DNA from: Candidatus Nomurabacteria bacterium RIFCSPLOWO2_01_FULL_42_17 | GTDB lineage: Bacteria; Patescibacteriota; Minisyncoccia; Phycocordibacterales; UBA9973 | Assembly (NCBI GenBank): GCA_001785985.1 | Contig: MFVE01000005.1 | Location: 178,533-231,770, forward strand | Direction of reading: 5' to 3' | DNA length: 53,238 nt | In this document: positions 1 through 53,238 of the stretch, piece by piece | Layout: every line of letters starts with the position of its first letter | How positions within the stretch are numbered: position 1 is the stretch's first letter | Position numbers and translations under genes: made by a program | The notes under the pieces: generated by a model | What the model was told of the DNA's origin: nothing | Seen by the model: the letters and a program-made list of their open reading frames with translations, nothing else | The model's database searches: none

Positions 1-640
1 CATCAAAAATGATGATCGCTTTGTTTTGGAGAGCATACTCGACAAAATCTTTGAGTTGTTTTTTGGTGGCAACAGAGCCGGTCGGATTGTTCGGACTGCA
101 GAGATAAATCAGGTCCGTTTTTTGTTTGGGAGGAGTGGGCACAAACCCATTTGCTTCATCGCAGGCCATGTATATCAGACCTTCGTATCTTCCATCTTTA
201 AATTCTCCCGTCCGGCCAGCAATAACACTGCTATCCACATACACCGGATAAACAGGGTCGGCAACCGCAATAATATTATCTGATCCAAAAATGGATTGTA
301 TATTGGCTGAATCTGATTTCGCGCCATCACTGATAAAAATCTCCTGCGGATCTAAAGTAATATTTCTTTTTTGATAAAAGTCCACGAGTGCAGAGCGGAG
401 AGCGAGGTCGCCCTGCGCACTGCCATAGCCTGTATATGTTTTTTTATTGCCAAGCTTTTTGACTCCCTCTTCTAAGCCTTTAAGAACCGTTTTAGTTAAA
501 GGCAGAGTCGTATCGCCGATGCCAAGCCTCATCAGTTTTACTCCTGAATTTTTCTCTATAAAATTTTTCGTGCGTTTCGCTATCTCTGCAAACAAATATG
601 CGCCCTGCAATTTGTCGTAATTTTTATTAATCGTAGCCAT
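1..640 (-). CDS. dapL: LL-diaminopimelate aminotransferase, N-terminal ~213 codons (3' end runs off the window)
   Basis: Not in the ORF track because no stop lies in the window. Own translation from ATG 640-638 gives MATINKNYDKLQGAYLFAEIAKRTKNF...LCSPNNPTG. It has the DapL-type N-terminal KLxxxYLFxEIxxR signature and the class I aminotransferase NPTG motif. Same strand and directly upstream of dapA-dapB. Confidence 0.7.
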   Translation of the reverse strand, partial: MATINKNYDKLQGAYLFAEIAKRTKNFIEKNSGVKLMRLGIGDTTLPLTKTVLKGLEEGVKKLGNKKTYTGYGSAQGDLALRSALVDFYQKRNITLDPQEIFISDGAKSDSANIQSIFGSDNIIAVADPVYPVYVDSSVIAGRTGEFKDGRYEGLIYMACDEANGFVPTPPKQKTDLIYLCSPNNPTGSVATKKQLKDFVEYALQNKAIIIFD

Positions 641-646
641 CTTTAC

Positions 647-1567
647 TTAAATTAAATTTAGTTCTTTCAAAACTTTTTCCATCAAAGGCTTGTTTTTGTC
701 TTCCAAATTCGTTAATGGCAATCTTAAGTTTTCTTCTATTAATCCCATCATAGACAGAGCTGTTTTGACTGGGATCGGATTCGACTCAATGAAATTTATA
801 TTCATTAGATCAAGCATCTGGTAGTGCAATTTTTTGGCTTCTCTCATTCCTTTTGATTTTCCATCGAGGGCAAGATGAATCATATTGGAAAATAATTTTG
901 GAACTTCGTTACAAACAACAGAAATACAGCCCTTGCCACCGACAACGATGAGCGGTAAAGCTAAAGCATCGTCGCCAGCCAAAACAATAAAATCTTTTGG
1001 GCCATTTTTTTCGACTTCATTTATTATTTCCATCATTTGATTGATAGACCCAGAAGCTTCTTTGACTGCCACCACCGCCGGCACTTCTCTCGCAATTCGC
1101 AATATAGTTTGGGGTGAAACATTTGAGCCAGTTCGGCCTGGGACATTGTAAAGAATAATCGGCAAGTCCACGGCTTTGGCAATTTCTTTGTAGTGGAGCA
1201 CCAATCCGTTTGGAGTGGGCTTATTATAAAAAGGAGTCACATGAAGCAAGCCGTCTGCTCCGGCAGATTTAGCTAATTTTGAAAAATGAATTGCTTTCTT
1301 GGTATCGTTTGAGCCCGCTCCGGCAATCACTGGAACTTTTTTCGCCACTTTTTTAACAACTGTTTTTATGATGGTCGCGTATTCTTCATCATTTAAAGTT
1401 GCCGCTTCTCCAGTCGAACCGGCAACAACGATGCCATCTACCCCACCCTCTAATTGATACGCTACTAATTTTTCTAGCGCGGGCAAATCCAGCTGACTCT
1501 CTTTGCCATTTTTCTTAAATGGCGTAACAATTGCTGGAATGGAGCCAAAAAAATTTATTTTTTTCAT
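647..1567 (-). CDS. dapA: 4-hydroxy-tetrahydrodipicolinate synthase
   Basis: 306-aa ORF with DapA hallmarks GSTGE, YNVPGRTG and VAVKEASG. 4-nt overlap with dapB. Confidence 0.93.
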   Translation of the reverse strand: MKKINFFGSIPAIVTPFKKNGKESQLDLPALEKLVAYQLEGGVDGIVVAGSTGEAATLNDEEYATIIKTVVKKVAKKVPVIAGAGSNDTKKAIHFSKLAKSAGADGLLHVTPFYNKPTPNGLVLHYKEIAKAVDLPIILYNVPGRTGSNVSPQTILRIAREVPAVVAVKEASGSINQMMEIINEVEKNGPKDFIVLAGDDALALPLIVVGGKGCISVVCNEVPKLFSNMIHLALDGKSKGMREAKKLHYQMLDLMNINFIESNPIPVKTALSMMGLIEENLRLPLTNLEDKNKPLMEKVLKELNLI

Positions 1568-2253
1568 AAAACAGCATCAAAGGTATACACACCTTTTTTA
1601 TTTTTAATAAATTCGGCTGCGACCAGCGCCCCTTGGGCAAACCCCACCCTGTTATACGCTTGATGAGACAAAGTAATGCCGTCTGCGAGACTATCAAAAG
1701 TTACTTCATGGAAACCCGGATTTCTGCCGGCTCGGATAGAAGTAAAATTAAGCCCTTTGACTTTTTCTGAAATTTTTAGAGCCGTGCCCGAAGGGCTGTC
1801 TAACTTTGCCTTATGATGAATCTCCAATCCGTAGACTTCATATTCCGGGAATTTGCTGAAAAGTTTCGAAGAAAAATCTACCATCTTCAAAAAAATATTA
1901 GCTCCGATTGAAAAATTTGGAGCGTATAGCAAACCAATTTTATATTTAGCCGTAATTTTTTTTGCTGCATCCAGCTCGTCATACCAACCAGTAGTGCCAA
2001 CAATTAAATTTTTACCAAGCTTGGCGACTGCTTCGATATTTTTCAACACCACATCTTTGGATGTAAAATCAATCGCCACATCTGCTTTCGCAATACCTTT
2101 TATATCCAAGCTGTCGGTCATCTTTTTAAAACTAATTGAAACAACTTCAAAACCAGAAGAATAAGCGGAATCTCGGCACAAGCTGTCAATTTCCTTGCCC
2201 ATTTTTCCATACCCGATCAAGGCTATTTTTGTTTTATTTTTATGACTTTGCAT
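1564..2253 (-). CDS. dapB: 4-hydroxy-tetrahydrodipicolinate reductase
   Basis: 229-aa ORF with N-terminal Rossmann IALIGYGKMG and the DapB signature EIHHKAKLDSPSGTA. Confidence 0.92.
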   Translation of the reverse strand: MQSHKNKTKIALIGYGKMGKEIDSLCRDSAYSSGFEVVSISFKKMTDSLDIKGIAKADVAIDFTSKDVVLKNIEAVAKLGKNLIVGTTGWYDELDAAKKITAKYKIGLLYAPNFSIGANIFLKMVDFSSKLFSKFPEYEVYGLEIHHKAKLDSPSGTALKISEKVKGLNFTSIRAGRNPGFHEVTFDSLADGITLSHQAYNRVGFAQGALVAAEFIKNKKGVYTFDAVL

Positions 2254-2324
2254 CGCAATCTTATTATATTAGAGAGTAGCAAAAGCAATCACATTTATCA
2301 ACACAGAATCAACCAAAGAAAAAA

Positions 2325-2467
2325 GCATTAATCTCTAAACAATCCTTTTGAAGCTAGGCTCCAAGAGTAACAAATTATTAGAGGATGGCACCAGTAAAAA
2401 TAAATTTCTACCAGAACGTCCTATGCAAACTCGTATAACCGATGGCTGATTGCTTAGAGATTAATGC
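2325..2467. repeat. 20-nt inverted repeat pair (19/20) bracketing ~103 nt; MITE-like unit or structured RNA
   Basis: GCATTAATCTCTAAACAATC (2325-2344) versus GATTGCTTAGAGATTAATGC (2448-2467). Lies in the unusually long 376-nt dapB/ruvB divergent spacer with no credible ORF. Confidence 0.5.
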
Positions 2468-2629
2468 CTTCTTGCCTCGCCCCATGGCGGTGGCTTTGCA
2501 AATACCTCTAAAACTATTTTACTACAAAGAAAACTCAAAAGTTTCTATGAAATGCTATAATGTGTATAGCTATGTTGATACTGTGTTGATAAACCTACTA
2601 CTTGACCAGTATAGCATATCTTTAAACTA

Positions 2630-3664
2630 ATGTCAACTCCTAAGATAAACAAAAAGGATGATCAGAAGGCAGAAGATGTCGTTCTCGATATGACTCTGCG
2701 TCCTACCCGCTGGGATGAATACATCGGCCAAAAACACATAAAAGACAACGTTAAAATACTGTTGCAAGCAGCCGAGGAGCGCGGACACATTCCCGAGCAC
2801 ATTCTCTTTTACGGACCACCAGGATTGGGTAAAACCACCCTCGCGCACCTTATCGCCAAAGAAACAGGTAGGCAGATGAAGATAACTTCCGGACCAGCCA
2901 TCGAAAAAGTGGGCGATTTAGCCTCTATTTTGACAAATCTAGCACCGGGCGACATTCTTTTCATAGACGAAATTCATAGACTTAATAAAATGGTGGAAGA
3001 AATACTCTACCCGGCGATGGAATCCGGCGTTTTAGACATCATCATCGGCAAGGGCCCATCCGCTCGAACGATACAGTTAGACCTCCCCCCATTTACGCTT
3101 ATCGCCGCTACCACTCGGGTCGCCCTGATCTCCTCTCCATTGCGCTCGCGCTTTTCCGGCGGAACTTTCAGATTGGAATTTTACTCAAACGAAGAAATTG
3201 CAAAAATAATAGAAAGATCAAGCAAACTTTTAAATGTTTTGCTGGAAAAAGACGCTTTGGAAGAAATCGCCAAAAGAAGCCGGTTCACTCCTCGCACAGC
3301 AAATTACTTTTTAAAAAGAGCGCGCGACTTTGCTCAAGTCAGTAAAAAAATTGATAAAAAAAGCTTGGACAAAAAAATAGTAAAAGAGGCGCTTAATATG
3401 CTAGCCGTCGATGATATTGGTTTGAATTCTTCCGATAGAAAATTTTTGGAAATATTAATCGAGAAATTCAAAGGCGGGCCAGTGGGATTAAAAACTATGG
3501 CGGCCGCGATGTCAGAAGAAGAAGCGACGGTGGAAGAAGTGATCGAGCCATACTTGATCCAGCTCGGCCTCCTCGAACGCACCGCTCGCGGCCGCGTCGC
3601 TACAAAAAAAGCATATGAGCATTTGGAATTTGATTTAAAGAAAGGTCAAGAAAAACTCTTATGA
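2630..3664 (+). CDS. ruvB: Holliday junction branch migration helicase RuvB
   Basis: 344 aa with Walker A GPPGLGKTT and Walker B FIDEIHRL, plus RuvB C-terminal winged helix. TGA stop overlaps the ruvC ATG (ATGA). Confidence 0.96.
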   Translation: MSTPKINKKDDQKAEDVVLDMTLRPTRWDEYIGQKHIKDNVKILLQAAEERGHIPEHILFYGPPGLGKTTLAHLIAKETGRQMKITSGPAIEKVGDLASILTNLAPGDILFIDEIHRLNKMVEEILYPAMESGVLDIIIGKGPSARTIQLDLPPFTLIAATTRVALISSPLRSRFSGGTFRLEFYSNEEIAKIIERSSKLLNVLLEKDALEEIAKRSRFTPRTANYFLKRARDFAQVSKKIDKKSLDKKIVKEALNMLAVDDIGLNSSDRKFLEILIEKFKGGPVGLKTMAAAMSEEEATVEEVIEPYLIQLGLLERTARGRVATKKAYEHLEFDLKKGQEKLL

Positions 3665-4158
3665 GAATTTTGGGAATAGATCCGGGGTTTGAAAGATTGG
3701 GGATTGCTGTATTAGAAAAAGCCGCCTCCGCCAAAGGCTACGGCGCGCCGAAGAAAGAACAAGTAATTTTTTCTGAATGTTTCAAGACTTCGGCTAAATT
3801 AGATTTTGCTCAACGATTAAATTTAATCGGAGAGGAGATAAAAAAAATAATAAAAGAATACCAGCCGGAAGTTTTGGCGATTGAGACTTTATTTTTGAAC
3901 ACCAATCAAAAGACGGTCATGCGCGTAGCCGAAGCGCGCGGAGTAGCGGTTTATGAAGCCTCTCGAGCAGGACTTAAAATTTTTGAGGCTTCTCCACCCC
4001 AGATAAAAGTCGCCACGACTGGCTATGGTAGAGCAAATAAAGAACAAATGATAAAAATGATTAAGATATTAGTGGAAATAGAAAAAAATAAGACTTCTGA
4101 TGACGAATTAGACGCTATCGCTATCGCTCTGACAGCCTTTGCGCACATGCGTACTTAG
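3661..4158 (+). CDS. ruvC: crossover junction endodeoxyribonuclease RuvC
   Basis: 165 aa with MRILGIDPG start, acidic catalytic residues and DELDAIAIAL near the C-terminus. Translationally coupled to ruvB. Confidence 0.92.
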   Translation: MRILGIDPGFERLGIAVLEKAASAKGYGAPKKEQVIFSECFKTSAKLDFAQRLNLIGEEIKKIIKEYQPEVLAIETLFLNTNQKTVMRVAEARGVAVYEASRAGLKIFEASPPQIKVATTGYGRANKEQMIKMIKILVEIEKNKTSDDELDAIAIALTAFAHMRT

Positions 4159-4160
4159 GC

Positions 4161-4179
4161 TTATCCTGGGTTATCCACA
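4161..4179 (+). promoter_or_regulatory. DnaA-box pair (TTATCCtgg + perfect TTATCCACA)
   Basis: Perfect 9-mer TTATCCACA at 4171-4179, preceded 10 nt upstream by a TTATCC half box. Intergenic. Confidence 0.45.
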
Positions 4180-4279
4180 CATTCTATTGCCAACTCTTTT
4201 AGATTTTGTTACAAAGTAATAAATTAAGCTGTAATTTATTTTAGGGTCGCTTAAAAAATTAAAAAATAATTTTATTTAT

Positions 4280-4423
4280 ATGAGTTACAATGAAGATGAA
4301 GAAATAGAAACTGGTTTCAAAATGGGCGCTGCTGATGAAGATGAGCTGGGCGAACCGCTAGATATCCCAGAAGGAATAACTGACTTTGGACTAGACGAAG
4401 AAGATCCTGATAAGGACAGATAA
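4280..4423 (+). CDS. small (47 aa) highly acidic protein, unknown function
   Basis: Below the ORF-track size cutoff. Own translation: MSYNEDEEIETGFKMGAADEDELGEPLDIPEGITDFGLDEEDPDKDR. Followed immediately by a clean hairpin terminator. Confidence 0.4.
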   Translation: MSYNEDEEIETGFKMGAADEDELGEPLDIPEGITDFGLDEEDPDKDR

Positions 4424-4440
4424 AATAAATTCAAAATAAA

Positions 4441-4463
4441 ATACATAGGTTTAACCTATGTAT
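4441..4463. terminator. bidirectional intrinsic terminator
   Basis: ATACATAGG-TTTAA-CCTATGTAT, a 9-bp stem flanked by A-run/T-run on both sides. Sits between the convergent small ORF and tyrS. Confidence 0.65.
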
Positions 4464-4464
4464 T

Positions 4465-5661
4465 TTATTTGAGTGTAATTTTCACAAACCTTTTCTTGCC
4501 TATTTTGAGCGTCAAATTTTCTGTAACTTTCATATTTTGATCTATGACATTGTCATTTTTTTCTAGATCATGCACCCCTCGCCCCAATACAAGTCGGCGC
4601 CATTTGCTTTTCGAAGCAATAATTTTATTTTTTACTAAAACTTCACTTAAAAGTTCCCCTGCCCCACATTTTATTTCCTCCATTACTTCTGGAATTTCTT
4701 TTTTTTGGAAAGTACTCACAAAATTCTTTTCAGCTTTATCAGCTTCTTTGGAAGAGTGATATAGAGAAATAATTGTTTTTGCTAATTTTTTCTTCAGATT
4801 CATCGGGTTTTCTCCTTTTTTTAAAGAATCTTCAATTTTACTTATCTCATCTAAACTGAGTTCAGTGGTGAGTAAAAAATATTTTATAATAAGTTCATCT
4901 TTTAGAGCCATTATCTTCCCAAACATCTCATCTGGAGCATCAACGACTGAAATAATATTCCCCCAAGAGGAGGACATCTTTCGTCCATCTGTGCCTTCGA
5001 GCATTGAAAGCACCATAATATCCTGTTCAGGTTGGCCATATCTTTTTTGCACGGTCCTGCCAGCTTTTAAATTAAAAAGCTGATCAAATCCTCCAATCTC
5101 AACATCTGACTTAACAGCCACACTGTCGTATCCTTGCAAAGCAGGATATAAAAGCTCAACCACAAAAACATCTTGACCTGTGTTCATTCTGTCTTTGAAG
5201 TTTCTTCTTTTAATCATTTGTTGAACACTAAAACATTCTAGAAGCTGGCCAAGTTCGACGAAATTCATTTTATCGAACCATTCGGCATTATGCCTGACTT
5301 CAGTTTTTTTTATATCTATGACGAGAGCAATTTGCTCTAAGTAGTTTGCCAAATTGCTTTTTATCTGTTGCTCGGTCAACATCGGTCTTTTATCAAGCTT
5401 ATCTGAAGGGTCGCCAATTCTTGCGGTATAATCTCCGATAATAAGAACAATCTGGTGTCCTAAATCTTGAAAAGCTTTTAGTTTTCTGAGAGTAATTGCG
5501 CGTCCAAGGTGTATAAAAGGACTTGTTGGATCAATACCAAGTTTGATTCTCAGTTGCTCACCTGACAAAAGTCTCTCCCTTAAGTGCTCTTTGATGAAGA
5601 TATCCTCGACTCCACGTGTCAATAATTCATCTATTTTCTTTTCATCGGTTATCACTTTCAT
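4465..5661 (-). CDS. tyrS: tyrosine--tRNA ligase
   Basis: 398 aa, class I aaRS with HIGH-like HLGR, IGDYTARIGDPS, KMSSS (KMSKS) and a C-terminal S4-like domain. Confidence 0.9.
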   Translation of the reverse strand: MKVITDEKKIDELLTRGVEDIFIKEHLRERLLSGEQLRIKLGIDPTSPFIHLGRAITLRKLKAFQDLGHQIVLIIGDYTARIGDPSDKLDKRPMLTEQQIKSNLANYLEQIALVIDIKKTEVRHNAEWFDKMNFVELGQLLECFSVQQMIKRRNFKDRMNTGQDVFVVELLYPALQGYDSVAVKSDVEIGGFDQLFNLKAGRTVQKRYGQPEQDIMVLSMLEGTDGRKMSSSWGNIISVVDAPDEMFGKIMALKDELIIKYFLLTTELSLDEISKIEDSLKKGENPMNLKKKLAKTIISLYHSSKEADKAEKNFVSTFQKKEIPEVMEEIKCGAGELLSEVLVKNKIIASKSKWRRLVLGRGVHDLEKNDNVIDQNMKVTENLTLKIGKKRFVKITLK

Positions 5662-5667
5662 GCTCGA

Positions 5668-5692
5668 ATTCTAACACATTTTCTGATACAAT
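5668..5692. promoter_or_regulatory. back-to-back extended -10 promoters for tyrS (-) and the PBP gene (+)
   Basis: Minus strand: TGtTAGAAT (hexamer 5668-5673), then 6 nt, then ATG 5661. Plus strand: TGaTACAAT (5684-5692), then 7 nt, then ATG 5700. No Shine-Dalgarno sequence fits in either case. Confidence 0.5.
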
Positions 5693-5699
5693 TCTATCG

Positions 5700-8297
5700 A
5701 TGGAGAAAATACTGAAAATGATAAAAAATAACAAGTTTTTCAAAAAAATAACGGCCTTGGGGGCTGATATTTTTGTTTCTTTGAAGAAAATCTACAGAAA
5801 GAAAAGATTTTTAAAGAACATGGCGCTTCTATGTGTCAGTATTTTTATATTGCTTACTGGGATGATGCTTATGTGGCTTTCATCTATCAGAATTCCTGAT
5901 TTTCATTATTTTGAAAACAGAAGAGTTGAAAATTCAACAAAAATATACGACCGAACCGGAGAAATCCTGCTTTACGATATACATCAGGACACAAAGCGGA
6001 CGGATATACCGGGTGATGCGATGGGAATAAATATAAAAAATGCTACCGTAGCGATCGAAGACTCTGAATTTTACAATCATGGCGGAATAAGGATCACTGC
6101 TATCTTTCGCGCCATCTTGGCGAATTTCTTTGGCACCGGCCGAACGCAGGGCGGATCGACCATTACCCAGCAATTGGTAAAAAATACTCTCCTGACTTCT
6201 GAAAAATCTTACACTCGAAAAATAAAAGAGTGGGTCTTGGCAATCAAGATAGACAACTCTATACCAAAAGAAAAAATTCTAGAATATTATTTGAATGAAG
6301 CTCCCTATGGAGGAACTGTTTATGGCATACAAGAAGCAAGTAAAACTTATTTCAACAAAAATGCAGCTGACCTGACGCTGGCCGAAGCTGCCTACCTAGC
6401 TTCGATCCCGCAATCCCCGACCACCCTTTCGCCTTATGGTAAAAATAAAGACAAACTGGAGGCGAGGAAAAATCTAGTGCTTTCGAGGATGTTGGAGCTT
6501 AATTTCATAACAAAAGAAGATTACGACAAAGCCAAAAATGAAGTTGTTATTTTTATGCCCCAAGAGAAGATCGGGATCAAGGCGGCGCATTTCGTCTTTT
6601 TTATAAAAGATTACATTGAAAAGAAATATGGAAGTGAGATTCTCGAAAAAGGCGGACTCAAAGTCACAACAACGCTGGATTATGATTTGCAAGAAAAAGG
6701 AGAAGCGATCGTCAAAGATGGCGCCTTAAAAAATGAAAAAGATTGGGATGGAAAAAATGCCAGTCTGGTGGCGATAGATCCAAAGACAGGACAGATTTTG
6801 ACCATGATCGGCTCCAGAGACTATTTTGATAAAGAAATAGATGGAAACTTCAACGTGGCGACTGCCTCCAGGCAACCAGGCTCATCTTTTAAGCCATTCA
6901 TATACGCTACGGCTTTCAATAAGGGCTTTACCCCACAGACAGTGCTCTTTGACCTGCCGACAGAATTCCAAACGACCTGTGATGCTCTGGGCAAAGCGCT
7001 CCCTGGCCGTAATCAAAAAGATTGTTATATGCCCGATAACTATGATGGAAAATTCCGCGGACCAATGAGTCTGCGAGATGCGCTGGCGCAGTCGATCAAC
7101 TTGGTAGCCATAAAACTCTTCTACTTGGCCGGGCTTCCTAGTTCCTTGAAAACGGCTGAAGAGATGGGCATCAGCACTTTGACTGATATCGGACGATACG
7201 GACTGACGTTGGTTATCGGAGGCGGAGAAGTATCACTCCTCGACATAACATCCGCTTACGGAGTTTTTGCAAACGACGGCATGAGAAATCCATACATTGG
7301 AATTTTGAAAATTGAGGATGCGAACGGAAAAATTTTAGAAGAATTCAAGCCAAAAACTCAAGAGGTTCTGCCTAAAAATACTGCGTTAACTATTTCGAGT
7401 GTCTTGTCAGATGAAAAAGCTCGTATCCCGACTTTTGGAGCGCATTCTAGCCTCTTTGTGCCCGGAAAAGAGGTGGCGGTAAAAACCGGAACGACAAACA
7501 ATAACAAAGATGCATGGACGATCGGCTATACTCCGTCACTAGTGGTGGGTGTCTGGGCGGGCAATAATGACAATGTTCCGATGAAAAAGGGTGGCGCAGC
7601 GGTGGCTGGTCCGATTTGGAATAAATTTATAACTGAAGCCCTGAAAAAAAACTCTTCTGAAAATTTTGAAAAGCCTAATTTAGAAACTGATCCCAGTATG
7701 GTAAAGCCAGTGCTGAGAGGGTTTTGGCAAGGAAATGAAAACTTTTTTATAGATAAAATTTCCGGGAAATTAGCAGGCCCAAATACGCCCAAGGAAACTA
7801 TCGAAGAAAGAGTGATAACAAATGTGCATTCAATTCTTTATTGGATAGACAAAAAAGACATTTTAGGTGCGCCGCCAGAAAATCCTAATCAAGACCCACA
7901 ATTCAGCCGCTGGGAAATACCGATTGCTAATTGGTGGGCGCAAAACAAAGGGAAATATAGAACAATAACCATAAATGAAAAACCGACGATGACAGACGAT
8001 GTGCATACTGATTCAGCCAAGCCGATAGTTTCGATCATCGAGCCAAACACATACACAAATTATTCACTCAATCAAAAAATAAATCTGAAAATTTCTAGTT
8101 TGGGTCGTTACCCGCTAAAAAAAATAGATATATTCATAAATGATTCATATTTGGGAACATACGACTTCCCAACCCAATTTTCTTTTATCCCTAAAGACCT
8201 AGAAGATTTGCAGGCAGAAAATGAACTGAAAATAATCGTTTATGATATTTTTTATAATAAAAGCGAAACAAATATAATGTTTAGGGTGAATCAATAA
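5700..8297 (+). CDS. class A penicillin-binding protein (glycosyltransferase + transpeptidase)
   Basis: Shows the GT51 motif EDSEFYNHGG...GGSTITQQ and the transpeptidase motifs SSFKP (SxxK) and KTGT, plus an N-terminal TM helix. The track start 5616 overlaps tyrS. ATG 5700 (MEKILKMIKNN) sits 7 nt after an extended -10. Confidence 0.9.
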   Translation: MEKILKMIKNNKFFKKITALGADIFVSLKKIYRKKRFLKNMALLCVSIFILLTGMMLMWLSSIRIPDFHYFENRRVENSTKIYDRTGEILLYDIHQDTKRTDIPGDAMGINIKNATVAIEDSEFYNHGGIRITAIFRAILANFFGTGRTQGGSTITQQLVKNTLLTSEKSYTRKIKEWVLAIKIDNSIPKEKILEYYLNEAPYGGTVYGIQEASKTYFNKNAADLTLAEAAYLASIPQSPTTLSPYGKNKDKLEARKNLVLSRMLELNFITKEDYDKAKNEVVIFMPQEKIGIKAAHFVFFIKDYIEKKYGSEILEKGGLKVTTTLDYDLQEKGEAIVKDGALKNEKDWDGKNASLVAIDPKTGQILTMIGSRDYFDKEIDGNFNVATASRQPGSSFKPFIYATAFNKGFTPQTVLFDLPTEFQTTCDALGKALPGRNQKDCYMPDNYDGKFRGPMSLRDALAQSINLVAIKLFYLAGLPSSLKTAEEMGISTLTDIGRYGLTLVIGGGEVSLLDITSAYGVFANDGMRNPYIGILKIEDANGKILEEFKPKTQEVLPKNTALTISSVLSDEKARIPTFGAHSSLFVPGKEVAVKTGTTNNNKDAWTIGYTPSLVVGVWAGNNDNVPMKKGGAAVAGPIWNKFITEALKKNSSENFEKPNLETDPSMVKPVLRGFWQGNENFFIDKISGKLAGPNTPKETIEERVITNVHSILYWIDKKDILGAPPENPNQDPQFSRWEIPIANWWAQNKGKYRTITINEKPTMTDDVHTDSAKPIVSIIEPNTYTNYSLNQKINLKISSLGRYPLKKIDIFINDSYLGTYDFPTQFSFIPKDLEDLQAENELKIIVYDIFYNKSETNIMFRVNQ

Positions 8298-8299
8298 GA

Positions 8300-9397
8300 T
8301 TATCTATTCATCGGCATGATGAGATAAAGGAAAGATGAATCAGAAACAGGAGAGACAACGAGCGGGCTCGACGCCCCAGAGAATTTTATGGAAGCGCTGT
8401 CAGTCGTAATTGATTGAAAACAGTCTAAAAAATATTTATAGTTAAAACCTAGCTCAATATTTTCTCCGGTTATCGCGGCATCCAGATAGGTTTTGTTTTC
8501 TCCGATGTCATTGTTTGCGGATGAGAGCTCAAAAATTTTCTCTTCTGGAGAGATTTTAAGATTGACTTGGTTAAATTTATCTGAAAAAATATTTGAAATT
8601 TTAAGCGCGTTCAATAAATCTTGTTTTAGCACCACTGCATTGGTCGTCGAACTCTTTGGAATAATCTGGCGATAGTCTGGAAAAACTCCATCAATCACTC
8701 GGGAAGTCAGATAAACATCGTCGGATGAAAAAGATATCTGATTTTTATTGAAACAAACTTTTATTAGAGAATTAGACTCGCCAAAAACTCTCAAAATTTC
8801 CGAAATATTTTTATAAGGAATAAGAATGCCTCCTATTTCTGGAAGCCCCTTTACTTTAATCTTTTTCTCAGCCAATCTAAAGGAATCAGTGGAAACAAAT
8901 ACTAGATTATCTTCATTGGTGTGAATAAAAACACTTGAAATCTCAGGTTTAACATCAGACACCGAAGAGCTATAATAGACTGATTTTATGCCGTCTATTA
9001 GCTTCTTTGACTCTATTTCAAAGCTTGTTCCCACCACTCTCGGTATAGTCGGAAAATCTTCGTGCGTTTGGCCTTTTAATTTTATTTTGCTTTTTTTTGT
9101 CCGGATAGATAGATTTCCATCTATGCTCTCTAGAAAAACGTTTTCATTTTGAAAAACATTGGAAAAAATACCTTGGAGGATGCTTCCAGATACAGCCACT
9201 AAACCCTCTTTTTCTATCTTGGCAGGAATTTCAACCTCAATACCGAGGCTTAGGTTTGTTGACCTAAGCTTTAAATATTTTCCGGAGGCAATTAAAAGAA
9301 TGGAATTTAAAATCGGCAAAGTTAAGTTTTTCCCGGTAATTCTCTCCACTTGAGAAATCTTATTTTTTATTTCTTCAATTTTACATTCTAGTTTCAT
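8300..9397 (-). CDS. dnaN: DNA polymerase III beta sliding clamp
   Basis: 365 aa with three-domain clamp length and layout, directly downstream of dnaA. Confidence 0.9.
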   Translation of the reverse strand: MKLECKIEEIKNKISQVERITGKNLTLPILNSILLIASGKYLKLRSTNLSLGIEVEIPAKIEKEGLVAVSGSILQGIFSNVFQNENVFLESIDGNLSIRTKKSKIKLKGQTHEDFPTIPRVVGTSFEIESKKLIDGIKSVYYSSSVSDVKPEISSVFIHTNEDNLVFVSTDSFRLAEKKIKVKGLPEIGGILIPYKNISEILRVFGESNSLIKVCFNKNQISFSSDDVYLTSRVIDGVFPDYRQIIPKSSTTNAVVLKQDLLNALKISNIFSDKFNQVNLKISPEEKIFELSSANNDIGENKTYLDAAITGENIELGFNYKYFLDCFQSITTDSASIKFSGASSPLVVSPVSDSSFLYLIMPMNR

Positions 9398-9547
9398 ATG
9401 TTTATTGTGTTTATAATTTTTTATATTTAATTTATTAATACTATTAAATGTGTTGATAAGTGGATAACTTTTTTTATTTATATTTTATAAAGTTATATTT
9501 TATTTTTTATTTTTTACCAAGGTCTAATAACTTTTAATAACTTCCTC
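9398..9547. other. AT-rich dnaA-dnaN spacer with two DnaA-box variants; candidate oriC unwinding region
   Basis: 150 nt almost devoid of G/C. TGTTGATAA (9451-9459) and aGTGGATAA (9459-9467), followed by long A/T tracts. Confidence 0.5.
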
Positions 9548-10921
9548 TTATTTGAACATAATTCGCAGTTGTTCTAATTCTTGTAAAAGTTGTGGGTCGT
9601 TTTTCAGATCGTTTTTAATTTTTAAACATGAGTGGATGACTGTAGTGTGATCTTTTCCACCCAATTTTTGCCCAATTAAAGGAAAGGACACATTAAAGTC
9701 TTCCCGGAGCAAGTACATCACTATTTGCCTAGCTTTGACTATCTCCTTTTTTCTGGTTTTCTCGTAAACTGAATCTTCTTCTAATTTATAATACTCGCTG
9801 ACTATCTTTACAACATCTTTTATCGCCATATTTTTCTTAGGCTTCATGTTGTTTTTTAGGAGATTTTTTACCTCGGCGAGAGTTAAAGATCTGTTTTTTA
9901 GGCGGTATTGGACAACTATAAGGTTCAAGCTTCCTTCTAACTCTCGGATATTGCCATCGACGGAAGAAGCTATATATTCCAATATTTCTTGATCTAAATC
10001 AATATTAAGCTCTCGTAATTTTACCTTTAAGATTGCCAAACGAGATTCATATTCTGGCGCAGATATGTCTACGATCATGCCGGCGGCAAAACGAGATTTT
10101 AATCGGTCTGCCAATTCGGGGATGTAGTTCGGATGTTTGTCGGAGGAGAAAATTATCTGCTTGTTGCTCTCGTAATAGGTGTTAAAGGTGTGGAAAAGCT
10201 GTTCCTGGGTCGTCTCCATTTTCCCGATGAATTGGATATCGTCTATGATCAAGAGATCATATTTTCTATATTTTTCTTTAAATGAATTTGCTTTGTTGTT
10301 TTGGAAAGAATTTACCAAGTCGGTGGCGAATTTCTCTAAAGTTATGTAATGCACCTTTTTCTCCGGGTATTTCTCTTTGATCATATTCCCTACTCCTTGA
10401 ATCAAATGAGTTTTCCCGAGCCCAGTGCTCCCGTATATGAAAAATGGATTATATAACGTCCCAGGACTTTTTATTATTGCTTGAGCGGCCGCATAGGCGA
10501 GCTCATTAAAAGATCCCACAATGAAGGAATTAAAGTGGTAGCGCGGGTTTAAATTGTCTTCCGGGCTGATATAAAGATCTCGTAGCGGCAGTTCTTTGTT
10601 CACTGAGTTCACTGAGCTTTCATTTTCCACTACCGGGGCCAATTCTTCCTTTACTACTTCTGTTTTGGTAATAGTGTATTCAACCGCGCGCATATTCTCA
10701 TAAGCGTCGGCAATCGTTTTGGTGATGAGCTTGTGATATTTGTTTATAAGCCAATCGCGAACGAATTCATTTGGCACACCAATATAAATAATACCTGTAT
10801 CCTCCCTTATGATAGATGTGTTCTTGAACCAAGTGCTAAAATTTGCCCTTGAGATGCTTGTTTCGATTTCAGCCAAGCAGTTTTTCCAGAGCTGTTTTGT
10901 ATTCATATTCATTGGTTCCAT
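9548..10921 (-). CDS. dnaA: chromosomal replication initiator DnaA
   Basis: 457 aa with AAA+ Walker A GSTGLGKTH, Walker B IIDDIQF and C-terminal DNA-binding helix (GGKDHTTVIH). Confidence 0.97.
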   Translation of the reverse strand: MEPMNMNTKQLWKNCLAEIETSISRANFSTWFKNTSIIREDTGIIYIGVPNEFVRDWLINKYHKLITKTIADAYENMRAVEYTITKTEVVKEELAPVVENESSVNSVNKELPLRDLYISPEDNLNPRYHFNSFIVGSFNELAYAAAQAIIKSPGTLYNPFFIYGSTGLGKTHLIQGVGNMIKEKYPEKKVHYITLEKFATDLVNSFQNNKANSFKEKYRKYDLLIIDDIQFIGKMETTQEQLFHTFNTYYESNKQIIFSSDKHPNYIPELADRLKSRFAAGMIVDISAPEYESRLAILKVKLRELNIDLDQEILEYIASSVDGNIRELEGSLNLIVVQYRLKNRSLTLAEVKNLLKNNMKPKKNMAIKDVVKIVSEYYKLEEDSVYEKTRKKEIVKARQIVMYLLREDFNVSFPLIGQKLGGKDHTTVIHSCLKIKNDLKNDPQLLQELEQLRIMFK

Positions 10922-11037
10922 CTTATACTATTTACAAAATGTTTGATACTTGCCAAAAGTTATTAAACTTGTTGATAAACTGTGGATAAAATTTTTTCTT
11001 GATTTATTGCTTAAAATATTATACACTCCATTTACAT
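10922..11037. promoter_or_regulatory. dnaA/rpmH divergent spacer with DnaA boxes; second oriC candidate and dnaA autoregulation region
   Basis: TGTTGATAA (10970-10978) and perfect TGTGGATAA (10981-10989), 11 nt apart in the same orientation. rpmH promoter candidate is TTGATT(10999)-17-TACACT(11022). Confidence 0.5.
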
Positions 11038-11172
11038 ATGTCATTCACGTATAAACCAAAAAAGAGAAAAAGAGCTCGAAGTCATGGATTTCTGGTTCGA
11101 TCTAGGATCAAAACTGGTAAAAAAGTTCTAAAACGAAGACGCCAAAAGGGTAGAAAAAAGCTCAGTGTTTAA
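11038..11172 (+). CDS. rpmH: 50S ribosomal protein L34
   Basis: Below the track cutoff. Own translation: [44 protein letters not shown] (44 aa). Canonical position before rnpA. Confidence 0.93.
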
Positions 11173-11174
11173 TC

Positions 11175-11528
11175 ATGTTACCTAAAAAGAATAGAGTCAG
11201 CACGAATGAAGTCGATAAAATCTTTAAAGAAGGAAAATTTTTAAATTCTCCCAATTTAACTTTTAAATACATTAGAAATCAGAGAAATCAGGATAAAGAA
11301 ATAAAAATTTCCTTTATTGCGCCGAAAAGCGTTGCGAAATTGGCAGTCACGAGAAATTTATTGAGAAGACGCGGATATTCTGCTCTGGGAGAATACTTGA
11401 GAGAATATATTTCTGAATTCCCCAGTGGTCTCCGGGGTCTCCGGGGGGTTTTTGTTTTCAAAAAATACCAGGATGATATTACAACAATCAATAATGAAAT
11501 TAAAAATATTCTCGATAAAATTAATTAA
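11175..11528 (+). CDS. rnpA: ribonuclease P protein component
   Basis: 117 aa, basic, with conserved rpmH-rnpA-yidD-yidC order. Contains a 9-nt tandem duplication (GLRGLR) at 11427-11444. Confidence 0.88.
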   Translation: MLPKKNRVSTNEVDKIFKEGKFLNSPNLTFKYIRNQRNQDKEIKISFIAPKSVAKLAVTRNLLRRRGYSALGEYLREYISEFPSGLRGLRGVFVFKKYQDDITTINNEIKNILDKIN

Positions 11529-11709
11529 TTTATACCAGAAGTATCTGTCGCCGCTTTTAAAACCGCGTTGCGTTTTTTATCCCTCTTGTTCAGAATACAC
11601 CAAACAAGCCATCGCCAAATATGGCGCGCTAAAAGGTTTTTATTTTGGATTTTTGAGAATCCTGCGCTGCCACCCGTGGCAAAAGAATCATATCGACCCA
11701 CTCCTTTGA
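11494..11709 (+). CDS. yidD: membrane protein insertion efficiency factor YidD
   Basis: From internal ATG 11494: MKLKIFSIKLINLYQKYLSPLLKPRCVFYPSCSEYTKQAI...CHPW. Has the YidD Cys motifs. Overlaps the rnpA end. Confidence 0.85.
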   Translation: MKLKIFSIKLINLYQKYLSPLLKPRCVFYPSCSEYTKQAIAKYGALKGFYFGFLRILRCHPWQKNHIDPLL

Positions 11710-11733
11710 TTTTTAGGTTTTTTCGGGTAGAAT
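11706..11733 (+). promoter_or_regulatory. yidC promoter (TTGATT-16-TAGAAT) placed 6 nt before the ATG
   Basis: -35 at 11706-11711, -10 at 11728-11733, ATG at 11740. Confidence 0.45.
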
Positions 11734-11739
11734 GAAAGA

Positions 11740-12492
11740 ATGATTCACGATATTTGGAATGCCCTTTTATACAAGCCATTAATTAACGCTTTGGCTTTTT
11801 TAGTTTCTATTATTCCTGGCGGGGATGTCGGTTTAGCGGTTATTCTTCTGACTATTTTTGTTAAAATAGTGCTCTTCCCTTTTTCTCAAAAAGCCATTAA
11901 AAATCAAGCCGCAATGAGCATGATGGCTCCCGAGCTCGATAAAATTAAAAAAAGCGGGGTGAGCAAAGAAGAGCAGGCGAAATTAACCTTTGAGCTTTAT
12001 AAAAAACACAAAACCAATCCATTTTCCGGATGTCTTTTAGTTTTGATTCAGATTCCCATTATTTTTGCTCTTTATTATGTCTTCTTTAAAGGTATAAATT
12101 TTGAAAGCGGCTTGCTTTATTCCTTTGTTCAAGTTCCGGAGAAAATGAATATGATTTTCCTAGGATTGATTGATCTTAGCCAGAAAAGTGTAATTTTGGC
12201 AATTTTGGCGGGAGTCTCACAATATCTTCAGGCGCACTTTATGCCCAAACCGCGAACTGCTCCCGGCGCCGCGCCAAATTCCTTTGCAGAAAATTTAGGC
12301 AGAAGCATGCAAACACAAATGAAATATGTTTTCCCTTTTTTGGTTGCCTGGATCGCTTACAGCATCTCCGGCGCAGTCGCTTTGTACTGGATTGTCAGCA
12401 ACATTTTTGCCGTAGGTCAGCAGATTTATGTGAATAAAACAGAAAAGAAAGTATTAGATGAAGAAGTAAAAATTTTAATTACTGAAAAGTAA
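11740..12492 (+). CDS. yidC: membrane protein insertase YidC (short form)
   Basis: 250 aa, multi-TM, YidC/Oxa1 core (KHKTNPFSGCLLVLIQIPI). Confidence 0.9.
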   Translation: MIHDIWNALLYKPLINALAFLVSIIPGGDVGLAVILLTIFVKIVLFPFSQKAIKNQAAMSMMAPELDKIKKSGVSKEEQAKLTFELYKKHKTNPFSGCLLVLIQIPIIFALYYVFFKGINFESGLLYSFVQVPEKMNMIFLGLIDLSQKSVILAILAGVSQYLQAHFMPKPRTAPGAAPNSFAENLGRSMQTQMKYVFPFLVAWIAYSISGAVALYWIVSNIFAVGQQIYVNKTEKKVLDEEVKILITEK

Positions 12493-12503
12493 ATGCAAAA
12501 GAA

Positions 12504-12995
12504 ATGAAAGCAGAAGAAATTCAAAATTTAATAAAACAATTGATTGAAAAAACTGGAGTTACGCTCAAAGAAATTTCTGTAACTCTAGATGGACCCAAAA
12601 ATATGTGGGTGACAGTCATAGTCGCCGAGCCTCACTTTTATCTTTCGTCTGAGGGCGAAGGATTGCATGCTCTGAATCACCTAGTACACAGGATTATTGA
12701 AAATAAAATGATTTCTGAATCTGCGTCTCTGCCGGCAGGAGAAAAATCTGGTCTGGGTATCATTATTGATATAAATGGTTTTCAGAAAAAGAGGGTGGAG
12801 GCTGTCCGCGCGATAGCGCATATGATGGGAGAGCGCGCCAGGTATTTTAAATCCAACATCGAAGTCGATCCAATGCCGGCTTTTGAGCGCAGAATTGTTC
12901 ATGAATTTTTATCCGAAGCAACTGACCTCAAAACTGAATCTACCGGCATGGGGCATACTCGCCGAGTGGTGATCAAGTACGTTGGTGATTTATAA
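12504..12995 (+). CDS. jag: Jag/KhpB-type RNA-binding protein (KH + R3H)
   Basis: 163 aa with conserved position after yidC and an R3H-like C-terminus (ERRIVHEFL). Confidence 0.8.
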   Translation: MKAEEIQNLIKQLIEKTGVTLKEISVTLDGPKNMWVTVIVAEPHFYLSSEGEGLHALNHLVHRIIENKMISESASLPAGEKSGLGIIIDINGFQKKRVEAVRAIAHMMGERARYFKSNIEVDPMPAFERRIVHEFLSEATDLKTESTGMGHTRRVVIKYVGDL

Positions 12996-13034
12996 ATCAC
13001 CAACAAGATTTAAACCTTTAAATATTTAAATATC

Positions 13035-13065
13035 CTCAAATAAAAATCTGTGATTTTTATTTGAG
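13035..13065. terminator. 13-bp hairpin between convergent jag and the T4SS-like operon
   Basis: CTCAAATAAAAAT-ctgtg-ATTTTTATTTGAG. Overlaps the stop of the 443-aa minus-strand gene. A second 12-bp palindrome (12981-13004) overlaps the jag stop. Confidence 0.45.
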
Positions 13066-14388
13066 ATCCAGTTTCCAAAGCAAAGAATCTTTTTTGTTTA
13101 CAAAAAATAAGTAATTTTCATCCCCTTCTAGCGCTAGTTTTATGCCGTCAATTTCTTCTCCGGTGATGACTGGATCTGAGATTATCGTTCCATTTCCTGT
13201 TTTAATGTCTATCTTCCAAAGCTGGTCAGAGAAAGATATTTCCCCCCGATACCAAGCGTCTGGATATTCATTCGGGCTAATTGATTTTGGCACTGCGCAG
13301 TAGATACTATCACTTCCCTTCCCCCAGACACATTTCTCTGGCAGAGTTTTGAATCCTAGTACATCAGAATTTCTCGTATCGGTGTGATAAACGCTCAATG
13401 ACAAATTATTATCGCTATAAAGAATTAATTTTCCGTTCGGACTTCCCAAGGTGATCAATCCATTTACTTCGCCTAATACTTTCGTTAGATTTTTACCAGC
13501 TCCGTCCATGCTGTACATATACCCTCCGACATTCGCCGATGGTTTGGTCGTGAGAGTGATGGTATTGCTCGCTCCCCAGAATGAGAGCCATTCTGTAAAA
13601 GGAGAATCAAATATTTGGATTTTTTTATTATTCAAAAAGCTTAAAGTTGTTCCAAACATATTGTCCCCGCTGGTGAACAAATAGAACATTTTTGAAGTAT
13701 CGGGTGAGATGCTGATATCTGTTACATTGTTAGGCAAAAAAGATCCCTTTATTTCGTTATCTCCGGTTGTATCTCCTCCTAGCAATTCTTTTGGAAGAAC
13801 ACCGACAAAAGTCTCGATCGTTCTCTCGTCGGGTTTTAAATAACGCATGACTATAGCTTGACCGCGATTGCCAAAATAGGCATCATATACCTTCGGTATA
13901 ATTGTTCCGGAGAATTGTCTCTCTTCTATCTTGTCCGCGAACGTTTGATAAATATTTCCAGTTGCCCTGTCTACGTACCGGAGAGCGGGTGCAAATTCAG
14001 TCGGAGGTGGAGTCGGCTTTTTTGTTCCGACGCTTGCAGTTGTCTCTCCCGAGGTCCCCGCCTCTATAGGTGTCGGAGTCGGCAGATCCTTTAATCTTTC
14101 CTTGCTAAAGACAGTGAACCCGGCTACGGGCATGCTGGAAACCTGCACTAATTTATTTACAGGTGTTTCCGCGGGAGCAGGGGTAAATTCGGATGTATTA
14201 TCTTCTGGCGTGGTTGTGGGAGGGGTTGTTTTATTGCTTCCAAATGGGTTGAATTGCGAGATGAAATTTGTACCTGTTCCTTCATCTGTCGGCGCAGTTG
14301 TTCCGGAACGGAAATATAAAAATCCAAAAACCGAAATTACTGCCAGACTCAAGATGATTATTAAAAGTATGAGATTTCTTTTTGACAT
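13057..14388 (-). CDS. membrane-anchored secreted protein, unknown function (Thr/Pro-rich linker + beta-rich, propeller-like C-terminal domain); last gene of the T4SS-like operon
   Basis: 443 aa with an N-terminal TM (LILLIIILSLAVISVFGFLYF), then TPPTTTPEDN and PTPTP linkers. No recognisable catalytic motif. Confidence 0.6.
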   Translation of the reverse strand: MSKRNLILLIIILSLAVISVFGFLYFRSGTTAPTDEGTGTNFISQFNPFGSNKTTPPTTTPEDNTSEFTPAPAETPVNKLVQVSSMPVAGFTVFSKERLKDLPTPTPIEAGTSGETTASVGTKKPTPPPTEFAPALRYVDRATGNIYQTFADKIEERQFSGTIIPKVYDAYFGNRGQAIVMRYLKPDERTIETFVGVLPKELLGGDTTGDNEIKGSFLPNNVTDISISPDTSKMFYLFTSGDNMFGTTLSFLNNKKIQIFDSPFTEWLSFWGASNTITLTTKPSANVGGYMYSMDGAGKNLTKVLGEVNGLITLGSPNGKLILYSDNNLSLSVYHTDTRNSDVLGFKTLPEKCVWGKGSDSIYCAVPKSISPNEYPDAWYRGEISFSDQLWKIDIKTGNGTIISDPVITGEEIDGIKLALEGDENYLFFVNKKDSLLWKLDLK

Positions 14389-14400
14389 AAAATAAATTTA

Positions 14401-15117
14401 TTATGGGCTAGGACTTGGTGTTGTTGCTGGTGCGGGAGCAGTTGCCGGTATAGTTGCATCACTTTTCAGCAGGTCTGGATTTATGGTGAAGAGCAGCGCG
14501 TAGGCGCCAAGGGCTATGACTAGACCGATGAGCGCATTTACAATCCTATCTTTGCCCGCTTCTTTGCTTGAGATCAATTCACTAGTCATATATTCGAGTC
14601 CCCCCATAACAATCATAACCACCGACAAGACTGCGCAGATGCCGATAAATATTTTTATCATCAGATTCAAATAAGATCCTAATCCACTTGCGGTGTTAAT
14701 CGCGGTTAATTTGCCATTCTCACAACCTGGATCCTTGCCTGTCTCACAAGGCAGTGGTGTCAAAAGTTGATAGGACGTATTTGTTTTAGCTGGTGGATTC
14801 GTTCCTGCACCTGTGCTTGTACTCGTGGCTGGGGCCAATGTTGCCCCCCCACCGCTATATCCGGAAGCGCCCGGAGCCACCTGTCTCTTATCGTTGCAAG
14901 GTGGATTTGTAGCAACTCCATTTCTGTAAATACAATCTGGTGAGCTGGGGGTGGCACCCTTTGTACTAAAATCCGCGACACAGGGTGAATTTGTCGGTAC
15001 GCCATATCTATAGACGCAAGGTTCATTCGGGTTTGCTGGGGATGCAGTCACTTCCATTGTCGGACTAAAAATTCCGACCAAGGCAATTATTATTAAAATA
15101 TATTTTATGTGTTTCAT
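14401..15117 (-). CDS. type IV secretion system pilin-like protein (TrbC/VirB2-type, CPR T4SS_pilin family)
   Basis: 238 aa with a signal peptide and two Cys-rich repeats (PCVYRYGVPTNSPC / PDCIYRNGVATNPPC). Two C-terminal TM helices are separated by a short charged loop (LNLMIKIFIGICAVLSVVMIVMGG...IVNALIGLVIALGAYALLF), the VirB2/TrbC topology. Confidence 0.65.
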   Translation of the reverse strand: MKHIKYILIIIALVGIFSPTMEVTASPANPNEPCVYRYGVPTNSPCVADFSTKGATPSSPDCIYRNGVATNPPCNDKRQVAPGASGYSGGGATLAPATSTSTGAGTNPPAKTNTSYQLLTPLPCETGKDPGCENGKLTAINTASGLGSYLNLMIKIFIGICAVLSVVMIVMGGLEYMTSELISSKEAGKDRIVNALIGLVIALGAYALLFTINPDLLKSDATIPATAPAPATTPSPSP

Positions 15118-16086
15118 TTAAAATTCTACCTCTATTTCTTTGGTGGCTGTTTGGAAAATTTTGTCCCTGTTTTTTATTTCTAATTTCAATTTCGATGTTC
15201 CATGTGTTCTCTCGGGTGCTGATATTGGCATCAGATTTTTCTTGAAACTGGTTAAATTTACCAAAGCATCATTGATGAACCAGCTCCAGATCAATGCCGG
15301 GTTTTGTAATTCTTTTGGGGAAATAAAATAAGGGGCGGCTTCCACTATTTCTGGCCCTTGTATTTTATAAGTGTCGGGCAGTATTCTATCCCAGAGAGTT
15401 CCGAGGATGCTGTCGTTTTTGTAAAATAATATTTTAGGCTCTGCCATTGCTATGTCTATACCTGCCTCGGAGGAATATTTCTGGTCTACAGTTGAGGCTG
15501 TCACCGATATATTGTTTGCATCTTCTAAATAATCATTAGTGAAAAGAAAAGAATTTTTACCATAGCCTGAACCATCTACACTATTTGTATAATCTTTTTT
15601 CCAATAGTAGGTCATATTTTTAGGAGAAACATTCCCGGAACTGGTCCTGATCTCAGGTATCGCTACCACCTTCACCTCGCTATCAGGAGAGGGTAAAGCT
15701 TTGCCACGGTAAAAAGGCGGAACATATGAATCGTTTGCTTGCCAAAGCAAGACCATCACAGAAGGCTTGATCAGTATGGTGGTGTCCGTCGTTCCCTCCG
15801 GCAGATATACGAGGGCTACAACTTTTGTCTCCCCTCCCGCTCCCGGCGCAGTAGCAGAAAAGGATTTTTTTCCTATTCCTTCCGAAACAGTTTTACCGTT
15901 CACGGACCAAGAGATGAGGACGCTGTCTAAATTGTCGACAAAACTGCTCAAAGTAATAGCTACATTTTCATAGGGAGCTGGATTAGGAGGTGCTATGTTT
16001 ACTGAGATGTTAGTAGACGGAATAGCATTCGCTGTTGTTCCACACAGCAGGAATGTCGCAATCAATAATGAAAGTTTTAATTTCAT
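15118..16086 (-). CDS. secreted protein, unknown function
   Basis: 322 aa with signal peptide MKLKLSLLIATFLLCGTTANA. Its stop abuts the pilin start, suggesting translational coupling. Confidence 0.6.
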   Translation of the reverse strand: MKLKLSLLIATFLLCGTTANAIPSTNISVNIAPPNPAPYENVAITLSSFVDNLDSVLISWSVNGKTVSEGIGKKSFSATAPGAGGETKVVALVYLPEGTTDTTILIKPSVMVLLWQANDSYVPPFYRGKALPSPDSEVKVVAIPEIRTSSGNVSPKNMTYYWKKDYTNSVDGSGYGKNSFLFTNDYLEDANNISVTASTVDQKYSSEAGIDIAMAEPKILFYKNDSILGTLWDRILPDTYKIQGPEIVEAAPYFISPKELQNPALIWSWFINDALVNLTSFKKNLMPISAPERTHGTSKLKLEIKNRDKIFQTATKEIEVEF

Positions 16087-16092
16087 ACTTAA

Positions 16093-16101
16093 ATTATAGC
16101 A
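16093..16101 (-). promoter_or_regulatory. internal extended -10 promoter (TGcTATAAT) for the secreted-protein/pilin sub-operon
   Basis: On the minus strand: TGCTATAAT, then ttaagt (6 nt), then ATG 16086. Confidence 0.5.
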
Positions 16102-16110
16102 CTTATTTTT

Positions 16111-16133
16111 ACTTTATGAACTTTATAACTTTT
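16111..16133. repeat. 23-nt dispersed repeat ACTTTATGAACTTTATAACTTTT (copy 1)
   Basis: Identical 23-mer also at 28025-28047. Both copies lie just upstream of minus-strand start codons. Confidence 0.8.
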
Positions 16134-16135
16134 TA

Positions 16136-16168
16136 CTCCCAGATAGCGCCTAAAGCGCTATCTGGGAG
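16136..16168 (-). other. perfect 14-bp hairpin overlapping the virB4 stop codon (attenuator or processing site candidate)
   Basis: CTCCCAGATAGCGC-ctaaa-GCGCTATCTGGGAG. No U-tract follows it on the transcribed strand. Confidence 0.5.
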
Positions 16169-18020
16169 CTGTCTGGGCCGCTTCCTGCTCTTCCTTGGCT
16201 TTTTTGTTAGAAAGTATTTGGGAAGGGTCAGAGGTGATGATCTGATCTTCGGTATAAGAAGCGATGATTTTTATCGCAACGTGCTTCAAGCCTGCGAAGA
16301 ATATGCCTTCTCCGACCGAGGATTCCAAGAGAAGATATTTTTCCTCGTCTGTCAGATTAAAGGTTTTCTGTAAGATGTCGATAGTGGTCGGAGATTGTTT
16401 CAAGAGAAGCTGAATGGAAGAGTTGGTGATGATCGGCACTCCATATGGTGACTTCATAAAGTCTGCCGCATCTTGGGTGATGGTGGAAAGTCCCAAGTAA
16501 TATTTTCGGCCTCTTTTGGCGATAGAGTACAAAAATGAGGCTGTATCTTCGGATTTCATCATCCACCAAGCCTCATCGACTACTAGCAGGCGCTTTTTCA
16601 AGTTCTTGCGTATCGCATTCCAGATGTAATGCATGATGATATACATCGCAACCGGTTTCAATTCATCTTCCATGTCGCGCACAGAAAAGACTACAAACTT
16701 TTTATTGATATCCACATTACTTGGACGGTTTAAAAAAGTTTCCCAAGAACCTTTGGTGTATTTTGCCAAGCGAGCGACGACGGAGTCGCTCCCATCCATT
16801 CCAGAAAGCACCATTTCAAAATCCGAAAGGAGCGGAGGCTCGATATTTGAGAAATCCGATTCCGGAGTGATGTCTTTGATGGCGTAGGTTTCAGAAATAG
16901 CGCGGTCTACCATGGAATCTTCTTCCGGAGTGAGTCCTCCCAGCATCAGTCTAAAAAGTCCGACTAGATTAATTGTGTTTGATCGTAAAACATCTTCGGC
17001 TGTCTCGTCTTCTCTGGGTATTGGCAGATCAAAAGGGTTCATATGGTGGTCTGAAGAAAGAGAAATGCTAAAATATCTTCCACCCACAGCTTCCGCTAGG
17101 AATTCATATTCCCTCTCCGGGTCGATGACGATCACATCCACATCAAACATCAGAGATCGGAGGATTTCCAATTTTGTCGCATAAGATTTTCCCGAGCCTG
17201 ATTTTGCGAAAGTTACCGAATTATAATTTTCCAGAGAAAATCGGTCGAAAATAACTAAACTGGAATTATGTCTATTGATGCCATAAAGGATGCCTTTATC
17301 CGAAGTGAGGTCAAAAGATATAAATGGAAAGACACTAGAGAGCGGCTCGGAATTTAATTTTTGGTGGATATTTAAGAGGTCAGTATTTATCGGAATGACA
17401 CTCTTGAAACCGTCTTCTTGTTGGAAGAGCGCTGGTTTGATGTATATTAGTTTTGATTCCAGCATTGATTTTATTTCATTTTCAATTTTGAAAAGCTCCA
17501 ATTCGTTGTCTGCATAGATGGTGATATAAATCCCCACATCAAACATTTTTTCCTGCGCTTGGATCAAGTTGTCGCGCAGTCCCTCGAGGTCTTGATAAGA
17601 GGTGTCCAGCATCGGATCGCGGACCATACCCTTGCTCTCACGCACGTTTATCTGGCTTTGCACTTCCGCCACCTTTTTTTGGAATTGTCTCAGCATCAGG
17701 GAAGTGTCTATCGGGTGGATAAAAATCGAAATATCAAAAACCTTGTCCAAATTAATGATCGGCGAGAACCAATTGTCAGTCAAAAATCTCGGATAAGAGA
17801 TGATAAAAAATGTACGCGCGATTTTATCGCCCAAATTTATGGATTTTGGTTCAATTTTGAGCGCGGAAGGCGCTATGATATCTTGCAGTTCCAGACTGGC
17901 GGATTCATAGATCGCTTCTGGTAATACGGGAGAAATGGAGGCCTCCGCTTCAGGGGCGTAGGTGTTTCCCCTACTTACCTTTGGTATATTATTTTTTTTA
18001 AATTTATCAAAAATACTCAT
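16158..18020 (-). CDS. virB4: VirB4/TrbE-family type IV secretion ATPase (ATPase portion)
   Basis: 620 aa with Walker A FAKSGSGKSYATK and Walker B RLLVVDEAWWMM. Has VirB4-like C-terminal motifs (GLSTITQDAADF). Confidence 0.85.
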   Translation of the reverse strand: MSIFDKFKKNNIPKVSRGNTYAPEAEASISPVLPEAIYESASLELQDIIAPSALKIEPKSINLGDKIARTFFIISYPRFLTDNWFSPIINLDKVFDISIFIHPIDTSLMLRQFQKKVAEVQSQINVRESKGMVRDPMLDTSYQDLEGLRDNLIQAQEKMFDVGIYITIYADNELELFKIENEIKSMLESKLIYIKPALFQQEDGFKSVIPINTDLLNIHQKLNSEPLSSVFPFISFDLTSDKGILYGINRHNSSLVIFDRFSLENYNSVTFAKSGSGKSYATKLEILRSLMFDVDVIVIDPEREYEFLAEAVGGRYFSISLSSDHHMNPFDLPIPREDETAEDVLRSNTINLVGLFRLMLGGLTPEEDSMVDRAISETYAIKDITPESDFSNIEPPLLSDFEMVLSGMDGSDSVVARLAKYTKGSWETFLNRPSNVDINKKFVVFSVRDMEDELKPVAMYIIMHYIWNAIRKNLKKRLLVVDEAWWMMKSEDTASFLYSIAKRGRKYYLGLSTITQDAADFMKSPYGVPIITNSSIQLLLKQSPTTIDILQKTFNLTDEEKYLLLESSVGEGIFFAGLKHVAIKIIASYTEDQIITSDPSQILSNKKAKEEQEAAQTAPR

Positions 18021-18032
18021 ATATATGTTTAT

Positions 18033-18671
18033 TTATTCCAGCTTAATTTTCCCTTCCACTTCTCCCGGATTGAAAACTTTATAAAATACTTCCACGACTT
18101 CTTCTGTGCCCAGCTGAGCGGATTTTATACCACAACGGCTGAGTCCTTGCTCTATCACGCTCACCCTTTCTTCCAATTGAGACCTCTTTTCCTCGAAATC
18201 TTCTTGTTTTGCGATATTTAACTCCTCTTTGCTTTTTCGGCCGAAGAATTTTTTTAGGATTCCAGAATCTGGCCGCAGCGCGCTGTGGGTATATGGCACC
18301 ACCACAAAAAAGCTTTTGGTCATTATACTTACCGATTCGGTAAAATTCCTAATAAACTCTATGTATTCTTTTGTTTGCAACTTGAGCAGGGGTTCGCTTT
18401 GCACTTTCATTCTGTTTTCTAAAAGCAAAAGGTAAGGCCGGATATCTAGCCTTCGGCTTTGGACCGATATTTGAACGGCAAAATCCAAAGTATTTAGAAA
18501 ACTTTGGAATTGGAATATCGTCGCTTTTTGCTCGTCGCTTGATTTCAGAGATAAATTGACCGAATTGGCGAGGATGACCGCTCGCAGACCGCCGTCTTTT
18601 AGCACGATGATTCCGTCGCGGACTTGCTTGATCGGTACAAAATCTTGAGTTGCTTTTGCTTTTAATGGCAT
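18033..18671 (-). CDS. VirB4 N-terminal domain-like protein (separate ORF, same frame as the ATPase ORF)
   Basis: 212 aa. TQDFVPIKQVRDGIIVLKDGGLRAVILANSVNLSLKSSDEQKATIFQFQSFLNTLDF matches the N-terminal pattern of Gram-positive VirB4 (PrgJ/TcpF-like). Separated from the ATPase ORF by TAA plus 4 codons, in frame. Confidence 0.55.
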   Translation of the reverse strand: MPLKAKATQDFVPIKQVRDGIIVLKDGGLRAVILANSVNLSLKSSDEQKATIFQFQSFLNTLDFAVQISVQSRRLDIRPYLLLLENRMKVQSEPLLKLQTKEYIEFIRNFTESVSIMTKSFFVVVPYTHSALRPDSGILKKFFGRKSKEELNIAKQEDFEEKRSQLEERVSVIEQGLSRCGIKSAQLGTEEVVEVFYKVFNPGEVEGKIKLE

Positions 18672-18675
18672 ATAT

Positions 18676-19101
18676 TTAATTTTCTTTGTGTTTACTCAAA
18701 TCTAAAACATCCAGGCTCCAAGCTAAATCTCGTAATTTGTTTCCGCCCAGCCGGACTGTTTCTCTATTCATAATATTTTTTTCGTTTGTCTCTTTTTCTG
18801 GTTCCTTCTGGCTCTTTTTTTCTCTGCTTTTTTTCCAAATATAAAGCTTGCTCTGAGTCAGATAATTAAACCCCGCCTCGATCATATTGATGAATGGCTT
18901 GTTGTTTGGCCGATAGCGAGCCAGCGCTATGGACAGCCCCGCAACAGCTAAGATAGGTATCGCGCCCCATACGAGTCCGAGCAGTTTGTAAATTATAAAA
19001 CAAAGACCTGCGCCACCCACTAAATAAACAAACTCTTTAAAAGTGAATGGGCCAAAGATCTTGTCTTCTATATCTAAAAATTGTGGAACTTTGAATTGCA
19101 T
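18676..19101 (-). CDS. PrgI-family (VirB3-like) membrane protein
   Basis: 141 aa. MQFKVPQFLDIEDKIFGPFTFKEFVYLVGGAGLCFIIY is the PrgI N-terminal signature, with two TM helices. Confidence 0.7.
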   Translation of the reverse strand: MQFKVPQFLDIEDKIFGPFTFKEFVYLVGGAGLCFIIYKLLGLVWGAIPILAVAGLSIALARYRPNNKPFINMIEAGFNYLTQSKLYIWKKSREKKSQKEPEKETNEKNIMNRETVRLGGNKLRDLAWSLDVLDLSKHKEN

Positions 19102-19111
19102 AAATAGCTTT

Positions 19112-19492
19112 TTAGCTGCTTAGCTTTTTAGCTTGTAGCTTATTAAGCATGGCATTCAACATTTTCATAACTTCTTCTAATAAAGAATCTATCTTATTAT
19201 AATCTAATTTTATAGTTTTAGGTAATTTTCTGGCTATTATCAGTTGGGTCTCCAGTTCAGCGCCAGATCCGTAAGACATTCTTAAAAAGTGCAGATAATC
19301 AGCCCTAGTTCCTCTACGCCTACCTTCTGCGATGTTAGATGGTATAGAGACCACAGATCTTCTAATTTGCGATGTTAATCCATAAATTTCCTCTCTTGGA
19401 AATTTTTCTGTCAGTTCATACACGCATATTACTAACTCAATTGATTTTTGCCAAACAATTAAATCTTTATATGAATGTATTATCTCGTTCAT
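19112..19492 (-). CDS. four-helix-bundle protein (23S rRNA intervening-sequence protein / Avd-like family)
   Basis: 126 aa. YKDLIVWQKSIELV...TSQIRRSVVSIPSNIAEGRRRGTRADYLHFLRMSYGSGAELETQLIIA is the family signature. The C-terminal KLQAKKLSS is encoded by the flanking repeat. Confidence 0.85.
   Translation of the reverse strand: MNEIIHSYKDLIVWQKSIELVICVYELTEKFPREEIYGLTSQIRRSVVSIPSNIAEGRRRGTRADYLHFLRMSYGSGAELETQLIIARKLPKTIKLDYNKIDSLLEEVMKMLNAMLNKLQAKKLSS
19121..19140. repeat. left arm of 20-nt inverted repeat (19/20) enclosing the four-helix-bundle gene
   Basis: TAGCTTTTTAGCTTGTAGCT. Its partner lies at 19514-19533. Embedded in AGCT-N3-5 periodic tracts. Confidence 0.8.
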
Positions 19493-19513
19493 TTTATAAG
19501 CTAATTAGCTACC

Positions 19514-19533
19514 AGCTACAAGCTAATAAGCTA
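19514..19533. repeat. right arm of 20-nt inverted repeat enclosing the four-helix-bundle gene
   Basis: AGCTACAAGCTAATAAGCTA, the reverse complement of the left arm with one mismatch. Confidence 0.8.
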
Positions 19534-20586
19534 TTCAGGTATTTCTCTGTATGGGTCTACTTTTGGCTTTTGGGGTATGGGCAGACTTGCTTCGTTTGCT
19601 GGCCTTGTCAGATTTTCCAATGAGTGTTCAGTTTTGGTTACGCCTGTCTGCACAGAGCCAGATAATTTTTCTACTAAGATCGGATGAACTGCTTCCGGTT
19701 TTTCTATTTTGTTTAATATATCTTCCCTATTCTCTGGTATCTTTCCCGCTTCCAGCTCTAATTGTTGTAATCTTTGGGGGATGATCTCAATGCCGGCCGT
19801 ATTTAATACTTTGGTGTCGCTATTCCCCTCTTGAGGGGTGCTCCGACCAAAGTCGGAGTGGGGTGGATAAGTTTGTCCACCTCCCCCTGAAGGGTACTCC
19901 TCAAGAGGAGAATTCCCTCTCGGAGTATTCATCAGCTTTAATAATTCACGAATCTTCAAAAATATTTTTTCGTTTATGTCTTTGACTAATTTTCCAACTG
20001 TTTCTGATGGCACTTTCAGATCACTCTTTAAATAATTTTCAAATTCATCTGGATGAGTCTTGCCGATTATTAGATCAGTAATTGCTTTTTCCAGAATATC
20101 CATCTGAGCGACAGTTAAGTTATATCCCTTGGCGATATCGTAAAGTATTGCCTGATAATTTGATTTTTTGACAATATCTTCAATTCCTTTTGGAAATTTT
20201 TCGAAACTCCCATTCAATTTTTGTTCAATCTCTGGCACTTGCTCTATCTCTCCTTTTTTATTTGCTTCAAATGCTTCAACTAGTTGAGGGCGAATGGTTT
20301 TTATAATGGACTCCTCTATTTCCATGAGCATTTTATCTGTAGAATCTACTGACAATTTCAACTCATTAGTTATATTTTCTTCGTATTCAACTAAATGAAT
20401 AATACCTAGAAGGACCAAGGTTGTTTCTGTGCCGAGCGTTTCTATTTGCTCATCGTTTAGATTATATTTCTGGCTGATTGTTTTTAAGGTTTCCAGCCAA
20501 CCCATACTCGAAAACATTTCTTGCACTTTTTGTGGAAGTTTTGAATAATATAAAGCTATTTTTTCTTGTAATTCTTTTTGGTCCAT
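19531..20586 (-). CDS. cytoplasmic protein of unknown function (two tandem helical domains), carries an in-frame repeat-element insertion
   Basis: 351 aa with no TM or signal peptide. Two similar ~90-aa helical modules, and a Gly/Pro-rich insert at the element position. Confidence 0.55.
   Translation of the reverse strand: MDQKELQEKIALYYSKLPQKVQEMFSSMGWLETLKTISQKYNLNDEQIETLGTETTLVLLGIIHLVEYEENITNELKLSVDSTDKMLMEIEESIIKTIRPQLVEAFEANKKGEIEQVPEIEQKLNGSFEKFPKGIEDIVKKSNYQAILYDIAKGYNLTVAQMDILEKAITDLIIGKTHPDEFENYLKSDLKVPSETVGKLVKDINEKIFLKIRELLKLMNTPRGNSPLEEYPSGGGGQTYPPHSDFGRSTPQEGNSDTKVLNTAGIEIIPQRLQQLELEAGKIPENREDILNKIEKPEAVHPILVEKLSGSVQTGVTKTEHSLENLTRPANEASLPIPQKPKVDPYREIPE
19823..19914 (-). mobile_element. 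92-nt palindromic MITE/RPE-like element, copy 1 (in frame inside a CDS)
   Basis: The 14-nt terminal inverted repeat is TTCCCCTCTTGAGG...CCTCAAGAGGAGAA. Shares 18-nt 5' and 22-nt 3' identical blocks plus the GGGGTGGATA..TCCACCTCCCC core with 44599-44684. Confidence 0.7.
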
Positions 20587-20596
20587 AAATTATATT

Positions 20597-22906
20597 CTAA
20601 TGATGTCCTCCGCCACTGGTACCATGATCTACTTTTGCTTCTGCGTGACTACTACCTCCTCCACTACCTGCACTTACATTTATTTTAACATTTTTTAATG
20701 CACCACCTATTGTGTCCTTGAGATCTTTTATAAAATCTCCTTGCGGGGTACCATGCTGTACGCCCCCCTGTTTCAGTCCTGCTCTTATTCCCAATGCTAC
20801 AGCAGTGATAAGTCCAACAGTAGCCTTGGTACTCAACCCCTCTCTCTTGTCTGCTTTTATATTAGCTAGATTTCTTGCGTCATAAGTGCCACTGGTTGAT
20901 CTAGCCATCACCCTTGTTCCCATTCCTACTTTTTCTTGGGCTTCATGTTGCAGTTCACTATATTTTGCTTCTCCGAGCACCTTTGCTAACTCTCTTAGGC
21001 GCTCATTAAACTCTGTATTTAACCTATCTTCAACCTTCTTTTGTCCTTGGTCATTAAGATTACCTGCACCGTCTATAGAATTAGGATCAGCAATTTTTAC
21101 TTCACTTATGATATCCTGACGTCTTTTGGCCTTGTAATCATTTTCACCGGTTGCATTAATAGTATTTCCATTTATATCTCTTTCAATAACTACAGGTTTT
21201 CCTTTGGCGTCATATCCTTTTCTTATTTCAGACTCAATCTCAGATCTCTTATCTTTAGTATAAGCGGTCTTCATCCTTTCTTTATCTACACCGGAAAGAT
21301 ACTTATCATCCAATCCCTCCACTCCAATTTTTTTCTTAATTTCATCCATCTCATGTCTAGCATGCGCCACATCACCTGACTTCCATTGATTCTCATTTAT
21401 CTTTGAACCCAGTTGGCCCATAAGACTAGTTGGTTTTGGAGGAACAATTGGTGGTGCTCCCACTCTACCTCCGTGCTCCCATTTTTTGTATTCAAAAGTA
21501 GCTTTTCCATGAGCCATGGCATCTGGTCGCGTTGAAGCTTTAGCCGCAGTTCTGGCAATCAGGGTTCTACCAACTACAGCTCCACCCAAAGCAGCACCAC
21601 CGACAGCTAGACCAGCGACTAATTTTGCTCCACCTAACACCATTTCCCCAAACTGTCCTCCTCCTTTCTTGGCGAAATGAGTTGCTTTCAGAAGCATCGC
21701 CATGATTACTAATGCTGGTATTAATATACCCAAAATGATTCCCAACGTTGTTAATACCGGTTTCCCATCTGCTCCCAAAACCCCCTTATTAAATTTACCT
21801 ATATGAGGCAAAAGCATAAATATTAAATACATAAAGAACATAAAGATTGGCGCCATAAATGAGGTGGAAATCAAACGTTTCAACCAAGCATCCCATCCTA
21901 GATATTCAATACCTGCGAACTTTGGAATAGTCCAAGACATAAAAGCAAACGGAGAGAAAATAATTAATATCCATAATTCAATTAATCTTCCTATAAACAT
22001 GATCCCAGCGATAAAAAATGCATAAGCTGCCCAAAGCATGATTGATCCGGAGATGACTATCATTCCTATCGTAAAACTAAATGGCAGGTATTTTTCGTTT
22101 GTTGGTACCATTTTTCCGTCGACGAGCACGGGTTGATTTTTCAATGCTTCGATGGTTTCTCCATTTATTAATCTAGTGGCATCAAAAGTTTTCCACATCT
22201 CGCCAGCTATATCTTTTTCTTCTTTAGGCCTCGATGGATCAGTTGGTGTTATTGGATTAACTTTCAGCTTATTATAAAACACTAAAGCCAAAATATTTGA
22301 AGAATCAATCACTACCTTTGTAAAAAACATAGAAAAGTTTATCAATAGCGCCATGATTACGACATGCACTATCATTTTTTTCACTTCATGTCCTCCCAGA
22401 TTCAAGATTGTTTTAATGGCAATATAAAGGAGTACGAGAATGAAGAAAATATTTGAAATATCTCGGACGACTGCCCAGGCAGCGGGAATAAAACCAGAAG
22501 CACGCGTCAAAGCGCTGTCTATTCCCAGATTTATCATTGCATTAAAAAACCACGCCGCGACCCAAAGAATCATGGCAGGAAGTTGAAAATAGGTCCAGTA
22601 AAATATTAGCGCTATACACATCCCCCAACTTCCAGCTCTCCAAATACTGCAAGTGTTTAGTTCTTGTTCAAACGCTGTGTCTGTTGATAATCCTTCTGCC
22701 GCTCTTGCTGTTGCATCCGCTTTTTCTGCTGCTTTTACTAATTCTTTTGCAGCCTCGTCTGCTTTTTCTTGGGGTGTTTTTTCTGGCGGCGTAGCTGGTT
22801 GCGTTGGTGGTGGCGGTGGAACTGTCTGCGCGTTCACTTTCGCCGCCGGGCTAAAAAATCCGACTAGGATAAAGAATATTAGGATATATGGTAAGAATTT
22901 TCTCAT
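20597..22906 (-). CDS. large polytopic membrane protein, VirB6/TrbL-like candidate
   Basis: 769 aa with a signal peptide and Pro-rich segment, many TM helices across aa ~90-450, and a charged, Gly-rich C-terminal tail ending GGGSSHAEAKVDHGTSGGGHH. Confidence 0.5.
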   Translation of the reverse strand: MRKFLPYILIFFILVGFFSPAAKVNAQTVPPPPPTQPATPPEKTPQEKADEAAKELVKAAEKADATARAAEGLSTDTAFEQELNTCSIWRAGSWGMCIALIFYWTYFQLPAMILWVAAWFFNAMINLGIDSALTRASGFIPAAWAVVRDISNIFFILVLLYIAIKTILNLGGHEVKKMIVHVVIMALLINFSMFFTKVVIDSSNILALVFYNKLKVNPITPTDPSRPKEEKDIAGEMWKTFDATRLINGETIEALKNQPVLVDGKMVPTNEKYLPFSFTIGMIVISGSIMLWAAYAFFIAGIMFIGRLIELWILIIFSPFAFMSWTIPKFAGIEYLGWDAWLKRLISTSFMAPIFMFFMYLIFMLLPHIGKFNKGVLGADGKPVLTTLGIILGILIPALVIMAMLLKATHFAKKGGGQFGEMVLGGAKLVAGLAVGGAALGGAVVGRTLIARTAAKASTRPDAMAHGKATFEYKKWEHGGRVGAPPIVPPKPTSLMGQLGSKINENQWKSGDVAHARHEMDEIKKKIGVEGLDDKYLSGVDKERMKTAYTKDKRSEIESEIRKGYDAKGKPVVIERDINGNTINATGENDYKAKRRQDIISEVKIADPNSIDGAGNLNDQGQKKVEDRLNTEFNERLRELAKVLGEAKYSELQHEAQEKVGMGTRVMARSTSGTYDARNLANIKADKREGLSTKATVGLITAVALGIRAGLKQGGVQHGTPQGDFIKDLKDTIGGALKNVKINVSAGSGGGSSHAEAKVDHGTSGGGHH

Positions 22907-25116
22907 CTATTGACTCTAATATTAACTCTCACGGTTTGAGGGTTGGTCGTGGATGAATCTTTGATCGTGAGATACGTCGCGCCGTCGTTCGTGCCGGCAG
23001 TGACCCTTAAAGTATTTCCAGATATTTGCGCAGTGGCTCTGCCAGATCTAGGCTGGGTCACGATAGTGTAAGGCGCCGTCGCTCCAGAGATGCTAGCAGT
23101 GGCCGTCTGGCCGTAACTCACGGAAATATTTGGCGGGCTGATCGTCAAGAATTCCTGATTGCTTACCACAATGTTGACGCTCGCTATCTTGATCGGCGTG
23201 GATGAATCTTTTATTACAATTACTATTTGTCCATCTCCGACTCCAGTGACTGCGAGGTTACTGCCTGAAATTTGGACAACTGCCACAGTCGGATCAACCG
23301 AAGTTTCTATAATATAGGGCGCGGTTCCGCCGGATATGATCGTGTTTGTAGTGCTTCCCACACTAGCGGAAACTCTTGGTTCGATGACTAGAGCTTCTGG
23401 GCCACTGATCGTGATAGGCACGATGACGATCTTTGGCGGCGTGGAAGAATCTCTGATCGCGAGCGCTGTCTGGCCCACTGCTACGCCCATCACAACCAAG
23501 CTAGTATCGGCGAAGACGGCTACCGCTTTCGATTCGTCCGGGCCGGCTTGCATAAAGTAAGGTTCTTGGCCGCCAGAAATGGATGCGTTTATTGAATTGT
23601 TGACAGCAATTGAAATACTGCGAGGATTTACCACCAAAGCCCCGATCGAATTTACTGTGATATCGATGGAGACATTCTTTGAAGGCGTGGATGAATCTCT
23701 AACCACCACGAAAGTCTGACCCGGAGCGATACCTTTGATTGTGAGAATTGGGTTTCCAGGACCGGCATAAGAGATCTGGGCCATGGCGACAGCAGTATTG
23801 GGCTGTGTCGTTATGACGTAAGGTGCCGCCCCGCCTAAAATAGGAGTGCCAGTTATTTCGCCGACAGTGACGGAAACATTTTGCGGTATGTTTAGATTTG
23901 TTGTTCCGCTGATTGGTGCAGTCCCGCCACCGAGAGTGTTGCCATCATAACTCCAATTGTCTCCCCCGGATGCTCGGCTCACAGTACTGGAAAGCGCGTT
24001 CAGGCCTTTGTCCAAGAAGTGATTTAAGAGCGCATCAAAAATAGCCGACAAACTATTACCCATTGCCGCCGCGAGCTCTGTCTGCCTAAAACTTGACCCC
24101 ATGGCCATCATTATTTGATTTGCCGCTACCGAACCCGGAGTGGTATTGACCAATCCGCCCGGACAAGTGTTTGACTCTGCCCACCTTCTTTTTTCCATCG
24201 CCACTGCTGTATTATAGTTTGCATTATATTCATCTATTTCCGCTTGGGATGTCGCAGTATATTCTGGAGCAACATATTCTATCGAAGGTTTAAAACTAGG
24301 TCTACGAAATTCATTTACGCCGTTGTTATAAAGTGAATTGGTTGGACAAGTTTGCGGAGACAAAAATCCGCTTCCTTGCTGTAGAAGGCTTTGGATTCTC
24401 TGGGCTGGCGCTTGGATTGTTCCCTCCAATCTGCTTGCTAGATTTTGCTGGATCAACATGTCAAATCCCAGATAATTATTTTGCGGATACTGGGTGTTTA
24501 TTAGAAATGCGTTCCATCCCCCGACGTTGAAATCATTCCTGTATTGGACCAAGAGGTCTGGATCATTGATCACTTTCGAGAGGGTGTATTGCGCATTGTT
24601 TGCCAGAGTGTTTTTGAAGTTGGAGATCACATTGAGCGCGCTTTGCTGGCCGAAAGGGTACCTCAAACTGTCATAGCCGATCATGTCTACCAGATTCCTG
24701 ACTTCGGATTTGGCTATGTCTTTGAAAAAAGATTCGGGATTTTCCAAGAAAAGCGGCGCCCCGTGAAAATCAGAGTTTATCCAATTTATGGTGGCTTGAG
24801 TTATTCTAGCCAAGACTTGTTTTGCCACTCGCATCAGGATTTCGCGAAGCAAAAACTGCGCAAAGTCTTTGATATGCAGGCCTGTATCTTGTACCGTGGA
24901 ACCCGAGGTTATCACGTGAAGTGCTTGAGACAGCCAGCCAGCGGTCTCAGCAGGTATATCCGCGACGGGAACCGATGTCGCTGCGGTACTTCCCGCCGCC
25001 ACCGCCGATGCTTTCTGAGGGATAGACAATAAAACGCTCGGCAATAATATTGAAACAATCAAGAGAGCAGGAATGAATTGCTTTGTTTTTTCTTTGGTTT
25101 TATTTTTAGCCGTCAT
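22903..25116 (-). CDS. secreted surface protein: unknown ~400-aa N-terminal domain + 4 tandem Ig-like (~75 aa) repeats
   Basis: 737 aa with an N-terminal TM/signal. Four repeats of the pattern SGG.APY.I...P..A.A.IS...L.V.G...G......I.DSSTP.K.....I.V (DNA ~22906-23850). Confidence 0.6.
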   Translation of the reverse strand: MTAKNKTKEKTKQFIPALLIVSILLPSVLLSIPQKASAVAAGSTAATSVPVADIPAETAGWLSQALHVITSGSTVQDTGLHIKDFAQFLLREILMRVAKQVLARITQATINWINSDFHGAPLFLENPESFFKDIAKSEVRNLVDMIGYDSLRYPFGQQSALNVISNFKNTLANNAQYTLSKVINDPDLLVQYRNDFNVGGWNAFLINTQYPQNNYLGFDMLIQQNLASRLEGTIQAPAQRIQSLLQQGSGFLSPQTCPTNSLYNNGVNEFRRPSFKPSIEYVAPEYTATSQAEIDEYNANYNTAVAMEKRRWAESNTCPGGLVNTTPGSVAANQIMMAMGSSFRQTELAAAMGNSLSAIFDALLNHFLDKGLNALSSTVSRASGGDNWSYDGNTLGGGTAPISGTTNLNIPQNVSVTVGEITGTPILGGAAPYVITTQPNTAVAMAQISYAGPGNPILTIKGIAPGQTFVVVRDSSTPSKNVSIDITVNSIGALVVNPRSISIAVNNSINASISGGQEPYFMQAGPDESKAVAVFADTSLVVMGVAVGQTALAIRDSSTPPKIVIVPITISGPEALVIEPRVSASVGSTTNTIISGGTAPYIIETSVDPTVAVVQISGSNLAVTGVGDGQIVIVIKDSSTPIKIASVNIVVSNQEFLTISPPNISVSYGQTATASISGATAPYTIVTQPRSGRATAQISGNTLRVTAGTNDGATYLTIKDSSTTNPQTVRVNIRVNR

Positions 25117-25143
25117 TTTGTTATTTATTATATGATTTTTCCT

Positions 25144-26028
25144 TTAATTACTCAATTTTTGGTTGATGGCGTTTGCCAAATTGTTCAGATCTGTCTCCAG
25201 CTGGTCGGCACTTGCTTGATATCTGCTTATACCACCTAGCGCCATGATAGCGTCGGTGTCGTAAAGTTTTATATCGCTTATATTTTCCGCCAATCTTTCA
25301 AGCGAATTTATGACATTCAGATGCAAGGTCGAAATAGCTTGGGGCACGCTCATCTTCATCATTCCTTCTATTATTTTATTTGTTTGGGATATGATCGGAT
25401 CAAGTTTCAGGAGCACGCTCGTATCCACACTGTTTTCATCAACCATAAATTTCTGCAATACATCCAATATTGTATAGTTTACCCCCGGATATTTTTTATA
25501 AAGGCTGGTCAAGGCATTGTTATAATTTCTGAAAGCTGAAACACTATTGTCATTTATTATTTTTATGTCAAAAATTGAATATATCTTTCTCGGTACAGAA
25601 TTTTGTATCTGCTCTGAAAGGGAATTGCCCAGTGCGTCTATAGTCGCTTGGTCTAAAGTTCCATTTTGGCTGGTGGCCGCGATAGTCGCAAAAAGTTCCC
25701 TGGAGAATTTATCTGTTTGGGTTAGCTTTACATCGCCCAATTCTTGTTTCTCGACCGAGGCGGATCCGCCTTGAGCGGATAATTTGCTGATGGCTACGCT
25801 GTCCGGCACTCCCGGAGTTGTTTCTTTTTTATTCGGATCAGTTCCCCATAGTCCCTCTTCCCAATCCAGTATGCCATCGTCATCAGTATCCTTGTTTACT
25901 AAATTTTCTATAGTTACATCGCCATAAATCAAACTATTTTCTCCCCCGTTCTGCGCGAGCTTGGAACCATTTTCAAATGTAGTTTTATTTTTTAAGAAAA
26001 AAAGAACAACAACAAAAATAATCGCCAA
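25144..26028 (-). CDS. membrane-anchored protein of unknown function with thrombospondin-type-3-like Ca-binding motif; first gene of the T4SS-like operon
   Basis: 294 aa from TTG 26028. Contains the DTDDDGILDWEEGLWGTDP motif. The reading frame stays open 16 more codons upstream without a canonical start. Confidence 0.55.
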   Translation of the reverse strand: MAIIFVVVLFFLKNKTTFENGSKLAQNGGENSLIYGDVTIENLVNKDTDDDGILDWEEGLWGTDPNKKETTPGVPDSVAISKLSAQGGSASVEKQELGDVKLTQTDKFSRELFATIAATSQNGTLDQATIDALGNSLSEQIQNSVPRKIYSIFDIKIINDNSVSAFRNYNNALTSLYKKYPGVNYTILDVLQKFMVDENSVDTSVLLKLDPIISQTNKIIEGMMKMSVPQAISTLHLNVINSLERLAENISDIKLYDTDAIMALGGISRYQASADQLETDLNNLANAINQKLSN

Positions 26029-26146
26029 AACGATCCAAAGCGTCTTTTTGTATTTTGCTAAAATCTTTTTAATTATGGTCTAATTGTACCATAGGTAAAT
26101 AAATTTGCTTGTTTATTATCCCCATTTTTTGTTATACTTAATTCCG

Positions 26147-27163
26147 ATGAAAAGATTGCTATATTTGTTTATTTTTTCTACCCTTTTATTTTATTCGAAT
26201 GCTGTTTTCTCAGCGGACTGCGAGCTGGTTAGCCTTTTAAAAGTAGGTTCTAAAGGTTCGGAAGTTCAATGCTTGCAAGGAAAAGTAGGCGCCGCAATGG
26301 ATGGGAGCTTTGGTCCTTTGACTCGGGCGGCGGTTGTGGCTTTTCAATCCAGTCATGGATTAGTGCCGGATGGCATAGTCGGACCGTTGTCCCGTTCGGC
26401 ACTCAACAATATTACGCTTAGTGGTAGTAGCGGCGGTGTTTCCGCTATAAATCCTCTCGAAGGTTGTATCTCAACCTTAGAATACAGCCCAAAAACTGGC
26501 ATCAAATGCGATAGTCTAATAAATCCAACGCCGGCAGGTCCCTCTACTAGCACAACTCCACCTCCAGGCAGTACAAATAGTACGACGACCAATACAGCAA
26601 AAGTAAGCGCAAATCTTGTGAATTTAGATCAATTTATTGCGAAGGTTGTCGAAGTGAATAGAAAAAGTGGCATGAGCGAGTCGGATATTGAACGGATGGT
26701 TGAAGTGCTAAAAAATGAAGCTATCAACAGCAATATTGATCTTAATAAAACATTCAAAGAACTGCTTATTAGTGAAAGTCAGCTAAGTCTAGATTCTGAC
26801 GCCAAGCCCTCATCGAATTTTTTTGATAAAATTATTGCTGAGACTCTTTCTTTTTTAGGCATTAAACCTTCTACAGCCCATGCCACTAGCGGTATACCCT
26901 TTGGCGGCGCTTTGATTTATTCTTTTTTCTGCGCATATAACGGCAGCTGGATGTTGGGCATAGAGCCTTTTCCGCCGAGTTTTGCGGTACTTCTCACTTA
27001 TTATCCCGGCACCCAAGGATTTGCCAGCTACAATATACCTTTCACTACTTGGTTGCTTGGAGAATATGTGACGCCCGGCGTCTGCATGATACCTGGTACT
27101 CCTGTTTATAGTATACCCACTGAAGGCACGATCACTCCATTGGTCGGTTCATCTCCTTCGTAA
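26147..27163 (+). CDS. secreted peptidoglycan-binding (PG_binding_1) protein with unknown C-terminal domain
   Basis: From ATG 26147: MKRLLYLFIFSTLLFYSNAVFS signal peptide, then GSKGSEVQCLQ...FGPLTRAAVVAFQSSHGLVPDGIVG. Divergent from the T4SS-like operon. 3' end overlaps rsmA by 32 nt. Confidence 0.7.
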   Translation: MKRLLYLFIFSTLLFYSNAVFSADCELVSLLKVGSKGSEVQCLQGKVGAAMDGSFGPLTRAAVVAFQSSHGLVPDGIVGPLSRSALNNITLSGSSGGVSAINPLEGCISTLEYSPKTGIKCDSLINPTPAGPSTSTTPPPGSTNSTTTNTAKVSANLVNLDQFIAKVVEVNRKSGMSESDIERMVEVLKNEAINSNIDLNKTFKELLISESQLSLDSDAKPSSNFFDKIIAETLSFLGIKPSTAHATSGIPFGGALIYSFFCAYNGSWMLGIEPFPPSFAVLLTYYPGTQGFASYNIPFTTWLLGEYVTPGVCMIPGTPVYSIPTEGTITPLVGSSPS

Positions 27164-28007
27164 GCGCAATCCAATCTGCGAGTGCCAAATCCTCCGCTCT
27201 TTTATTTCCTAATGATGTCAGGGATGCCCCTTGACAGACGTCTTTTAGGTTGCTAGAGAGCTTTTTTCTCTTATGCGCAAAGCCTTTTTTGACTATTTCC
27301 CAGAATTTTTCTTCGAATGCCTGATTGTCCAAGATTTTATCTTGGACAATCGCTTTGCCTCCCTCTCCTTCATCAGGAGAGGGTTGGGGTGAGGTGAATA
27401 GCTTGCGTGAAATATTTTTTATGGAAATTATTGCAGAATTTACTTTAGGCGCAGGTGAAAAATATCTTTTATCCACTTTCATAATCATTTTCGGTTCGCC
27501 ATAGGCTTTGACAGAGATAGAAAGGATGCTCTCTTTCTTGCCCGCCTTAGCTTTAGCGGCGGAGGGGCTATTACCGATTATTCTTTGGGCCACTTCGTGC
27601 TGGACCATCAGCACCATCAAGCTTGGCTGGTTTTCGGCTGTTAGAAACTTTTTCAAAATCGCGCCGGTGATATTGTAAGGGATGTTGGCGATTAGCTTGT
27701 AGGTTGTAGCTTGTAGGTTGTAGCTTTTCAAATCAAATTCTAATATGTCACCTTGTATTAATTTCAGTTGACCAGACGAGATCTCTTTTTGGAATTTAAT
27801 TTGTAGTAGTTCACATAAATCTTTGTCTTTCTCTACAGCTACAAGCTGACAGCTACAAGCTAAAAGCTGTTTAGTCAGCGCTCCCCTGCCCGGACCGATT
27901 TCTAAAATCACATCATCCGATTTTATTTCTCCCGCTTCAATAATCTTTCGCAGAGCTATCTCTGATTTTAAAAAATTTTGCCCTAATGATTTCTTTGCCT
28001 GGTGCAT
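27132..28007 (-). CDS. rsmA: 16S rRNA (adenine1518/1519-N6)-dimethyltransferase
   Basis: 291 aa. KSLGQNFL, EIGPGRGALT and ANIPYNITG motifs. Confidence 0.93.
   Translation of the reverse strand: MHQAKKSLGQNFLKSEIALRKIIEAGEIKSDDVILEIGPGRGALTKQLLACSCQLVAVEKDKDLCELLQIKFQKEISSGQLKLIQGDILEFDLKSYNLQATTYKLIANIPYNITGAILKKFLTAENQPSLMVLMVQHEVAQRIIGNSPSAAKAKAGKKESILSISVKAYGEPKMIMKVDKRYFSPAPKVNSAIISIKNISRKLFTSPQPSPDEGEGGKAIVQDKILDNQAFEEKFWEIVKKGFAHKRKKLSSNLKDVCQGASLTSLGNKRAEDLALADWIALTKEMNRPME
27325..27383. repeat. two perfect 9-bp hairpins forming an in-frame ~26-codon insertion in rsmA
   Basis: TTGTCCAAG-attttat-CTTGGACAA (27325-27349) and CCCTCTCCT-tcatc-AGGAGAGGG (27361-27383). They encode ...PSPDEGEGGKAIVQDKILDN..., which is absent from typical RsmA. 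Confidence 0.65.
27694..27725. repeat. 14-nt tandem (AGCTTGTAGGTTGT x2.3) inside rsmA; left arm of a 32-nt imperfect inverted repeat
   Basis: Pairs with 27837-27868 at 26 of 32 positions. Same AGCTTGTAGCT family as the four-helix-bundle flanks. Confidence 0.8.
27837..27868. repeat. 14-nt tandem (AGCTACAAGCTGAC/AGCTACAAGCTAAA) inside rsmA; right arm
   Basis: AGCTACAAGCTAAaAAGCT matches the right flank of the four-helix-bundle gene at 18/19. Confidence 0.8.
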
Positions 28008-28024
28008 TTTGTATTTTCTTTATA

Positions 28025-28047
28025 ACTTTATGAACTTTATAACTTTT
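28025..28047. repeat. 23-nt dispersed repeat ACTTTATGAACTTTATAACTTTT (copy 2)
   Basis: Identical to 16111-16133. Lies between the pcrA stop and the rsmA start. Confidence 0.8.
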
Positions 28048-28049
28048 AA

Positions 28050-30089
28050 CTACTCAAGGTAAATTGTTTTAATGCCACCCTTTTCTCCTTCTTTTTCCAA
28101 TAAATCTGCCGGAATGTCCGAAATAAATTCCGATGGTGCATTTATTTGGCGCGATCCGAAAATTGTGCGGAAATTTGCAAATGATAAAAATAATTTACTT
28201 CGAGCGCGCGTGACGGCCACATAGAAAAGTCTGCGTTCCTCTTCGCTGTCAAAACCATCTGCCTCATCATGTCTTTTGTGCGGGAAAAGCCCGTCTTCCA
28301 GTCCGGTGATAAAAACGTTATTAAATTCAAGCCCTTTCGAAGCATGCACCGTCATTAACTTCACGGCGTCTATTTTTTCTTTTTTATTTTCTGTGACAAT
28401 TAGCGAATCTTGGTCCGAAGCCAGCGACGCATCTTCTAAAAGCTTTTCTATGCCGGCGCCGTTCTCTAAATTGTCATATTTCAGGGCCAAAGTTGCGAGC
28501 TCTTTTATGTTTTCCAATCTTTCGATGTCTTCTTCACCGCCACTTGCTAGTTCTGCTTCGATGCCGGAAGTTTTTACCACAAATTTTATTATGTCAGATG
28601 TTTTTGAATTATGGATTTTTTCTTTTATTTCTTCCAGCGTCTGATAAAAATTATTTATCTTAATTCTCATTTTTACCGGCAGACTCTCTATCTCATTGGC
28701 GAAAATTTTCACTAAAGTCACCTTTCCGATGCCCCGCGCAGGAAAATTTATTATCCTTTTTATATCCGACAGACTTTCTGGATTTAGTGCGGCGCGCAGA
28801 TACGCCAAAGTATCTTTGATTTCTTTTCTTTCAAAAAATTTTACTCCTAAAACTTGGTATGGAATATTATAGCGTAGCATTGCCTCTTCCAGCGCTCGCG
28901 ATTGAAAATTCGCGCGGTAAAGAATTGAAATTTCCGACAACGGAGCGGGTGTGCCGGGACGGGGTGTCTCGCAGACCGACGGGTCGAGAGGCAGCGCTCC
29001 GCGAGCACGCGGAGACAGCGACCCCGCAACGGCAGCACCCGCTCCGTTGTCTATAATCTCCAGAATTTTAGTCGCCACGAAGTCGGCTTCGTCATTTTCA
29101 TCGAGTGCCTCGTACAGTCCGATTTTTTCTCCGGTATTTTTTCTGGTAAATAAATTTTTGTCCGGCCTATATTTATTTTTTTTGATTATCGTATTGGCCG
29201 CTTCCAGAATATTTTTGGTTGATCGGTAATTTTCCTCCAACAAAACTATCTTTGCATTTGGGTAATCTTTTTCAAAACTTAAAATATTTTTCAAGTTTGC
29301 TCCGCGCCACGAATATATATTTTGGTCCGCATCTCCCACGACACAAATGTTTTGATTATTTTCTGAGAGTAATTTTGACATTAAATATTGCACTTCGTTG
29401 GTGTCTTGGTATTCATCGATATGGATATATTCCCATTTTTCCTGATAAATTTTTCTGATTTCAGCGTTATCTTTCAATAGTTTTGTCGCTTTTAGGAGCA
29501 GATCGTCAAAATCCAACGAATTTTCTTTCATTTTTTTCTTTTCATATAAATTCCAAACTTGCGCCACCATCACACCGTACGTACCCTTTTCTCTCTCCGC
29601 ATAATCTGCCAAATGCGTGAATTTCCCCTTTTCTCGCGAAATTATATTTTTTATTTTCTTCGGATCGTATTGTTTTGGATCTATTCCGATCTCTTTCAGT
29701 ATTTCTTTTATTATTGAATTTGCGTCTCCCTCATCTAGAATTGTGAAATACTTCGTCAAGCCCAAAAGTCTGGCATTTTCTTTTATGATATAAACTCCGA
29801 GAGAGTGAAAAGTGCTCACAAATGGAATCTTCTCTTGACCTGTTGTGTTTTTTTGAATTTCTAAGATAATTCTCTCCCGCATTTCCTTTGCCGCCTTATT
29901 TGTAAAAGTAACAGCCAAAATACGCTCTGGAGATATCCCCTCTTTTATTAAATTCACAATTCTATGAGTGATCGTTTTGGTTTTACCCGCGCCCGCTCCG
30001 GCAATGATCAGAAGCGGACCACCTGTGTGGATGGCCGCTTCTCTTTGTTCTTTATTTAATTCCGATAGATGATTTGTGTCTGTATTCAC
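28050..30089 (-). CDS. pcrA: ATP-dependent DNA helicase PcrA/UvrD
   Basis: 679 aa. AGAGAGKTKT (motif I), DEYQDTN (II), VGDADQNIYSWRGA (III) and VTRARSKLF (VI). Confidence 0.93.
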   Translation of the reverse strand: MNTDTNHLSELNKEQREAAIHTGGPLLIIAGAGAGKTKTITHRIVNLIKEGISPERILAVTFTNKAAKEMRERIILEIQKNTTGQEKIPFVSTFHSLGVYIIKENARLLGLTKYFTILDEGDANSIIKEILKEIGIDPKQYDPKKIKNIISREKGKFTHLADYAEREKGTYGVMVAQVWNLYEKKKMKENSLDFDDLLLKATKLLKDNAEIRKIYQEKWEYIHIDEYQDTNEVQYLMSKLLSENNQNICVVGDADQNIYSWRGANLKNILSFEKDYPNAKIVLLEENYRSTKNILEAANTIIKKNKYRPDKNLFTRKNTGEKIGLYEALDENDEADFVATKILEIIDNGAGAAVAGSLSPRARGALPLDPSVCETPRPGTPAPLSEISILYRANFQSRALEEAMLRYNIPYQVLGVKFFERKEIKDTLAYLRAALNPESLSDIKRIINFPARGIGKVTLVKIFANEIESLPVKMRIKINNFYQTLEEIKEKIHNSKTSDIIKFVVKTSGIEAELASGGEEDIERLENIKELATLALKYDNLENGAGIEKLLEDASLASDQDSLIVTENKKEKIDAVKLMTVHASKGLEFNNVFITGLEDGLFPHKRHDEADGFDSEEERRLFYVAVTRARSKLFLSFANFRTIFGSRQINAPSEFISDIPADLLEKEGEKGGIKTIYLE
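28936..29051. mobile_element. 116-nt GC-rich palindromic element inserted in frame in pcrA
   Basis: Perfect 16-nt terminal inverted repeat GACAACGGAGCGGGTG...CACCCGCTCCGTTGTC with nested internal palindromes (CTCCGCG-agca-CGCGGAG). Encodes GAGAAVAGSLSPRARGALPLDPSVCETPRPGTPAPL. Confidence 0.75.
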
Positions 30090-30093
30090 ACTA

Positions 30094-31185
30094 TTATAGT
30101 TTTACTTCATCCAGTTTTCCTTGTGATGCCGCAGATTGCAGAGCGCGTTCGACATATTCCCAGATTTTTTCTTCTTCTATTATTTGTGGAAGAAGACCAG
30201 TCACTTCGTTGAGTTTTTTCAGATACTCCTTCAAGAGTTTATACTCTTTCAGAGTCTTGTCTTCACTCATGAATTCGTAGGCATTTTTGTTCTGTACTTT
30301 TCTCCGATGTTTTAATGTATCTTTCGGAAATACTTTTACTAGATTTTCTTCCTCTAAAGCATCCACCTTTTCCAACATTTTCTCCGTTAGACCAAAAGGA
30401 TTCTTGACGCTTTCAGGATTTTCTTTTTGGATTCTTTGATTCTGCGCAATTCCATAAGCAGGCGCCGGTGTTCCCCCACCATAATAAGATGGCGTTCCGC
30501 CGCCATAAATAGGTGTTCCGCCTTGGTATGGTGTTTGGGTATAGAAAAACTTAACCTCTTCTTTTGGCGCTTGGGGAGCTATCGGCGTCCCGCCATGATA
30601 TTCCTTTTCTCTTCTAGGCGCGGGCGCTCGTGGGGCAACAGGCGTGGGCTTCACCGCCTCGATTACCGCTAATTTTTTCTTGTATTCTTCGTCTCTCTTT
30701 GCCGATTCTTCATCAAATTTTGCCTGCATTTCCGCTTTTATTTTTGCTGCCATTGTGTCAGCTTCTGCTTTTGTTTTTGCCAATTTTGCATTCTCTTCGG
30801 CTTGTCTTGCCGCCACCAATCTTGCTTCTACTGCTTCAAGTTCGGATTTTCTTGCTGCTATTTCCTTATCTGTCAATGTAATACCTGGGTTTTCTTTTTT
30901 AGGTTCCACTTTCTGTGTAATTCCTAATGGAGAACGACTTCCGGACCATTCTCCCGCGTATTCCCCAGCCTTTTTTGCGCCATAGCCGCCGACACTTAGT
31001 CCAGCTACTATTGCTGCTATTTTAGCCGTTTTTCCGGCATAAAAAGGTGTTTTCTCCCCTTCAGCCGCAGCCAAATCTTCGCGTGCTTGTACGTTTGCTG
31101 CTCTATCTCGTTTCAAATTTTCTCTGACACTCAAAAGTTCTTTTTCTAGTTCGATCTTTTCACTTTTAATTGGCGGTGTTTCCAT
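30094..31185 (-). CDS. unknown protein: coiled-coil N-terminal half, GGTP repeats, conserved-looking C-terminal domain
   Basis: 363 aa. Contains the GGTP-repeat stretch YHGGTPIAPQ...YQGGTPIYGGGTPSYYGGGTPAP. 4-nt spacer to pcrA. Confidence 0.5.
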   Translation of the reverse strand: METPPIKSEKIELEKELLSVRENLKRDRAANVQAREDLAAAEGEKTPFYAGKTAKIAAIVAGLSVGGYGAKKAGEYAGEWSGSRSPLGITQKVEPKKENPGITLTDKEIAARKSELEAVEARLVAARQAEENAKLAKTKAEADTMAAKIKAEMQAKFDEESAKRDEEYKKKLAVIEAVKPTPVAPRAPAPRREKEYHGGTPIAPQAPKEEVKFFYTQTPYQGGTPIYGGGTPSYYGGGTPAPAYGIAQNQRIQKENPESVKNPFGLTEKMLEKVDALEEENLVKVFPKDTLKHRRKVQNKNAYEFMSEDKTLKEYKLLKEYLKKLNEVTGLLPQIIEEEKIWEYVERALQSAASQGKLDEVKL

Positions 31186-31191
31186 AAATTT

Positions 31192-32565
31192 TTATTTATT
31201 TTGACTTTTAAATGACTCAATTTGTTCTGCTTGATATTCCTGCGCTTGTTCTCGTAATAATTTTACGCCGTCTGTATAATTTGTTAAAGCTCCACCCAAA
31301 AAATATCCTCCTTTTGGAGTAACTAGTTTATATTTTGCTTCGGGTTTGTATATGCCTATTACTTGCCTACCATTTTCTTCTGTCGTTATTTCACCCTTGT
31401 TCTGTAATTGTAAAAGAAATCCATTGGATGACATAAATGCGATATTCCTTCTTGCATCTGTCACAAAATCCACTACGGAAAATTGTACATCTATCCCAGA
31501 CTCTCCACAAAGATAATTAATATCTTCTAAAGTGATTTTCTCCCTTGGTTTCTCATACAAGCATTCAAAAACACGGTCATCTATTTTTTTAATTAAGAAA
31601 TATTTAAAGGGATTTTCTATTTCATCTTTTTCTAATGTCCCTTCTTCACTTAATTCCTCTATTTTTTTTATTAATTTTAAACGTTTTAGGAATTTTATTT
31701 TTGGAGTTTTTTCCAGTTCGGCTTTTAAGTCAGATAAATTATATTTTTTTTCCTCTCTATTTATTTTTTCTCTTTTTTCTTGTTCTTTTCTTTCTTTTTT
31801 CTCTAGTTTTTCCCTCATTTTCACATTTTCCTTTACTTTCTTGTCATTTTCCTTTTCTACTTTCTTATTATCCTTCGCCATTTTATCGCTGTCCTTTTCT
31901 ATGATCTTGGTCACTTCTCTCATTTCCTTCACCTCCTGCGCTTCAATTTCTGCCAATCTTTTCAGAATGGCCTTTTCTCTTTTCTCATTTTCTCTTATTC
32001 TTATTTCTGTAATTTTTATTTTTTCTTTGAGTTTTACTATTTTTTCCGTCCTATTTTCTGTTTTCTCTTCCGCTTTTTTGATTTCTGCAGGCTTTGGAAC
32101 ATCAATTGGCGTATCAATTTTCGCAGTAGGAGGATTCGTGGGTTCTTGTGGCGGCTTTGTCGGCAAAACTATCCTTATTTTCTCCCTTTTTGGGCTAGGG
32201 GCAGCTGGCACATTCGGTGGCACAGGCGGCAATTTTTCCGTTATTTTTTTTGGGTCTGATGGTTTTGGCGGATTTTGTGGCAACTTTGGTTTTTCTGCAG
32301 GAGGAGTCTCGGCTGTGATTGCTTTTAGATATCCATGCTTTATGAGTGCATCCTGTAAAGCTTCATAGTATTCTGGATTTACATCTATAGATCTTGTGGC
32401 CTCCCTCATTATCCCTTTTACATACCTTGCTTTATTTTGCTGAGTGAGACCTTTTTCCAAGTTCTGTATATGATTCTTTACATTGTTTTCTATACCAACT
32501 TTATCAAGTTTGATTTTTTCAAGACCCTCAAGACCCTGTATTCCATTAAATGGTTCCTCTGGCAT
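31192..32565 (-). CDS. unknown protein: N-terminal domain, Pro-rich linker, long K/E-rich coiled coil, globular C-terminal domain
   Basis: 457 aa. First gene of the 32565->27132 minus-strand operon. Confidence 0.5.
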   Translation of the reverse strand: MPEEPFNGIQGLEGLEKIKLDKVGIENNVKNHIQNLEKGLTQQNKARYVKGIMREATRSIDVNPEYYEALQDALIKHGYLKAITAETPPAEKPKLPQNPPKPSDPKKITEKLPPVPPNVPAAPSPKREKIRIVLPTKPPQEPTNPPTAKIDTPIDVPKPAEIKKAEEKTENRTEKIVKLKEKIKITEIRIRENEKREKAILKRLAEIEAQEVKEMREVTKIIEKDSDKMAKDNKKVEKENDKKVKENVKMREKLEKKERKEQEKREKINREEKKYNLSDLKAELEKTPKIKFLKRLKLIKKIEELSEEGTLEKDEIENPFKYFLIKKIDDRVFECLYEKPREKITLEDINYLCGESGIDVQFSVVDFVTDARRNIAFMSSNGFLLQLQNKGEITTEENGRQVIGIYKPEAKYKLVTPKGGYFLGGALTNYTDGVKLLREQAQEYQAEQIESFKSQNK

Positions 32566-32617
32566 GTTGTGCGTATTATACTCGCTAGTAAAGCTTTTAT
32601 CAAAGTCACATTAGGGG

Positions 32618-32626
32618 TTATCCACA
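32618..32626 (+). promoter_or_regulatory. perfect DnaA box TTATCCACA upstream of the LysM/M23 leader
   Basis: Exact 9-mer, intergenic, followed by TTGACT (32632-32637). Confidence 0.4.
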
Positions 32627-32644
32627 CCTCTTTGACTTTTTCCT

Positions 32645-32740
32645 CCTTTTGCGCTATCCTAGGGGGATAGTCCTGAAGAGGGGTACGGCGCTAAATGACC
32701 GAATGCTAGAGAAGACAGTAACCATCGTGAGAACCTTTGT
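32645..32740 (+). ncRNA. structured 5' leader; candidate ydaO/yuaA-type (cyclic-di-AMP) riboswitch
   Basis: Shows the ordered blocks GCGCUAUCC..GGGGGA..GGGGUACGG..CCGAAUGC..GACAGUAACCAUCGUGAG. These resemble the conserved ydaO blocks CGCUuAAUC / GGGGGAcC / GGGGU / CCGAAUCC / CAGCUAACCUCGUAAG. The downstream gene is a LysM/M23 cell-wall hydrolase, a typical ydaO regulon member. I could not confirm P1 pairing by eye. Confidence 0.35.
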
Positions 32741-32856
32741 TTGCAGTACAATTTTGGTCGTCCTGTGATTCTACCCTTATTTTTAGGGCTGAAAAGGAAT
32801 TCTCTCGGTATTTAGTTTGTTTTATAAAAAAACTATTTAAAATATTCAGATCTGTC

Positions 32857-34017
32857 TTGCTTTTTTCCTTATGTTTAAGGGTGATTTTTGTACTTTCCTT
32901 TATGTCTGCTCCGGTACAAGTCCAAGCTAGCTTTTTCTCTGCAATTTTAGGCGGTGAAGCTCATGCAGAGACAGAAGTAGTGGACCCAACCCAACTCAAT
33001 CAAAATATCCAGAAGAATTCACAGACTATGGGCCTCTTACAGGCAAATGTTTCCCCTTCTTCAGTGATTCAAGAGAAACAAGAGAAAAAAGGCAAGAAAA
33101 GCAGCGAGATAGGGGGCACGATTGGCGGAGATGTGGACATGAATATTGTTTCCGATAATGCTCTCCTGCCTGCTACCGGTCCGATGGGCGTTTCCGACGG
33201 TAAAGATGGTATAGATGCTTTGAAAGAGACTAGCGTGTATGTCGTGAGAAAGGGAGACTCCATCTCAGGTATTGCGGAAATGTTTGGTGTTTCGATCAAT
33301 ACTATTTTACTGGCAAATGATATAAAAAGGGGCGATAAACTCTCCGAAGGAGATGTTCTTTTCATTTTCCCTTTTTCTAGCAAGGAACATACTATTAGCA
33401 AGGGGCAGACCCTAAAAAGCATCGCAAAACTTTATAAAGTCGATATAATTGATATCACTCTTTACAACGATATTGCGCAAGACAGTGATTTAAAGATCGG
33501 CGACAAGATTTTGATTCCTGGAGCTGACAGTATGGATAATGAAGGAGGCGATAAGCCTGCGTCAAACTTGGGCTCGGCTCTAGCCAGAGACAAGAATTAT
33601 TACGCAACTCATCCAATCCAAAATCTTGTGGGATATTTCATAAACCCAGTGCCCACGGGCCACAAAACGCAGGGCTTGCATGGTCCGGGACATAGAGGCA
33701 TCGATATCGGAGATAAAACAGGCGCAAATATATATGCATCTGCACCGGGAGTGGTTTCAATAGTAAAAACAGGATGTAAGCTTGGTCAAACACGTTGTGC
33801 TGGAGGTTATGGCAATATGGTTGTTATTGCACATCCAAATGGCACGAAAACTCTTTACGCGCATCAAAGCAAGGTCTTAACGCATACGGGTGCCAAGGTG
33901 GAAAGAGGAGAAGTGATCGGTTATGTCGGTTCTACCGGGCGTTCTACCGGACCACATATCCACTTTGAAGTATTAGGCGCAAAAAATCCCGGCTCTGACT
34001 GGAGTTGGTCAAACTAA
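32857..34017 (+). CDS. secreted LysM (x2) + M23 family metallopeptidase
   Basis: Has LysM repeats (YVVRKGDSISGIAEMFGV.., HTISKGQTLKSIAKLYKV..) and M23 motifs HRGIDI and GSTGRSTGPHIHFEV. The start is uncertain: TTG 32857 gives a signal-peptide-like N-terminus and ATG 32902 is the alternative. The track start 32737 would overlap the structured leader. Confidence 0.85.
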   Translation: MLFSLCLRVIFVLSFMSAPVQVQASFFSAILGGEAHAETEVVDPTQLNQNIQKNSQTMGLLQANVSPSSVIQEKQEKKGKKSSEIGGTIGGDVDMNIVSDNALLPATGPMGVSDGKDGIDALKETSVYVVRKGDSISGIAEMFGVSINTILLANDIKRGDKLSEGDVLFIFPFSSKEHTISKGQTLKSIAKLYKVDIIDITLYNDIAQDSDLKIGDKILIPGADSMDNEGGDKPASNLGSALARDKNYYATHPIQNLVGYFINPVPTGHKTQGLHGPGHRGIDIGDKTGANIYASAPGVVSIVKTGCKLGQTRCAGGYGNMVVIAHPNGTKTLYAHQSKVLTHTGAKVERGEVIGYVGSTGRSTGPHIHFEVLGAKNPGSDWSWSN

Positions 34018-34022
34018 CTAGA

Positions 34023-34139
34023 AGAATCCCTAAAATATAAACTTTTCTCCGGTACGGATTTTTTGAAGCTTAAAAAATCCTGAAGTTCTCGCACCGTCGC
34101 GCTCGAAACCCCTGCGAAAAGTTATATTTCAGGGATTCT
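34023..34139. repeat. nested inverted repeats between convergent genes (24-nt outer imperfect IR + inner 9-bp hairpin)
   Basis: Outer arms are AGAATCCCTAAAATATAAACTTTTC (34023-34047) and GAAAAGTTATATTTCAGGGATTCT (34116-34139). The inner hairpin is GGATTTTTT-gaagctt-AAAAAATCC (34056-34080), a likely bidirectional terminator. Confidence 0.6.
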
Positions 34140-34889
34140 TTACTCTAGGAAAGTCAAAGCGACCATGGCTAAAATCCCAACTATAACCGCCATTATCTGT
34201 AAAATAGAATGTTTTATTTCTTTTGTTTTTTGAAGTTCAGGAATTAAATCAGCGACTGCGATATAAATAAATCCGCCAGCCGCAATGGGCAAGAACCAGA
34301 AGCTTATGGTTTGCGCAATTTGACTTAGGATTAGCACAAAGAAGAGTCCAAGAAGTGCTACTATGGCCGAAAGAAAATTAAGCCACAATGCGCGCGCCTT
34401 CGTATAGCCAGAGTGGATCAATACCGCAAAATCCCCTATTTCTTGGGGTATTTCATGTAGTATCACAGCTATTGTCGTAGCGATGCCGAGAGGGATGCTC
34501 GCCATAAAGCTTGCTCCGATGATTATTCCGTCGATAAAATTGTGCACTCCATCTGAAATAAGGACTAACTTTCCAACCGGATGAATATGTGAGTCCGCCT
34601 TGTCTTCCCCGTGGTGATGCCAATGAAGAAACTTTTCCAGAATAAAGAAAATCAGAATGCCGATGATGATCAGTATGCTGGTCAAGGTTGAATTGCTGGA
34701 AACTTCGAGAACTTCAGGTATGAGATGAATAAAAGCATCTCCTAAAAGCGCTCCGACCGCTAGTGAAATGAAAATAAATATATATTTTCTTAAAATTTCT
34801 TCCCTTAATGAAAGGGTGAAAACTCCGGCCAGTGAAACCAGGCTGACAATAATAACGCTGATAAATGCATAAATGTATGATGTTGCCAT
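34140..34889 (-). CDS. ZIP-family divalent metal transporter (ZupT-like)
   Basis: 249 aa, ~8 TM. HEIPQEIGDFAVL signature and a His-rich loop HWHHHGEDKADSHIH. Confidence 0.88.
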   Translation of the reverse strand: MATSYIYAFISVIIVSLVSLAGVFTLSLREEILRKYIFIFISLAVGALLGDAFIHLIPEVLEVSSNSTLTSILIIIGILIFFILEKFLHWHHHGEDKADSHIHPVGKLVLISDGVHNFIDGIIIGASFMASIPLGIATTIAVILHEIPQEIGDFAVLIHSGYTKARALWLNFLSAIVALLGLFFVLILSQIAQTISFWFLPIAAGGFIYIAVADLIPELQKTKEIKHSILQIMAVIVGILAMVALTFLE

Positions 34890-34890
34890 G

Positions 34891-34961
34891 TGCGGGATAG
34901 GCGAATCGAACGCCTGCCTACAGTTTGGAAAACTGCAGTTCTACCACTAAACTAATCCCGC
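34891..34961 (-). tRNA. tRNA-Gly (anticodon TCC)
   Basis: Reverse complement GCGGGAT-TA-GTTTAGTGGTAGAAC-T-GCAGT-TTTCCAA-ACTGT-AGGC-AGGCG-TTCGATT-CGCCT-ATCCCGC-A gives a cloverleaf with TTCGA T-loop. No encoded CCA. Confidence 0.9.
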
Positions 34962-35004
34962 CTCCGCTCTCGCTTCGGCGAGGCAAGCCCGCCTAAGTAA
35001 TTTA

Positions 35005-35033
35005 TTTATACCCCAAAAATGTATTAAAAACAA
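35005..35033 (-). promoter_or_regulatory. promoter for the tRNA-Gly/ZIP unit (TTGTTT-17-TATAAA)
   Basis: On the minus strand the -35 is at 35033-35028 and the -10 at 35010-35005. A GC hairpin leader (34969-34982, CTCGC-ttcg-GCGAG) follows. Confidence 0.4.
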
Positions 35034-35036
35034 TCT

Positions 35037-35429
35037 TTAAATCGTTTTTCTATTTCGCCACGATTTTATTTTATCGCCAATGGAAGCCGGCAAAGAATCT
35101 ATAAAAAGAGCAACAATTGCGCCCAAAAGTCCGATGTCTCTGATCGTCACATCATTGATTCCGCTTGTTATCAGAACAATGATCAAATGTAATGTTCCGA
35201 GCAAGGCGGCAATCCATACGAAAGAATTAAATAAAAGAAAAATTCCAATCGCCATATCTAAAAGCGCCGTTCCGATCATCGCTTCCCTGATAGGTATAGG
35301 AATTAATTCAAGAGCCCATGGACTTATATACCCTCCCCAAGCTTCTGGATTTCTAAAAATCAAAATGCCAATCCATATGAAGGTTATAGCGAGTCCAGTT
35401 CTTAAAATATGTAATGAAATTTTGTTCAT
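35037..35429 (-). CDS. DoxX-like small integral membrane protein
   Basis: 130 aa from ATG 35429 (MNKISLHILRTGLAITFIWIG...), 4 TM. The track start 35480 would run through tRNA-Pro. Confidence 0.6.
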   Translation of the reverse strand: MNKISLHILRTGLAITFIWIGILIFRNPEAWGGYISPWALELIPIPIREAMIGTALLDMAIGIFLLFNSFVWIAALLGTLHLIIVLITSGINDVTIRDIGLLGAIVALFIDSLPASIGDKIKSWRNRKTI

Positions 35430-35435
35430 AAAATG

Positions 35436-35506
35436 TCGGGCCGCTGGGAATTGAACCCAGTCTAAATGCTCCCAAAGCACTTGTACTACCGGTATACTAC
35501 GGCCCG
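35436..35506 (-). tRNA. tRNA-Pro (anticodon TGG)
   Basis: Reverse complement CGGGCCG...AGTGC-TTTGGGA-GCATT...CTGGG-TTCAATT-CCCAG-CGGCCCG-A. 7-bp acceptor stem. No encoded CCA. Confidence 0.88.
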
Positions 35507-35522
35507 AATAAAAATGAGTATA

Positions 35523-35906
35523 TCACAAAATAATATCACTTACTACTTTTACCTTTGCAGTTCTGTCCTTTAGATTTAAAAACACAACCAACAAATCTAC
35601 TTGCCATTCTTTTTCATCCAGATTTTTAGATAAAAGATAAGTTTGAATTACGCGCGCGAGTCTTTTTAGTTTCCAGGGGTGCATATTATCCTCTGGTCTG
35701 GAATTATAGTCTGTTACATATGAAACACTCTTTACTTCGATAAAATATAATTTGCCTCCTTTCTCAGCAACAATGTCTATCTCACCCCATTTTTTAGTAT
35801 AATTTCGCTCTAATATCAAAAAGCTATGTTTCATGAGAAACTTTACAGCTACATTTTCCCCAGTCTCCCCTATTTTTTGTCTTTCTGATGTGAATACCTT
35901 AGGCAT
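35523..35906 (-). CDS. yraN: YraN-family (UPF0102) endonuclease-like protein
   Basis: 127 aa. GETGENVAVKFL...ILERNYTKKWGEIDIVAEKGGKLYFIEVKS is the family signature. Confidence 0.85.
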   Translation of the reverse strand: MPKVFTSERQKIGETGENVAVKFLMKHSFLILERNYTKKWGEIDIVAEKGGKLYFIEVKSVSYVTDYNSRPEDNMHPWKLKRLARVIQTYLLSKNLDEKEWQVDLLVVFLNLKDRTAKVKVVSDIIL

Positions 35907-35911
35907 TTTAT

Positions 35912-35943
35912 TGTTTCATATGTAACACGTTTCATGTGAAACT
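35912..35943. promoter_or_regulatory. two abutting parS-like 16-mers
   Basis: TGTTTCATATGTAACA (35912-35927) and CGTTTCATGTGAAACT (35928-35943), each 13/16 to the ParB site TGTTNCACGTGAAACA. They lie 6 nt upstream of the yraN ATG. Confidence 0.35.
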
Positions 35944-36058
35944 TATGTCCAAATTTGTGTCTTTTATTAAAATATCTTTATTTTATAAGGCATTTTTGGA
36001 AAAAATGGTCTTAAAAGACAATTATTTGCTATGTCCTTTATAAACATTACCAACATAT

Positions 36059-36067
36059 TTATCCACA
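36059..36067 (+). promoter_or_regulatory. perfect DnaA box TTATCCACA
   Basis: Exact 9-mer in the yraN/tRNA-Arg spacer. Confidence 0.4.
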
Positions 36068-36118
36068 GTTCCCACAAATCCTTATTTTACAAGAAAAACT
36101 AAAGGACAAGAAATTTTG

Positions 36119-36190
36119 TGCACCCAGAGGGATTCGAACCCCCAACGACAGTTCCGAAGACTGTTGTGATATCCATTTCACTATGGGTGC
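36119..36190 (-). tRNA. tRNA-Arg (anticodon TCG)
   Basis: Reverse complement GCACCCA-TA-GTGAAATGGATATCAC-A-ACAGT-CTTCGGA-ACTGT-CGTT-GGGGG-TTCGAAT-CCCTC-TGGGTGC-A. Confidence 0.88.
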
Positions 36191-36310
36191 ATTATTAATA
36201 ATTATACATCATTTATTAAATAATCATAATACTATTGTTTTACAAGCTTAAATTATTAAATTGCAATATGTTTAATATAATATATAATTTAATGATTAAA
36301 AAATAATTTT

Positions 36311-36381
36311 GCGGTCATGGTTTAGTGGTAGAACACGTCCTTGCCAAGGATGAGACGAGAGTTCGATTCTCTCTGGCCGCA
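36311..36381 (+). tRNA. tRNA-Gly (anticodon GCC)
   Basis: GCGGTCA-TG-GTTTAGTGGTAGAAC-A-CGTCC-TTGCCAA-GGATG-AGAC-GAGAG-TTCGATT-CTCTC-TGGCCGC-A. Confidence 0.9.
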
Positions 36382-36390
36382 CATAAAATA

Positions 36391-38067
36391 GTGGACTCAA
36401 AAAATAAAAATCTAGACAAAAGTTTATTGTCTAAAATACCCACGGAAGTTTCATATGTAACAGACACTCTTGAAAGTGCTGGTTTTGAGGCGTATTTGGT
36501 GGGTGGCTGTGTTCGAGATCTAATAATCGACAAAAAACCTAAGGACTGGGATGTGACAACAAATGCAAAACCAGCCCAAATTATAAGCCTTTTTGAGAAA
36601 ACAGTATATGAAAATGACTTTGGAACCGTCGGGGTATATATCCCAAGCGAGAATTCAGTAGAGGGTGAGGTTATTCATGAAACAAATAGTAGTGATGTTA
36701 TTCGTGAAACATCCAAATATAAGGTTATTGAGGTTACACCATATAGGCTGGAGGCTAAATATAGTGATTTTAGGCATCCAGACGAGGTTAAATTCAGTGA
36801 CAAGCTAGAAGATGATCTTAAAAGACGTGACTTTACCATAAACGCCATGGCTTTAAGTTATAAAGGACATCTAACAGACATGTTCAATGGTCTAAAGGAC
36901 ATAAAGGACAAGACGTTGAGAGCAGTTGGAAATCCTGATGATCGATTCAAAGAAGATGCGTTACGAATGTTGCGCGCGATTCGTTTCGCTTGCCAACTCG
37001 GATTTTCTGTGTCATATGAAACTTCGGAAAGTATTTTAAAAAATGCAGATTTAATAAAAAAAATATCGGGAGAACGCATACGCGATGAATTTGTAAAAAT
37101 AATAATGTCAGAAAATCCAAGCAGGGGAATTGTCATGTTGCAGAAATTTGGATTGCTAAAAAATATTATTCCAGAGCTCGAAGAGGGGATAGGTTGCGAG
37201 CAATTAGGAGAACATATTTACGATGTTTGGGACCATCTACTGCATGCTCTTGCTCATGCGGCGGACAAGAATTGGCCTTTAGAAATAAGGCTGGCTGCGC
37301 TTTTTCATGATATTGGTAAGCCGAAAACTAGGAGATTGGCGGAGTCTTTCCCGACGAAAAATTCCCCCACCTTCGCCCCCCTAGACAAGAGGACAGGGGA
37401 CCCACGGCTCCTAAAATTTTTGTCGGGAAAAACTCCTGCCGCAAAGAAACAATACACTTTTTACGGCCATGAAGTTGTCGGCGCGAGGATGGCGAAAAAA
37501 ATAATGGAGAGATTAAAATTTTCGAAAAAAGAAATTGAATTGGTGGAAAAACTTGTCCGCAATCATATGTTTTTTTCTGATACGGAGTTGATCACACTTT
37601 CTGCTGTGCGTAGAATCATTGCAAAAGTCGGTGTGGACAATATTTGGCTTTTGATGAACATCCGCGAGTGCGATAGGGTAGGCATGAAGAAAAAAGAGGC
37701 GCCATATCGCCTGCGAAAATATTTTGCCATGATCGAAGAAGCTTTGCGAGATCCAATATCAGTCGGCCAGCTCAAAATTAATGGAGAATTTATGATTAAA
37801 GAGCTTGATATCAAGCCAGGGCCGAGAATGGGGTGGATATTGCACGCCTTGCTCGAAGAAGTGCTGGAAGATCCAAAGAAAAATACAGTCGAAAATCTGT
37901 CAGAGATAGTGAGAACTCTGGATAAACTTGACAATAAAGAGCTCAAAGCGCTTGGCGATAAAGGGAAAGAAAAAAAAGAGGAGCTAGAAGAAAAGGAAGT
38001 CGAAAAATTACACGCTAAACATGGGGTGAGATTGGGTAAGGGACCCAATCGCAAGGCCGGAGCCTGA
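36391..38067 (+). CDS. cca: CCA-adding enzyme (tRNA nucleotidyltransferase) with HD domain
   Basis: Shows GFEAYLVGGCVRDLI, DWDV, RRDFTINAM and HD-domain FHDIGKP...GHE. The track start 36325 lies inside tRNA-Gly. GTG 36391 is the first possible start after the tRNA, with TTG 36424 as the alternative. None of the four tRNAs encodes CCA, consistent with this gene being needed. Confidence 0.88.
   Translation: MDSKNKNLDKSLLSKIPTEVSYVTDTLESAGFEAYLVGGCVRDLIIDKKPKDWDVTTNAKPAQIISLFEKTVYENDFGTVGVYIPSENSVEGEVIHETNSSDVIRETSKYKVIEVTPYRLEAKYSDFRHPDEVKFSDKLEDDLKRRDFTINAMALSYKGHLTDMFNGLKDIKDKTLRAVGNPDDRFKEDALRMLRAIRFACQLGFSVSYETSESILKNADLIKKISGERIRDEFVKIIMSENPSRGIVMLQKFGLLKNIIPELEEGIGCEQLGEHIYDVWDHLLHALAHAADKNWPLEIRLAALFHDIGKPKTRRLAESFPTKNSPTFAPLDKRTGDPRLLKFLSGKTPAAKKQYTFYGHEVVGARMAKKIMERLKFSKKEIELVEKLVRNHMFFSDTELITLSAVRRIIAKVGVDNIWLLMNIRECDRVGMKKKEAPYRLRKYFAMIEEALRDPISVGQLKINGEFMIKELDIKPGPRMGWILHALLEEVLEDPKKNTVENLSEIVRTLDKLDNKELKALGDKGKEKKEELEEKEVEKLHAKHGVRLGKGPNRKAGA
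37347..37430. mobile_element. 84-nt palindromic element inserted in frame in the cca HD domain
   Basis: Terminal inverted repeat TTTCCCGACGAAAAATT...AATTTTTGTCGGGAAA with one indel and a GC-rich interior. Encodes FPTKNSPTFAPLDKRTGDPRLLKFLSGK between HDIGKP and the GHE motif. Confidence 0.7.
38038..38062. repeat. 25-nt direct repeat, copy 1 (contains 8-bp hairpin GATTGGGT-aaggg-ACCCAATC)
   Basis: AGATTGGGTAAGGGACCCAATCGCA. Forms the last codons of cca. Confidence 0.85.
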
Positions 38068-38125
38068 CGAGGCGAGGAGGGCTCGCGAGATTTTTCAGCA
38101 GAAAAATACTTGTGTAAGATTGGGT

Positions 38126-38150
38126 AAGGGACCCAATCGCAGTGATACAA
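38126..38150. repeat. 25-nt direct repeat, copy 2
   Basis: Identical 25-mer 88 nt downstream of copy 1, just before the M23 peptidase start. Confidence 0.85.
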
Positions 38151-38157
38151 TAGTAGT

Positions 38158-39018
38158 ATGAGTGATGTTAAGATAAAAAACTTTTTCTTTATAATTTTTC
38201 TGCTGTTTCTTTTTGGATTTAGCCGCGGAGCGAGTGCCGCTGCGCTGGCTGTAAAACAAGGAGAGGTGCTTTTGTATCCGATATATTTTCCGGCAACAAC
38301 TTCGGTATTATTTGGTGGCGTAAAAATGCCGGTTTTTGATTATAACGGCCAAAAGTACGCCCTTGTTGCGGCTGATGTGAATAAAAAACCGGGAAACTAC
38401 AATCTACGAGTCAAGGAAGGTGAACAAGAATTAGCCAAGAGGGTTATTCAAATAAAAACTGGTACACAACCAAAAGTTATGATGAAAAGAGCCTATAAGT
38501 TTACGACACTTCCGAAAGAAAAACAGGCGGAAGTACTAGAAGACAAAGCCCCGCTTGTGGCTCTCCTTTCCAAAGCGACGGCAGAAGCAAAACCCAAGCT
38601 TTGGCAATCGATATTCAGAAACCCGCTTGATACTATGACAACCACGAGTCCGTACGGATACACAAGAATATACACAAATCATTCGACTACACATCACGGG
38701 GAGGATTTGCGCGCAAAAATTGGCACGCCGGTCTATGCAATTTCTGACGGTATTGTTCTCTGGGGTGAAGGCAAGCCGCTGTATTTAGAAGGACCAACAG
38801 TCGTCATAGATCATGGCGATGGTATCATTTCAAAATATCTGCATCTTTCAAGGGTCTTGGCGCAAGCTGAATCAAAGGTAAAAGCAGGGGACATTATCGG
38901 TTATTCGGGCGATCAGGGAGCGGATGTGCAGGGCGCGCATCTCCATTTTGCCATCAAAGTTGGCAATGTCTCTGTCAGCCCGCTTCAGTTCATTAAAGAA
39001 TTTCAGAAACTTAAATAA
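38158..39018 (+). CDS. secreted M23 family metallopeptidase
   Basis: 286 aa with a signal/TM segment. HHGEDLRA, IDHGDG and GAHLHFAI motifs. Confidence 0.88.
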   Translation: MSDVKIKNFFFIIFLLFLFGFSRGASAAALAVKQGEVLLYPIYFPATTSVLFGGVKMPVFDYNGQKYALVAADVNKKPGNYNLRVKEGEQELAKRVIQIKTGTQPKVMMKRAYKFTTLPKEKQAEVLEDKAPLVALLSKATAEAKPKLWQSIFRNPLDTMTTTSPYGYTRIYTNHSTTHHGEDLRAKIGTPVYAISDGIVLWGEGKPLYLEGPTVVIDHGDGIISKYLHLSRVLAQAESKVKAGDIIGYSGDQGADVQGAHLHFAIKVGNVSVSPLQFIKEFQKLK

Positions 39019-39029
39019 GAAGGCATTAA

Positions 39030-40709
39030 CTAAGAAACTTCTTGCTGATAGCAAGTTTCGCAGTAAACTATCTCGGGGCGATCAGGGGAGTAGGAAGTTT
39101 CAAATTCATTTTCACACTTTTCTGCGCCATGAACATGGCTTTTCAGCCCACACATGCAAGAACGGTGCCAGAGTTTGCGGGGATTGCGTTTTGACATTCG
39201 GTCTTTATGTCGGCATTCAAAATCTTTGTGCGGCAAAGGCAAATTCATCCTTTTATAAAAATCCAATTCTCCTTTTGTGATACGGAAATTCTTTTTGCAA
39301 TCTTTGCAAACCAAAATTTCTTGCAAAATGCCATCCGTAACCGCTGTAATAGTTTGCGGTACGTCTTTTTCTTTAATTGTTTCTTTACCGTATGTGCCAG
39401 TGGTTTGTTCTTGCCAATTAAAGCTCTTTTCCTCGGCTTCTGTTTTAGTTAGGGGGTAATAATCCTGACCTAGGGTTTCATTAAAGCCGAAGGGCGCGAG
39501 TTTCGGCGGGAAAAATTGTCCATACGTGCCATCTTTCTTCATTTGTTCGTCTATTTGTTCTTTGATTTTATAATAATCTTCTTTACTGTATTCTTTATTT
39601 AGAATCATATATTGTCCCTTGCGTATGGCATTGCACCCGATGGCGCTGGTGAGGTTGTGGCAATTTTCCGAATACTCCACTTCGTTAGAATAAAAAATAA
39701 AAGCACCATTTTTACATTTACTGCTTTGGAGGACACCCATCATGTTGTAACAAAGCTCATTTTTGTAATAAAAATTATTACAATCCATGCTATCTATCAC
39801 TTCTTCCGCATCGGCTAAGTATGAACAATTTTTAGTGCCCGTAGAGTCAAAAACCCTTACGCCATCGTGACAATTGTGCATATAATCACCAGTGACATTG
39901 TGGCATTTTGTCGCTGATGCGTATTTCACCATTGTTTTGCTTTTTAAATCCGCGAATTCTTTCTTGGCTTGCTCGATAGTTTCATAACTAGAGAAAATTT
40001 CTGCTTTTTTCTTTTCGTATTCTTCTTGAGAATATTTTACATTCAATATTGCATTAGAAATATTTCTGCCATTTGTGCAAAAAATACAATTATTTGAATT
40101 GCGCATGTTATAGCAGAAGATTAGATCAGTGGATGATTGGCATTGTTCGCAGTACATGCATTTAAAGCACTCGCGTACATCTATGCATTCGTAACAGAGT
40201 TCGCAGATATGAACGAAAGCGCAATCAACGCTTCCTTTGCATTTTTGTATCAGTCGGCTGTACATACAATCTTCGTTGTATTCTCCGGCGAAAATTAAGT
40301 AACAATCTTTATTGTCCGATGTTCCGTTCGCATAGTCAGTTCTGACTGCATTTAGGTTCATTAGAGATAGTCTCGGCACTTTCTTTTGAAGTTCTCTGTA
40401 TTGTTCAAAAAAGTTTTTGTTTGGATCGAAATCTTGGGCGAAACTTTTCGGATCCCATTTATCGCTCCACCAGCATTCGTTGCAGTAAACAGTGTAAGGA
40501 GAATTGGCGGTGTATAAAGAAATCATATCCTTTTTGCAAAGATCACAGGATCTTTTATAAAAAGTTCGTTCATTTCTAAAAGCCAAACGCCTCATCGCGC
40601 GGCAATCAGGACAGTGGAGCGGGGGCACAGTTTTTACTTGTTCGTAAAAATTTACATCTTCGTCTCGTATCTCAAAATCTTTGTTACATGTTTGGCAAAC
40701 TTTTTGCAT
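39030..40709 (-). CDS. Cys-rich protein: N- and C-terminal zinc-ribbon modules flanking a Cys-ladder repeat core; unknown function
   Basis: 559 aa with no TM and more than 50 Cys. The terminal modules are similar (CQTCNKDFEIRDEDVNFYEQ...CPDCRAMRR.. and CKDCKKNFRITKGELDFYKR...ECRHKDR..). The core has ~20-aa periodic C-containing repeats. Confidence 0.55.
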   Translation of the reverse strand: MQKVCQTCNKDFEIRDEDVNFYEQVKTVPPLHCPDCRAMRRLAFRNERTFYKRSCDLCKKDMISLYTANSPYTVYCNECWWSDKWDPKSFAQDFDPNKNFFEQYRELQKKVPRLSLMNLNAVRTDYANGTSDNKDCYLIFAGEYNEDCMYSRLIQKCKGSVDCAFVHICELCYECIDVRECFKCMYCEQCQSSTDLIFCYNMRNSNNCIFCTNGRNISNAILNVKYSQEEYEKKKAEIFSSYETIEQAKKEFADLKSKTMVKYASATKCHNVTGDYMHNCHDGVRVFDSTGTKNCSYLADAEEVIDSMDCNNFYYKNELCYNMMGVLQSSKCKNGAFIFYSNEVEYSENCHNLTSAIGCNAIRKGQYMILNKEYSKEDYYKIKEQIDEQMKKDGTYGQFFPPKLAPFGFNETLGQDYYPLTKTEAEEKSFNWQEQTTGTYGKETIKEKDVPQTITAVTDGILQEILVCKDCKKNFRITKGELDFYKRMNLPLPHKDFECRHKDRMSKRNPRKLWHRSCMCGLKSHVHGAEKCENEFETSYSPDRPEIVYCETCYQQEVS

Positions 40710-40788
40710 AAATTTATTGTATTTAATTATAACATTTCTAAAAATTCAGCCCTATACGATTTTACTCATACAGGGCTGGAGTGAATTT

Positions 40789-41199
40789 TCATGACACCTG
40801 TTCTTTAAGCGCATTCTTGATCACTTGCTCCAAGTCTAATGTGGCGAGAATTAAAGGACTTACTCCAATAACACGCGCTATGATGAAAAACTTCTCGATA
40901 GGTATTGTTTTACCATCAAGATACTTACTCATTTGCGCTCGGTCTATTGAAATTATTTCGGCAAGATTTTTGATAGTTTCAATTCCTCGGACTAGCATAA
41001 GAATTTTTATATTTTGTATAATAATTCTTCTGCTTTTTTCTTCAGTAAGCCTCTTTTCTAGATCAGGTATTTTTTGCTCAAAGAGCTTGTTTGCTCGTTC
41101 ACTGAACATGAGTTCAAATAACGCTTCGTCACTAATTTGGGTTGTGTCCATGATTTCTGGTCTTTCTTTTGTTGAGTGTGCAGATTCATTGAGCAACAT
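40789..41199 (-). CDS. XRE-like helix-turn-helix protein
   Basis: 136 aa at maximum length. Contains the HTH IKNLAEIISIDRAQMSKYLDGKTIPIEKFFIIARVIGVSP. The start is ambiguous (Met1 41199, Met17 41151 or Met31 41109). The overlapping plus-strand 182-aa ORF is low-complexity and rejected. Confidence 0.6.
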   Translation of the reverse strand: MLLNESAHSTKERPEIMDTTQISDEALFELMFSERANKLFEQKIPDLEKRLTEEKSRRIIIQNIKILMLVRGIETIKNLAEIISIDRAQMSKYLDGKTIPIEKFFIIARVIGVSPLILATLDLEQVIKNALKEQVS

Positions 41200-41303
41200 A
41201 ACATTATTAGAGATATTGTCAATTAATATCGTCAGTAAAATATATTATATATCTATATTTATCAATATATCTAGCGTTATCAACATATTTTTGTGGAAAA
41301 AGA

Positions 41304-41332
41304 TTGACACAGAATATATTATGGACTAAAAT
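41304..41332 (+). promoter_or_regulatory. consensus-like promoter TTGACA-17-TAAAAT ending 6 nt before the ATG
   Basis: -35 at 41304-41309, -10 at 41327-41332, ATG at 41339. Confidence 0.55.
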
Positions 41333-41338
41333 AGATGT

Positions 41339-42121
41339 ATGAAAGACGCAAATGCAGAACTTAAATTAAATCTCCAATCTTTTGGATTTAGCGAAAAAGA
41401 AGCGGTTGTGTATGTCGCTCTTTTAGAATTAGGGAAGGGGACGGTTAGGCAAATCAGTAGTAAGGCCGGCATAAACAGAACAACGAGCTATGACATTCTT
41501 GGTTCACTCTCGAATAAAGGATTAGTTTCTGTTTCTGGGAAGGAACCAAAATCTGAATATGTAGTGGAAGCGCCGGAAGCCATCACAGCATATTTGAAAA
41601 GATTGGCCGAGCAAACGGCAGAGCATATAAAAAAATCCGAAGCAATTATTCCGGAACTAGAGCTTCTACACGCAAAACAAAACCGTCCGAAGATTAGATT
41701 TTATGAAGGCAAAGAAGGCCTCGAACATGTATATGAAGACACCCTCACGAGTTCTGAGCCGATTCGTGCCTATGCGACGATAGATGACATGCACAATGCA
41801 CTACCGAATTATTTTCCGGAATATTACAAGCGCCGAGCGGCGAAAAATATCTCAATCAGGGCGATAGTTCCAGAAACATCGATGGGCCGGGAGCGTAGGA
41901 CGCATGACGAAGCAGAAAAAAGGCAGATCGCATTTGTCCCGCCCGATAAATATTATTTTTCTCCAGAAATAAATATTTATGACAACAAGGTAATGATAGC
42001 TTCTTGGCGTGAGAAACTTGGAATTATTATAGAGTCTCATGAAATTGCTGATGCAATGAAAAAAATATATGAACTCGCTTGGGCAGAGGCAAAAAGATTA
42101 GATAAAGAATCTACTGAATAA
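41339..42121 (+). CDS. TrmB-family transcriptional regulator
   Basis: 260 aa. N-terminal winged helix FGFSEKEAVVYVALLELGKGTVRQISSKAGINRTTSYDILGSLSNKGLV. Confidence 0.8.
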   Translation: MKDANAELKLNLQSFGFSEKEAVVYVALLELGKGTVRQISSKAGINRTTSYDILGSLSNKGLVSVSGKEPKSEYVVEAPEAITAYLKRLAEQTAEHIKKSEAIIPELELLHAKQNRPKIRFYEGKEGLEHVYEDTLTSSEPIRAYATIDDMHNALPNYFPEYYKRRAAKNISIRAIVPETSMGRERRTHDEAEKRQIAFVPPDKYYFSPEINIYDNKVMIASWREKLGIIIESHEIADAMKKIYELAWAEAKRLDKESTE

Positions 42122-42139
42122 TCTTACCTAGGAAACTAT

Positions 42140-42159
42140 ATCTACGCTATAGCGTAGAT
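42140..42159. terminator. 8-bp hairpin between convergent genes
   Basis: ATCTACGC-tata-GCGTAGAT. No strong U-tract. Confidence 0.35.
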
Positions 42160-42201
42160 TAGGAATTTAGCAATAAGTAGCGGTCGCGTACTAATGCTAA
42201 A

Positions 42202-42828
42202 TTAATTTTTTTCTGCTTTGGTTAAAAACTTTTCAAAAAATCGAGTGCCGTAAGAGGAGAGATTGAAAATTACAGCAAACGTAAATAAAGTCAGTGAAAG
42301 TTTTATGCTGACAAAACAGAGCGGGATGGCTATCAGCGCGAATATGACGGGGACAAGAGTGCGAATAGTGCTACCACGGATTTCATGTTGACTTATTTCT
42401 GGATTTTTTATATGTGGCGAGAACAATACATATCTGCGCATCCAGTATAGGCAGAGGCCTATCAGGATGATATGGATACCGAAGATTATGACTGATAGTT
42501 CGTTTTTGCTAAATTGCCCAAGGATGCTGGCGGAGAAGGGGACTAAACTTATAAGCATGAAAAATAGAGCATTGATATTGATGAGCATAGAATCTACATT
42601 TTTAGCGTAAATAGAAACAAAAAAATGATGCGCTCGCCAATAGGTGAAGAGTAAGGCAAAAGACAAAATATAGGTCAAAAATACTGGGAGCAATTTTATA
42701 ATTTCCCGCCAGAGACTCTGATTATCTATCGGACCCCAAATTGCCGGTATGTGAATTTGAAAGACGAGAATCGTCATTACGATGGCAAAAATTCCGTCTG
42801 AAAGCTGGTCTAGTCTTGCGTGGTTCAT
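42202..42828 (-). CDS. TMEM175-like (DUF1211) potassium channel family protein
   Basis: RLDQLSDGIFAIVMTILVFQI signature, 6 TM. ATG 42828 is preferred because TGaTATAAT (hexamer 42836-42841) lies 7 nt upstream. Confidence 0.75.
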   Translation of the reverse strand: MNHARLDQLSDGIFAIVMTILVFQIHIPAIWGPIDNQSLWREIIKLLPVFLTYILSFALLFTYWRAHHFFVSIYAKNVDSMLININALFFMLISLVPFSASILGQFSKNELSVIIFGIHIILIGLCLYWMRRYVLFSPHIKNPEISQHEIRGSTIRTLVPVIFALIAIPLCFVSIKLSLTLFTFAVIFNLSSYGTRFFEKFLTKAEKN

Positions 42829-42971
42829 GTGGAAAATTATATCACAAAACTTTTTTCTGGGCATACTTTTGCTGATAGCAAGTTTTCCGTCCAAGGCGAG
42901 CTAGCCTCGGGCTGGCGCAGTTACTAGATGGCAACTTTTAATTTTTTAAAAAATATTGTAAGATTATAAGT

Positions 42972-43520
42972 ATGAAAGAAGATCCTTTACTGAATGAAGA
43001 AAAACCGGAAATTTACTTGAGGCTCGAGCATTATAGCGATATCTTTTCGGACTTCGATATCCGGCCATATAGCGAGCGAGCGCTTTCGATTGATTTTATT
43101 GACGAGATCAAAAGGGCGGCGAGCGATAAAGACGGCGGGGGCATAGAGCTGATGCTCCACATCCCAGAAAAACAGAGAGATGAAGCTGAAGAGGAAATCA
43201 TCAAAGAGCGTCTGGTGGCGCATTTCAAGAGGCATTATCATCTGCTCGCAAAAGAAAAACAGCGCGTCATGAAGCTCGGCAGAAGCATGGTGATCATGGG
43301 CATCGTTTTTATGGTGATTGCGACATTTGTCGTATTCAAAGATCCTTCCGAGAGTCTGTTCTTGTCATTTTTGGTTGTCTTTCTCGAACCGGCGGCTTGG
43401 TTCCTACTATGGGAAGGTATGGACCAAATTATATTCAATTCGAAAAATATGAATCCTGATCTGAATTTCTATCGCAAGATGTCTGATACTCACAAACACA
43501 TCTATTTCAAATCTTATTAG
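42972..43520 (+). CDS. membrane protein, unknown function (soluble N-terminal domain + 2 TM)
   Basis: 182 aa with no recognised motif. Confidence 0.5.
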   Translation: MKEDPLLNEEKPEIYLRLEHYSDIFSDFDIRPYSERALSIDFIDEIKRAASDKDGGGIELMLHIPEKQRDEAEEEIIKERLVAHFKRHYHLLAKEKQRVMKLGRSMVIMGIVFMVIATFVVFKDPSESLFLSFLVVFLEPAAWFLLWEGMDQIIFNSKNMNPDLNFYRKMSDTHKHIYFKSY

Positions 43521-44320
43521 ATTTCTATTGAAATAGGGCAGTGGTCCGAGCCTAAAATTTCTGGCAGAATCTTTGAGCTTTTTACTTTTTTCGCTAGTTT
43601 GGCGCTGACAAAAATATAATCAATCCTCCAGCCGACATTTCGCGCTCGGGCGTTGGCGAAGTGGCTCCACCAAGTGTAGTGTCCATTGCCTTTTGTAAAT
43701 ATTCGAAAGGTGTCCACAAAGCCAGCATTAATTATTTTTTGCATTCCTTCGCGTTCTTCGGCTGTGAAACCTTTTAATCCTTCGTTTTCTTTTGGTCGAG
43801 CGAGGTCGTCCGGTGTGTGCGCGACATTCAAGTCTCCGCAGAAGATCACGGACTTGCCCCGCTCTTCTAGATTTTTTATATATGCTAAAAATGCCGGATC
43901 CCACTGTTTATGACGAAGGGGAATACGAGAAAGGTCGTCCTTGGCATTTGGTGTGTAGACGGTAACTACATAAAAATCCTTGAATTCGAGAGCAATCACA
44001 CGGCCTTCTGTTTGCGGATCGCCATAGGCGTCCGCTTTTAGACCAAACTTCTTCGCAATTTCTGGAGGAAAACCATTTGCAACAGAAAGTGGTTTTCCAA
44101 GGGACTTCTGCGCAAAAATTGCTGTGCCAGAATATCCCTTTTTGACAGCCGAATTCCAATATTCTTCGTATTCGGGCAGATCCACTTCGCTTTGATCTTG
44201 CTGTGCTTTCGTTTCCTGTAAACACAAAATATCCGGCTGGTATTTTTCTACAAAAGGCACAAAAAGTCCCTTTTTATGCACCGCCCGTATTCCGTTTACG
44301 TTCCAACTGGCAATTCTCAT
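43517..44320 (-). CDS. xth: exodeoxyribonuclease III
   Basis: 267 aa. MRIASWNVNGIRA, LCLQETK and SDHCPISIEI. Confidence 0.93.
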   Translation of the reverse strand: MRIASWNVNGIRAVHKKGLFVPFVEKYQPDILCLQETKAQQDQSEVDLPEYEEYWNSAVKKGYSGTAIFAQKSLGKPLSVANGFPPEIAKKFGLKADAYGDPQTEGRVIALEFKDFYVVTVYTPNAKDDLSRIPLRHKQWDPAFLAYIKNLEERGKSVIFCGDLNVAHTPDDLARPKENEGLKGFTAEEREGMQKIINAGFVDTFRIFTKGNGHYTWWSHFANARARNVGWRIDYIFVSAKLAKKVKSSKILPEILGSDHCPISIEI

Positions 44321-44324
44321 ATTA

Positions 44325-45341
44325 TTACCCCTTATTATGAAACTTCTTATGTATATCCCGCAAGTGTTTGTCTGTCACATGCGTATAAATCTGGGTGGTG
44401 CCGATATTGGCATGGCCGAGCATGGCTTGTACTGAGCGTATGTCCGCGCCGTTGCTGAGAAGGTCAGTTGCGAACATGTGGCGCAACACATGAGGAGTGA
44501 CTTTCTTTGCGATACCGGCTTTGATGGCATAGTGTTTCACTATCCTTTCCACTGAATGCCTGTCTAAGTTGTCGTATTCTTTGCCTTTGTATTTTTTCTT
44601 CCCCTCTTGAGGGGTGGCACTTGTGCCGGGGTGGATATTTTTTCCACCTCCCCGCTTATGGCGGTACTCCTCAAGAGGAGAATTATCAAGACGAATGAAA
44701 AGCCCATCACCCATATCTTTGCGCGCATCCAGATATTTTTCGAGGGCTTCTTGAGCTTTTTTGGAAATGAAGACGACGCGCACCTTGCCGCCCTTGCCTC
44801 GCACTGACAATTCTTCTGAATGAGGGTTTATGTCTCTCGGCAGGGAACACAGCTCTGCCACGCGCAGGCCGGTAGAAAAAAGAAATTCTAAAATTGCTTT
44901 ATCTCGCAGACTTTTTATGTCGTTGCCACTGGGCATATCGAGCAGGCGAGTGAGCTCGGCCGGAGTTATGAGGTCGATGGATCGCTCGGGGATTTTGGCG
45001 AGCTCGATGCGGTCGCTCGGCAGGGATTTTATTTCTCTTTTTACCAGATATTTTAAAAATACGCGCAGAGCTATCAAATGAAAGTTTTGCGTCTTCTTTG
45101 ATAAAGTTTCTGGATGATTTAAAGTTTTACCTGTCCGAGCCCGCGTGGGATGTCTGTTCAACCAGAGGCGAAATTCCCGCAGCACATCGTCTGTGATGTC
45201 GCTCGCGGTTTTTACTTTCGTATGATCGAAAAATCGGGTGAGGTAATGCTGGTAATTCTCGATCGTACGAGCAGAAGAACCTTTCTCGATTTCCAGATAC
45301 TCGAAAAATTCTCGCTGCAGCTTGTCTATTTCCGTAGCCAT
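44325..45341 (-). CDS. tyrosine recombinase, XerC/XerD family
   Basis: 338 aa. N-terminal SAM-like domain, catalytic R...HVLRHMFAT...LGHANIGTTQIYTHV. Carries an in-frame repeat-element insertion. Confidence 0.88.
   Translation of the reverse strand: MATEIDKLQREFFEYLEIEKGSSARTIENYQHYLTRFFDHTKVKTASDITDDVLREFRLWLNRHPTRARTGKTLNHPETLSKKTQNFHLIALRVFLKYLVKREIKSLPSDRIELAKIPERSIDLITPAELTRLLDMPSGNDIKSLRDKAILEFLFSTGLRVAELCSLPRDINPHSEELSVRGKGGKVRVVFISKKAQEALEKYLDARKDMGDGLFIRLDNSPLEEYRHKRGGGKNIHPGTSATPQEGKKKYKGKEYDNLDRHSVERIVKHYAIKAGIAKKVTPHVLRHMFATDLLSNGADIRSVQAMLGHANIGTTQIYTHVTDKHLRDIHKKFHNKG
44599..44684 (-). mobile_element. 86-nt palindromic MITE/RPE-like element, copy 2 (in frame inside the xer gene)
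   Basis: Homologous to 19823-19914 with the same orientation and the same terminal inverted repeat. Encodes NSPLEEYRHKRGGGKNIHPGTSATPQEG versus NSPLEEYPSGGGGQTYPPHSDFGRSTPQEG in copy 1. Confidence 0.7.
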
Positions 45342-45383
45342 ACCCTAATTTTAGCACAAAATATTGTGGAACTCTGTACCCAA

Positions 45384-45406
45384 CCTCCCCCTTAACAAGG
45401 GGGAGG
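45384..45406. repeat. perfect 10-bp polypyrimidine/polypurine hairpin
   Basis: CCTCCCCCTT-aac-AAGGGGGAGG in the xer/rpsO divergent spacer. Same CCYCTC/GAGRGG style as the in-frame elements. Confidence 0.7.
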
Positions 45407-45423
45407 AGAAGGAGGGGGTGAAT

Positions 45424-45452
45424 TTGCAATTTTAGCCGTTTCATGTTAGTAT
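45424..45452 (+). promoter_or_regulatory. rpsO promoter TTGCAA-17-TAGTAT ending 7 nt before the ATG
   Basis: -35 at 45424-45429, -10 at 45447-45452, ATG at 45460. Confidence 0.5.
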
Positions 45453-45459
45453 TGGACTT

Positions 45460-45723
45460 ATGTTAGCAACCAAGAAAAAGCAGACAATTATAAAGAAAAG
45501 TCAGATTCATGACAAAGATACAGGCTCTCCAGAGGTGCAGGTAGCTGTGATTTCGGCGGCGATTGACGAACTCGCAAAGCATTTAAAGAAGCACAAAAAG
45601 GATAATCATTCTCGCCGAGGGCTGATCAAGATGGTGGCCGACAGACGCACTCATTTGAAATATTTAGAGCGCACAAACAAAGCTCGCTACAATGCTCTCT
45701 TGAAAAAAATAGAACTTGTTTAG
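45460..45723 (+). CDS. rpsO: 30S ribosomal protein S15
   Basis: 87 aa. DTGSPEVQVA and HLKKHKKDNHSRRGL. Confidence 0.95.
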   Translation: MLATKKKQTIIKKSQIHDKDTGSPEVQVAVISAAIDELAKHLKKHKKDNHSRRGLIKMVADRRTHLKYLERTNKARYNALLKKIELV

Positions 45724-45752
45724 TTTTTCTATTTTTCTGCTACAATTAAAAC

Positions 45753-46265
45753 ATGACAGTCATAAAACATAAAGAACAAAGAGTTGGAGTTTTTATCGAT
45801 ACTCAAAATTTATATCACAGCGCTCGCAATCTATATAAAGCGCGGGTGAATTTCGGCGCGGTTTTGAAAGACGCGGTGGCCGGCAGGAAGCTCGTGCGGG
45901 CGGTGGCCTATGTCATCACCACCGAGGCAGGGGATGAGAAGAACTTTTTTGAAGCGCTGACCAAGCTCGGCATCGAAACTAAAACAAAAGATCTGCAAAT
46001 ATTTTCCGGTGGAACAAAAAAAGCAGACTGGGATGTGGGTATAGCTGTTGATGCCATTACAATGGCTCCTAAACTAGATACAGTAATTCTTATTTCTGGT
46101 GATGGAGACTTTATTCCTTTAGTAGAATATCTAAGAGTACACTCTGGTATTCAAGTAGAAGTTGTCTCTTTTGGTAAATCAACTTCCGGTAAACTTCGTG
46201 AATCAGCTGCCGACTTTGTAGATCTCTCCGAAAATCCGCGAAAATATTTGATCGGGGTGAAGTAG
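45753..46265 (+). CDS. NYN-domain (LabA-like) protein
   Basis: 170 aa. VGVFIDTQNLYHS...DWDVGIAVDA...ILISGDGDFIPLV. Confidence 0.8.
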   Translation: MTVIKHKEQRVGVFIDTQNLYHSARNLYKARVNFGAVLKDAVAGRKLVRAVAYVITTEAGDEKNFFEALTKLGIETKTKDLQIFSGGTKKADWDVGIAVDAITMAPKLDTVILISGDGDFIPLVEYLRVHSGIQVEVVSFGKSTSGKLRESAADFVDLSENPRKYLIGVK

Positions 46266-46308
46266 ATTTGCACTATATACGCTTGTTGTTATACTTCATA
46301 AGGTTGTA

Positions 46309-46337
46309 TTGACATTGTCATTACATTAGAATACACT
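46309..46337 (+). promoter_or_regulatory. promoter TTGACA-17-TACACT ending 6 nt before the antitoxin ATG
   Basis: -35 at 46309-46314, -10 at 46332-46337, ATG at 46344. Confidence 0.5.
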
Positions 46338-46343
46338 AAGTAT

Positions 46344-46625
46344 ATGAACACAACAATACAAATTAGAATAGATTCGGCAACAAAGGCACGAGCTCAAAAA
46401 ACATTTAAGAGCCGGGGGTTAGACTTGTCTTCAGGGATTAAATTTCTATTGGCTAGAGAGATGAATCCTAAAAATCTTACTTATATTTGTGATTTTGGAT
46501 ATTTGCATAAATATACACCAGAGATGCTTAAAAAATATGAAAAAGAAGCTGAGTGGGCTCTGAAGCATGGCAAAAGATATTCTTCTACAAAAGAAATGTT
46601 TGATGATCTTGAAGCTGGCAAATAG
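46344..46625 (+). CDS. RelB/DinJ-family antitoxin
   Basis: 93 aa. N-terminal ribbon-helix-helix (IQIRIDSATKARAQKTFKSRGLDLSSGIKFLL). 3-nt gap to the toxin gene. Confidence 0.75.
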   Translation: MNTTIQIRIDSATKARAQKTFKSRGLDLSSGIKFLLAREMNPKNLTYICDFGYLHKYTPEMLKKYEKEAEWALKHGKRYSSTKEMFDDLEAGK

Positions 46626-46628
46626 ATT

Positions 46629-46904
46629 ATGTATCACAAGCATTACACAAAAAGATTTCAAAAATCTTTTAAGAAAGTAATTCGCTCTGGAAAAATAAAA
46701 AGAGAAGAAGTTGAATTTGTCATAAACATTTTAGCTTCCGGAGATAAGCTTGCTCCAAACTATCAAGATCATCCTTTACATGGACGCTTTGATGGTTTCC
46801 GTGAGTGTCACGTAAAGGGCGACCTTCTTTTAATGTATTATATAAAAAATCAGGAACTTGTTTTGGTGTTATTCGATATAGGCACTCACTCAGAACTTTT
46901 CTAA
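46629..46904 (+). CDS. YafQ/RelE-family mRNA interferase toxin
   Basis: 91 aa. ...YQDHPLHGRFDGFRECHVKGDLLLMY...DIGTHSELF. Confidence 0.8.
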   Translation: MYHKHYTKRFQKSFKKVIRSGKIKREEVEFVINILASGDKLAPNYQDHPLHGRFDGFRECHVKGDLLLMYYIKNQELVLVLFDIGTHSELF

Positions 46905-47055
46905 ATTTAGCGAATAATACTAATTTCTTGCATTTTCTCCCCGAAATGCTAGGCTGGATATAGCTTTTAATAGTTAATCAGGTTCGCGTCTAGACACAAA
47001 GTAGTGCTTCCGCTATGAAGCAACACTGTAGTCTGGATACGAATCTTAATACAGA

Positions 47056-49263
47056 ATGCAAAAAAAAGAATATAGTGTGGAGATCGGTGGAAGAAATTTA
47101 ACGGCTATTTTTACAGATTTAGCAGAGCAGGCTCATGGTTCGGTGATGTTGAAATATGGTGAGACGATAGTCCTCGCGACTGTCTGCATGTCGCATGACA
47201 AACAAAAAGGTCTGGGCTATTTTAATTTGACGGTAGATTATGTCGAGAAATTTTACGCAGCTGGAAAAATATTGGGTTCTAGATTTGTGCGCAGAGAAGG
47301 CAAGCCATCCGAAGATGCGATACTCGCGAGCCGAGTGATTGACCGCACTCTTCGTCCGCTTTTTGAACAATCAATTCGCCACGCGGTGCAAGTGATCGTG
47401 ACGGTTATCTCGGTGGATGATAATGATCCGACGATTCTGGCAGTCAATGCGGCTTCGCTGGCTCTGGCTGTCTCTAATATTCCTTGGAACGGGCCTATCG
47501 GTTGCGTGCGAATAGGTAAGTACCCTGCCCGCAATGCTTCAGGCATAGCTGATGCAGGCGGGGATAGTGAAACTTTAGCAATAAATCCTTTCCAGAGTTT
47601 ACGACAAGATGATTCCAAATATAAATTTGATCTGACTGTTTGCGGTAAAAACGGCAACATAAATATGATTGAAGCTTCCGCTCACCAAACCGAAGAAAAG
47701 GAATTGGAAGATGCATTAGAGCAAGCCAGCGCAGAGATCACTAAATTAGAAAATTTTCAGAAAAAGATAGTGGCTGAAATCGGCAAAGAAAAAAGAGTTA
47801 TAGAAAAAGAAACAATCGACCCGAAGTCGGTCAAATTATTTAACGAGGACATCTTGCCAAAGATGTCCGAGGCTATTTTTTCGGGCGCCGGAAAAGCTAA
47901 AATAGATGCTTTGCATAATGTCTGGAATAAAATGGTTGCGGATATGTATGTCGAGCGAGAAGATTTTAGTTTAGAGGATAATTTATTTGATGATACAGAA
48001 AACGATATCCTGCATAAAAAAGCGATCGAAGAAAATAAAAGAGCGGACGGCAGAAAAATGGATGAGGTGCGAGATCTTTATGCGCAGGCCGGGGGTGTCT
48101 CGACGATCTTGCATGGGTCAGGAATTTTTTATCGTGGGGGCACGCACGTGCTGTCGGTGCTGACTTTGGGCGGACCGGAAGATAGGAATTTGGTGGATGG
48201 TTTGCAATTGAAAGTGGAAAAAAGATTTATGCATCATTACAACTTCCCGCCGTATTCTTCGGGCGAGACAGGGCGAGCGGGATTTACAAATCGTCGCGAA
48301 GTCGGACATGGAGCGCTCGCGGAAAAAGCGCTCTTGATGGTGTTGCCGCCTGTCACAGATTTTCCATACACGGTTAGATTGGTTTCTGAATCTCTCGCTT
48401 CGAACGGTTCTACTTCGCAGGCTTCGATCTGCGCTTCGACACTTGCGCTCATGGATGGCGGAGTGCCGATCATCGCGCCAGTCGCAGGCATTGCGATGGG
48501 GCTGATGCTAGAAAATCTAAAAACTAAAAAATTAAATCTAAAAAATAATGATACATCTCAGATTTTAGATATTAGATATAAGATTCTCACCGACATTCAG
48601 GGTCCAGAAGATCATCATGGCGATATGGATTTCAAAGTTGCCGGAACGAAAAATGGTGTGACTGCTATCCAACTCGATGTGAAAGTCGAGGGCGTACCGA
48701 TAAAAATTCTCGGTGAAGCGATGATCCAAGCAAAAAATGCCAGAATGATTATTTTAGATAGAATAGAAAAAGAAATTCCAGCTCCGCGCAAAGACATATC
48801 GCCGAACGCTCCGAAAATACTCATTATTAAAATCAAGCCAGATATGATCGGCCTGGTGATCGGCGGGGGAGGCAAAACCATCAAAGATATTAAAGAAAAA
48901 ACTGGCGCGGAAATAACTATTGAAGATGATGGCACTGTGTACTTTACAGGCAAAGGCGAGTCCGCAGAGATGGCCAAGAAAATAGTGGAAGAAATGACGC
49001 ACGAATTTGGTGTCGGTGAGGTATTAAAGGGGGAAGTTGTGAAAGTGGCTGACTTCGGGGCTTTTGTCAGACTCAACGAGTTTACCGATGGCATGGTACA
49101 TATCTCCGAGATTGCCCCATTTCGCGTAGAGCGAGTATCAGATATAATAAAGGAAGGCATGATCGTGCCGGTGAAAGTGATAAATATTGATAGAGAAAAA
49201 GGCAGGATCGGCCTCTCTATCAAAGAAGCGGATAAAGATTTTTTCAATGGAAAAAACAAATGA
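47056..49263 (+). CDS. pnp: polyribonucleotide nucleotidyltransferase (PNPase)
   Basis: 735 aa. Two RNase PH domains (GDMDFKVAGT), KH (GGGGKTIKDI) and S1 (GEVVKVADFGAFV). Confidence 0.96.
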   Translation: MQKKEYSVEIGGRNLTAIFTDLAEQAHGSVMLKYGETIVLATVCMSHDKQKGLGYFNLTVDYVEKFYAAGKILGSRFVRREGKPSEDAILASRVIDRTLRPLFEQSIRHAVQVIVTVISVDDNDPTILAVNAASLALAVSNIPWNGPIGCVRIGKYPARNASGIADAGGDSETLAINPFQSLRQDDSKYKFDLTVCGKNGNINMIEASAHQTEEKELEDALEQASAEITKLENFQKKIVAEIGKEKRVIEKETIDPKSVKLFNEDILPKMSEAIFSGAGKAKIDALHNVWNKMVADMYVEREDFSLEDNLFDDTENDILHKKAIEENKRADGRKMDEVRDLYAQAGGVSTILHGSGIFYRGGTHVLSVLTLGGPEDRNLVDGLQLKVEKRFMHHYNFPPYSSGETGRAGFTNRREVGHGALAEKALLMVLPPVTDFPYTVRLVSESLASNGSTSQASICASTLALMDGGVPIIAPVAGIAMGLMLENLKTKKLNLKNNDTSQILDIRYKILTDIQGPEDHHGDMDFKVAGTKNGVTAIQLDVKVEGVPIKILGEAMIQAKNARMIILDRIEKEIPAPRKDISPNAPKILIIKIKPDMIGLVIGGGGKTIKDIKEKTGAEITIEDDGTVYFTGKGESAEMAKKIVEEMTHEFGVGEVLKGEVVKVADFGAFVRLNEFTDGMVHISEIAPFRVERVSDIIKEGMIVPVKVINIDREKGRIGLSIKEADKDFFNGKNK

Positions 49264-50176
49264 AACCCAAAATAAAATCGTTCAGACTTATGCCGAGGAT
49301 ATGGCGAAGGTGATTGAAGATGACAAGAGCGGACTGATCAAAAAAATCATCCATGAAGAGGAAGAACATGAAATAGAGAAAAAGAATTTGTCTCCAGAGT
49401 CGAAAAAAAACAAATTTTTCATGGCTGTGGGTGTATCATTTATTCTGCTTGGCTTCCTCACTTTGTTTTATTTCATATTTGGTCAAGGCATCACGACTGT
49501 TCCCGTAGAGAAACAATTTTTACCTATTATTTTTACCGACAAAAGCGCCTTTGTTGAAATGAAAGGTCTGAAAAAGGAAAAAATAGCTCAAACTATTTTG
49601 AGTCAAGTTAAAAATACGAAAGTAAAGTCGGGAGGAGTAGAGGGAATTTATCTGACAGAAAATAAAGAAATATTGGGCCTCCACAGATTTCTCACAGTTA
49701 TAGAAAGCAATTTTGCCAATTTGACCAATTTAACTTCGAGCGCGAACCCTCTCTTTTTTAATGATAATTTTCTAATGGGTGTGGTCAACACGGAAACGGA
49801 TGAGACAGGAGCGGGCAAAGATTTTTTCATTTTGCTCAAAGTGCGTTCGATGCCGGATATTTTTGAACCCATGCGCGCTTGGGAAGATAAAATGTTTTTT
49901 GATTTGCATGGATTTTTTGGTGCAAATATCACGCCTGAAACGAAATATCTCTTGACTCAAGATTTTGAAGACGGCGTTGTTCAAAACAAAAATGCTCGTG
50001 TACTTTACCAAAAAAATCAAGGAGAAGATGAAGAGGGAGTAAGGGAAACAAAGGAAATAAGAGAAATAATGATTATGTATATTTTTGCGGATGATAATTC
50101 TGTTATTATCACTAATACCGAACATGCGGCAGGAGAGATAATGCTTCGTTTGACGGCCAGTCGAGTCAAAAAATAG
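49247..50176 (+). CDS. membrane-anchored protein, unknown function
   Basis: 309 aa from ATG 49247 (MEKTNETQNK..), with one TM (FFMAVGVSFILLGFLTLFYFIF). Overlaps the pnp end by 17 nt. Confidence 0.55.
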   Translation: MEKTNETQNKIVQTYAEDMAKVIEDDKSGLIKKIIHEEEEHEIEKKNLSPESKKNKFFMAVGVSFILLGFLTLFYFIFGQGITTVPVEKQFLPIIFTDKSAFVEMKGLKKEKIAQTILSQVKNTKVKSGGVEGIYLTENKEILGLHRFLTVIESNFANLTNLTSSANPLFFNDNFLMGVVNTETDETGAGKDFFILLKVRSMPDIFEPMRAWEDKMFFDLHGFFGANITPETKYLLTQDFEDGVVQNKNARVLYQKNQGEDEEGVRETKEIREIMIMYIFADDNSVIITNTEHAAGEIMLRLTASRVKK

Positions 50177-50179
50177 ATT

Positions 50180-50208
50180 TTGAATAAATAATGTAGACAT
50201 GTTATTAT
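50180..50208 (+). promoter_or_regulatory. promoter TTGAAT-17-TATTAT ending 6 nt before the ATG
   Basis: -35 at 50180-50185, -10 at 50203-50208, ATG at 50215. Confidence 0.5.
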
Positions 50209-50214
50209 AAATCC

Positions 50215-50571
50215 ATGTTAGACAAGAAAAAAATTAAAGAAAAACTAGAGGCAGAAAGAGACACTCTCTTTGGGGAATTGCGAGATATGGGTAAATTGAA
50301 TACTGATACAGGCGAGTGGGAAGCGACTCCAGAAGAATTGGATTTCCCAGAGTCTGATCAGAACGACATGGCAGACAGGTTTGAAAATTTCGAGGCTCGA
50401 AGTTCGATGATTAAAACTCTGGGGCCTAGATTAAATAATATTTTGAGAGCGATCAAGGGATTAAATAGAGAATCTTTTGGTAAGTGTGATGTTTGCAAAA
50501 AAGATATTGAAATGGCTCGCCTAGAGGCCAACCCTGCCGCTCGAACCTGCAAGAAACATTTAGAAAGTTAA
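50215..50571 (+). CDS. DksA/TraR-family C4 zinc-finger protein
   Basis: 118 aa. Coiled-coil N-terminus and CDVCKKDIEMARLEANPAARTCKKH. Confidence 0.8.
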   Translation: MLDKKKIKEKLEAERDTLFGELRDMGKLNTDTGEWEATPEELDFPESDQNDMADRFENFEARSSMIKTLGPRLNNILRAIKGLNRESFGKCDVCKKDIEMARLEANPAARTCKKHLES

Positions 50572-50577
50572 ATCATC

Positions 50578-52179
50578 ATGAGTTTCTCACGAGTATATTC
50601 TGCCCAGACGCACCTTTTAAAAGGCAAGATTGTTACTGTGGAAGTCGATATTACGAAAAAGACATTGCATGCTTTTACTCTTGTCGGGCTTCCTGATAAA
50701 GCGGTGGATGAATCAAAAGACCGCATGAGCTCGGCCTTGAAGAACTCTGGTTTCAAATCTCCCAAAAGTCAAAATCAAAAAATAGTCATTTCTCTGTCTC
50801 CCGCCGATTTGAAAAAAGAAGGTCCGTATTTTGATCTGGCGATCGCGCTGGCTTATCTGCTTTCCGCCGAGGAAATAGATTTTGATCCGAAAGGGAAAAT
50901 ATTTCTCGGAGAACTGTCGCTCAATGGAGAACTTCAACCCATCAAAGGAGTGTTGCCTCTGACAGAACTTGCGGTCCGGCTTGGCTATAAAGAAATATTT
51001 GTGCCAATAGCAAATGCCTCCGAGGCGGCGTTGGTAAAAGGGATCACGATCTACGGAGCCAAGAGTTTAAAGCAGGTGATTGATCATATTTCTAAAGTTC
51101 ACTATGACCGCAAGGGAAACCCAATTGAAAAAGAAACCCAAAAAATTTCACCGCAAAAACCGACAGCGATAGTTCATAAAAACGTAACTCATGACATAGA
51201 TTTTTCTGATATTAGAGGACAAGAGAGTGCCAAAAGGGGACTCGAGATTGCCGCGGCGGGCGGACACAATATTGCGCTGTCCGGACCTCCGGGAACAGGC
51301 AAGACGATGCTGGCGAGAGTTTTTTCACACATCTTGCCGGAACTTTCCAATGATGAGATTTTAGAAATTACGGGCATACACTCTATAGTAGGTCTTTTAG
51401 ACGATAGCCTAGTGACCGAGCCGCCGTTTCGCGCGCCACATCATACGGCGAGCTATGTATCGATGATCGGCGGGGGAACGAATCCTAAACCGGGAGAAGT
51501 GACTTTGGCGCATAAAGGCGTGCTTTTCTTGGACGAATTTCCGGAATTTGAAAAAAGGGTGCTAGAAGCTTTGCGTCAGCCACTCGAGGACAATATCGTT
51601 TCTATCTCTCGAGCACGAGGTTCGGCTATTTTTCCTTCTAATTTTATATTGGTCGCGGCGATGAATCCTTGTCCTTGCGGGAACAAGGGGAATAAAGATA
51701 AAGTTTGTATTTGTAAACCAAATGATTTAGACAGATACGCGCGTCGGATTTCCGGACCAATTATTGACCGCATAGATTTATGGGTGACTGTCGGAAATGT
51801 GGATTATAGAAAGTTAGGCGATGAAGTCATCAGAAGTGAGAAAACGCATACGATAAAGGCTCGAGTAAAGGCCGCGCGGCTGATTCAGGCCAAGAGGTTT
51901 GCAAAATTAGAGAAACCCGCCTCCGCTAAAGCTACGGGCGGGCGAAGAATAAAAACAAATAGTGAGATGAATGTGAAAGATTTAGGAAATATGGTAAAAC
52001 TTTCAAAAGAAGTGAGGGACCTGCTCGACGACAGCGCTGAACGCCTGGCCCTCTCGGCTCGCGCGTATCATCGAGTCATCAAGATCGCTCGTACCATCGC
52101 CGACCTCGAAAATTCCCAAAATGTCGAGGCGAATCATATTCTCGAGGCGATACAATATAGGCCGAAAGTGAATTCTTAG
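50578..52179 (+). CDS. comM: YifB/ComM-family Mg-chelatase-like AAA+ ATPase
   Basis: 533 aa. Lon-like N-terminal domain, Walker A GPPGTGKTM, Walker B LFLDEFPEF, CPCG zinc motif and SARAYHRVIKIARTIADL. Confidence 0.92.
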   Translation: MSFSRVYSAQTHLLKGKIVTVEVDITKKTLHAFTLVGLPDKAVDESKDRMSSALKNSGFKSPKSQNQKIVISLSPADLKKEGPYFDLAIALAYLLSAEEIDFDPKGKIFLGELSLNGELQPIKGVLPLTELAVRLGYKEIFVPIANASEAALVKGITIYGAKSLKQVIDHISKVHYDRKGNPIEKETQKISPQKPTAIVHKNVTHDIDFSDIRGQESAKRGLEIAAAGGHNIALSGPPGTGKTMLARVFSHILPELSNDEILEITGIHSIVGLLDDSLVTEPPFRAPHHTASYVSMIGGGTNPKPGEVTLAHKGVLFLDEFPEFEKRVLEALRQPLEDNIVSISRARGSAIFPSNFILVAAMNPCPCGNKGNKDKVCICKPNDLDRYARRISGPIIDRIDLWVTVGNVDYRKLGDEVIRSEKTHTIKARVKAARLIQAKRFAKLEKPASAKATGGRRIKTNSEMNVKDLGNMVKLSKEVRDLLDDSAERLALSARAYHRVIKIARTIADLENSQNVEANHILEAIQYRPKVNS

Positions 52180-52197
52180 TTATCCAAGTTATCCACA
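52180..52197 (+). promoter_or_regulatory. tandem DnaA-box pair (TTATCCAag + perfect TTATCCACA) abutting the lexA-operon promoter
   Basis: Boxes at 52180-52188 and 52189-52197. The -35 hexamer starts at 52207. Confidence 0.45.
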
Positions 52198-52206
52198 GGT
52201 ATCTCA

Positions 52207-52235
52207 TTGACAGTGAACGAGCGTTCACTTATACT
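52207..52235 (+). promoter_or_regulatory. promoter TTGACA-17-TATACT with a LexA (Cheo/SOS) box filling the spacer
   Basis: TTGACA (52207-52212), palindrome GTGAACGAGCGTTCAC (52213-52228, GAAC-N4-GTTC), TATACT (52230-52235). Confidence 0.75.
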
Positions 52236-52269
52236 TTATTTGTAGTCGATATTATAAATTTAACTACAA

Positions 52270-52524
52270 ATGCTTACGCTCCTATTGAGAGCTATAGCGA
52301 AAAAAATTATGTCACAAGCGCAATATTTAAAAATGTTAGAGAGGGAGATACAGAAGATTAATAAGAAAATTGACTTGAAGATTCTTCAGGGACAAGAATA
52401 TAGAAGGGAAGCGAGAGATCACAAATTACTCCTAAGAAAAGTTCGCTATAATACTAGAAAGAATTTGGCGCAAAAAATAATTCACTTATTTTTTCGCCGA
52501 CCTTTAAATATCCGTTATGCGTAA
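52270..52524 (+). CDS. small basic protein (84 aa), unknown function; first gene of the SOS-box operon
   Basis: Lys/Arg-rich, predicted helical, no TM. 8-nt overlap with lexA. Alternative start at Met14 (52309). Confidence 0.5.
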   Translation: MLTLLLRAIAKKIMSQAQYLKMLEREIQKINKKIDLKILQGQEYRREARDHKLLLRKVRYNTRKNLAQKIIHLFFRRPLNIRYA

Positions 52525-53083
52525 CGAGTACAAAACCAAAATCGAATCTTTTTATTCCCAAAATAAAAGGATGCCCACGTATTCAGAAATGATGAAGCTC
52601 TTTGGTTTCAAATCCAAGAATGCTGTGTTTAAAGTAGTCGGAAAGATGATTGAGGTTGGATTAGTAGCGAAAGATCATCTGGGTAGATTGATGCCGACTG
52701 CAATTTTTAATGAGATTCCGATGCTCGGCTTTGTCACTGCTGGTTTGCCGGCGACAGTAGAAGAAGAGCTCTTATATAGAGTCAACCTCGATGATTTTTT
52801 AATAGAAAAAAAGGCGACGACTTACATGCTTGAAGTAGACGGAGATTCGATGATCGATGCGCACATAGAGAAAGGGGATATGGTGCTTGTCGAGAGGGCC
52901 AACCAAGCCAAAGATGGCCAAATAGTCATCGCCGAAGTGGACGGCGAATTTACAATGAAATATTTTAGAAAGGATGGTGCTAAAGTCTGGCTTGAGCCGG
53001 CCAATAAAAATTACAAGCCGATTTATCCGGAACATTCTCTCAATATCAATGCAGTCTTAAAAGCAGTGATTAGGAAATACTAA
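52517..53083 (+). CDS. lexA: LexA repressor
   Basis: 188 aa. N-terminal winged helix, Ala-Gly cleavage site (VTAGLP), S24 peptidase Ser (DGDSM) and Lys (EFTMKYF). Confidence 0.92.
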   Translation: MRNEYKTKIESFYSQNKRMPTYSEMMKLFGFKSKNAVFKVVGKMIEVGLVAKDHLGRLMPTAIFNEIPMLGFVTAGLPATVEEELLYRVNLDDFLIEKKATTYMLEVDGDSMIDAHIEKGDMVLVERANQAKDGQIVIAEVDGEFTMKYFRKDGAKVWLEPANKNYKPIYPEHSLNINAVLKAVIRKY

Positions 53084-53143
53084 GGTCGAAAAGTTATTAA
53101 CATGTGTTACTAAACTCGCGCACTAAAGTAGTATAATAGTTCT

Positions 53144-53238
53144 ATGGTAGATAAGAATATAAAAAAGGAGGAAATTAAAGAAAGACCAGCTTATCTATGG
53201 GATGAGGATACTGTTGAATTGGCAAAGCGGGTGGGAGA
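53144..53238 (+). CDS. 5' end of an unidentified CDS (runs off the window)
   Basis: ATG 53144 lies 6 nt after TATAAT (53132-53137). Translation MVDKNIKKEEIKERPAYLWDEDTVELAKRVG... stays open to the window edge. Confidence 0.4.
   Translation, partial: MVDKNIKKEEIKERPAYLWDEDTVELAKRVG

Follow-up and report, generated by a model that had tools for sequence, protein, structure and literature searches.

The window that we analysed, a stretch of 53,238 nucleotides, contains an operon of 11 minus-strand ORFs that share one orientation (26028->13057) with intergenic spacing of -4 to 71 nt. An earlier note on this DNA had described eleven co-oriented, tightly packed genes, and the ORF list agrees with its coordinates and shows every operon ORF to be intact. 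The inventory in that note, however, named only ten proteins and left out the eleventh, the gene for a PF05635 IVS protein (Table 1). The operon is flanked by ksgA on one side and by jag/yidC/rnpA/dnaA on the other; its neighbours in the window are housekeeping genes and the GC content shows no step at its borders.

Table 1. Features of the type IV secretion operon and two further genes of the window
Feature	Position	Strand	Description
294 aa	25144-26028	-	first operon gene
737 aa	22903-25116	-	N-anchored surface protein, Ig-like repeats
769 aa	20597-22906	-	polytopic membrane protein, VirB6-type candidate
351 aa	19531-20586	-	predicted cytoplasmic protein
126 aa	ORF 19112-19492, cassette 19113..19541	-	'23S rRNA IVS protein', PF05635
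141 aa	18676-19101	-	PrgI/VirB3-like, PF12666
212 aa	18033-18671	-	TrsD-type, VirB4 N-terminal domain as separate ORF
620 aa	16158-18020	-	VirB4 ATPase, PF19044 + conju_CD1110
322 aa	15118-16086	-	secreted, predicted three tandem Ig/FnIII-like domains
238 aa	14401-15117	-	VirB2-type pilin, PF18895
443 aa	13057-14388	-	last operon gene, N-anchored, beta-rich C-terminal domain
PG_binding_1 protein	26147-27163	divergent from operon	PG_binding_1 (E = 1.9e-9)
Tyrosine recombinase	44325-45341		XerC/D domain layout; 18 kb from operon, amid housekeeping genes

The gene-neighbourhood comparison across Patescibacteria that the earlier note had proposed revealed a shared collinear order, ksgA-294-737-VirB6-351-PrgI-TrsD-VirB4-322-pilin-443-jag-yidC, in as many as 80 Paceibacteria species. 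Among 80 related loci, many of which end at contig ends, the TrsD-type gene was found in all 80, the PrgI gene in 77, the 322-aa gene in 75, the 443-aa gene in 71, the VirB6-like gene in 64, the 351-aa gene in 58, the 737-aa gene in 43 and the 294-aa gene in 35. With the whole order collinear in related species, a gene order beyond chance is confirmed. VirB4 is 75-93% identical across about 80 Paceibacteria species whereas identity drops to 30-80% for the neighbouring Jag and YidC. The five operon proteins without a T4SS family keep their order relative to virB4 in as many as 80 species and therefore belong to the system, the opposite of the outcome that the earlier note had named as fatal to its proposal. 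The operon is genuine and strongly conserved, and it represents a chromosomal type IV secretion system of an ultrasmall member of the Paceibacteria (CPR).

The VirB4 ATPase, recognised in the earlier note by its GSGKS and VVDEAWW motifs, matches PF19044 in Pfam (E = 6.9e-26) and NCBIfam conju_CD1110 above the cut-off (368 bits, cut-off 325), and both motifs are intact (Walker A at residues 275-279, Walker B at 480-486). It shares 25% identity with PrgJ of pCF10 (E = 7e-42), and our search for a close mobile-element relative found none, the closest plasmid-borne VirB4 being 35.5% identical. VirB4 is the predicted motor of the system. The separate VirB4 N-domain ORF was likewise borne out as a member of the TrsD family by NCBIfam (TrsD, E = 2.5e-7; N-part of VirB4_plasma, E = 5.2e-10; conju_CD1110 at positions 2-104). 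It has a precomputed PF26593 TraC-like assignment and shares 30% identity with the ORF that precedes virB4 in Pontibacillus (E = 5e-26). The PrgI/VirB3-like protein also stood, scoring 28.7 bits against Pfam PrgI (E = 2e-6, gathering score 27); it has two transmembrane segments within residues 27-61 and is predicted to anchor VirB4 at the membrane.

Hydropathy gives the 769-aa protein some 8-10 hydrophobic segments within residues 96-440, and the protein also has the long hydrophilic C-terminal extension of an 'extended VirB6'. In an alignment of the window protein and 40 orthologues, 11 of the 41 sequences matched MMCAP2_0566, a Mycoplasma-ICE family of NCBIfam (best E = 6e-9; window protein, E = 5.8e-4), six matched Mbov_0396 and two CD3337/EF1877, while Pfam TrbL matched neither the window protein nor any of the 40 orthologues. 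The RAAC4_OD1_1 orthologue is catalogued as T_virB6 in the published list. The VirB6-like assignment of the earlier note is weakly supported, with a modest E-value and no TrbL match for the window protein itself, and the protein is a candidate VirB6-type channel subunit.

The pilin has a signal peptide, a Cys-rich N-terminal part, a transmembrane hairpin at residues 152-210 and a short Pro/Thr tail, in keeping with the TrbC/VirB2 topology previously claimed for it. The window copy falls under the Pfam gathering score for T4SS_pilin (E = 1.9e-4, 21.9 bits against 26.6), yet 62 of 72 syntenic orthologues match this family (best E = 4.7e-10; five match TrbC). With a local HMM the window pilin scored 132 bits and proved to be the only copy there. 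Only 24 aa follow its hairpin, whereas 58 of the 66 sequences in which a hairpin could be mapped have a tail of more than 100 aa. Across the 72 aligned sequences, the heads recognised by Pfam included NlpC/P60 (12), VanY/M15 (12), YkuD (5), Amidase_5 (4) and SLT (3) domains, and the head type varies between species whose VirB4 proteins are at least 90% identical. These domain matches point to a new feature of the system, swappable C-terminal peptidoglycan-hydrolase heads on most pilin orthologues. The pilins of the window and of its closest relative, L001, are headless, so that in the window's organism, whose copy has no hydrolase head, the pilin cannot be what cuts the wall.

The accessory set consists of five conserved, lineage-specific proteins, four extracytoplasmic and one cytoplasmic. 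None matched a T4SS family, and PDB profile and Foldseek searches revealed no likeness to VirB8, VirB9 or VirB10 among them. The earlier note had called the five undescribed, in agreement with the published table for RAAC4_OD1_1, where the orthologous genes are left unassigned (the 351-aa orthologue is gene 532). The 294-aa protein is N-terminally anchored and extracytoplasmic, and its DxDxDG-type motif proved to be a TSP3-type Ca-binding repeat, DTDDDGILDWEE, with TSP3_bac matching 9 of 32 aligned sequences (window protein and 31 orthologues; best E = 1.8e-9). A C-terminal domain is also present, and a PDB profile search matched nothing in the protein besides the TSP3 stretch. Its ORF has an in-frame upstream extension, KKILAKYKKTLWIVLAIIFVVVLFFL, and the true start is probably a non-ATG codon upstream, near 26060. 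The 737-aa protein has a transmembrane segment at residues 14-32 and a conserved all-alpha N-domain of ~390 aa, for which the AF2 model was poor (pLDDT 60.9) and Foldseek on that model gave no match. The four Ig-like repeats of ~80 aa that follow, as read earlier, are visible in the C-terminal sequence; they compare with Ig-like or Hoc-like PDB chains at E = 0.007-0.05, and the 437 homologues, all hypothetical, carry PF13629, PF26182 or PF13573 on the repeats. For the 351-aa protein, topology prediction gave neither a transmembrane segment nor a signal peptide, consistent with its labelling as cytoplasmic. Its N-terminal domain of ~220 aa is conserved and its middle part variable, and at the C-terminus a D-P-Y motif is invariant in the family alignment (D344, P345, Y346); its family spans 1933 clusters at 50% identity (E <= 1e-3) and has no relative in Pfam, NCBIfam or PDB searches.

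The secreted nature of the 322-aa protein is supported by a signal peptide (residues 1-24, disordered in the AF2 model; pLDDT 81.5, pTM 0.60). The model predicts three tandem Ig/FnIII-like beta-sandwich domains, which is a new assignment for this protein; Foldseek returned generic Ig-repeat proteins only (TM <= 0.35). Pfam, NCBIfam and PDB searches found no sequence relative, its 682 homologues are all hypothetical, and a function as extracellular scaffold or as adhesin is possible. The 443-aa protein has a transmembrane segment at residues 6-24 and a Pro/Thr-rich linker, and its C-terminal domain is beta-rich; Cys353 and Cys364 are conserved in the family. The earlier 'propeller-like' label is weakly supported (PD40 in 4 of 69 orthologues, E ~0.003; TolB in PDB, E = 0.06), and the beta-rich domain is possibly a TolB-like propeller. 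The roles proposed for the five proteins are based on synteny, topology and generic folds. A wall and host-surface theme recurs in the pilin heads of relatives, the PG_binding_1 inserts of 443-aa orthologues (6 of 69) and the Ig-like 322-aa and 737-aa proteins.

The 126-aa protein (PF05635, E = 5.6e-37) is a bAvd-like four-helix bundle whose gene is an inserted, sporadic, stem-flanked cassette and no T4SS component. A 28-nt inverted repeat brackets the gene (arms 19113-19140 and 19514-19541, 86% complementary) and its arms pair as the closing stem in the MFE fold and in the centroid fold alike (z -3.0). Of 80 loci, 12 have the gene, inserted at any of three operon positions, and in 11 of these its flanks are complementary. 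The divergent PG_binding_1 gene is real, but its proposed role as a wall-remodelling partner did not hold, since just 4 of 80 loci have the gene.

Our Pfam scan covered 37 window ORFs (every further ORF of 110 aa or more being <230 aa, and ORFs <110 aa were catalogued within 11000-30000) and found among them no relaxase, T4CP, VirB11 or VirB8/9/10, as had been claimed for the window. That an episymbiotic CPR bacterium carries here a chromosomal T4SS-like machine without a role in conjugation is supported by the protein families, the synteny and the housekeeping neighbours. However, the system is neither orphan nor novel. It was described by McLean 2020, Wang 2023 and Quinonero-Coronel 2025, and the relaxase absence, the pilin and the proximity to dnaA/ksgA/rnpA are also published (PMC12102498, PMC10633639, PMC7427843, PMC12857230), with origin proximity remarked in PMC12102498. 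The published order in RAAC4_OD1_1 is VirB6-x-VirB3-TrsD-VirB4-x-VirB2, and the table of Quinonero-Coronel 2025 shows an identical gene order for an orthologous genome, likewise leaving the five genes without assignment. Publications of 2020-2025 already cover the system, along with its non-conjugative and origin-proximal character, and the remaining unassigned part is the five accessory proteins only. A new observation is that the pilin/VirB6/VirB3/TrsD/VirB4/hydrolase core is present in a Firmicute replicon as well.

We consider it highly probable that the operon encodes a CPR T4SS lineage derived from monoderm MPF-FATA conjugation machinery, now non-conjugative and most likely devoted to macromolecule transport between epibiont and host. 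Its conjugation role would since have been lost. The operon encodes VirB4 split into TrsD and ATPase body, PrgI/VirB3, the VirB6-like protein and one VirB2-type pilin, beside six more co-transcribed genes, five of them for the accessory proteins. VirB4/TrsD may dock onto a PrgI and VirB6-like channel in the single membrane and pull pilin out of it to form a short pilus or conduit across the cell wall. The Ig-like, TSP3 and propeller-like proteins, anchored or secreted, may stand in for the VirB8 and VirB7/9/10 scaffold, which is missing here, and may also establish host-cell contact. A peptidoglycan-hydrolase head on the pilin of most relatives would cut the wall, own or host's; this head has probably been lost in the window's lineage. 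The machine most likely sits at the epibiont-host interface and would move macromolecules by either import of host material or export of effectors.

It is possible that the machine imports host nucleic acids (DNA/RNA) or other macromolecules through its pilus or channel, feeding an organism unable to make nucleotides, in the manner of the Helicobacter ComB T4SS or the archaeal Ced system. VirB4 shows a weak match to the DNA-import protein CedB (E = 3.5e-8), although confined to the shared P-loop region, and import requires neither the coupling protein nor the relaxase that the window lacks. Because comEC is dispensable in Southlakia, the T4SS has been proposed as a nucleotide-acquisition route (PMC11665869), and a 2026 preprint on a cultivated relative reports host-RNA feeding and tubular structures toward the host that may be T4SS pili. 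However, Pfam and NCBIfam revealed no DNA-/RNA-binding domain or nuclease in the operon, and sequence does not fix the direction of transport. It is likewise possible that the machine instead exports or displays host-directed effectors, chiefly cell-wall hydrolases, so that a headed pilin or other substrates breach the host wall. The long pilin tails, their hydrolase domains and the differing heads among species with VirB4 at least 90% identical agree with this, as do the essential lysozyme and DD-peptidase genes that adjoin virB4 in Southlakia. Yet the hydrolases could serve a VirB1 function, as does PrgK of pCF10, which opens the producer's own wall; further, the pilins of the window and L001 carry no head, and none of the genes recognised in the window looks like an effector.

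A conjugative element or an integrated ICE, with relaxase, coupling protein and oriT outside the window, is a very unlikely reading of the operon. Its VirB4 family is otherwise annotated as conjugal-transfer ATPases, T4CP-profile matches occur elsewhere in related genomes and a tyrosine recombinase is encoded in the window, but the recombinase shows an XerC/D domain layout with housekeeping genes around it (Table 1), and T4CP-like genes lie far from virB4 in published surveys (PMC12102498). The constant placement with jag/yidC on one side and ksgA on the other across as many as 80 species, the even GC content and the distance to plasmid VirB4 also argue against such an element, and relaxases were found in 103 of 3,035 genomes (3% of Patescibacteria), rarely near virB4 (PMC12102498). 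A decaying T4SS remnant without present function is exceedingly improbable. Canonical parts are missing (VirB8, VirB1, T4CP) and an unrelated cassette has entered the operon, but the ORFs and the VirB4 Walker motifs are intact, the spacing is tight and VirB4 is better conserved than the flanking genes. The homologous T4SS genes are, moreover, essential for epibiotic growth in Southlakia (PMC10633639).

The locus consists of eleven ORFs (13057-26028), all on the minus strand and spaced by -4 to 71 nt, and housekeeping genes flank it on both sides: dnaN, dnaA, rnpA, yidC and jag on one, and ksgA and uvrD, together with a gene for a PG_binding_1 protein, on the other. Used as a query against one genome per species, its VirB4 retrieved more than 580 relatives, and we compared the loci of the best 80 of these (VirB4 identity 75-93%). 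By title these are mostly Nomurabacteria, Paceibacterota, Parcubacteria and generic Patescibacteria MAGs, about one quarter of them auto-labelled 'uncultured Candidatus Saccharibacteria', which makes a Paceibacteria genome the most likely source of the window. A tblastn search with 16 window proteins recovered, wherever a contig extends, the collinear order ksgA - 294 - 737 - VirB6-like - 351 - PrgI - TrsD - VirB4 - 322 - pilin - 443 - jag - yidC, in which numbers are protein lengths in amino acids. The earlier note had staked its reading on five genes of no assigned family (294, 737, 351, 322 and 443 aa) being syntenic with virB4 in relatives, which this comparison supports; its description of the locus was borne out with three corrections.

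Features of the locus and its surroundings. The last column gives the number of the 80 related loci with the gene; contig ends truncate many of these loci.
Feature	Position	Strand	Profile match or context	Related loci
dnaN	8300-9397		origin-side flank	
dnaA	9548-10921		origin-side flank	
rnpA	11175-11528		origin-side flank	
yidC + jag	11740-12995		origin-side flank	
443-aa protein		-		71/80
VirB2-like pilin	14401-15117	-	weak T4SS_pilin match, 21.9 bits, below gathering score 26.6	73/80
322-aa protein		-		75/80
VirB4 ATPase	16158-18020	-	PF19044, 6.9e-26; NCBIfam 'VirB4-like conjugal transfer ATPase, CD1110 family'	
TrsD-type protein	18033-18671	-	NF041427 TrsD, 2.5e-7; N-terminal part of VirB4 profiles only	80/80, beside virB4
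PrgI-family protein (PrgI/VirB3)	18676-19101	-	PF12666, 28.7 bits (gathering score 27)	77/80
IVS-protein gene	19112-19492	-	'23S rRNA intervening sequence protein', PF05635, 5.6e-37	12/80
351-aa protein		-		58/80
VirB6-like protein (769 aa)		-		64/80
737-aa protein		-		43/80
294-aa protein		-		35/80
PG_binding_1 gene	26105-27163	+	far flank	4/80
ksgA	27132-28007		far flank, with PG_binding_1 gene and uvrD	
ORF, 363 aa	30094-31185	-		
ORF, 457 aa	31192-32565	-		
M23 peptidase	32737-34017	+		
M23 peptidase	38158-39018	+		
ORF, 559 aa	39030-40709	-		

The VirB4 scores 368 bits against the conju_CD1110 profile (cut-off 325) and its motifs are intact (GSGKS, residues 275-279; VVDEAWW, residues 480-486). 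Plasmid genes, all from monoderms, reach at most 35.5% identity, and Paceibacteria and Nomurabacteria MAGs 75-93%, pointing to an MPF-FATA affinity with the nearest relatives lying within the Patescibacteria. The pCF10 protein PrgJ aligns with VirB4 over 554 residues (25% identity) beginning at PrgJ residue 228, so the N-domain that VirB4 lacks corresponds to the separate TrsD ORF. The earlier note had recognized VirB4, this N-domain ORF, PrgI and the pilin correctly, while its fifth part, a VirB6-like protein, is plausible but weak. The 769-aa protein is polytopic by hydropathy, which fits VirB6 topology, and gives a weak match (5.8e-4) to MMCAP2_0566, a Mycoplasma-ICE membrane-protein family. 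Among 41 aligned sequences (the window protein and 40 orthologues), 11 match MMCAP2_0566, 6 match Mbov_0396 and 2 match the CD3337/EF1877 mobilome membrane families of NCBIfam; none of the 41 matches Pfam TrbL, and a PDB-wide profile search of the family returned no T4SS component. The orthologue in RAAC4_OD1_1 has been published as T_virB6 (PMC12102498).

The pilin is best recognized through its relatives. Positional orthologues match T4SS_pilin (PF18895) in 62 of 72 cases (best 4.7e-10) and TrbC/VirB2 in 5, and a hairpin family HMM gives the window pilin, present as a single copy in the window, 132 bits; together, orthologue matches and family HMM argue for a VirB2-like pilin near virB4. A hairpin was mapped in 66 sequences (window copy counted); past it, the C-terminal tail exceeds 100 aa in 58 and is 40 aa or shorter in only 3, the window copy among them. 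The pilin tail of the closest relative, L001, measures 54 aa and carries no enzyme domain. The window pilin, head-less like that of L001, is thus unusual within its class, where a swappable cell-wall hydrolase is usual. Pfam searches of the 72 aligned sequences identified NlpC/P60 in 12, VanY in 9 and Peptidase_M15_4 in 3, YkuD in 5, Amidase_5 in 4 and SLT in 3, and more head classes, of the H..D/HxH type, have no family assignment. By their domain content, then, the tails in relatives are predicted peptidoglycan-active domains, and head type is not constant among species with a VirB4 at least 90% identical to that of the window. Because VirB2 pilins have both termini facing outward, such a head would be extracytoplasmic.

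Database names for these fusions range from 'pilin' to 'NlpC/P60 family protein' and 'M15 family metallopeptidase', and we found no description of a pilin-hydrolase fusion in the published accounts that we consulted. Southlakia encodes its equivalent enzymes apart from the pilins, in essential genes adjoining virB4 (PMC10633639, PMC12102498). Two M23 peptidases are encoded 7-12 kb from the operon of the window, one of them with two LysM domains, and could make up for the missing hydrolase head of the pilin. For at least one listed genome, a published survey counts as 'VirB1' a LysM-domain protein encoded within a few genes of virB4 (PMC12102498).

None of the five accessory proteins has a family at E < 0.01 in Pfam or NCBIfam, and profile searches of their families against the PDB returned just a TSP3 stretch, a marginal TolB match and Ig-like repeats. 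Pfam searches of every orthologue of the VirB6-like, 351-, 294- and 443-aa proteins added no T4SS family to those named. Neither profiles from Pfam, NCBIfam and the PDB nor the models of the 322-aa protein and the 737-aa N-domain showed a likeness of the five to VirB8, VirB9, VirB10 or VirB1, and the three profile collections likewise gave no NTF2-fold VirB8-like protein and no VirB1-like hydrolase. With hhalign, the orthologue alignments had no match to single pCF10 Prg/Pcf proteins, in a comparison whose positive control (PrgI family against pCF10 PrgI) itself reached only 6.8% probability and which we therefore set aside as uninformative.

Each accessory protein nevertheless has a predicted location, and one has a confident fold. 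This is the 322-aa protein, with a signal peptide and three tandem beta-sandwich domains (AF2, pLDDT 81.5); a Foldseek search with the model returned generic Ig/FnIII repeat proteins alone and no T4SS component, and on this model the protein is Ig-like, not NTF2. In the 737-aa protein, an anchor at the N-terminus is followed by some 390 residues of conserved alpha-helical domain and then by four Ig-like repeats; the AF2 model of its N-domain is of low confidence (pLDDT 60.9) and found no Foldseek match. The 443-aa protein, previously called propeller-like, does have a beta-rich domain, following an N-terminal anchor and a Pro/Thr linker and joined in six orthologues by a PG_binding_1 insert, but its likeness to a TolB-like propeller is marginal. 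The 351-aa protein lacks both a signal peptide and any transmembrane segment, and its family is separate and large, with 1933 clusters at 50% identity. Its N-terminal 220 residues are conserved, and its C-terminus (19531-19545) ends in an Asp-Pro-Tyr that is invariant in the family alignment (consensus PKxDPYRExxE) of an otherwise fast-evolving protein, and which looks like a docking peptide.

The 294-aa protein has an N-terminal anchor and, in 9 of 32 aligned sequences, a TSP3 Ca-binding repeat (best 1.8e-9). Its annotated TTG start cuts off part of the membrane anchor; upstream of it (26028-26075, minus strand) the reading frame is still open, as KKILAKYKKTLWIVLAIIF... and TIIKKILAKYKKTLWIVL..., and offers no ATG, GTG or TTG. 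The true start is therefore probably a non-ATG codon, and the sequence suggests ATT/ATA. A promoter-like -35/-10 pair lies upstream of this gene at 26099-26072. Promoter and terminator scans of the window gave counts no higher than the shuffled expectation, and the other site noted, upstream of the 322-aa gene at 16093-16120 (-), has an extended -10 (TG) and scores 10/12, with overall promoter counts not above chance. It sits between virB4 and the 322-aa gene, where 71 nt form the one sizeable gap of the operon, and may be an internal promoter of a 322-pilin-443 sub-operon. An Rfam scan of the window found four tRNAs, all outside the operon, and nothing else.

The earlier note was right to read the locus as a non-conjugative minimal T4SS, but the system is neither orphan nor new, having already been published (PMC7427843, PMC10633639, PMC12102498). 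McLean et al. 2020 reported VirB4, VirB6 and VirB2 homologues in Saccharibacteria, including TM7x, and in other CPR (PMC7427843). Wang et al. 2023 showed by Tn-seq that Southlakia epibionticum cannot grow epibiotically without its T4SS cluster (SEML1_0006-0019), which has pilins and lacks a relaxase and a coupling protein; this requirement has been shown only in this species (PMC10633639). Quinonero-Coronel et al. 2025 surveyed 3,035 genomes and found VirB4 in 2,417, forming a monophyletic Patescibacteria clade within MPF-FATA, with TrsD, VirB3/PrgI, VirB6 and VirB2-like pilins adjoining virB4, with relaxases rare, and with the Paceibacteria cluster near dnaA, dnaN, rnpA, ksgA and rpmH (PMC12102498). 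The window shares with this clade VirB4, an adjacent TrsD, PrgI/VirB3, a VirB2-like pilin and, as a candidate, a VirB6-like protein, as well as a chromosomal cluster beside dnaA, dnaN, rnpA and ksgA that has no relaxase or T4CP.

Table S3 of the survey lists, for RAAC4_OD1_1, genes 531 (VirB6), 533 (VirB3), 534 (TrsD), 535 (VirB4) and 537 (VirB2), and its component list omits genes 532 and 536 and the flanking genes (PMC12102498). This genome is among our syntenic relatives, and the published gene order is identical to that of the window. The five accessory genes are thus not assigned in the published catalogue, which agrees with the earlier description of these partners as undescribed (PMC12102498). 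The locus is no new kind of system. What gives it value is the accessory set, which is conserved, and the pilin-hydrolase fusions of relatives, and the comparison provides the Paceibacteria, a large class, with a concrete list of conserved parts.

Other known systems resemble the locus in part. In Saccharimonadia six pilins form an array, lysozyme and DD-peptidase are encoded separately and an NTF2-like (VirB8-like) protein occurs, whereas the Paceibacteria locus of the window has one pilin and no detected NTF2-like protein. With the MPF-FATA system of pCF10 (PrgD-PrgL/PcfC) it shares a CD1110-family VirB4, a PrgI-family protein and a monoderm plan without VirB7/9/10. However, pCF10 has no pilin and includes parts that were not found in the window: a relaxase, a VirD4 coupling protein, VirB8-like PrgL/PrgD, the PrgK hydrolase and LPXTG adhesins. 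The window, for its part, has a pilin and a split VirB4. In Mycoplasma ICEs (Mbov_0395/0396/0397) the NCBIfam counterparts are the Mbov_0395 (MMCAP2_0565) family for the pilin, MMCAP2_0566 for the VirB6-like protein and Mbov_0397 for VirB4/TrsD, but these modules, unlike the window locus, sit in self-transmissible elements. The third-best match in the plasmid collection, a CD1110-family VirB4 33% identical to that of the window, is from Pontibacillus sp. ALD_SL1 (NZ_CP062975.1, 351801-361354), on an 898-kb non-mobilizable Firmicute replicon. Its cluster encodes two T4SS_pilin proteins, a TrbL-like 779-aa protein, a PrgI/TraL-like protein, a TrsD-like ORF (30% identical to that of the window, E 5e-26), VirB4 and an NlpC/P60+M23 hydrolase, which is a separate 1050-aa protein and not a pilin fusion. 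No relaxase or T4CP was found within 12 kb of it, nor any of the five accessory proteins in the cluster, so VirB2-like pilins and relaxase-less clusters are not unique to Patescibacteria among monoderms.

Neither a relaxase nor a T4CP was found among the 37 window ORFs scanned, and the cluster lies in the origin-proximal core of the chromosome. Recognition of an oriT depends on knowing the relaxase family. The signature of a mobile element is missing: the jag/yidC and ksgA flanks are constant in up to 80 species, GC content has no step at the locus borders, and the sole recombinase in the window, XerC/D-like, is 18 kb distant. In RAAC4_OD1_1, T4CP-profile matches do occur, more than 60 genes away from virB4 (PMC12102498). 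Fixed synteny, the absence of a GC step, VirB4 identities of 75-93% across species and intact motifs make a conjugative element very improbable and a dead remnant more improbable still. Helicobacter ComB and archaeal Ced are T4SS-type DNA uptake machines that work without a relaxase, and they would possibly be functional analogues if the system of the window imports host nucleic acid. The likeness has its bounds: ComB is a diderm machine with a VirB2-4 and VirB6-10 set, Ced comprises CedA/CedB without a pilin of the type found here, and VirB4 matches CedB weakly and at the P-loop level only. We regard such import as possible, though less likely than not, and give the same odds to export or display of wall-cutting effectors, a reading that the hydrolase heads of relatives bring to mind.

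Mechanistically, TrsD/VirB4 would dock onto PrgI and the VirB6-like channel and push the pilin out of the membrane to form a pilus, or else a short conduit, across the wall, with the four extracytoplasmic accessory proteins serving as a wall-spanning and host-contact scaffold and the 351-aa protein as a cytoplasmic adaptor. We tentatively hypothesize, as a composite that taken whole is more doubtful than probable, that the Paceibacteria T4SS is a distinct organelle for breaching the host wall. The pilin would be a modular carrier of interchangeable hydrolase heads (NlpC/P60, M15/VanY, YkuD, amidase, SLT and two unassigned metallopeptidase-like types) that swap between closely related species, and the head-less pilin of the window a natural loss variant. 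The five lineage-specific proteins (TSP3-anchored; alpha-domain with four Ig repeats; three Ig repeats; propeller-like; and a cytoplasmic DPY-tailed adaptor) would make up a new scaffold and host-contact complex replacing VirB8 and VirB1. Few machines have been shown to be essential to the epibiotic life of CPR bacteria; the T4SS is among them, and reviews call its role completely unknown. For the question of how ultrasmall bacteria get through a host envelope, the accessory set and the pilin heads are leads that can be tested, though the question of the transported cargo is not thereby answered.

Finally, two genes in and beside the operon are not conserved parts of the machine. The PG_binding_1 gene, proposed earlier as a dedicated wall-remodelling partner, occurs in too few of the related loci to be one; the C-terminal region of its product is Cys/Trp/Pro-rich and conserved-looking, with no family match. 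Farther out, Pfam assigns no family to the ORFs of 363, 457 and 559 aa beyond a weak treble-clef match in the last. The eleventh gene of the operon, left out of the earlier part list, encodes a 126-aa IVS protein, which we rejected as a T4SS component because it is sporadic, varies in position and is stem-flanked. A 28-nt inverted repeat brackets it (19113-19541) and forms the closing stem in the predicted RNA fold, and the stem-flanked copies in the same operon of related species occupy three different positions. An IVS-protein gene inside a flanking stem is the architecture of rRNA intervening sequences, here placed within a protein-coding operon.

Follow-up and report, generated by a model that had tools for sequence, protein, structure and literature searches.

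Results

An inserted block at one junction of a T4SS operon

The window (the whole 53,238-nt stretch of DNA analysed here, which is present in three groundwater DNA sequencing runs and in no RNA run) carries a T4SS operon in which all of the genes neighbouring the feature under study lie on the minus strand and VirB4 is encoded by two ORFs, one for the N-domain and one for the ATPase. Upstream of the feature is a T4SS-operon gene of 351 aa (19531..20586, minus strand), which is syntenic in 70 loci, has the conserved end ...REIPE* and gave no match in a family search. The 769-aa protein of the operon shows a weak match to a mycoplasma conjugal-transfer family. Downstream is a PrgI-like gene of 141 aa (18676..19101, minus strand), assigned by a match to PF12666 (2e-06) and by synteny, with a start, ATGCAATTCAAAGT, that is conserved among relatives. 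The stretch from the stop of the 351-aa gene to the ATG of the PrgI-like gene is occupied by a block of 429 nt (19102..19530, minus strand). In the closest operon, locus L003 (VirB4 93% identical to that of the window), the junction reads ...CCAGAA TAA a ATGCAATTC, and in the window it reads ...CCTGAA TAG cttattagc...aaaaagcta ttt ATGCAATTC.

The block holds a gene of 126 aa (19112..19492, minus strand), the only four-helix-bundle (4HB) gene inside the window. Its product matches the full length of the PF05635 HMM (5.6e-37; 126.7 bits, cut-off 33.8) as well as TIGR02436 (2.3e-36; 124.3 bits, cut-off 24) and NF008911 (147.4 bits, cut-off 137), and with scores above the curated cut-offs it belongs to the PF05635/TIGR02436 family. 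The name of this family derives from a handful of rRNA insertions; the family is very large, structures have been solved, and we know of no function for it outside DGRs. The PDB relatives of the protein are 2GSC (1.1e-23), which is XCC0516 from Xanthomonas and the closest solved PF05635 structure, and 2RLD. Five chains were deposited for each, and the protein encoded here is probably pentameric. Comparison with the nearest homologues shows a gene kept by purifying selection (dN/dS 0.07–0.2, with dS near saturation).

The arms are inverted arrays of a five-nucleotide core

A preliminary description of this DNA had reported a 19/20 inverted repeat around the gene, and the repeat is real: TAGCTTTTTAGCTTGTAGCT at 19121–19140 (plus strand) has its reverse complement, with one mismatch, at 19514–19533. 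No match to this pair arose in 100 dinucleotide-preserving shuffles, and no further match to TAGCTTTTTAGCTTGTAGCT with ≤3 mismatches lies elsewhere in the window. The inverted pair extends to 28 nt at 86% (19113–19140 and 19514–19541), the two arms being 373 nt apart. The same description had placed a 126-aa four-helix-bundle gene between the arms with a C-terminal KLQAKKL encoded by the repeat itself, in agreement with the ORF at 19112–19492, whose tail, LNKLQAKKLSS*, is coding sequence within the left arm.

Five TAGCT/AGCTA units with a spacing of 7–8 nt make up each arm, and the two arrays so formed are mutually inverted. On the transcript, the 5′ array (19499..19533, minus strand; from the sequence and a repeat search) consists of five UAGCU units spaced by 8, 7, 7 and 8 nt, and its first UAG, the outermost TAG of the right arm (19531–19533), terminates the 351-aa gene. 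The 3′ array (19105..19141, minus strand) consists of five AGCUA units, encodes KLQAKKLSS and the stop of the 4HB protein, and ends 3 nt from the PrgI-like ATG (19101). As the 5′ array opens on the upstream stop and the 3′ array ends just before the downstream start, the 429-nt block fills the stop-to-start gap exactly. Because the arms are TAGCT arrays, their pairing register is not unique, and a conserved 5-nt core repeated in two inverted arrays describes them better than a 20-bp palindrome does.

Predicted folding is in keeping with such arrays. The MFE fold pairs them with each other (z = −2.3), and the duplex of 5′ and 3′ array is calculated at −36.5 kcal/mol; the 19/20 register has a pairing probability of only ~0.2 in the ensemble. 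Each array can also fold alone (−14.2 and −9.5 kcal/mol), since AGCT is itself palindromic, and periodicity together with the self-complementary core leaves several registers and local hairpins in competition. We found no promoter or terminator consensus at the arms and no RNase III signature within the window.

The junction is empty, filled or swapped among relatives

By aligning homologues of the 351-aa protein, we fetched 70 syntenic loci from species-representative genomes, all of them Patescibacteria (Nomurabacteria, Paceibacterota and allies). The gene order is constant across these loci (769-aa gene, 351-aa gene, PrgI, VirB4-N, VirB4-C), and the gap from the 351-aa stop to the PrgI ATG was readable in 67. 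Empty sites, which the preliminary description had proposed to look for in relatives, are plentiful: 29 of the 67 operons have just 1–30 nt at the junction (14 with 1–3 nt, 15 with 4–30 nt), and the tight stop-start coupling of 1–3 nt is the commonest state. Comparison with these sites shows the block to be an insertion relative to them. A 4HB gene occupies the junction in 14 operons, with gaps of 411–524 nt (429 nt in the window), and all tested representatives of these genes are PF05635. Four operons have a GIY-YIG gene or its remnant: two loci with gaps of 287–288 nt carry an 84-aa GIY-YIG ORF flanked by CCCGTTAGAGAT arms, and the remnants in L004 and L007 fall into the size class of 31–131 nt. 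By size that class has 19 loci, of which the 17 besides these remnants are mostly promoter or hairpin boundaries; the tally by content likewise lists 19 other sites of 31–131 nt. L068, with a gap of 515 nt, contains a 170-aa non-4HB ORF, which seems to be the C-terminal portion of the 351-aa gene, and does not count as a cassette.

The 563 kb of syntenic T4SS loci contain 15 4HB genes, of which 14 lie at the junction of the 351-aa gene and PrgI and one (L062) at the next junction; the site is therefore a hot spot. The upstream stop codon is TAG at 10/15 cassette-bearing junctions versus 1/14 tight empty junctions (Fisher p = 0.0017), in keeping with a stop codon that is completed by the first base of the element.

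In a tree of the 4HB proteins, the junction cassettes fall into at least four lineages, each with its own core, and a metagenome copy (L076) makes a fifth. The cores are TAGCT (window, L016, L013), TAGGC (L010, L029, L039), AAAGT (L009, L012), AGTAG (L026) and AATTAC or AATTAAG (L011, L015, L028, L050, L041, L066). Cassette type is scattered over the VirB4 tree, which requires no fewer than 16 switches of lineage state and no fewer than 11 between presence and absence; this tree, of a highly conserved VirB4, and that of the short 4HB protein both come from quick tree searches. The three TAGGC operons, a grouping chosen after inspection of the tree, are rejected as a VirB4 clade (p-AU 2e-5), whereas their 4HB genes form a clade with 100% support. 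Close relatives differ as well: the operons nearest to that of the window are empty (L003), hold a GIY-YIG remnant (L004) or hold a GIY-YIG gene (L001), and one small clade forms a series from a full AATTAC cassette (L015) through a remnant of the 3′ array (L005) to the empty site (L003). These phylogenetic comparisons show that the occupant of the junction has been gained, lost or swapped many times. Because the TAGCT and TAGGC cassettes at the junction make up one 4HB subclade, their spread could in part reflect an early insertion that was afterwards lost from some operons, or an exchange of operon segments by recombination between conserved flanks.

The same cassette design lies at unrelated operon junctions

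A metagenome scan with the 4HB protein yielded 80 loci at 45–70% identity, and together with the syntenic T4SS set these gave 88 cassettes with complete flanks. The preliminary description had also raised the question of whether such arms surround other 4HB genes. They do: in 68 of the 88 cassettes, the inverted match between the upstream 90 nt and the tail or downstream region exceeded that in all 40 shuffles, with a median arm length of 30 nt among the cassettes with inverted arrays. Only 4 of the 80 metagenome loci have a T4SS context, and none of these 80 loci of the closest 4HB homologues has an rRNA context. The closest homologues (56–75% identity) carry TAGCT-type units at operon junctions unrelated to the T4SS, including rplM and rpsI (L077), sufC and sufB (L079), and pyk and pps, for pyruvate kinase and PEP synthase (L085), where the flanking genes of metagenome cassettes were named from sequence by eye. 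A further copy lies upstream of rsmA (L073), and others after recR, lexA and yebC. The cassette is co-oriented with the upstream gene in 69/75 cases and with the downstream gene in 61/71, and a median of 47 nt separates the upstream stop from the 4HB ATG. Stops close every reading frame of the 5′ arm in 56/68 cassettes, as would often be so in AT-rich intergenic DNA. Across these loci, comparison of flanks shows that the 4HB gene and its arms travel together to many unrelated operon junctions.

The periodicity of the arms is shared although their sequence is not. Units are most often spaced by 7 nt (123 cases) or 8 nt (57 cases), followed by the doubles of these distances, and multiples of three are essentially absent. 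The number of units per arm peaks at 4–5 and declines from 6 up. The core tracks the protein tree, with TAGCT or TAGGN in the clade of the window and TAGTGG, AGGGT, AAGGNTTC and others in distant clades. Mismatches between the arms comprise 67 of G·U type versus 78 of A·C type (p = 0.41), so that the G·U excess expected of a sense-strand RNA helix is absent from them. Spacers were complementary at 58 positions versus 44 expected from permuted spacers (16 cassettes, 2/16 at p ≤ 0.05), and given so weak an excess we no longer considered maintenance of the arms as perfect palindromes. Both results speak against a simple model of an RNA helix; judged by these patterns, what selection maintains appears to be the core, repeated at its period, and not a continuous helix.

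Gene-less arrays and empty-site forms

Over all loci, inverted pairs of neighbouring arrays are separated either by <100 nt (11 pairs) or by 340–600 nt (34 pairs), with almost none between; the larger separation is the size of the 4HB gene. In cassette-bearing loci, 31 of the 65 other arrays share the core of the resident cassette, compared with 4.5 expected, a number not attained in any of 2000 permutations. L010 is an example, with TAGGC hairpins at the next two junctions (PrgI and VirB4-N, VirB4-N and VirB4-C). The window itself has single unpaired arrays at 16110–16132 and 28017–28046. A TAGCT-like inverted repeat inside rsmA (27694–27868) was considered as a solo insertion and rejected, as the encoded protein aligns collinearly with B. 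subtilis KsgA, with no residues added.

Both kinds of alternative state occur in contigs of the source groundwater metagenomes. Some join position 19103 to 19532, skipping 428 nt, which corresponds to the empty-site form; as the sides of these joints are short (22–27 nt), we assign the contigs to relatives, not demonstrably the same strain. Others join 19145 to 19501 and are gene-less hairpins with the arm sequence of the window and loops of 22–33 nt.

Discussion

A probable cassette between stop and start

The preliminary description had suggested a discrete, possibly mobile gene cassette, a proposal that is well supported by the empty sites and by the arms around other 4HB genes. Since relatives show the same site empty or with other such cassettes, we regard the block as a recurrent insertable cassette, and we consider it very likely that it is an inserted member of a recurrent family. 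The observations as a whole are likely best explained by a promoterless, sense-oriented cassette of this recurrent kind, made up of the arrays and the 4HB gene and placed between stop and start. Such a cassette would comprise a 5′ array of 4–5 units with a 7–8-nt period, a PF05635 gene and the same array inverted. It would insert at operon junctions, behind the stop codon of one gene and ahead of the following gene's start codon, with its first unit rebuilding the upstream stop and its last unit ending a few bases before the downstream ATG. It would presumably be co-transcribed with the T4SS operon, and the arrays would then pair in the transcript, bringing the upstream stop and the downstream start next to each other at the base of a long imperfect stem. 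This stem may be what makes the insertion tolerable, either through excision of the 4HB message by RNase III or through coupling that is preserved across the stem. By analogy with known elements, the stem might well serve as an RNase III site in vivo, although we lean slightly against it. No transposase, recombinase or clear target-site duplication was identified for the cassette, and the TA...TA flanks are built into the array units themselves.

Alternative explanations

The main rival is that the protein reads its own arrays, because the conserved core and period resemble a binding array. The arrays would then be chiefly iteron-like sites, of which a 4HB pentamer would read 4–5 units of the 5-nt core at the fixed 7–8-nt period, in RNA or single-stranded DNA; such binding could autoregulate the gene, shield the junction or help to move the cassette, and the inverted layout would follow from there being two binding platforms. 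We regard this as a tentative possibility. It would account for the conservation of core and period without that of the spacers, for the lack of a G·U bias, and for the match between core motif and protein clade, although co-inheritance of gene and arms alone would yield the last of these. The peak at 4–5 units per arm with the drop from 6 up and the five chains deposited for 2GSC and 2RLD are each in its favour, yet a count of 4–5 units may be no more than what a stable stem requires. The gene-less arrays that share the resident core (31/65) also speak for it, as do the single unpaired arrays at other junctions of the window and the purifying selection on the protein; the matching of nearby solo arrays could, however, stem from local duplication and not from recognition in trans. 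A formal likeness exists to TRAP, a ring that reads spaced UAG/GAG repeats in the trp leader RNA: both would have a homo-oligomer and a short core (UAGCU here) at a fixed period, with about one unit per subunit. The way in which Avd holds RT and template RNA in DGRs would be a second parallel. The folds of TRAP and the 4HB protein are unrelated, and the comparison is an analogy for this rival mechanism and not a family assignment. Iteron-like binding and RNase III processing are not mutually exclusive.

Three further alternatives were weighed. The cassette could be a fixed, domesticated operon boundary, with the stem acting through processing or stability to set how much upstream product (351-aa, 769-aa) is made relative to downstream product (PrgI, VirB4), the 4HB gene a passenger and mobility no longer relevant. 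The junction is indeed a natural sub-operon boundary in many relatives, where about ten loci have TGTGATACAATATAA-type extended −10 boxes 5–7 nt before the PrgI ATG and L051, L056 and L070 carry strong GC hairpins followed by TATAAT, and it tolerates very different contents. We nevertheless find this reading unlikely: tight 1–3-nt coupling is commonest in relatives, the same architecture occurs in housekeeping operons without such a boundary, and the high turnover on the VirB4 tree speaks against a fixed regulatory role. The notion that the gene is a DGR leftover, an orphan Avd next to unrelated low-complexity repeats, draws on two weak matches, of 26 bits to bAvd (PF22296) and of 23.7 bits to the DGR Avd model (NF033474). 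These scores are far below the cut-offs (40 and 80, respectively), while PF05635 and NF008911 pass theirs. The preliminary description had seen no DGR parts in this DNA, and there is likewise no RT family among the ten neighbouring proteins, nor RT, TR or VR among the neighbours; gene and arms recur as a unit at dozens of junctions that have no DGR parts, and the repeats are far beyond chance. With model scores below cut-off and a T4SS gene context, we rejected a DGR/Avd identity, which we hold to be very improbable. Least credible of all is a functionless inverted repeat produced by chance from two AT-rich, low-complexity intergenic stretches. Arms of short period can arise by slippage, and the self-complementary AGCT core blurs the difference between direct and inverted repeats; against this stand the failure of shuffles to yield a match, the recurrence of the design with different cores in 68/88 homologous cassettes, and the bimodal distances between array pairs (<100 or 340–600 nt). 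The comparative data refute a chance origin.

Relation to known elements

The closest parallel to the recurrent cassette is the ORF-bearing intervening sequence (IVS) of 23S rRNA, as in Coxiella and Leptospira, which contains a gene of the same PF05635/S23p family. The helix-45 IVS of Coxiella burnetii is 428 nt long; its stem of 28 bp contains one mismatch and a bulge, and in vitro RNase III cleaves it in the middle (PMC4990558). The block in the window measures 429 nt, complementary arms of about 28 nt close both elements, and here they are terminal and enclose a 373-nt interior with an S23p-family ORF, which is the arm arrangement of an IVS, an element of ~100–700 nt. Like the IVS, the cassette is sense-oriented and promoterless and would lie within the transcript of its host. 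Cleavage by RNase III, demonstrated for the Coxiella IVS, is plausible by analogy for the stem of the cassette. Two differences stand out. The Coxiella S23p is reported as not made and decaying (PMC4990558), whereas the 4HB protein of the window is under purifying selection; and the host is a protein operon, with the element at a T4SS stop-start junction and not in an rRNA helix. As location in an rRNA helix is the defining feature of an IVS, we do not file the cassette as one, and we rate it as an rRNA-IVS-type element living in protein operons.

With the DGR accessory protein Avd, a pentamer that binds RT and template RNA (PMC10053308), the 4HB protein shares a distantly related four-helix-bundle fold family. 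It differs from Avd (bAvd; PF22296, NF033474) in its sub-threshold scores for both models and in having no RT, TR or VR nearby, and periodic flanking arrays like those of the cassette are not a DGR feature. REPtrons (RAYT-REPIN) and MITEs offer another parallel, in that a small gene stands between inverted copies of a short repeat of its own and gene-less hairpins with the same core are dispersed over other intergenic sites of the locus. Unlike a REPtron, the cassette has the PF05635 gene only, with no HUH (Y1) transposase, known nuclease or recombinase, and its arms are 7–8-nt periodic arrays and not a single palindrome. Set against a MITE, it has inverted ends and an insertion/empty polymorphism among relatives, and its possible TA...TA flank is inseparable from the unit sequence. 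The GGGAATC heptamer repeats of Xanthomonas are intergenic 7-nt arrays with ~70 inverted pairs per genome, often convergent (PMC4692102), and are similar to the cassette arms as intergenic short-unit arrays in inverted pairs. The terms 'intervening', 'S23' and 'four helix' are absent from that paper, which draws no link to four-helix-bundle genes (PMC4692102), and in the searchable literature we found no paper linking PF05635, TIGR02436 or S23p to periodic flanking arrays or operon junctions.

One junction followed across 67 operons provides a clean natural experiment, in which a gene packaged with its cognate periodic arms enters operons exactly between stop and start and turns over far faster than the operon evolves. 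If this is general, it would explain how such genes interrupt conserved operons and rRNA genes harmlessly, would tie unexplained heptamer and octamer families of intergenic repeats to a specific protein family, and would give a concrete hypothesis for the function of the 4HB protein, namely binding or processing of its own arrays. A bolder extension, which we consider rather unlikely, is that PF05635 genes with inverted 7–8-nt arrays are transposase-free, operon-riding mobile cassettes that insert at the TA of stop codons between stop and start. The pentamer would read its cognate array (RNA or single-stranded DNA) at one unit per subunit and, like its homologue Avd in DGRs, would have a role in propagation, for which a reverse transcriptase might act in trans; gene-less hairpins at neighbouring junctions would be non-autonomous derivatives, and rRNA IVSs the minority that landed in rRNA. 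For annotation, genes labelled "23S rRNA-intervening sequence protein" within CPR operons should be read as insertions and not as operon components.

Cassettes at T4SS gene junctions

The stop|start junction between the 351-aa gene and the PrgI-like gene, which in the window holds the four-helix-bundle (4HB) cassette, carries a second, different type of cassette in other patescibacterial T4SS loci. This is a GIY-YIG ORF of 83–84 aa (PF01541, 2e-17) flanked by the inverted repeats CCCGTTAGAGAT / ATCTCTAACGGG. It is found in full at L001:5053-5341 and L035:4930-5219, and as a remnant at L004:5098-5230 and L007:4975-5105, where the arms are kept around an interior of ~130 nt without the ORF.

Cassettes of the 4HB type were also observed elsewhere in such operons. 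In another T4SS operon (metagenome locus L089:2007-3035), one with TAGCT-type arms, 58% identical to that of the window, separates the two VirB4 ORFs (N-domain and ATPase), and the PrgI|VirB4-N junction of L062 holds a 4HB gene. Some cassette genes are irregular: those of L039:1227-1586 and L071:2501-2863 each contain one in-frame stop, which reflects either decay or sequencing error, and the 4HB genes of L011 and L015 have an apparent TTG start codon. Just upstream of the window's cassette, reading of the sequence revealed a GC-rich palindromic stretch within the 351-aa gene (19823-19914).

Array-type repeats elsewhere in the window

A TAGCT/TAGGT-type inverted repeat lies inside rsmA (27694-27868), each arm consisting of a 14-mer repeated ~2.3 times. 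It adds no extra residues, the protein being collinear with B. subtilis KsgA (6ifs). At the metagenome locus L073, a TAGCT-type 4HB cassette is located directly upstream of rsmA. Two further gene junctions of the window (16110-16132 and 28017-28046) each carry a single array of three AAAGT/ACTTT units at 7–9-nt spacing; this core is that of the AAAGT-type 4HB cassettes in L009 and L012, and an AAAGT-type 4HB gene is absent from the window.

PrgI and VirB4

In about ten relatives (including L014, L018, L021, L022, L024, L030, L044, L049 and L065), where 17–22 nt separate the stop of the 351-aa gene from the PrgI ATG, (t)TGTGATACAATATAAnn stands immediately 5' of that ATG. As it resembles an extended -10 box and lies only 5–7 nt upstream of the ATG, its position suggests that the PrgI-VirB4 transcript may be leaderless in these lineages.

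VirB4 is encoded in the window by two ORFs, N-domain and ATPase (16158-18671). This split does not stem from a recent nonsense mutation. Across L001-L072, 65 related loci have both parts, and in every one of them the N-domain ORF ends either ahead of the ATPase part or just where that part begins. The gap between the two ranges from -35 to +123 nt in these loci, and the longer gaps are occupied by periodic-array hairpins (e.g. L010, L003 and L028).

Follow-up and report, generated by a model that had tools for sequence, protein, structure and literature searches.

Rickettsia palindromic elements (RPEs) are known palindromic elements that lie in frame within genes (PMC10969869, summarising Ogata et al. 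2000/2002). The element that we describe here resembles them in being a short palindromic repeat dispersed in a small, gene-dense genome (PMC10969869), in lying, for a large fraction of its copies, in frame in unrelated housekeeping genes, where the conserved peptide that it adds is one that the host fold can accommodate, and in being common to the species of a lineage without a known transposase. In a comparison made by description, the two nevertheless differ in several respects: the element occurs in another phylum, measures 80-100 bp as opposed to about 100-150 bp, forms a four-way junction with two freely swapping hairpin modules, encodes a Pro/Gly-rich peptide that is predicted to be disordered, and has arms that are near-invariant across species, whilst the codon positions at which it resides hold different palindrome families in different species. 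Since its hosts are Patescibacteria, it is at most an analogue of the RPEs and not a member of them.

Three other classes of mobile or structured DNA invite comparison. Prokaryotic MITEs (Correia/NEMIS, ERIC, Coxiella QMITE and Nezha) are similarly small, have terminal inverted repeats and no transposase gene, occur in many copies with presence/absence polymorphism and occasionally give rise to in-frame fusions, but around half of the copies of the element are intragenic and read through, and neither a demonstrable target-site duplication nor a parent insertion sequence was found for it. In common with the REP/REPIN-RAYT systems, each arm is a short hairpin, half-element singlets are found, the lineage is rich in RAYT-like genes and a TCTTG hairpin apex is shared; moreover, because the arms are mutually inverted, the whole element forms one long hairpin, as in REPINs. 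REPs are, however, extragenic and flank their own RAYT gene, whereas the element flanks none and many of its copies are intragenic. Integron attC sites and the ends of IS200-IS605 elements, which are recombined as folded single strands, are likewise imperfect palindromes in which fixed mismatches tell the two arms apart, and parts of the element resemble them in keeping structure more strictly than sequence, yet the element lacks a cassette or transposase context, possesses true terminal inverted repeats and displays no strand asymmetry in its variable stems.

The window, a stretch of 53,238 nt from contig MFVE01000005.1 of Candidatus Nomurabacteria bacterium RIFCSPLOWO2_01_FULL_42_17, carries two copies of the element. 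A preliminary description had noted that 19823-19914 and 44599-44684 have in common an 18-nt 5′ block, a 22-nt 3′ block and a GGGGTGGA..TCCACCTCCCC core, with which our sequence comparison agrees, and a covariance model located copy 1 at 19822-19913 (88 bits) and copy 2 at 44598-44683 (83 bits). The features are listed below, where + denotes the form in which the 5′ arm comes first.

19531..20586, minus strand: host gene of copy 1, encoding a 351-aa protein in a T4SS-like gene cluster, with no Pfam match
19822..19914, + form: copy 1, with the minus-strand reading NSPLEEYPSGGGGQTYPPHSDFGRSTPQEGN in the 351-aa ORF
19822..19840, +: 5′ arm of copy 1, ATTCCCCTCTTGAGGGGTG, the arm being a small hairpin, CCCCT-CTTG-AGGGG
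19841..19858, +: variable hairpin P2 of copy 1, CTCCGACCAAAGTCGGAG; the identical module is found at the P4 position in other copies
19860..19883, +: conserved central hairpin P3 of copy 1, GGGGTGGA-loop-TCCACCTC
19884..19894, +: short variable hairpin P4 of copy 1, CCC-TGAA-GGG
19895..19913, +: 3′ arm of copy 1, TACTCCTCAAGAGGAGAAT, pairing with the 5′ arm at 16/18 positions
44325..45341, minus strand: host gene of copy 2, encoding a tyrosine recombinase (Phage_integrase and SAM-like N-terminal domain)
44598..44684, +: copy 2, with the minus-strand reading NSPLEEYRHKRGGGKNIHPGTSATPQEGK in the Xer-type recombinase
44598..44616, +: 5′ arm of copy 2
44616..44627, +: P2 of copy 2, GGCACTTGTGCC, unlike the P2 of copy 1 in sequence but still a hairpin
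44628..44653, +: central hairpin P3 of copy 2
44652..44664, +: P4 of copy 2, CCGC-TTATG-GCGG
44664..44683, +: 3′ arm of copy 2

Each of the two arms, CCCCT-CTTG-AGGGG on the 5′ side and CTCCT-CAAG-AGGAG on the 3′ side, can pair with itself, and the two are mutually inverted. The terminal inverted repeat that had been put at 14 nt (13/14) is present in both copies but slightly longer, with 16 of 18 nt complementary. Both copies adopt a four-way junction fold, consisting of a long terminal stem and three hairpins, with z = -6.3 and -6.6. A 16-nt arm pattern allowing up to 3 mismatches matched the window four times, compared with 0.16 matches expected from shuffles, which places the nucleotide similarity between the copies far above that of shuffled controls. 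The reading frames run through both copies without stops, as initially reported, in frame on the minus strand, and the distances from the Asn codon to the Asn/Lys codon at the opposite junction, 93 and 87 nt, are both multiples of 3.

Copy 1 is located in a poorly conserved linker of the 351-aa protein, and copy 2 accounts for residues about 221-251 of Xer, a variable loop ahead of the C-terminal catalytic helices. Several comparisons demonstrate that the inserted peptide is not a conserved part of its host families. The element is lacking from the closest Xer orthologues (about 80% identity) and from the orthologue at locus L024; the Xer insert falls between residues that are adjacent in the solved XerC-like structure 4a8e, and solved Xer chains are contiguous (residues 195-196) where the Xer of the window has residues 219-251. 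Similarly, the UvrB of L082 is without the element, even though around the site it shares 84-87% identity with the flanks of L116 and L033. At the nucleotide level, the closest Xer relative is 75% identical and its loop is rearranged. In an AlphaFold2 model of Xer, the one host protein modelled, residues 221-251 have pLDDT values of 33-43 and are flanked by well-folded parts. This low-confidence loop would correspond to the surface loop anticipated in the preliminary description, and the model, the solved structure and the variable regions seen in the orthologue alignments indicate that the position of the insert is compatible with the host fold.

To define the family, we scanned species-representative genomes, which gave at least 116 loci and at least 121 copies from roughly 45 MAGs. 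Among the matches listed, the hosts are almost all Nomurabacteria/Paceibacterota MAGs from many independent studies. About 6-12 copies were found per genome, and one 813-kb contig holds at least 10. Copies are 79-101 nt in length, which leaves no room for a gene. The positions of the arms and of P3 that the search pattern had left free are at least 90% conserved, in addition to which P2 comprises 63 and P4 40 sequence types, nearly all of which still form hairpins among the matches listed. The commonest P2 modules have CTTG loops. Pairs in the variable stems are made up of 500 Watson-Crick, 8 G:T and 10 A:C combinations, and this absence of G:T strand asymmetry argues for palindromy at the DNA level over a strand-specific RNA. 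Variants with perfect symmetric arms (L059 and L028) and single 'half elements' were also found. Related genomes differ in presence or absence of the element, and identical sites are occupied by unrelated palindromes in other species. One P2 type makes up five of the nine copies in LBZW01, which suggests copying bursts, and the RsmA copies have a P4 type in common in six of seven species, consistent with common descent. A search of IMG/VR returned no full element and one half element on a 4-kb contig, and plasmid and phage collections gave no match to the element. At the peptide level, a census of protein databases yielded 13 candidates in a word-indexed search and 9 weak matches in a profile search with a short, 37-residue query.

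About half of the listed copies lie within long ORFs, and most of the remainder adjoin stop codons. The intragenic hosts include RsmA, PheT, Tgt, UvrB, TsaD, RNase R, IF2, PcrA and Xer. Host proteins form about 24 clusters, 15 of which appear to be genuine internal in-frame hosts, and these 15 carry the element in the orientation seen in the window (13 hosts) or in the opposite one (2 hosts). Among the matches listed, 54 of 61 intragenic copies have the same orientation, mostly in a single frame. When lengths are classed modulo 3, 42 of 52 intragenic copies belong to one class, while the other copies are distributed 33/23/15. At least 52 intragenic copies are open, with no stop. The remaining frames are open in 47-63% of copies, so that stop codons alone are insufficient to explain the preference for one frame and orientation; taken together, the constraints on frame, length and stop codons imply that the sequence of the element is treated as coding. 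The favoured frame encodes 15.5% Pro, 14.5% Gly, 14% Glu and 11% Ser, with the conserved peptide NSPLEEYP-GGGG/GEVD-...-TPQEGN, whose stretches include SPLEEYPLGGGG and ATPQEGN. Conservation of P3 holds despite the use of two different reading frames for it, one in 25 copies and the other in 17. Intergenic copies, which are typically positioned right after stop codons, show an orientation bias too (26 versus 10), and selection on the peptide therefore offers no explanation for that bias. As regards a possible origin of the orientation bias in the replication strand, the orientations along the 813-kb contig (-,-,+,+,-,-,+,+,-,-) follow no two-replichore pattern, and GC skew tracks the gene strand.

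With a probability of roughly three in four, we interpret the element as a non-autonomous palindromic DNA repeat of 80-100 bp, representing a new family of the MITE/RPE kind in Nomurabacteria/Paceibacterota. Its anatomy comprises an 18-bp terminal inverted repeat with CTTG/CAAG-looped arm hairpins, a conserved central hairpin and two freely varying side hairpins, an arrangement from which a single strand can form a four-way junction. Insertion probably occurs through DNA-level transposition or recombination, for which the arms and the central hairpin would serve as recognition sites, and the orientation and frame pattern of intragenic copies suggests that selection purges insertions in other orientations or frames. 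The inserted peptide would then be translated and would form a loop, disordered and exposed at the surface, where the host protein is variable and tolerates additions. The resemblance to RPEs initially proposed stands, given a dispersed repeat with presence/absence differences that lies in frame in many housekeeping genes. As regards the label 'MITE/RPE-like palindromic', the kind is supported, but a four-way-junction palindrome with modular hairpins fits better than a simple MITE. Flank statistics revealed no variable direct repeat and no clear target-site duplication; AT/AATT is invariant at both ends, where it is indistinguishable from the inverted repeat, and the best empty site identified by junction BLAST, which is 87% identical, is compatible with either AT or AATT. 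No orphan arm pair encloses a gene in the fetched loci, and neither an autonomous partner nor a cognate transposase was found with pattern searches confined to gaps shorter than a gene. In agreement with the earlier statement that such elements are not characterised for CPR genomes, we found no published description for CPR/Patescibacteria in the literature on MITE, RPE or RAYT, nor is the phylum mentioned in a review of prokaryotic MITEs published in 2024.

A possible but doubtful alternative is that the element is a REPIN-like doublet, in which two inverted REP-type arm hairpins and a spacer are moved as folded single-stranded DNA by a RAYT-like IS200-type Y1/HUH transposase. This is a more specific form of the MITE/RPE-kind interpretation, with the enzyme named. 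Three genomes that carry the element (L016, L065 and L097) have RAYT-like genes no more than 8 kb from a copy; these genes match Pfam PF01797 and, below its cut-off, NCBIfam REP_Tyr_transpos. The family to which they belong is very large in Patescibacteria, numbering at least 7372 clusters of proteins and a minimum of 492 metagenome loci. The REP hairpins that flank RAYT genes have the conserved apex AGG-TCTTG-CCT, comparable to the element arms CCCC-TCTTG-AGGGG and CTCC-TCAAGA-GGAG and to the CTTG loops of the commonest P2 modules, although the common TCTTG pentamer may be coincidence. The perfect-arm variants and half elements can in turn be compared with REPIN doublets and REP singlets. Against such a relationship, arms of the element flank none of 80 RAYT loci, and the RAYT gene of the element-rich genome JAPLXV01 has TGCGTTAGG-TCTTG-CCTAACGCA at its flanks instead. 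Furthermore, only 2 of 83 RAYT-type REPs are found in long ORFs, unlike the element.

The conservation of the arms poses a different question to the interpretation of the element as a tolerated repeat. At sites common to 4-7 species, the arms are 98-99% identical, compared with 65-70% for the 120-nt coding flanks, and decayed full copies are rare, the covariance model adding four in 750 kb. A passive old insertion should decay, and rapid turnover, gene conversion or selection at the nucleotide level must therefore be added. The preliminary view of a selfish, tolerated element is thus supported in its RPE-like reading, but toleration alone leaves the extreme conservation of the arms across species unexplained. 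Tentatively, and with the odds clearly against it, we suggest that the arms and central hairpin could constitute either a functional DNA or RNA four-way-junction signal, for which a conserved Patescibacteria factor would be predicted, or a site-specific 'homing' palindrome that repeatedly replaces others at the same codon positions, predicted to depend on a structure-recognising recombinase of the HUH/RAYT-like or tyrosine type. Either, if true, would represent a new mode of palindrome biology within coding sequence.

On its own, a scenario in which selection in situ preserves the arms and central hairpin for a function as a nucleic-acid signal, beyond tolerated selfish DNA, is somewhat less probable still. 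Such a signal might be bound by a conserved host protein with a role in DNA uptake, recombination, replication or the maintenance of the genome, or it might act as an mRNA four-way junction with an effect on message stability or translation. Besides the identity of the arms at the same codon position and the scarcity of decayed copies, the retention of P3 whatever the reading frame, the extension of the orientation bias relative to transcription to intergenic copies and the P4 type in common amongst RsmA copies all favour a signal. Conversely, close relatives vary in presence or absence, the Xer and UvrB sites are empty in orthologues, and unrelated palindromes sit at the same sites in other species. 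The copies found per genome are fewer than a signal for uptake or maintenance would lead one to expect, the P2 type enriched in LBZW01 points to copying, and no G:U asymmetry marks an RNA strand.

A strand-specific structured non-coding RNA, either a gene or a cis-regulatory element that overlaps coding sequence by chance, is very improbable. In its favour, the element is predicted to fold very stably (low z-score) and its side hairpins stay paired through many sequence changes. Folding is also slightly better for the '+' form than for the '-' form in 94 of 116 copies, but this strand difference is due to a handful of P1 and P3 positions at which G:T is fixed. We rejected a strand-specific RNA on the grounds that G:T and A:C pairs are effectively equal in number in the variable stems; both orientations relative to genes occur as well, and the coding constraints on frame, length and stop codons likewise speak against such an RNA. 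No Rfam family matches the element: with Rfam 15 at the gathering threshold, tRNAs alone pass in the window, and under permissive settings the best match to the element reaches 18.8 bits where gathering requires 41. Finally, the view that the segment is ancestral and ordinary in the host proteins, or that it arose as an artefact of assembly, has nothing but the uninterrupted reading frames in its favour and is refuted: the same 80-100 nt recur between genes and in more than 13 protein families with no relationship to one another, orthologues and solved structures are without the element, and it occurs in MAGs of many independent studies.

Genomes of Patescibacteria are tiny and gene-dense. The occurrence of palindromes within essential genes suggests that selfish or co-opted DNA can spread in them via permissive protein loops, in the manner of RPEs in Rickettsia, lengthening and diversifying essential proteins, and that the insertion sites are hot spots reused by different palindrome families. 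Such inserts can mislead gene calling, alignments, phylogenetic markers and structure prediction of CPR proteins. The near-invariant arms, together with the abundant RAYT-like transposases that have REP hairpins of their own, provide a system for studying movement and persistence.

The preliminary description also listed further palindromic in-frame inserts in the window, some of which we could substantiate. The palindromes in pcrA (28927-29060, z -7.9) and rsmA (27320-27390, z -8.3) are strong and represent real inserts, the focal element being carried at those sites in other species. The cca palindrome has arms of 23 nt, and the hairpin at 45380-45410 was confirmed (z -4.5), whereas the palindromes in pnp and comM are weak (z -2.2 and -1.1, respectively). 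Considered as diverged members of the focal family, the other palindromes of the window were rejected, scoring at most 13 bits with the covariance model; these palindromic inserts belong to families different from the focal element.

The ~90-base palindromic repeat occurs twice in the window:

19822-19914, copy 1, within the minus-strand 351-aa ORF 19531-20586
44598-44684, copy 2, within the minus-strand tyrosine recombinase (Xer) gene 44325-45341

Alignment bears out the preliminary description of common blocks at either end of the two copies, TTCCCCTCTTGAGGGGTG at the 5' ends and GGTACTCCTCAAGAGGAGAATT at the 3' ends, with a core GGGGTGGA..TCCACCTCCCC present in both and differing stretches between. 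The terminal inverted repeat reported there is also present, although it measures 18 nt (16/18 complementary) rather than 14 nt (13/14). Shuffled controls, proposed as a check on the similarity of the copies, gave 0.16 expected matches to the arm pattern at up to three mismatches, against four in the window, which correspond to each arm of each copy. On either strand each copy folds into a long terminal stem, P1, around hairpins P2, P3 and P4, with folding energies of -55 and -48 kcal/mol (z = -6.3 and -6.6). Read-through is in frame, as had been claimed: copy 1 encodes NSPLEEYPSGGGGQTYPPHSDFGRSTPQEGN and copy 2 NSPLEEYRHKRGGGKNIHPGTSATPQEGK without interruption, spanning 93 nt and 87 nt, respectively, from junction codon to junction codon. 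The label 'T4SS operon' for the host of copy 1 is reasonable, since a TraG/VirB4-type ATPase, a PrgI-like protein and a T4SS pilin are encoded nearby. Directly downstream of this host, ORF 19112-19492 matches the family of 23S rRNA intervening-sequence proteins (E 6e-37) and, weakly, bAvd-like proteins. The deposited gene call for Xer may be truncated, because the corresponding entry in the protein collection, P0072, has 203 aa and covers 60% of the 338-aa ORF, at 100% identity.

To define the family, species-representative genomes were scanned with both arms as a pattern, 40-70 nt apart. This arm-pair scan yielded at least 116 loci with at least 121 copies, of which one 813-kb contig carries at least 10. 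Every listed copy follows the plan ATTCCCCTCTTGAGGGGTG - P2 - GGGGTGGA-loop-TCCACCTCCCC - P4 - GTACTCCTCAAGAGGAGAAT, and conservation remains at 90% or more at arm and P3 positions that the search pattern left free. A covariance model of the listed copies matched nothing in the window beyond the two already known; over 750 kb of retrieved loci, model searching added four full copies. The retrieved loci also contain two variants whose arms are perfectly symmetric and whose loop is long and AT-rich (L059:3730-3842 and L028:3228-3342) and several 'half elements' consisting of the 5' arm, P2 and GGGGTGGA (occurring singly, in L004:7571, L038, L068, L076, L088, L103, L160 and L200), one of which lies in frame within RsmA (STPLPQAGAPLKRGM). 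Hosts among the listed loci are nearly all Nomurabacteria/Paceibacterota/Patescibacteria MAGs from many independent studies, and the full element had no match in IMG/VR, a plasmid collection or a phage collection. The few contigs binned elsewhere, L002, L018 (Simkania sp. MAG) and L061 (Burkholderiales MAG), are probably mis-binned Patescibacteria DNA, judging from CPR-type pilin genes in the first two and, in L061, a PheT 65% identical to that of Nomurabacteria and a GC content of 32%.

Comparison of host proteins with orthologues, suggested in the preliminary description, argues that the segment is an insertion rather than native host-protein sequence. The Xer of locus L024 and the closest database orthologues (~80% identity) are without it; at this site the family has a loop, hypervariable and hydrophilic, where other orthologues carry different inserts, and residues 195 and 196 of a solved XerC-like protein align to either side of window Xer residues 219-251. 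A surface loop had been expected on structure mapping, and AlphaFold2 assigns residues 221-251 a pLDDT of only 33-43. In UvrB, the element is absent from L082 and present in L116 and L033, whose flanks are 84-87% identical to L082; removal of the element together with one AAT/AATT restores the eight residues AGFNYPGQ, collinear with AGGDFPGQ of L082. Within the family of the 351-aa protein the element occupies a linker too divergent to align, and one species has it at a different place.

We consider it probable, at roughly three chances in four, that the element belongs to the RPE/MITE-like mobile palindromes and that translation of its intragenic copies produces disordered loops. Among known systems it most resembles the Rickettsia palindromic element (RPE), which is palindromic, dispersed, often in frame in housekeeping genes and has no known transposase (PMC10969869); these features recur here, and the dispersed repeat, in-frame hosts and empty orthologues support the RPE-like interpretation made initially. 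The element also shares with MITEs its small size, terminal inverted repeats and dispersed copies that differ in presence between relatives, and departs from REPINs on two criteria. It is unusual in its modular four-way junction, near-invariant arms and hot spots common with other palindromes. Searches of the literature on MITEs, RPEs, RAYTs and palindromic repeats in CPR, Patescibacteria, Parcubacteria and Nomurabacteria yielded no description of it, in agreement with the earlier remark that it is uncharacterised for CPR.

No target-site duplication is clearly evident in the flanks of the listed copies; the invariant AT/AATT at either end may belong to a duplication or to the inverted repeat itself. 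A lead as to the mobilising enzyme comes from RAYT-like (REP-associated) Y1 transposases, which occur in three element-bearing loci, each with its own short hairpin on both sides. RAYT-like Y1 transposase genes with REP-type hairpins on both sides:

L016:5759-6494
L065:2048-2779
L097:1053-1790
L201:2950-3680
L120-L199

Such genes are very abundant in Patescibacteria, with at least 492 relatives in a metagenome scan and at least 7372 clusters in a protein search, one named RayT by its source; RAYT genes with flanking REP hairpins were not found described for Patescibacteria in the literature searched. Of 80 retrieved loci, 35 extend far enough to either side of the gene, and in most of these the gene lies between hairpins whose stems vary but whose apex, AGG(T/C)CTTGCCT, is conserved. 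The arms and common P2 modules of the element likewise carry (T)CTTG loops, and the element resembles a REPIN-type doublet. However, mobilisation by RAYT is a lead only, because the element flanks 0 of the 80 RAYT loci, ordinary REPs border the RAYT gene in an element-rich genome, and REPs of the RAYT type hardly ever occur inside genes. The transposase genes of L016 and L097 each contain a copy of the REP hairpin as well.

About half of the listed copies (61) lie within long ORFs, 54 of them in the window's orientation and mostly in one frame. With the insert masked, they fall into ~24 host protein clusters, 15 of which look like genuine internal in-frame hosts (13 in the window's orientation, two opposite). 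Recurrent hosts, named from our reading of translations and Pfam-type motifs:

RsmA, 7 species
PheT, 7 species
Tgt, 6 species
UvrB, 5 species
TsaD, 4 species, opposite orientation
RNase R, 2 species, opposite orientation
IF2, PcrA and an FAD-linked oxidase
Family of the window's 351-aa protein, 8

Length modulo 3 places 42 of 52 intragenic copies in one class, whereas other copies are spread 33/23/15. The favoured frame is open in 81% of listed copies and the others in 47-63%, so stop codons alone are insufficient to explain frame choice. Its peptide is rich in Pro (15.5%), Gly (14.5%), Glu (14%) and Ser (11%); peptides from the alternative frames are hydrophobic or basic. Outside long ORFs, copies mostly touch or run over the upstream gene's stop codon (-13 to +5 nt), and these too are biased in orientation (26 vs 10).

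Some observations sit poorly with junk DNA that is simply tolerated. At sites common to 4-7 species the arms are 98-99% identical, compared with 65-70% for 120-nt coding flanks; the search pattern dictates ~60% of arm positions, but conservation is 90% or higher at the rest as well. P3 is conserved across two translation frames (GGG(G) in 25 copies, GEV(D/E) in 17), and decayed full copies were rare when the model was run on the retrieved loci. In P2 and P4, orthologous copies differ as much as random ones, except that RsmA copies in 6 of 7 species have a common P4 type and one P2 type is over-represented in some genomes, such as LBZW01 (5 of 9 copies). Arm conservation could reflect rapid turnover, in which the element inserts repeatedly at sites that are permissive or already bear a palindrome; it could also reflect gene conversion between copies, or selection acting on the nucleotide sequence.

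P2 and P4 comprise 63 and 40 sequence types among listed copies, nearly all hairpins that pair far better than composition-matched shuffles. They are discrete modules that swap positions, TCCGACC..GGTCGGA being P2 in window copy 1 and P4 elsewhere. A strand-specific RNA was rejected, as the variable stems contain 8 G:T and 10 A:C pairs beside 500 Watson-Crick pairs and the element matched no Rfam family. Pairing is therefore a feature of the DNA itself, whether maintained by selection or generated by the copying mechanism. The slight folding advantage of the '+' over the '-' form arises from a few mismatches that are fixed in P1 and P3.

The exact positions in PcrA, RsmA and Tgt that hold the element in some species hold unrelated palindromic inserts in others. 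The window is such a case, with strongly palindromic, in-frame inserts of other families in rsmA (27320-27390, z -8.3) and pcrA (28927-29060, z -7.9), the latter of a family also found in L115. The cca insert (37341-37436, 96 nt) has 23-nt complementary arms, a C-rich interior and in-frame read-through, and scores 12.8 bits against the covariance model, unrelated to the focal family. Thus, of the other inserts initially listed, those in pcrA, rsmA and cca and the hairpin at 45380-45410 are real, whereas those in pnp and comM are weak; all belong to other families, scoring 13 bits or less against the covariance model. Another large palindromic segment of rsmA is a 32-nt inverted repeat of AGCTTGTAGGTTGTAGCT-like units (27694-27725 / 27837-27868, 81% complementary, 111 nt apart). 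The hairpin GTGAGATTGGGTAAGGGACCCAATCGCA occurs as two 28-nt copies (38026-38053 and 38114-38141, 96% identical) at and just beyond the cca 3' end. Long inverted repeats with 88% complementarity lie at 2319-2473 (26-nt arms) and 34022-34140 (24-nt arms), the second adjoining a tRNA gene.
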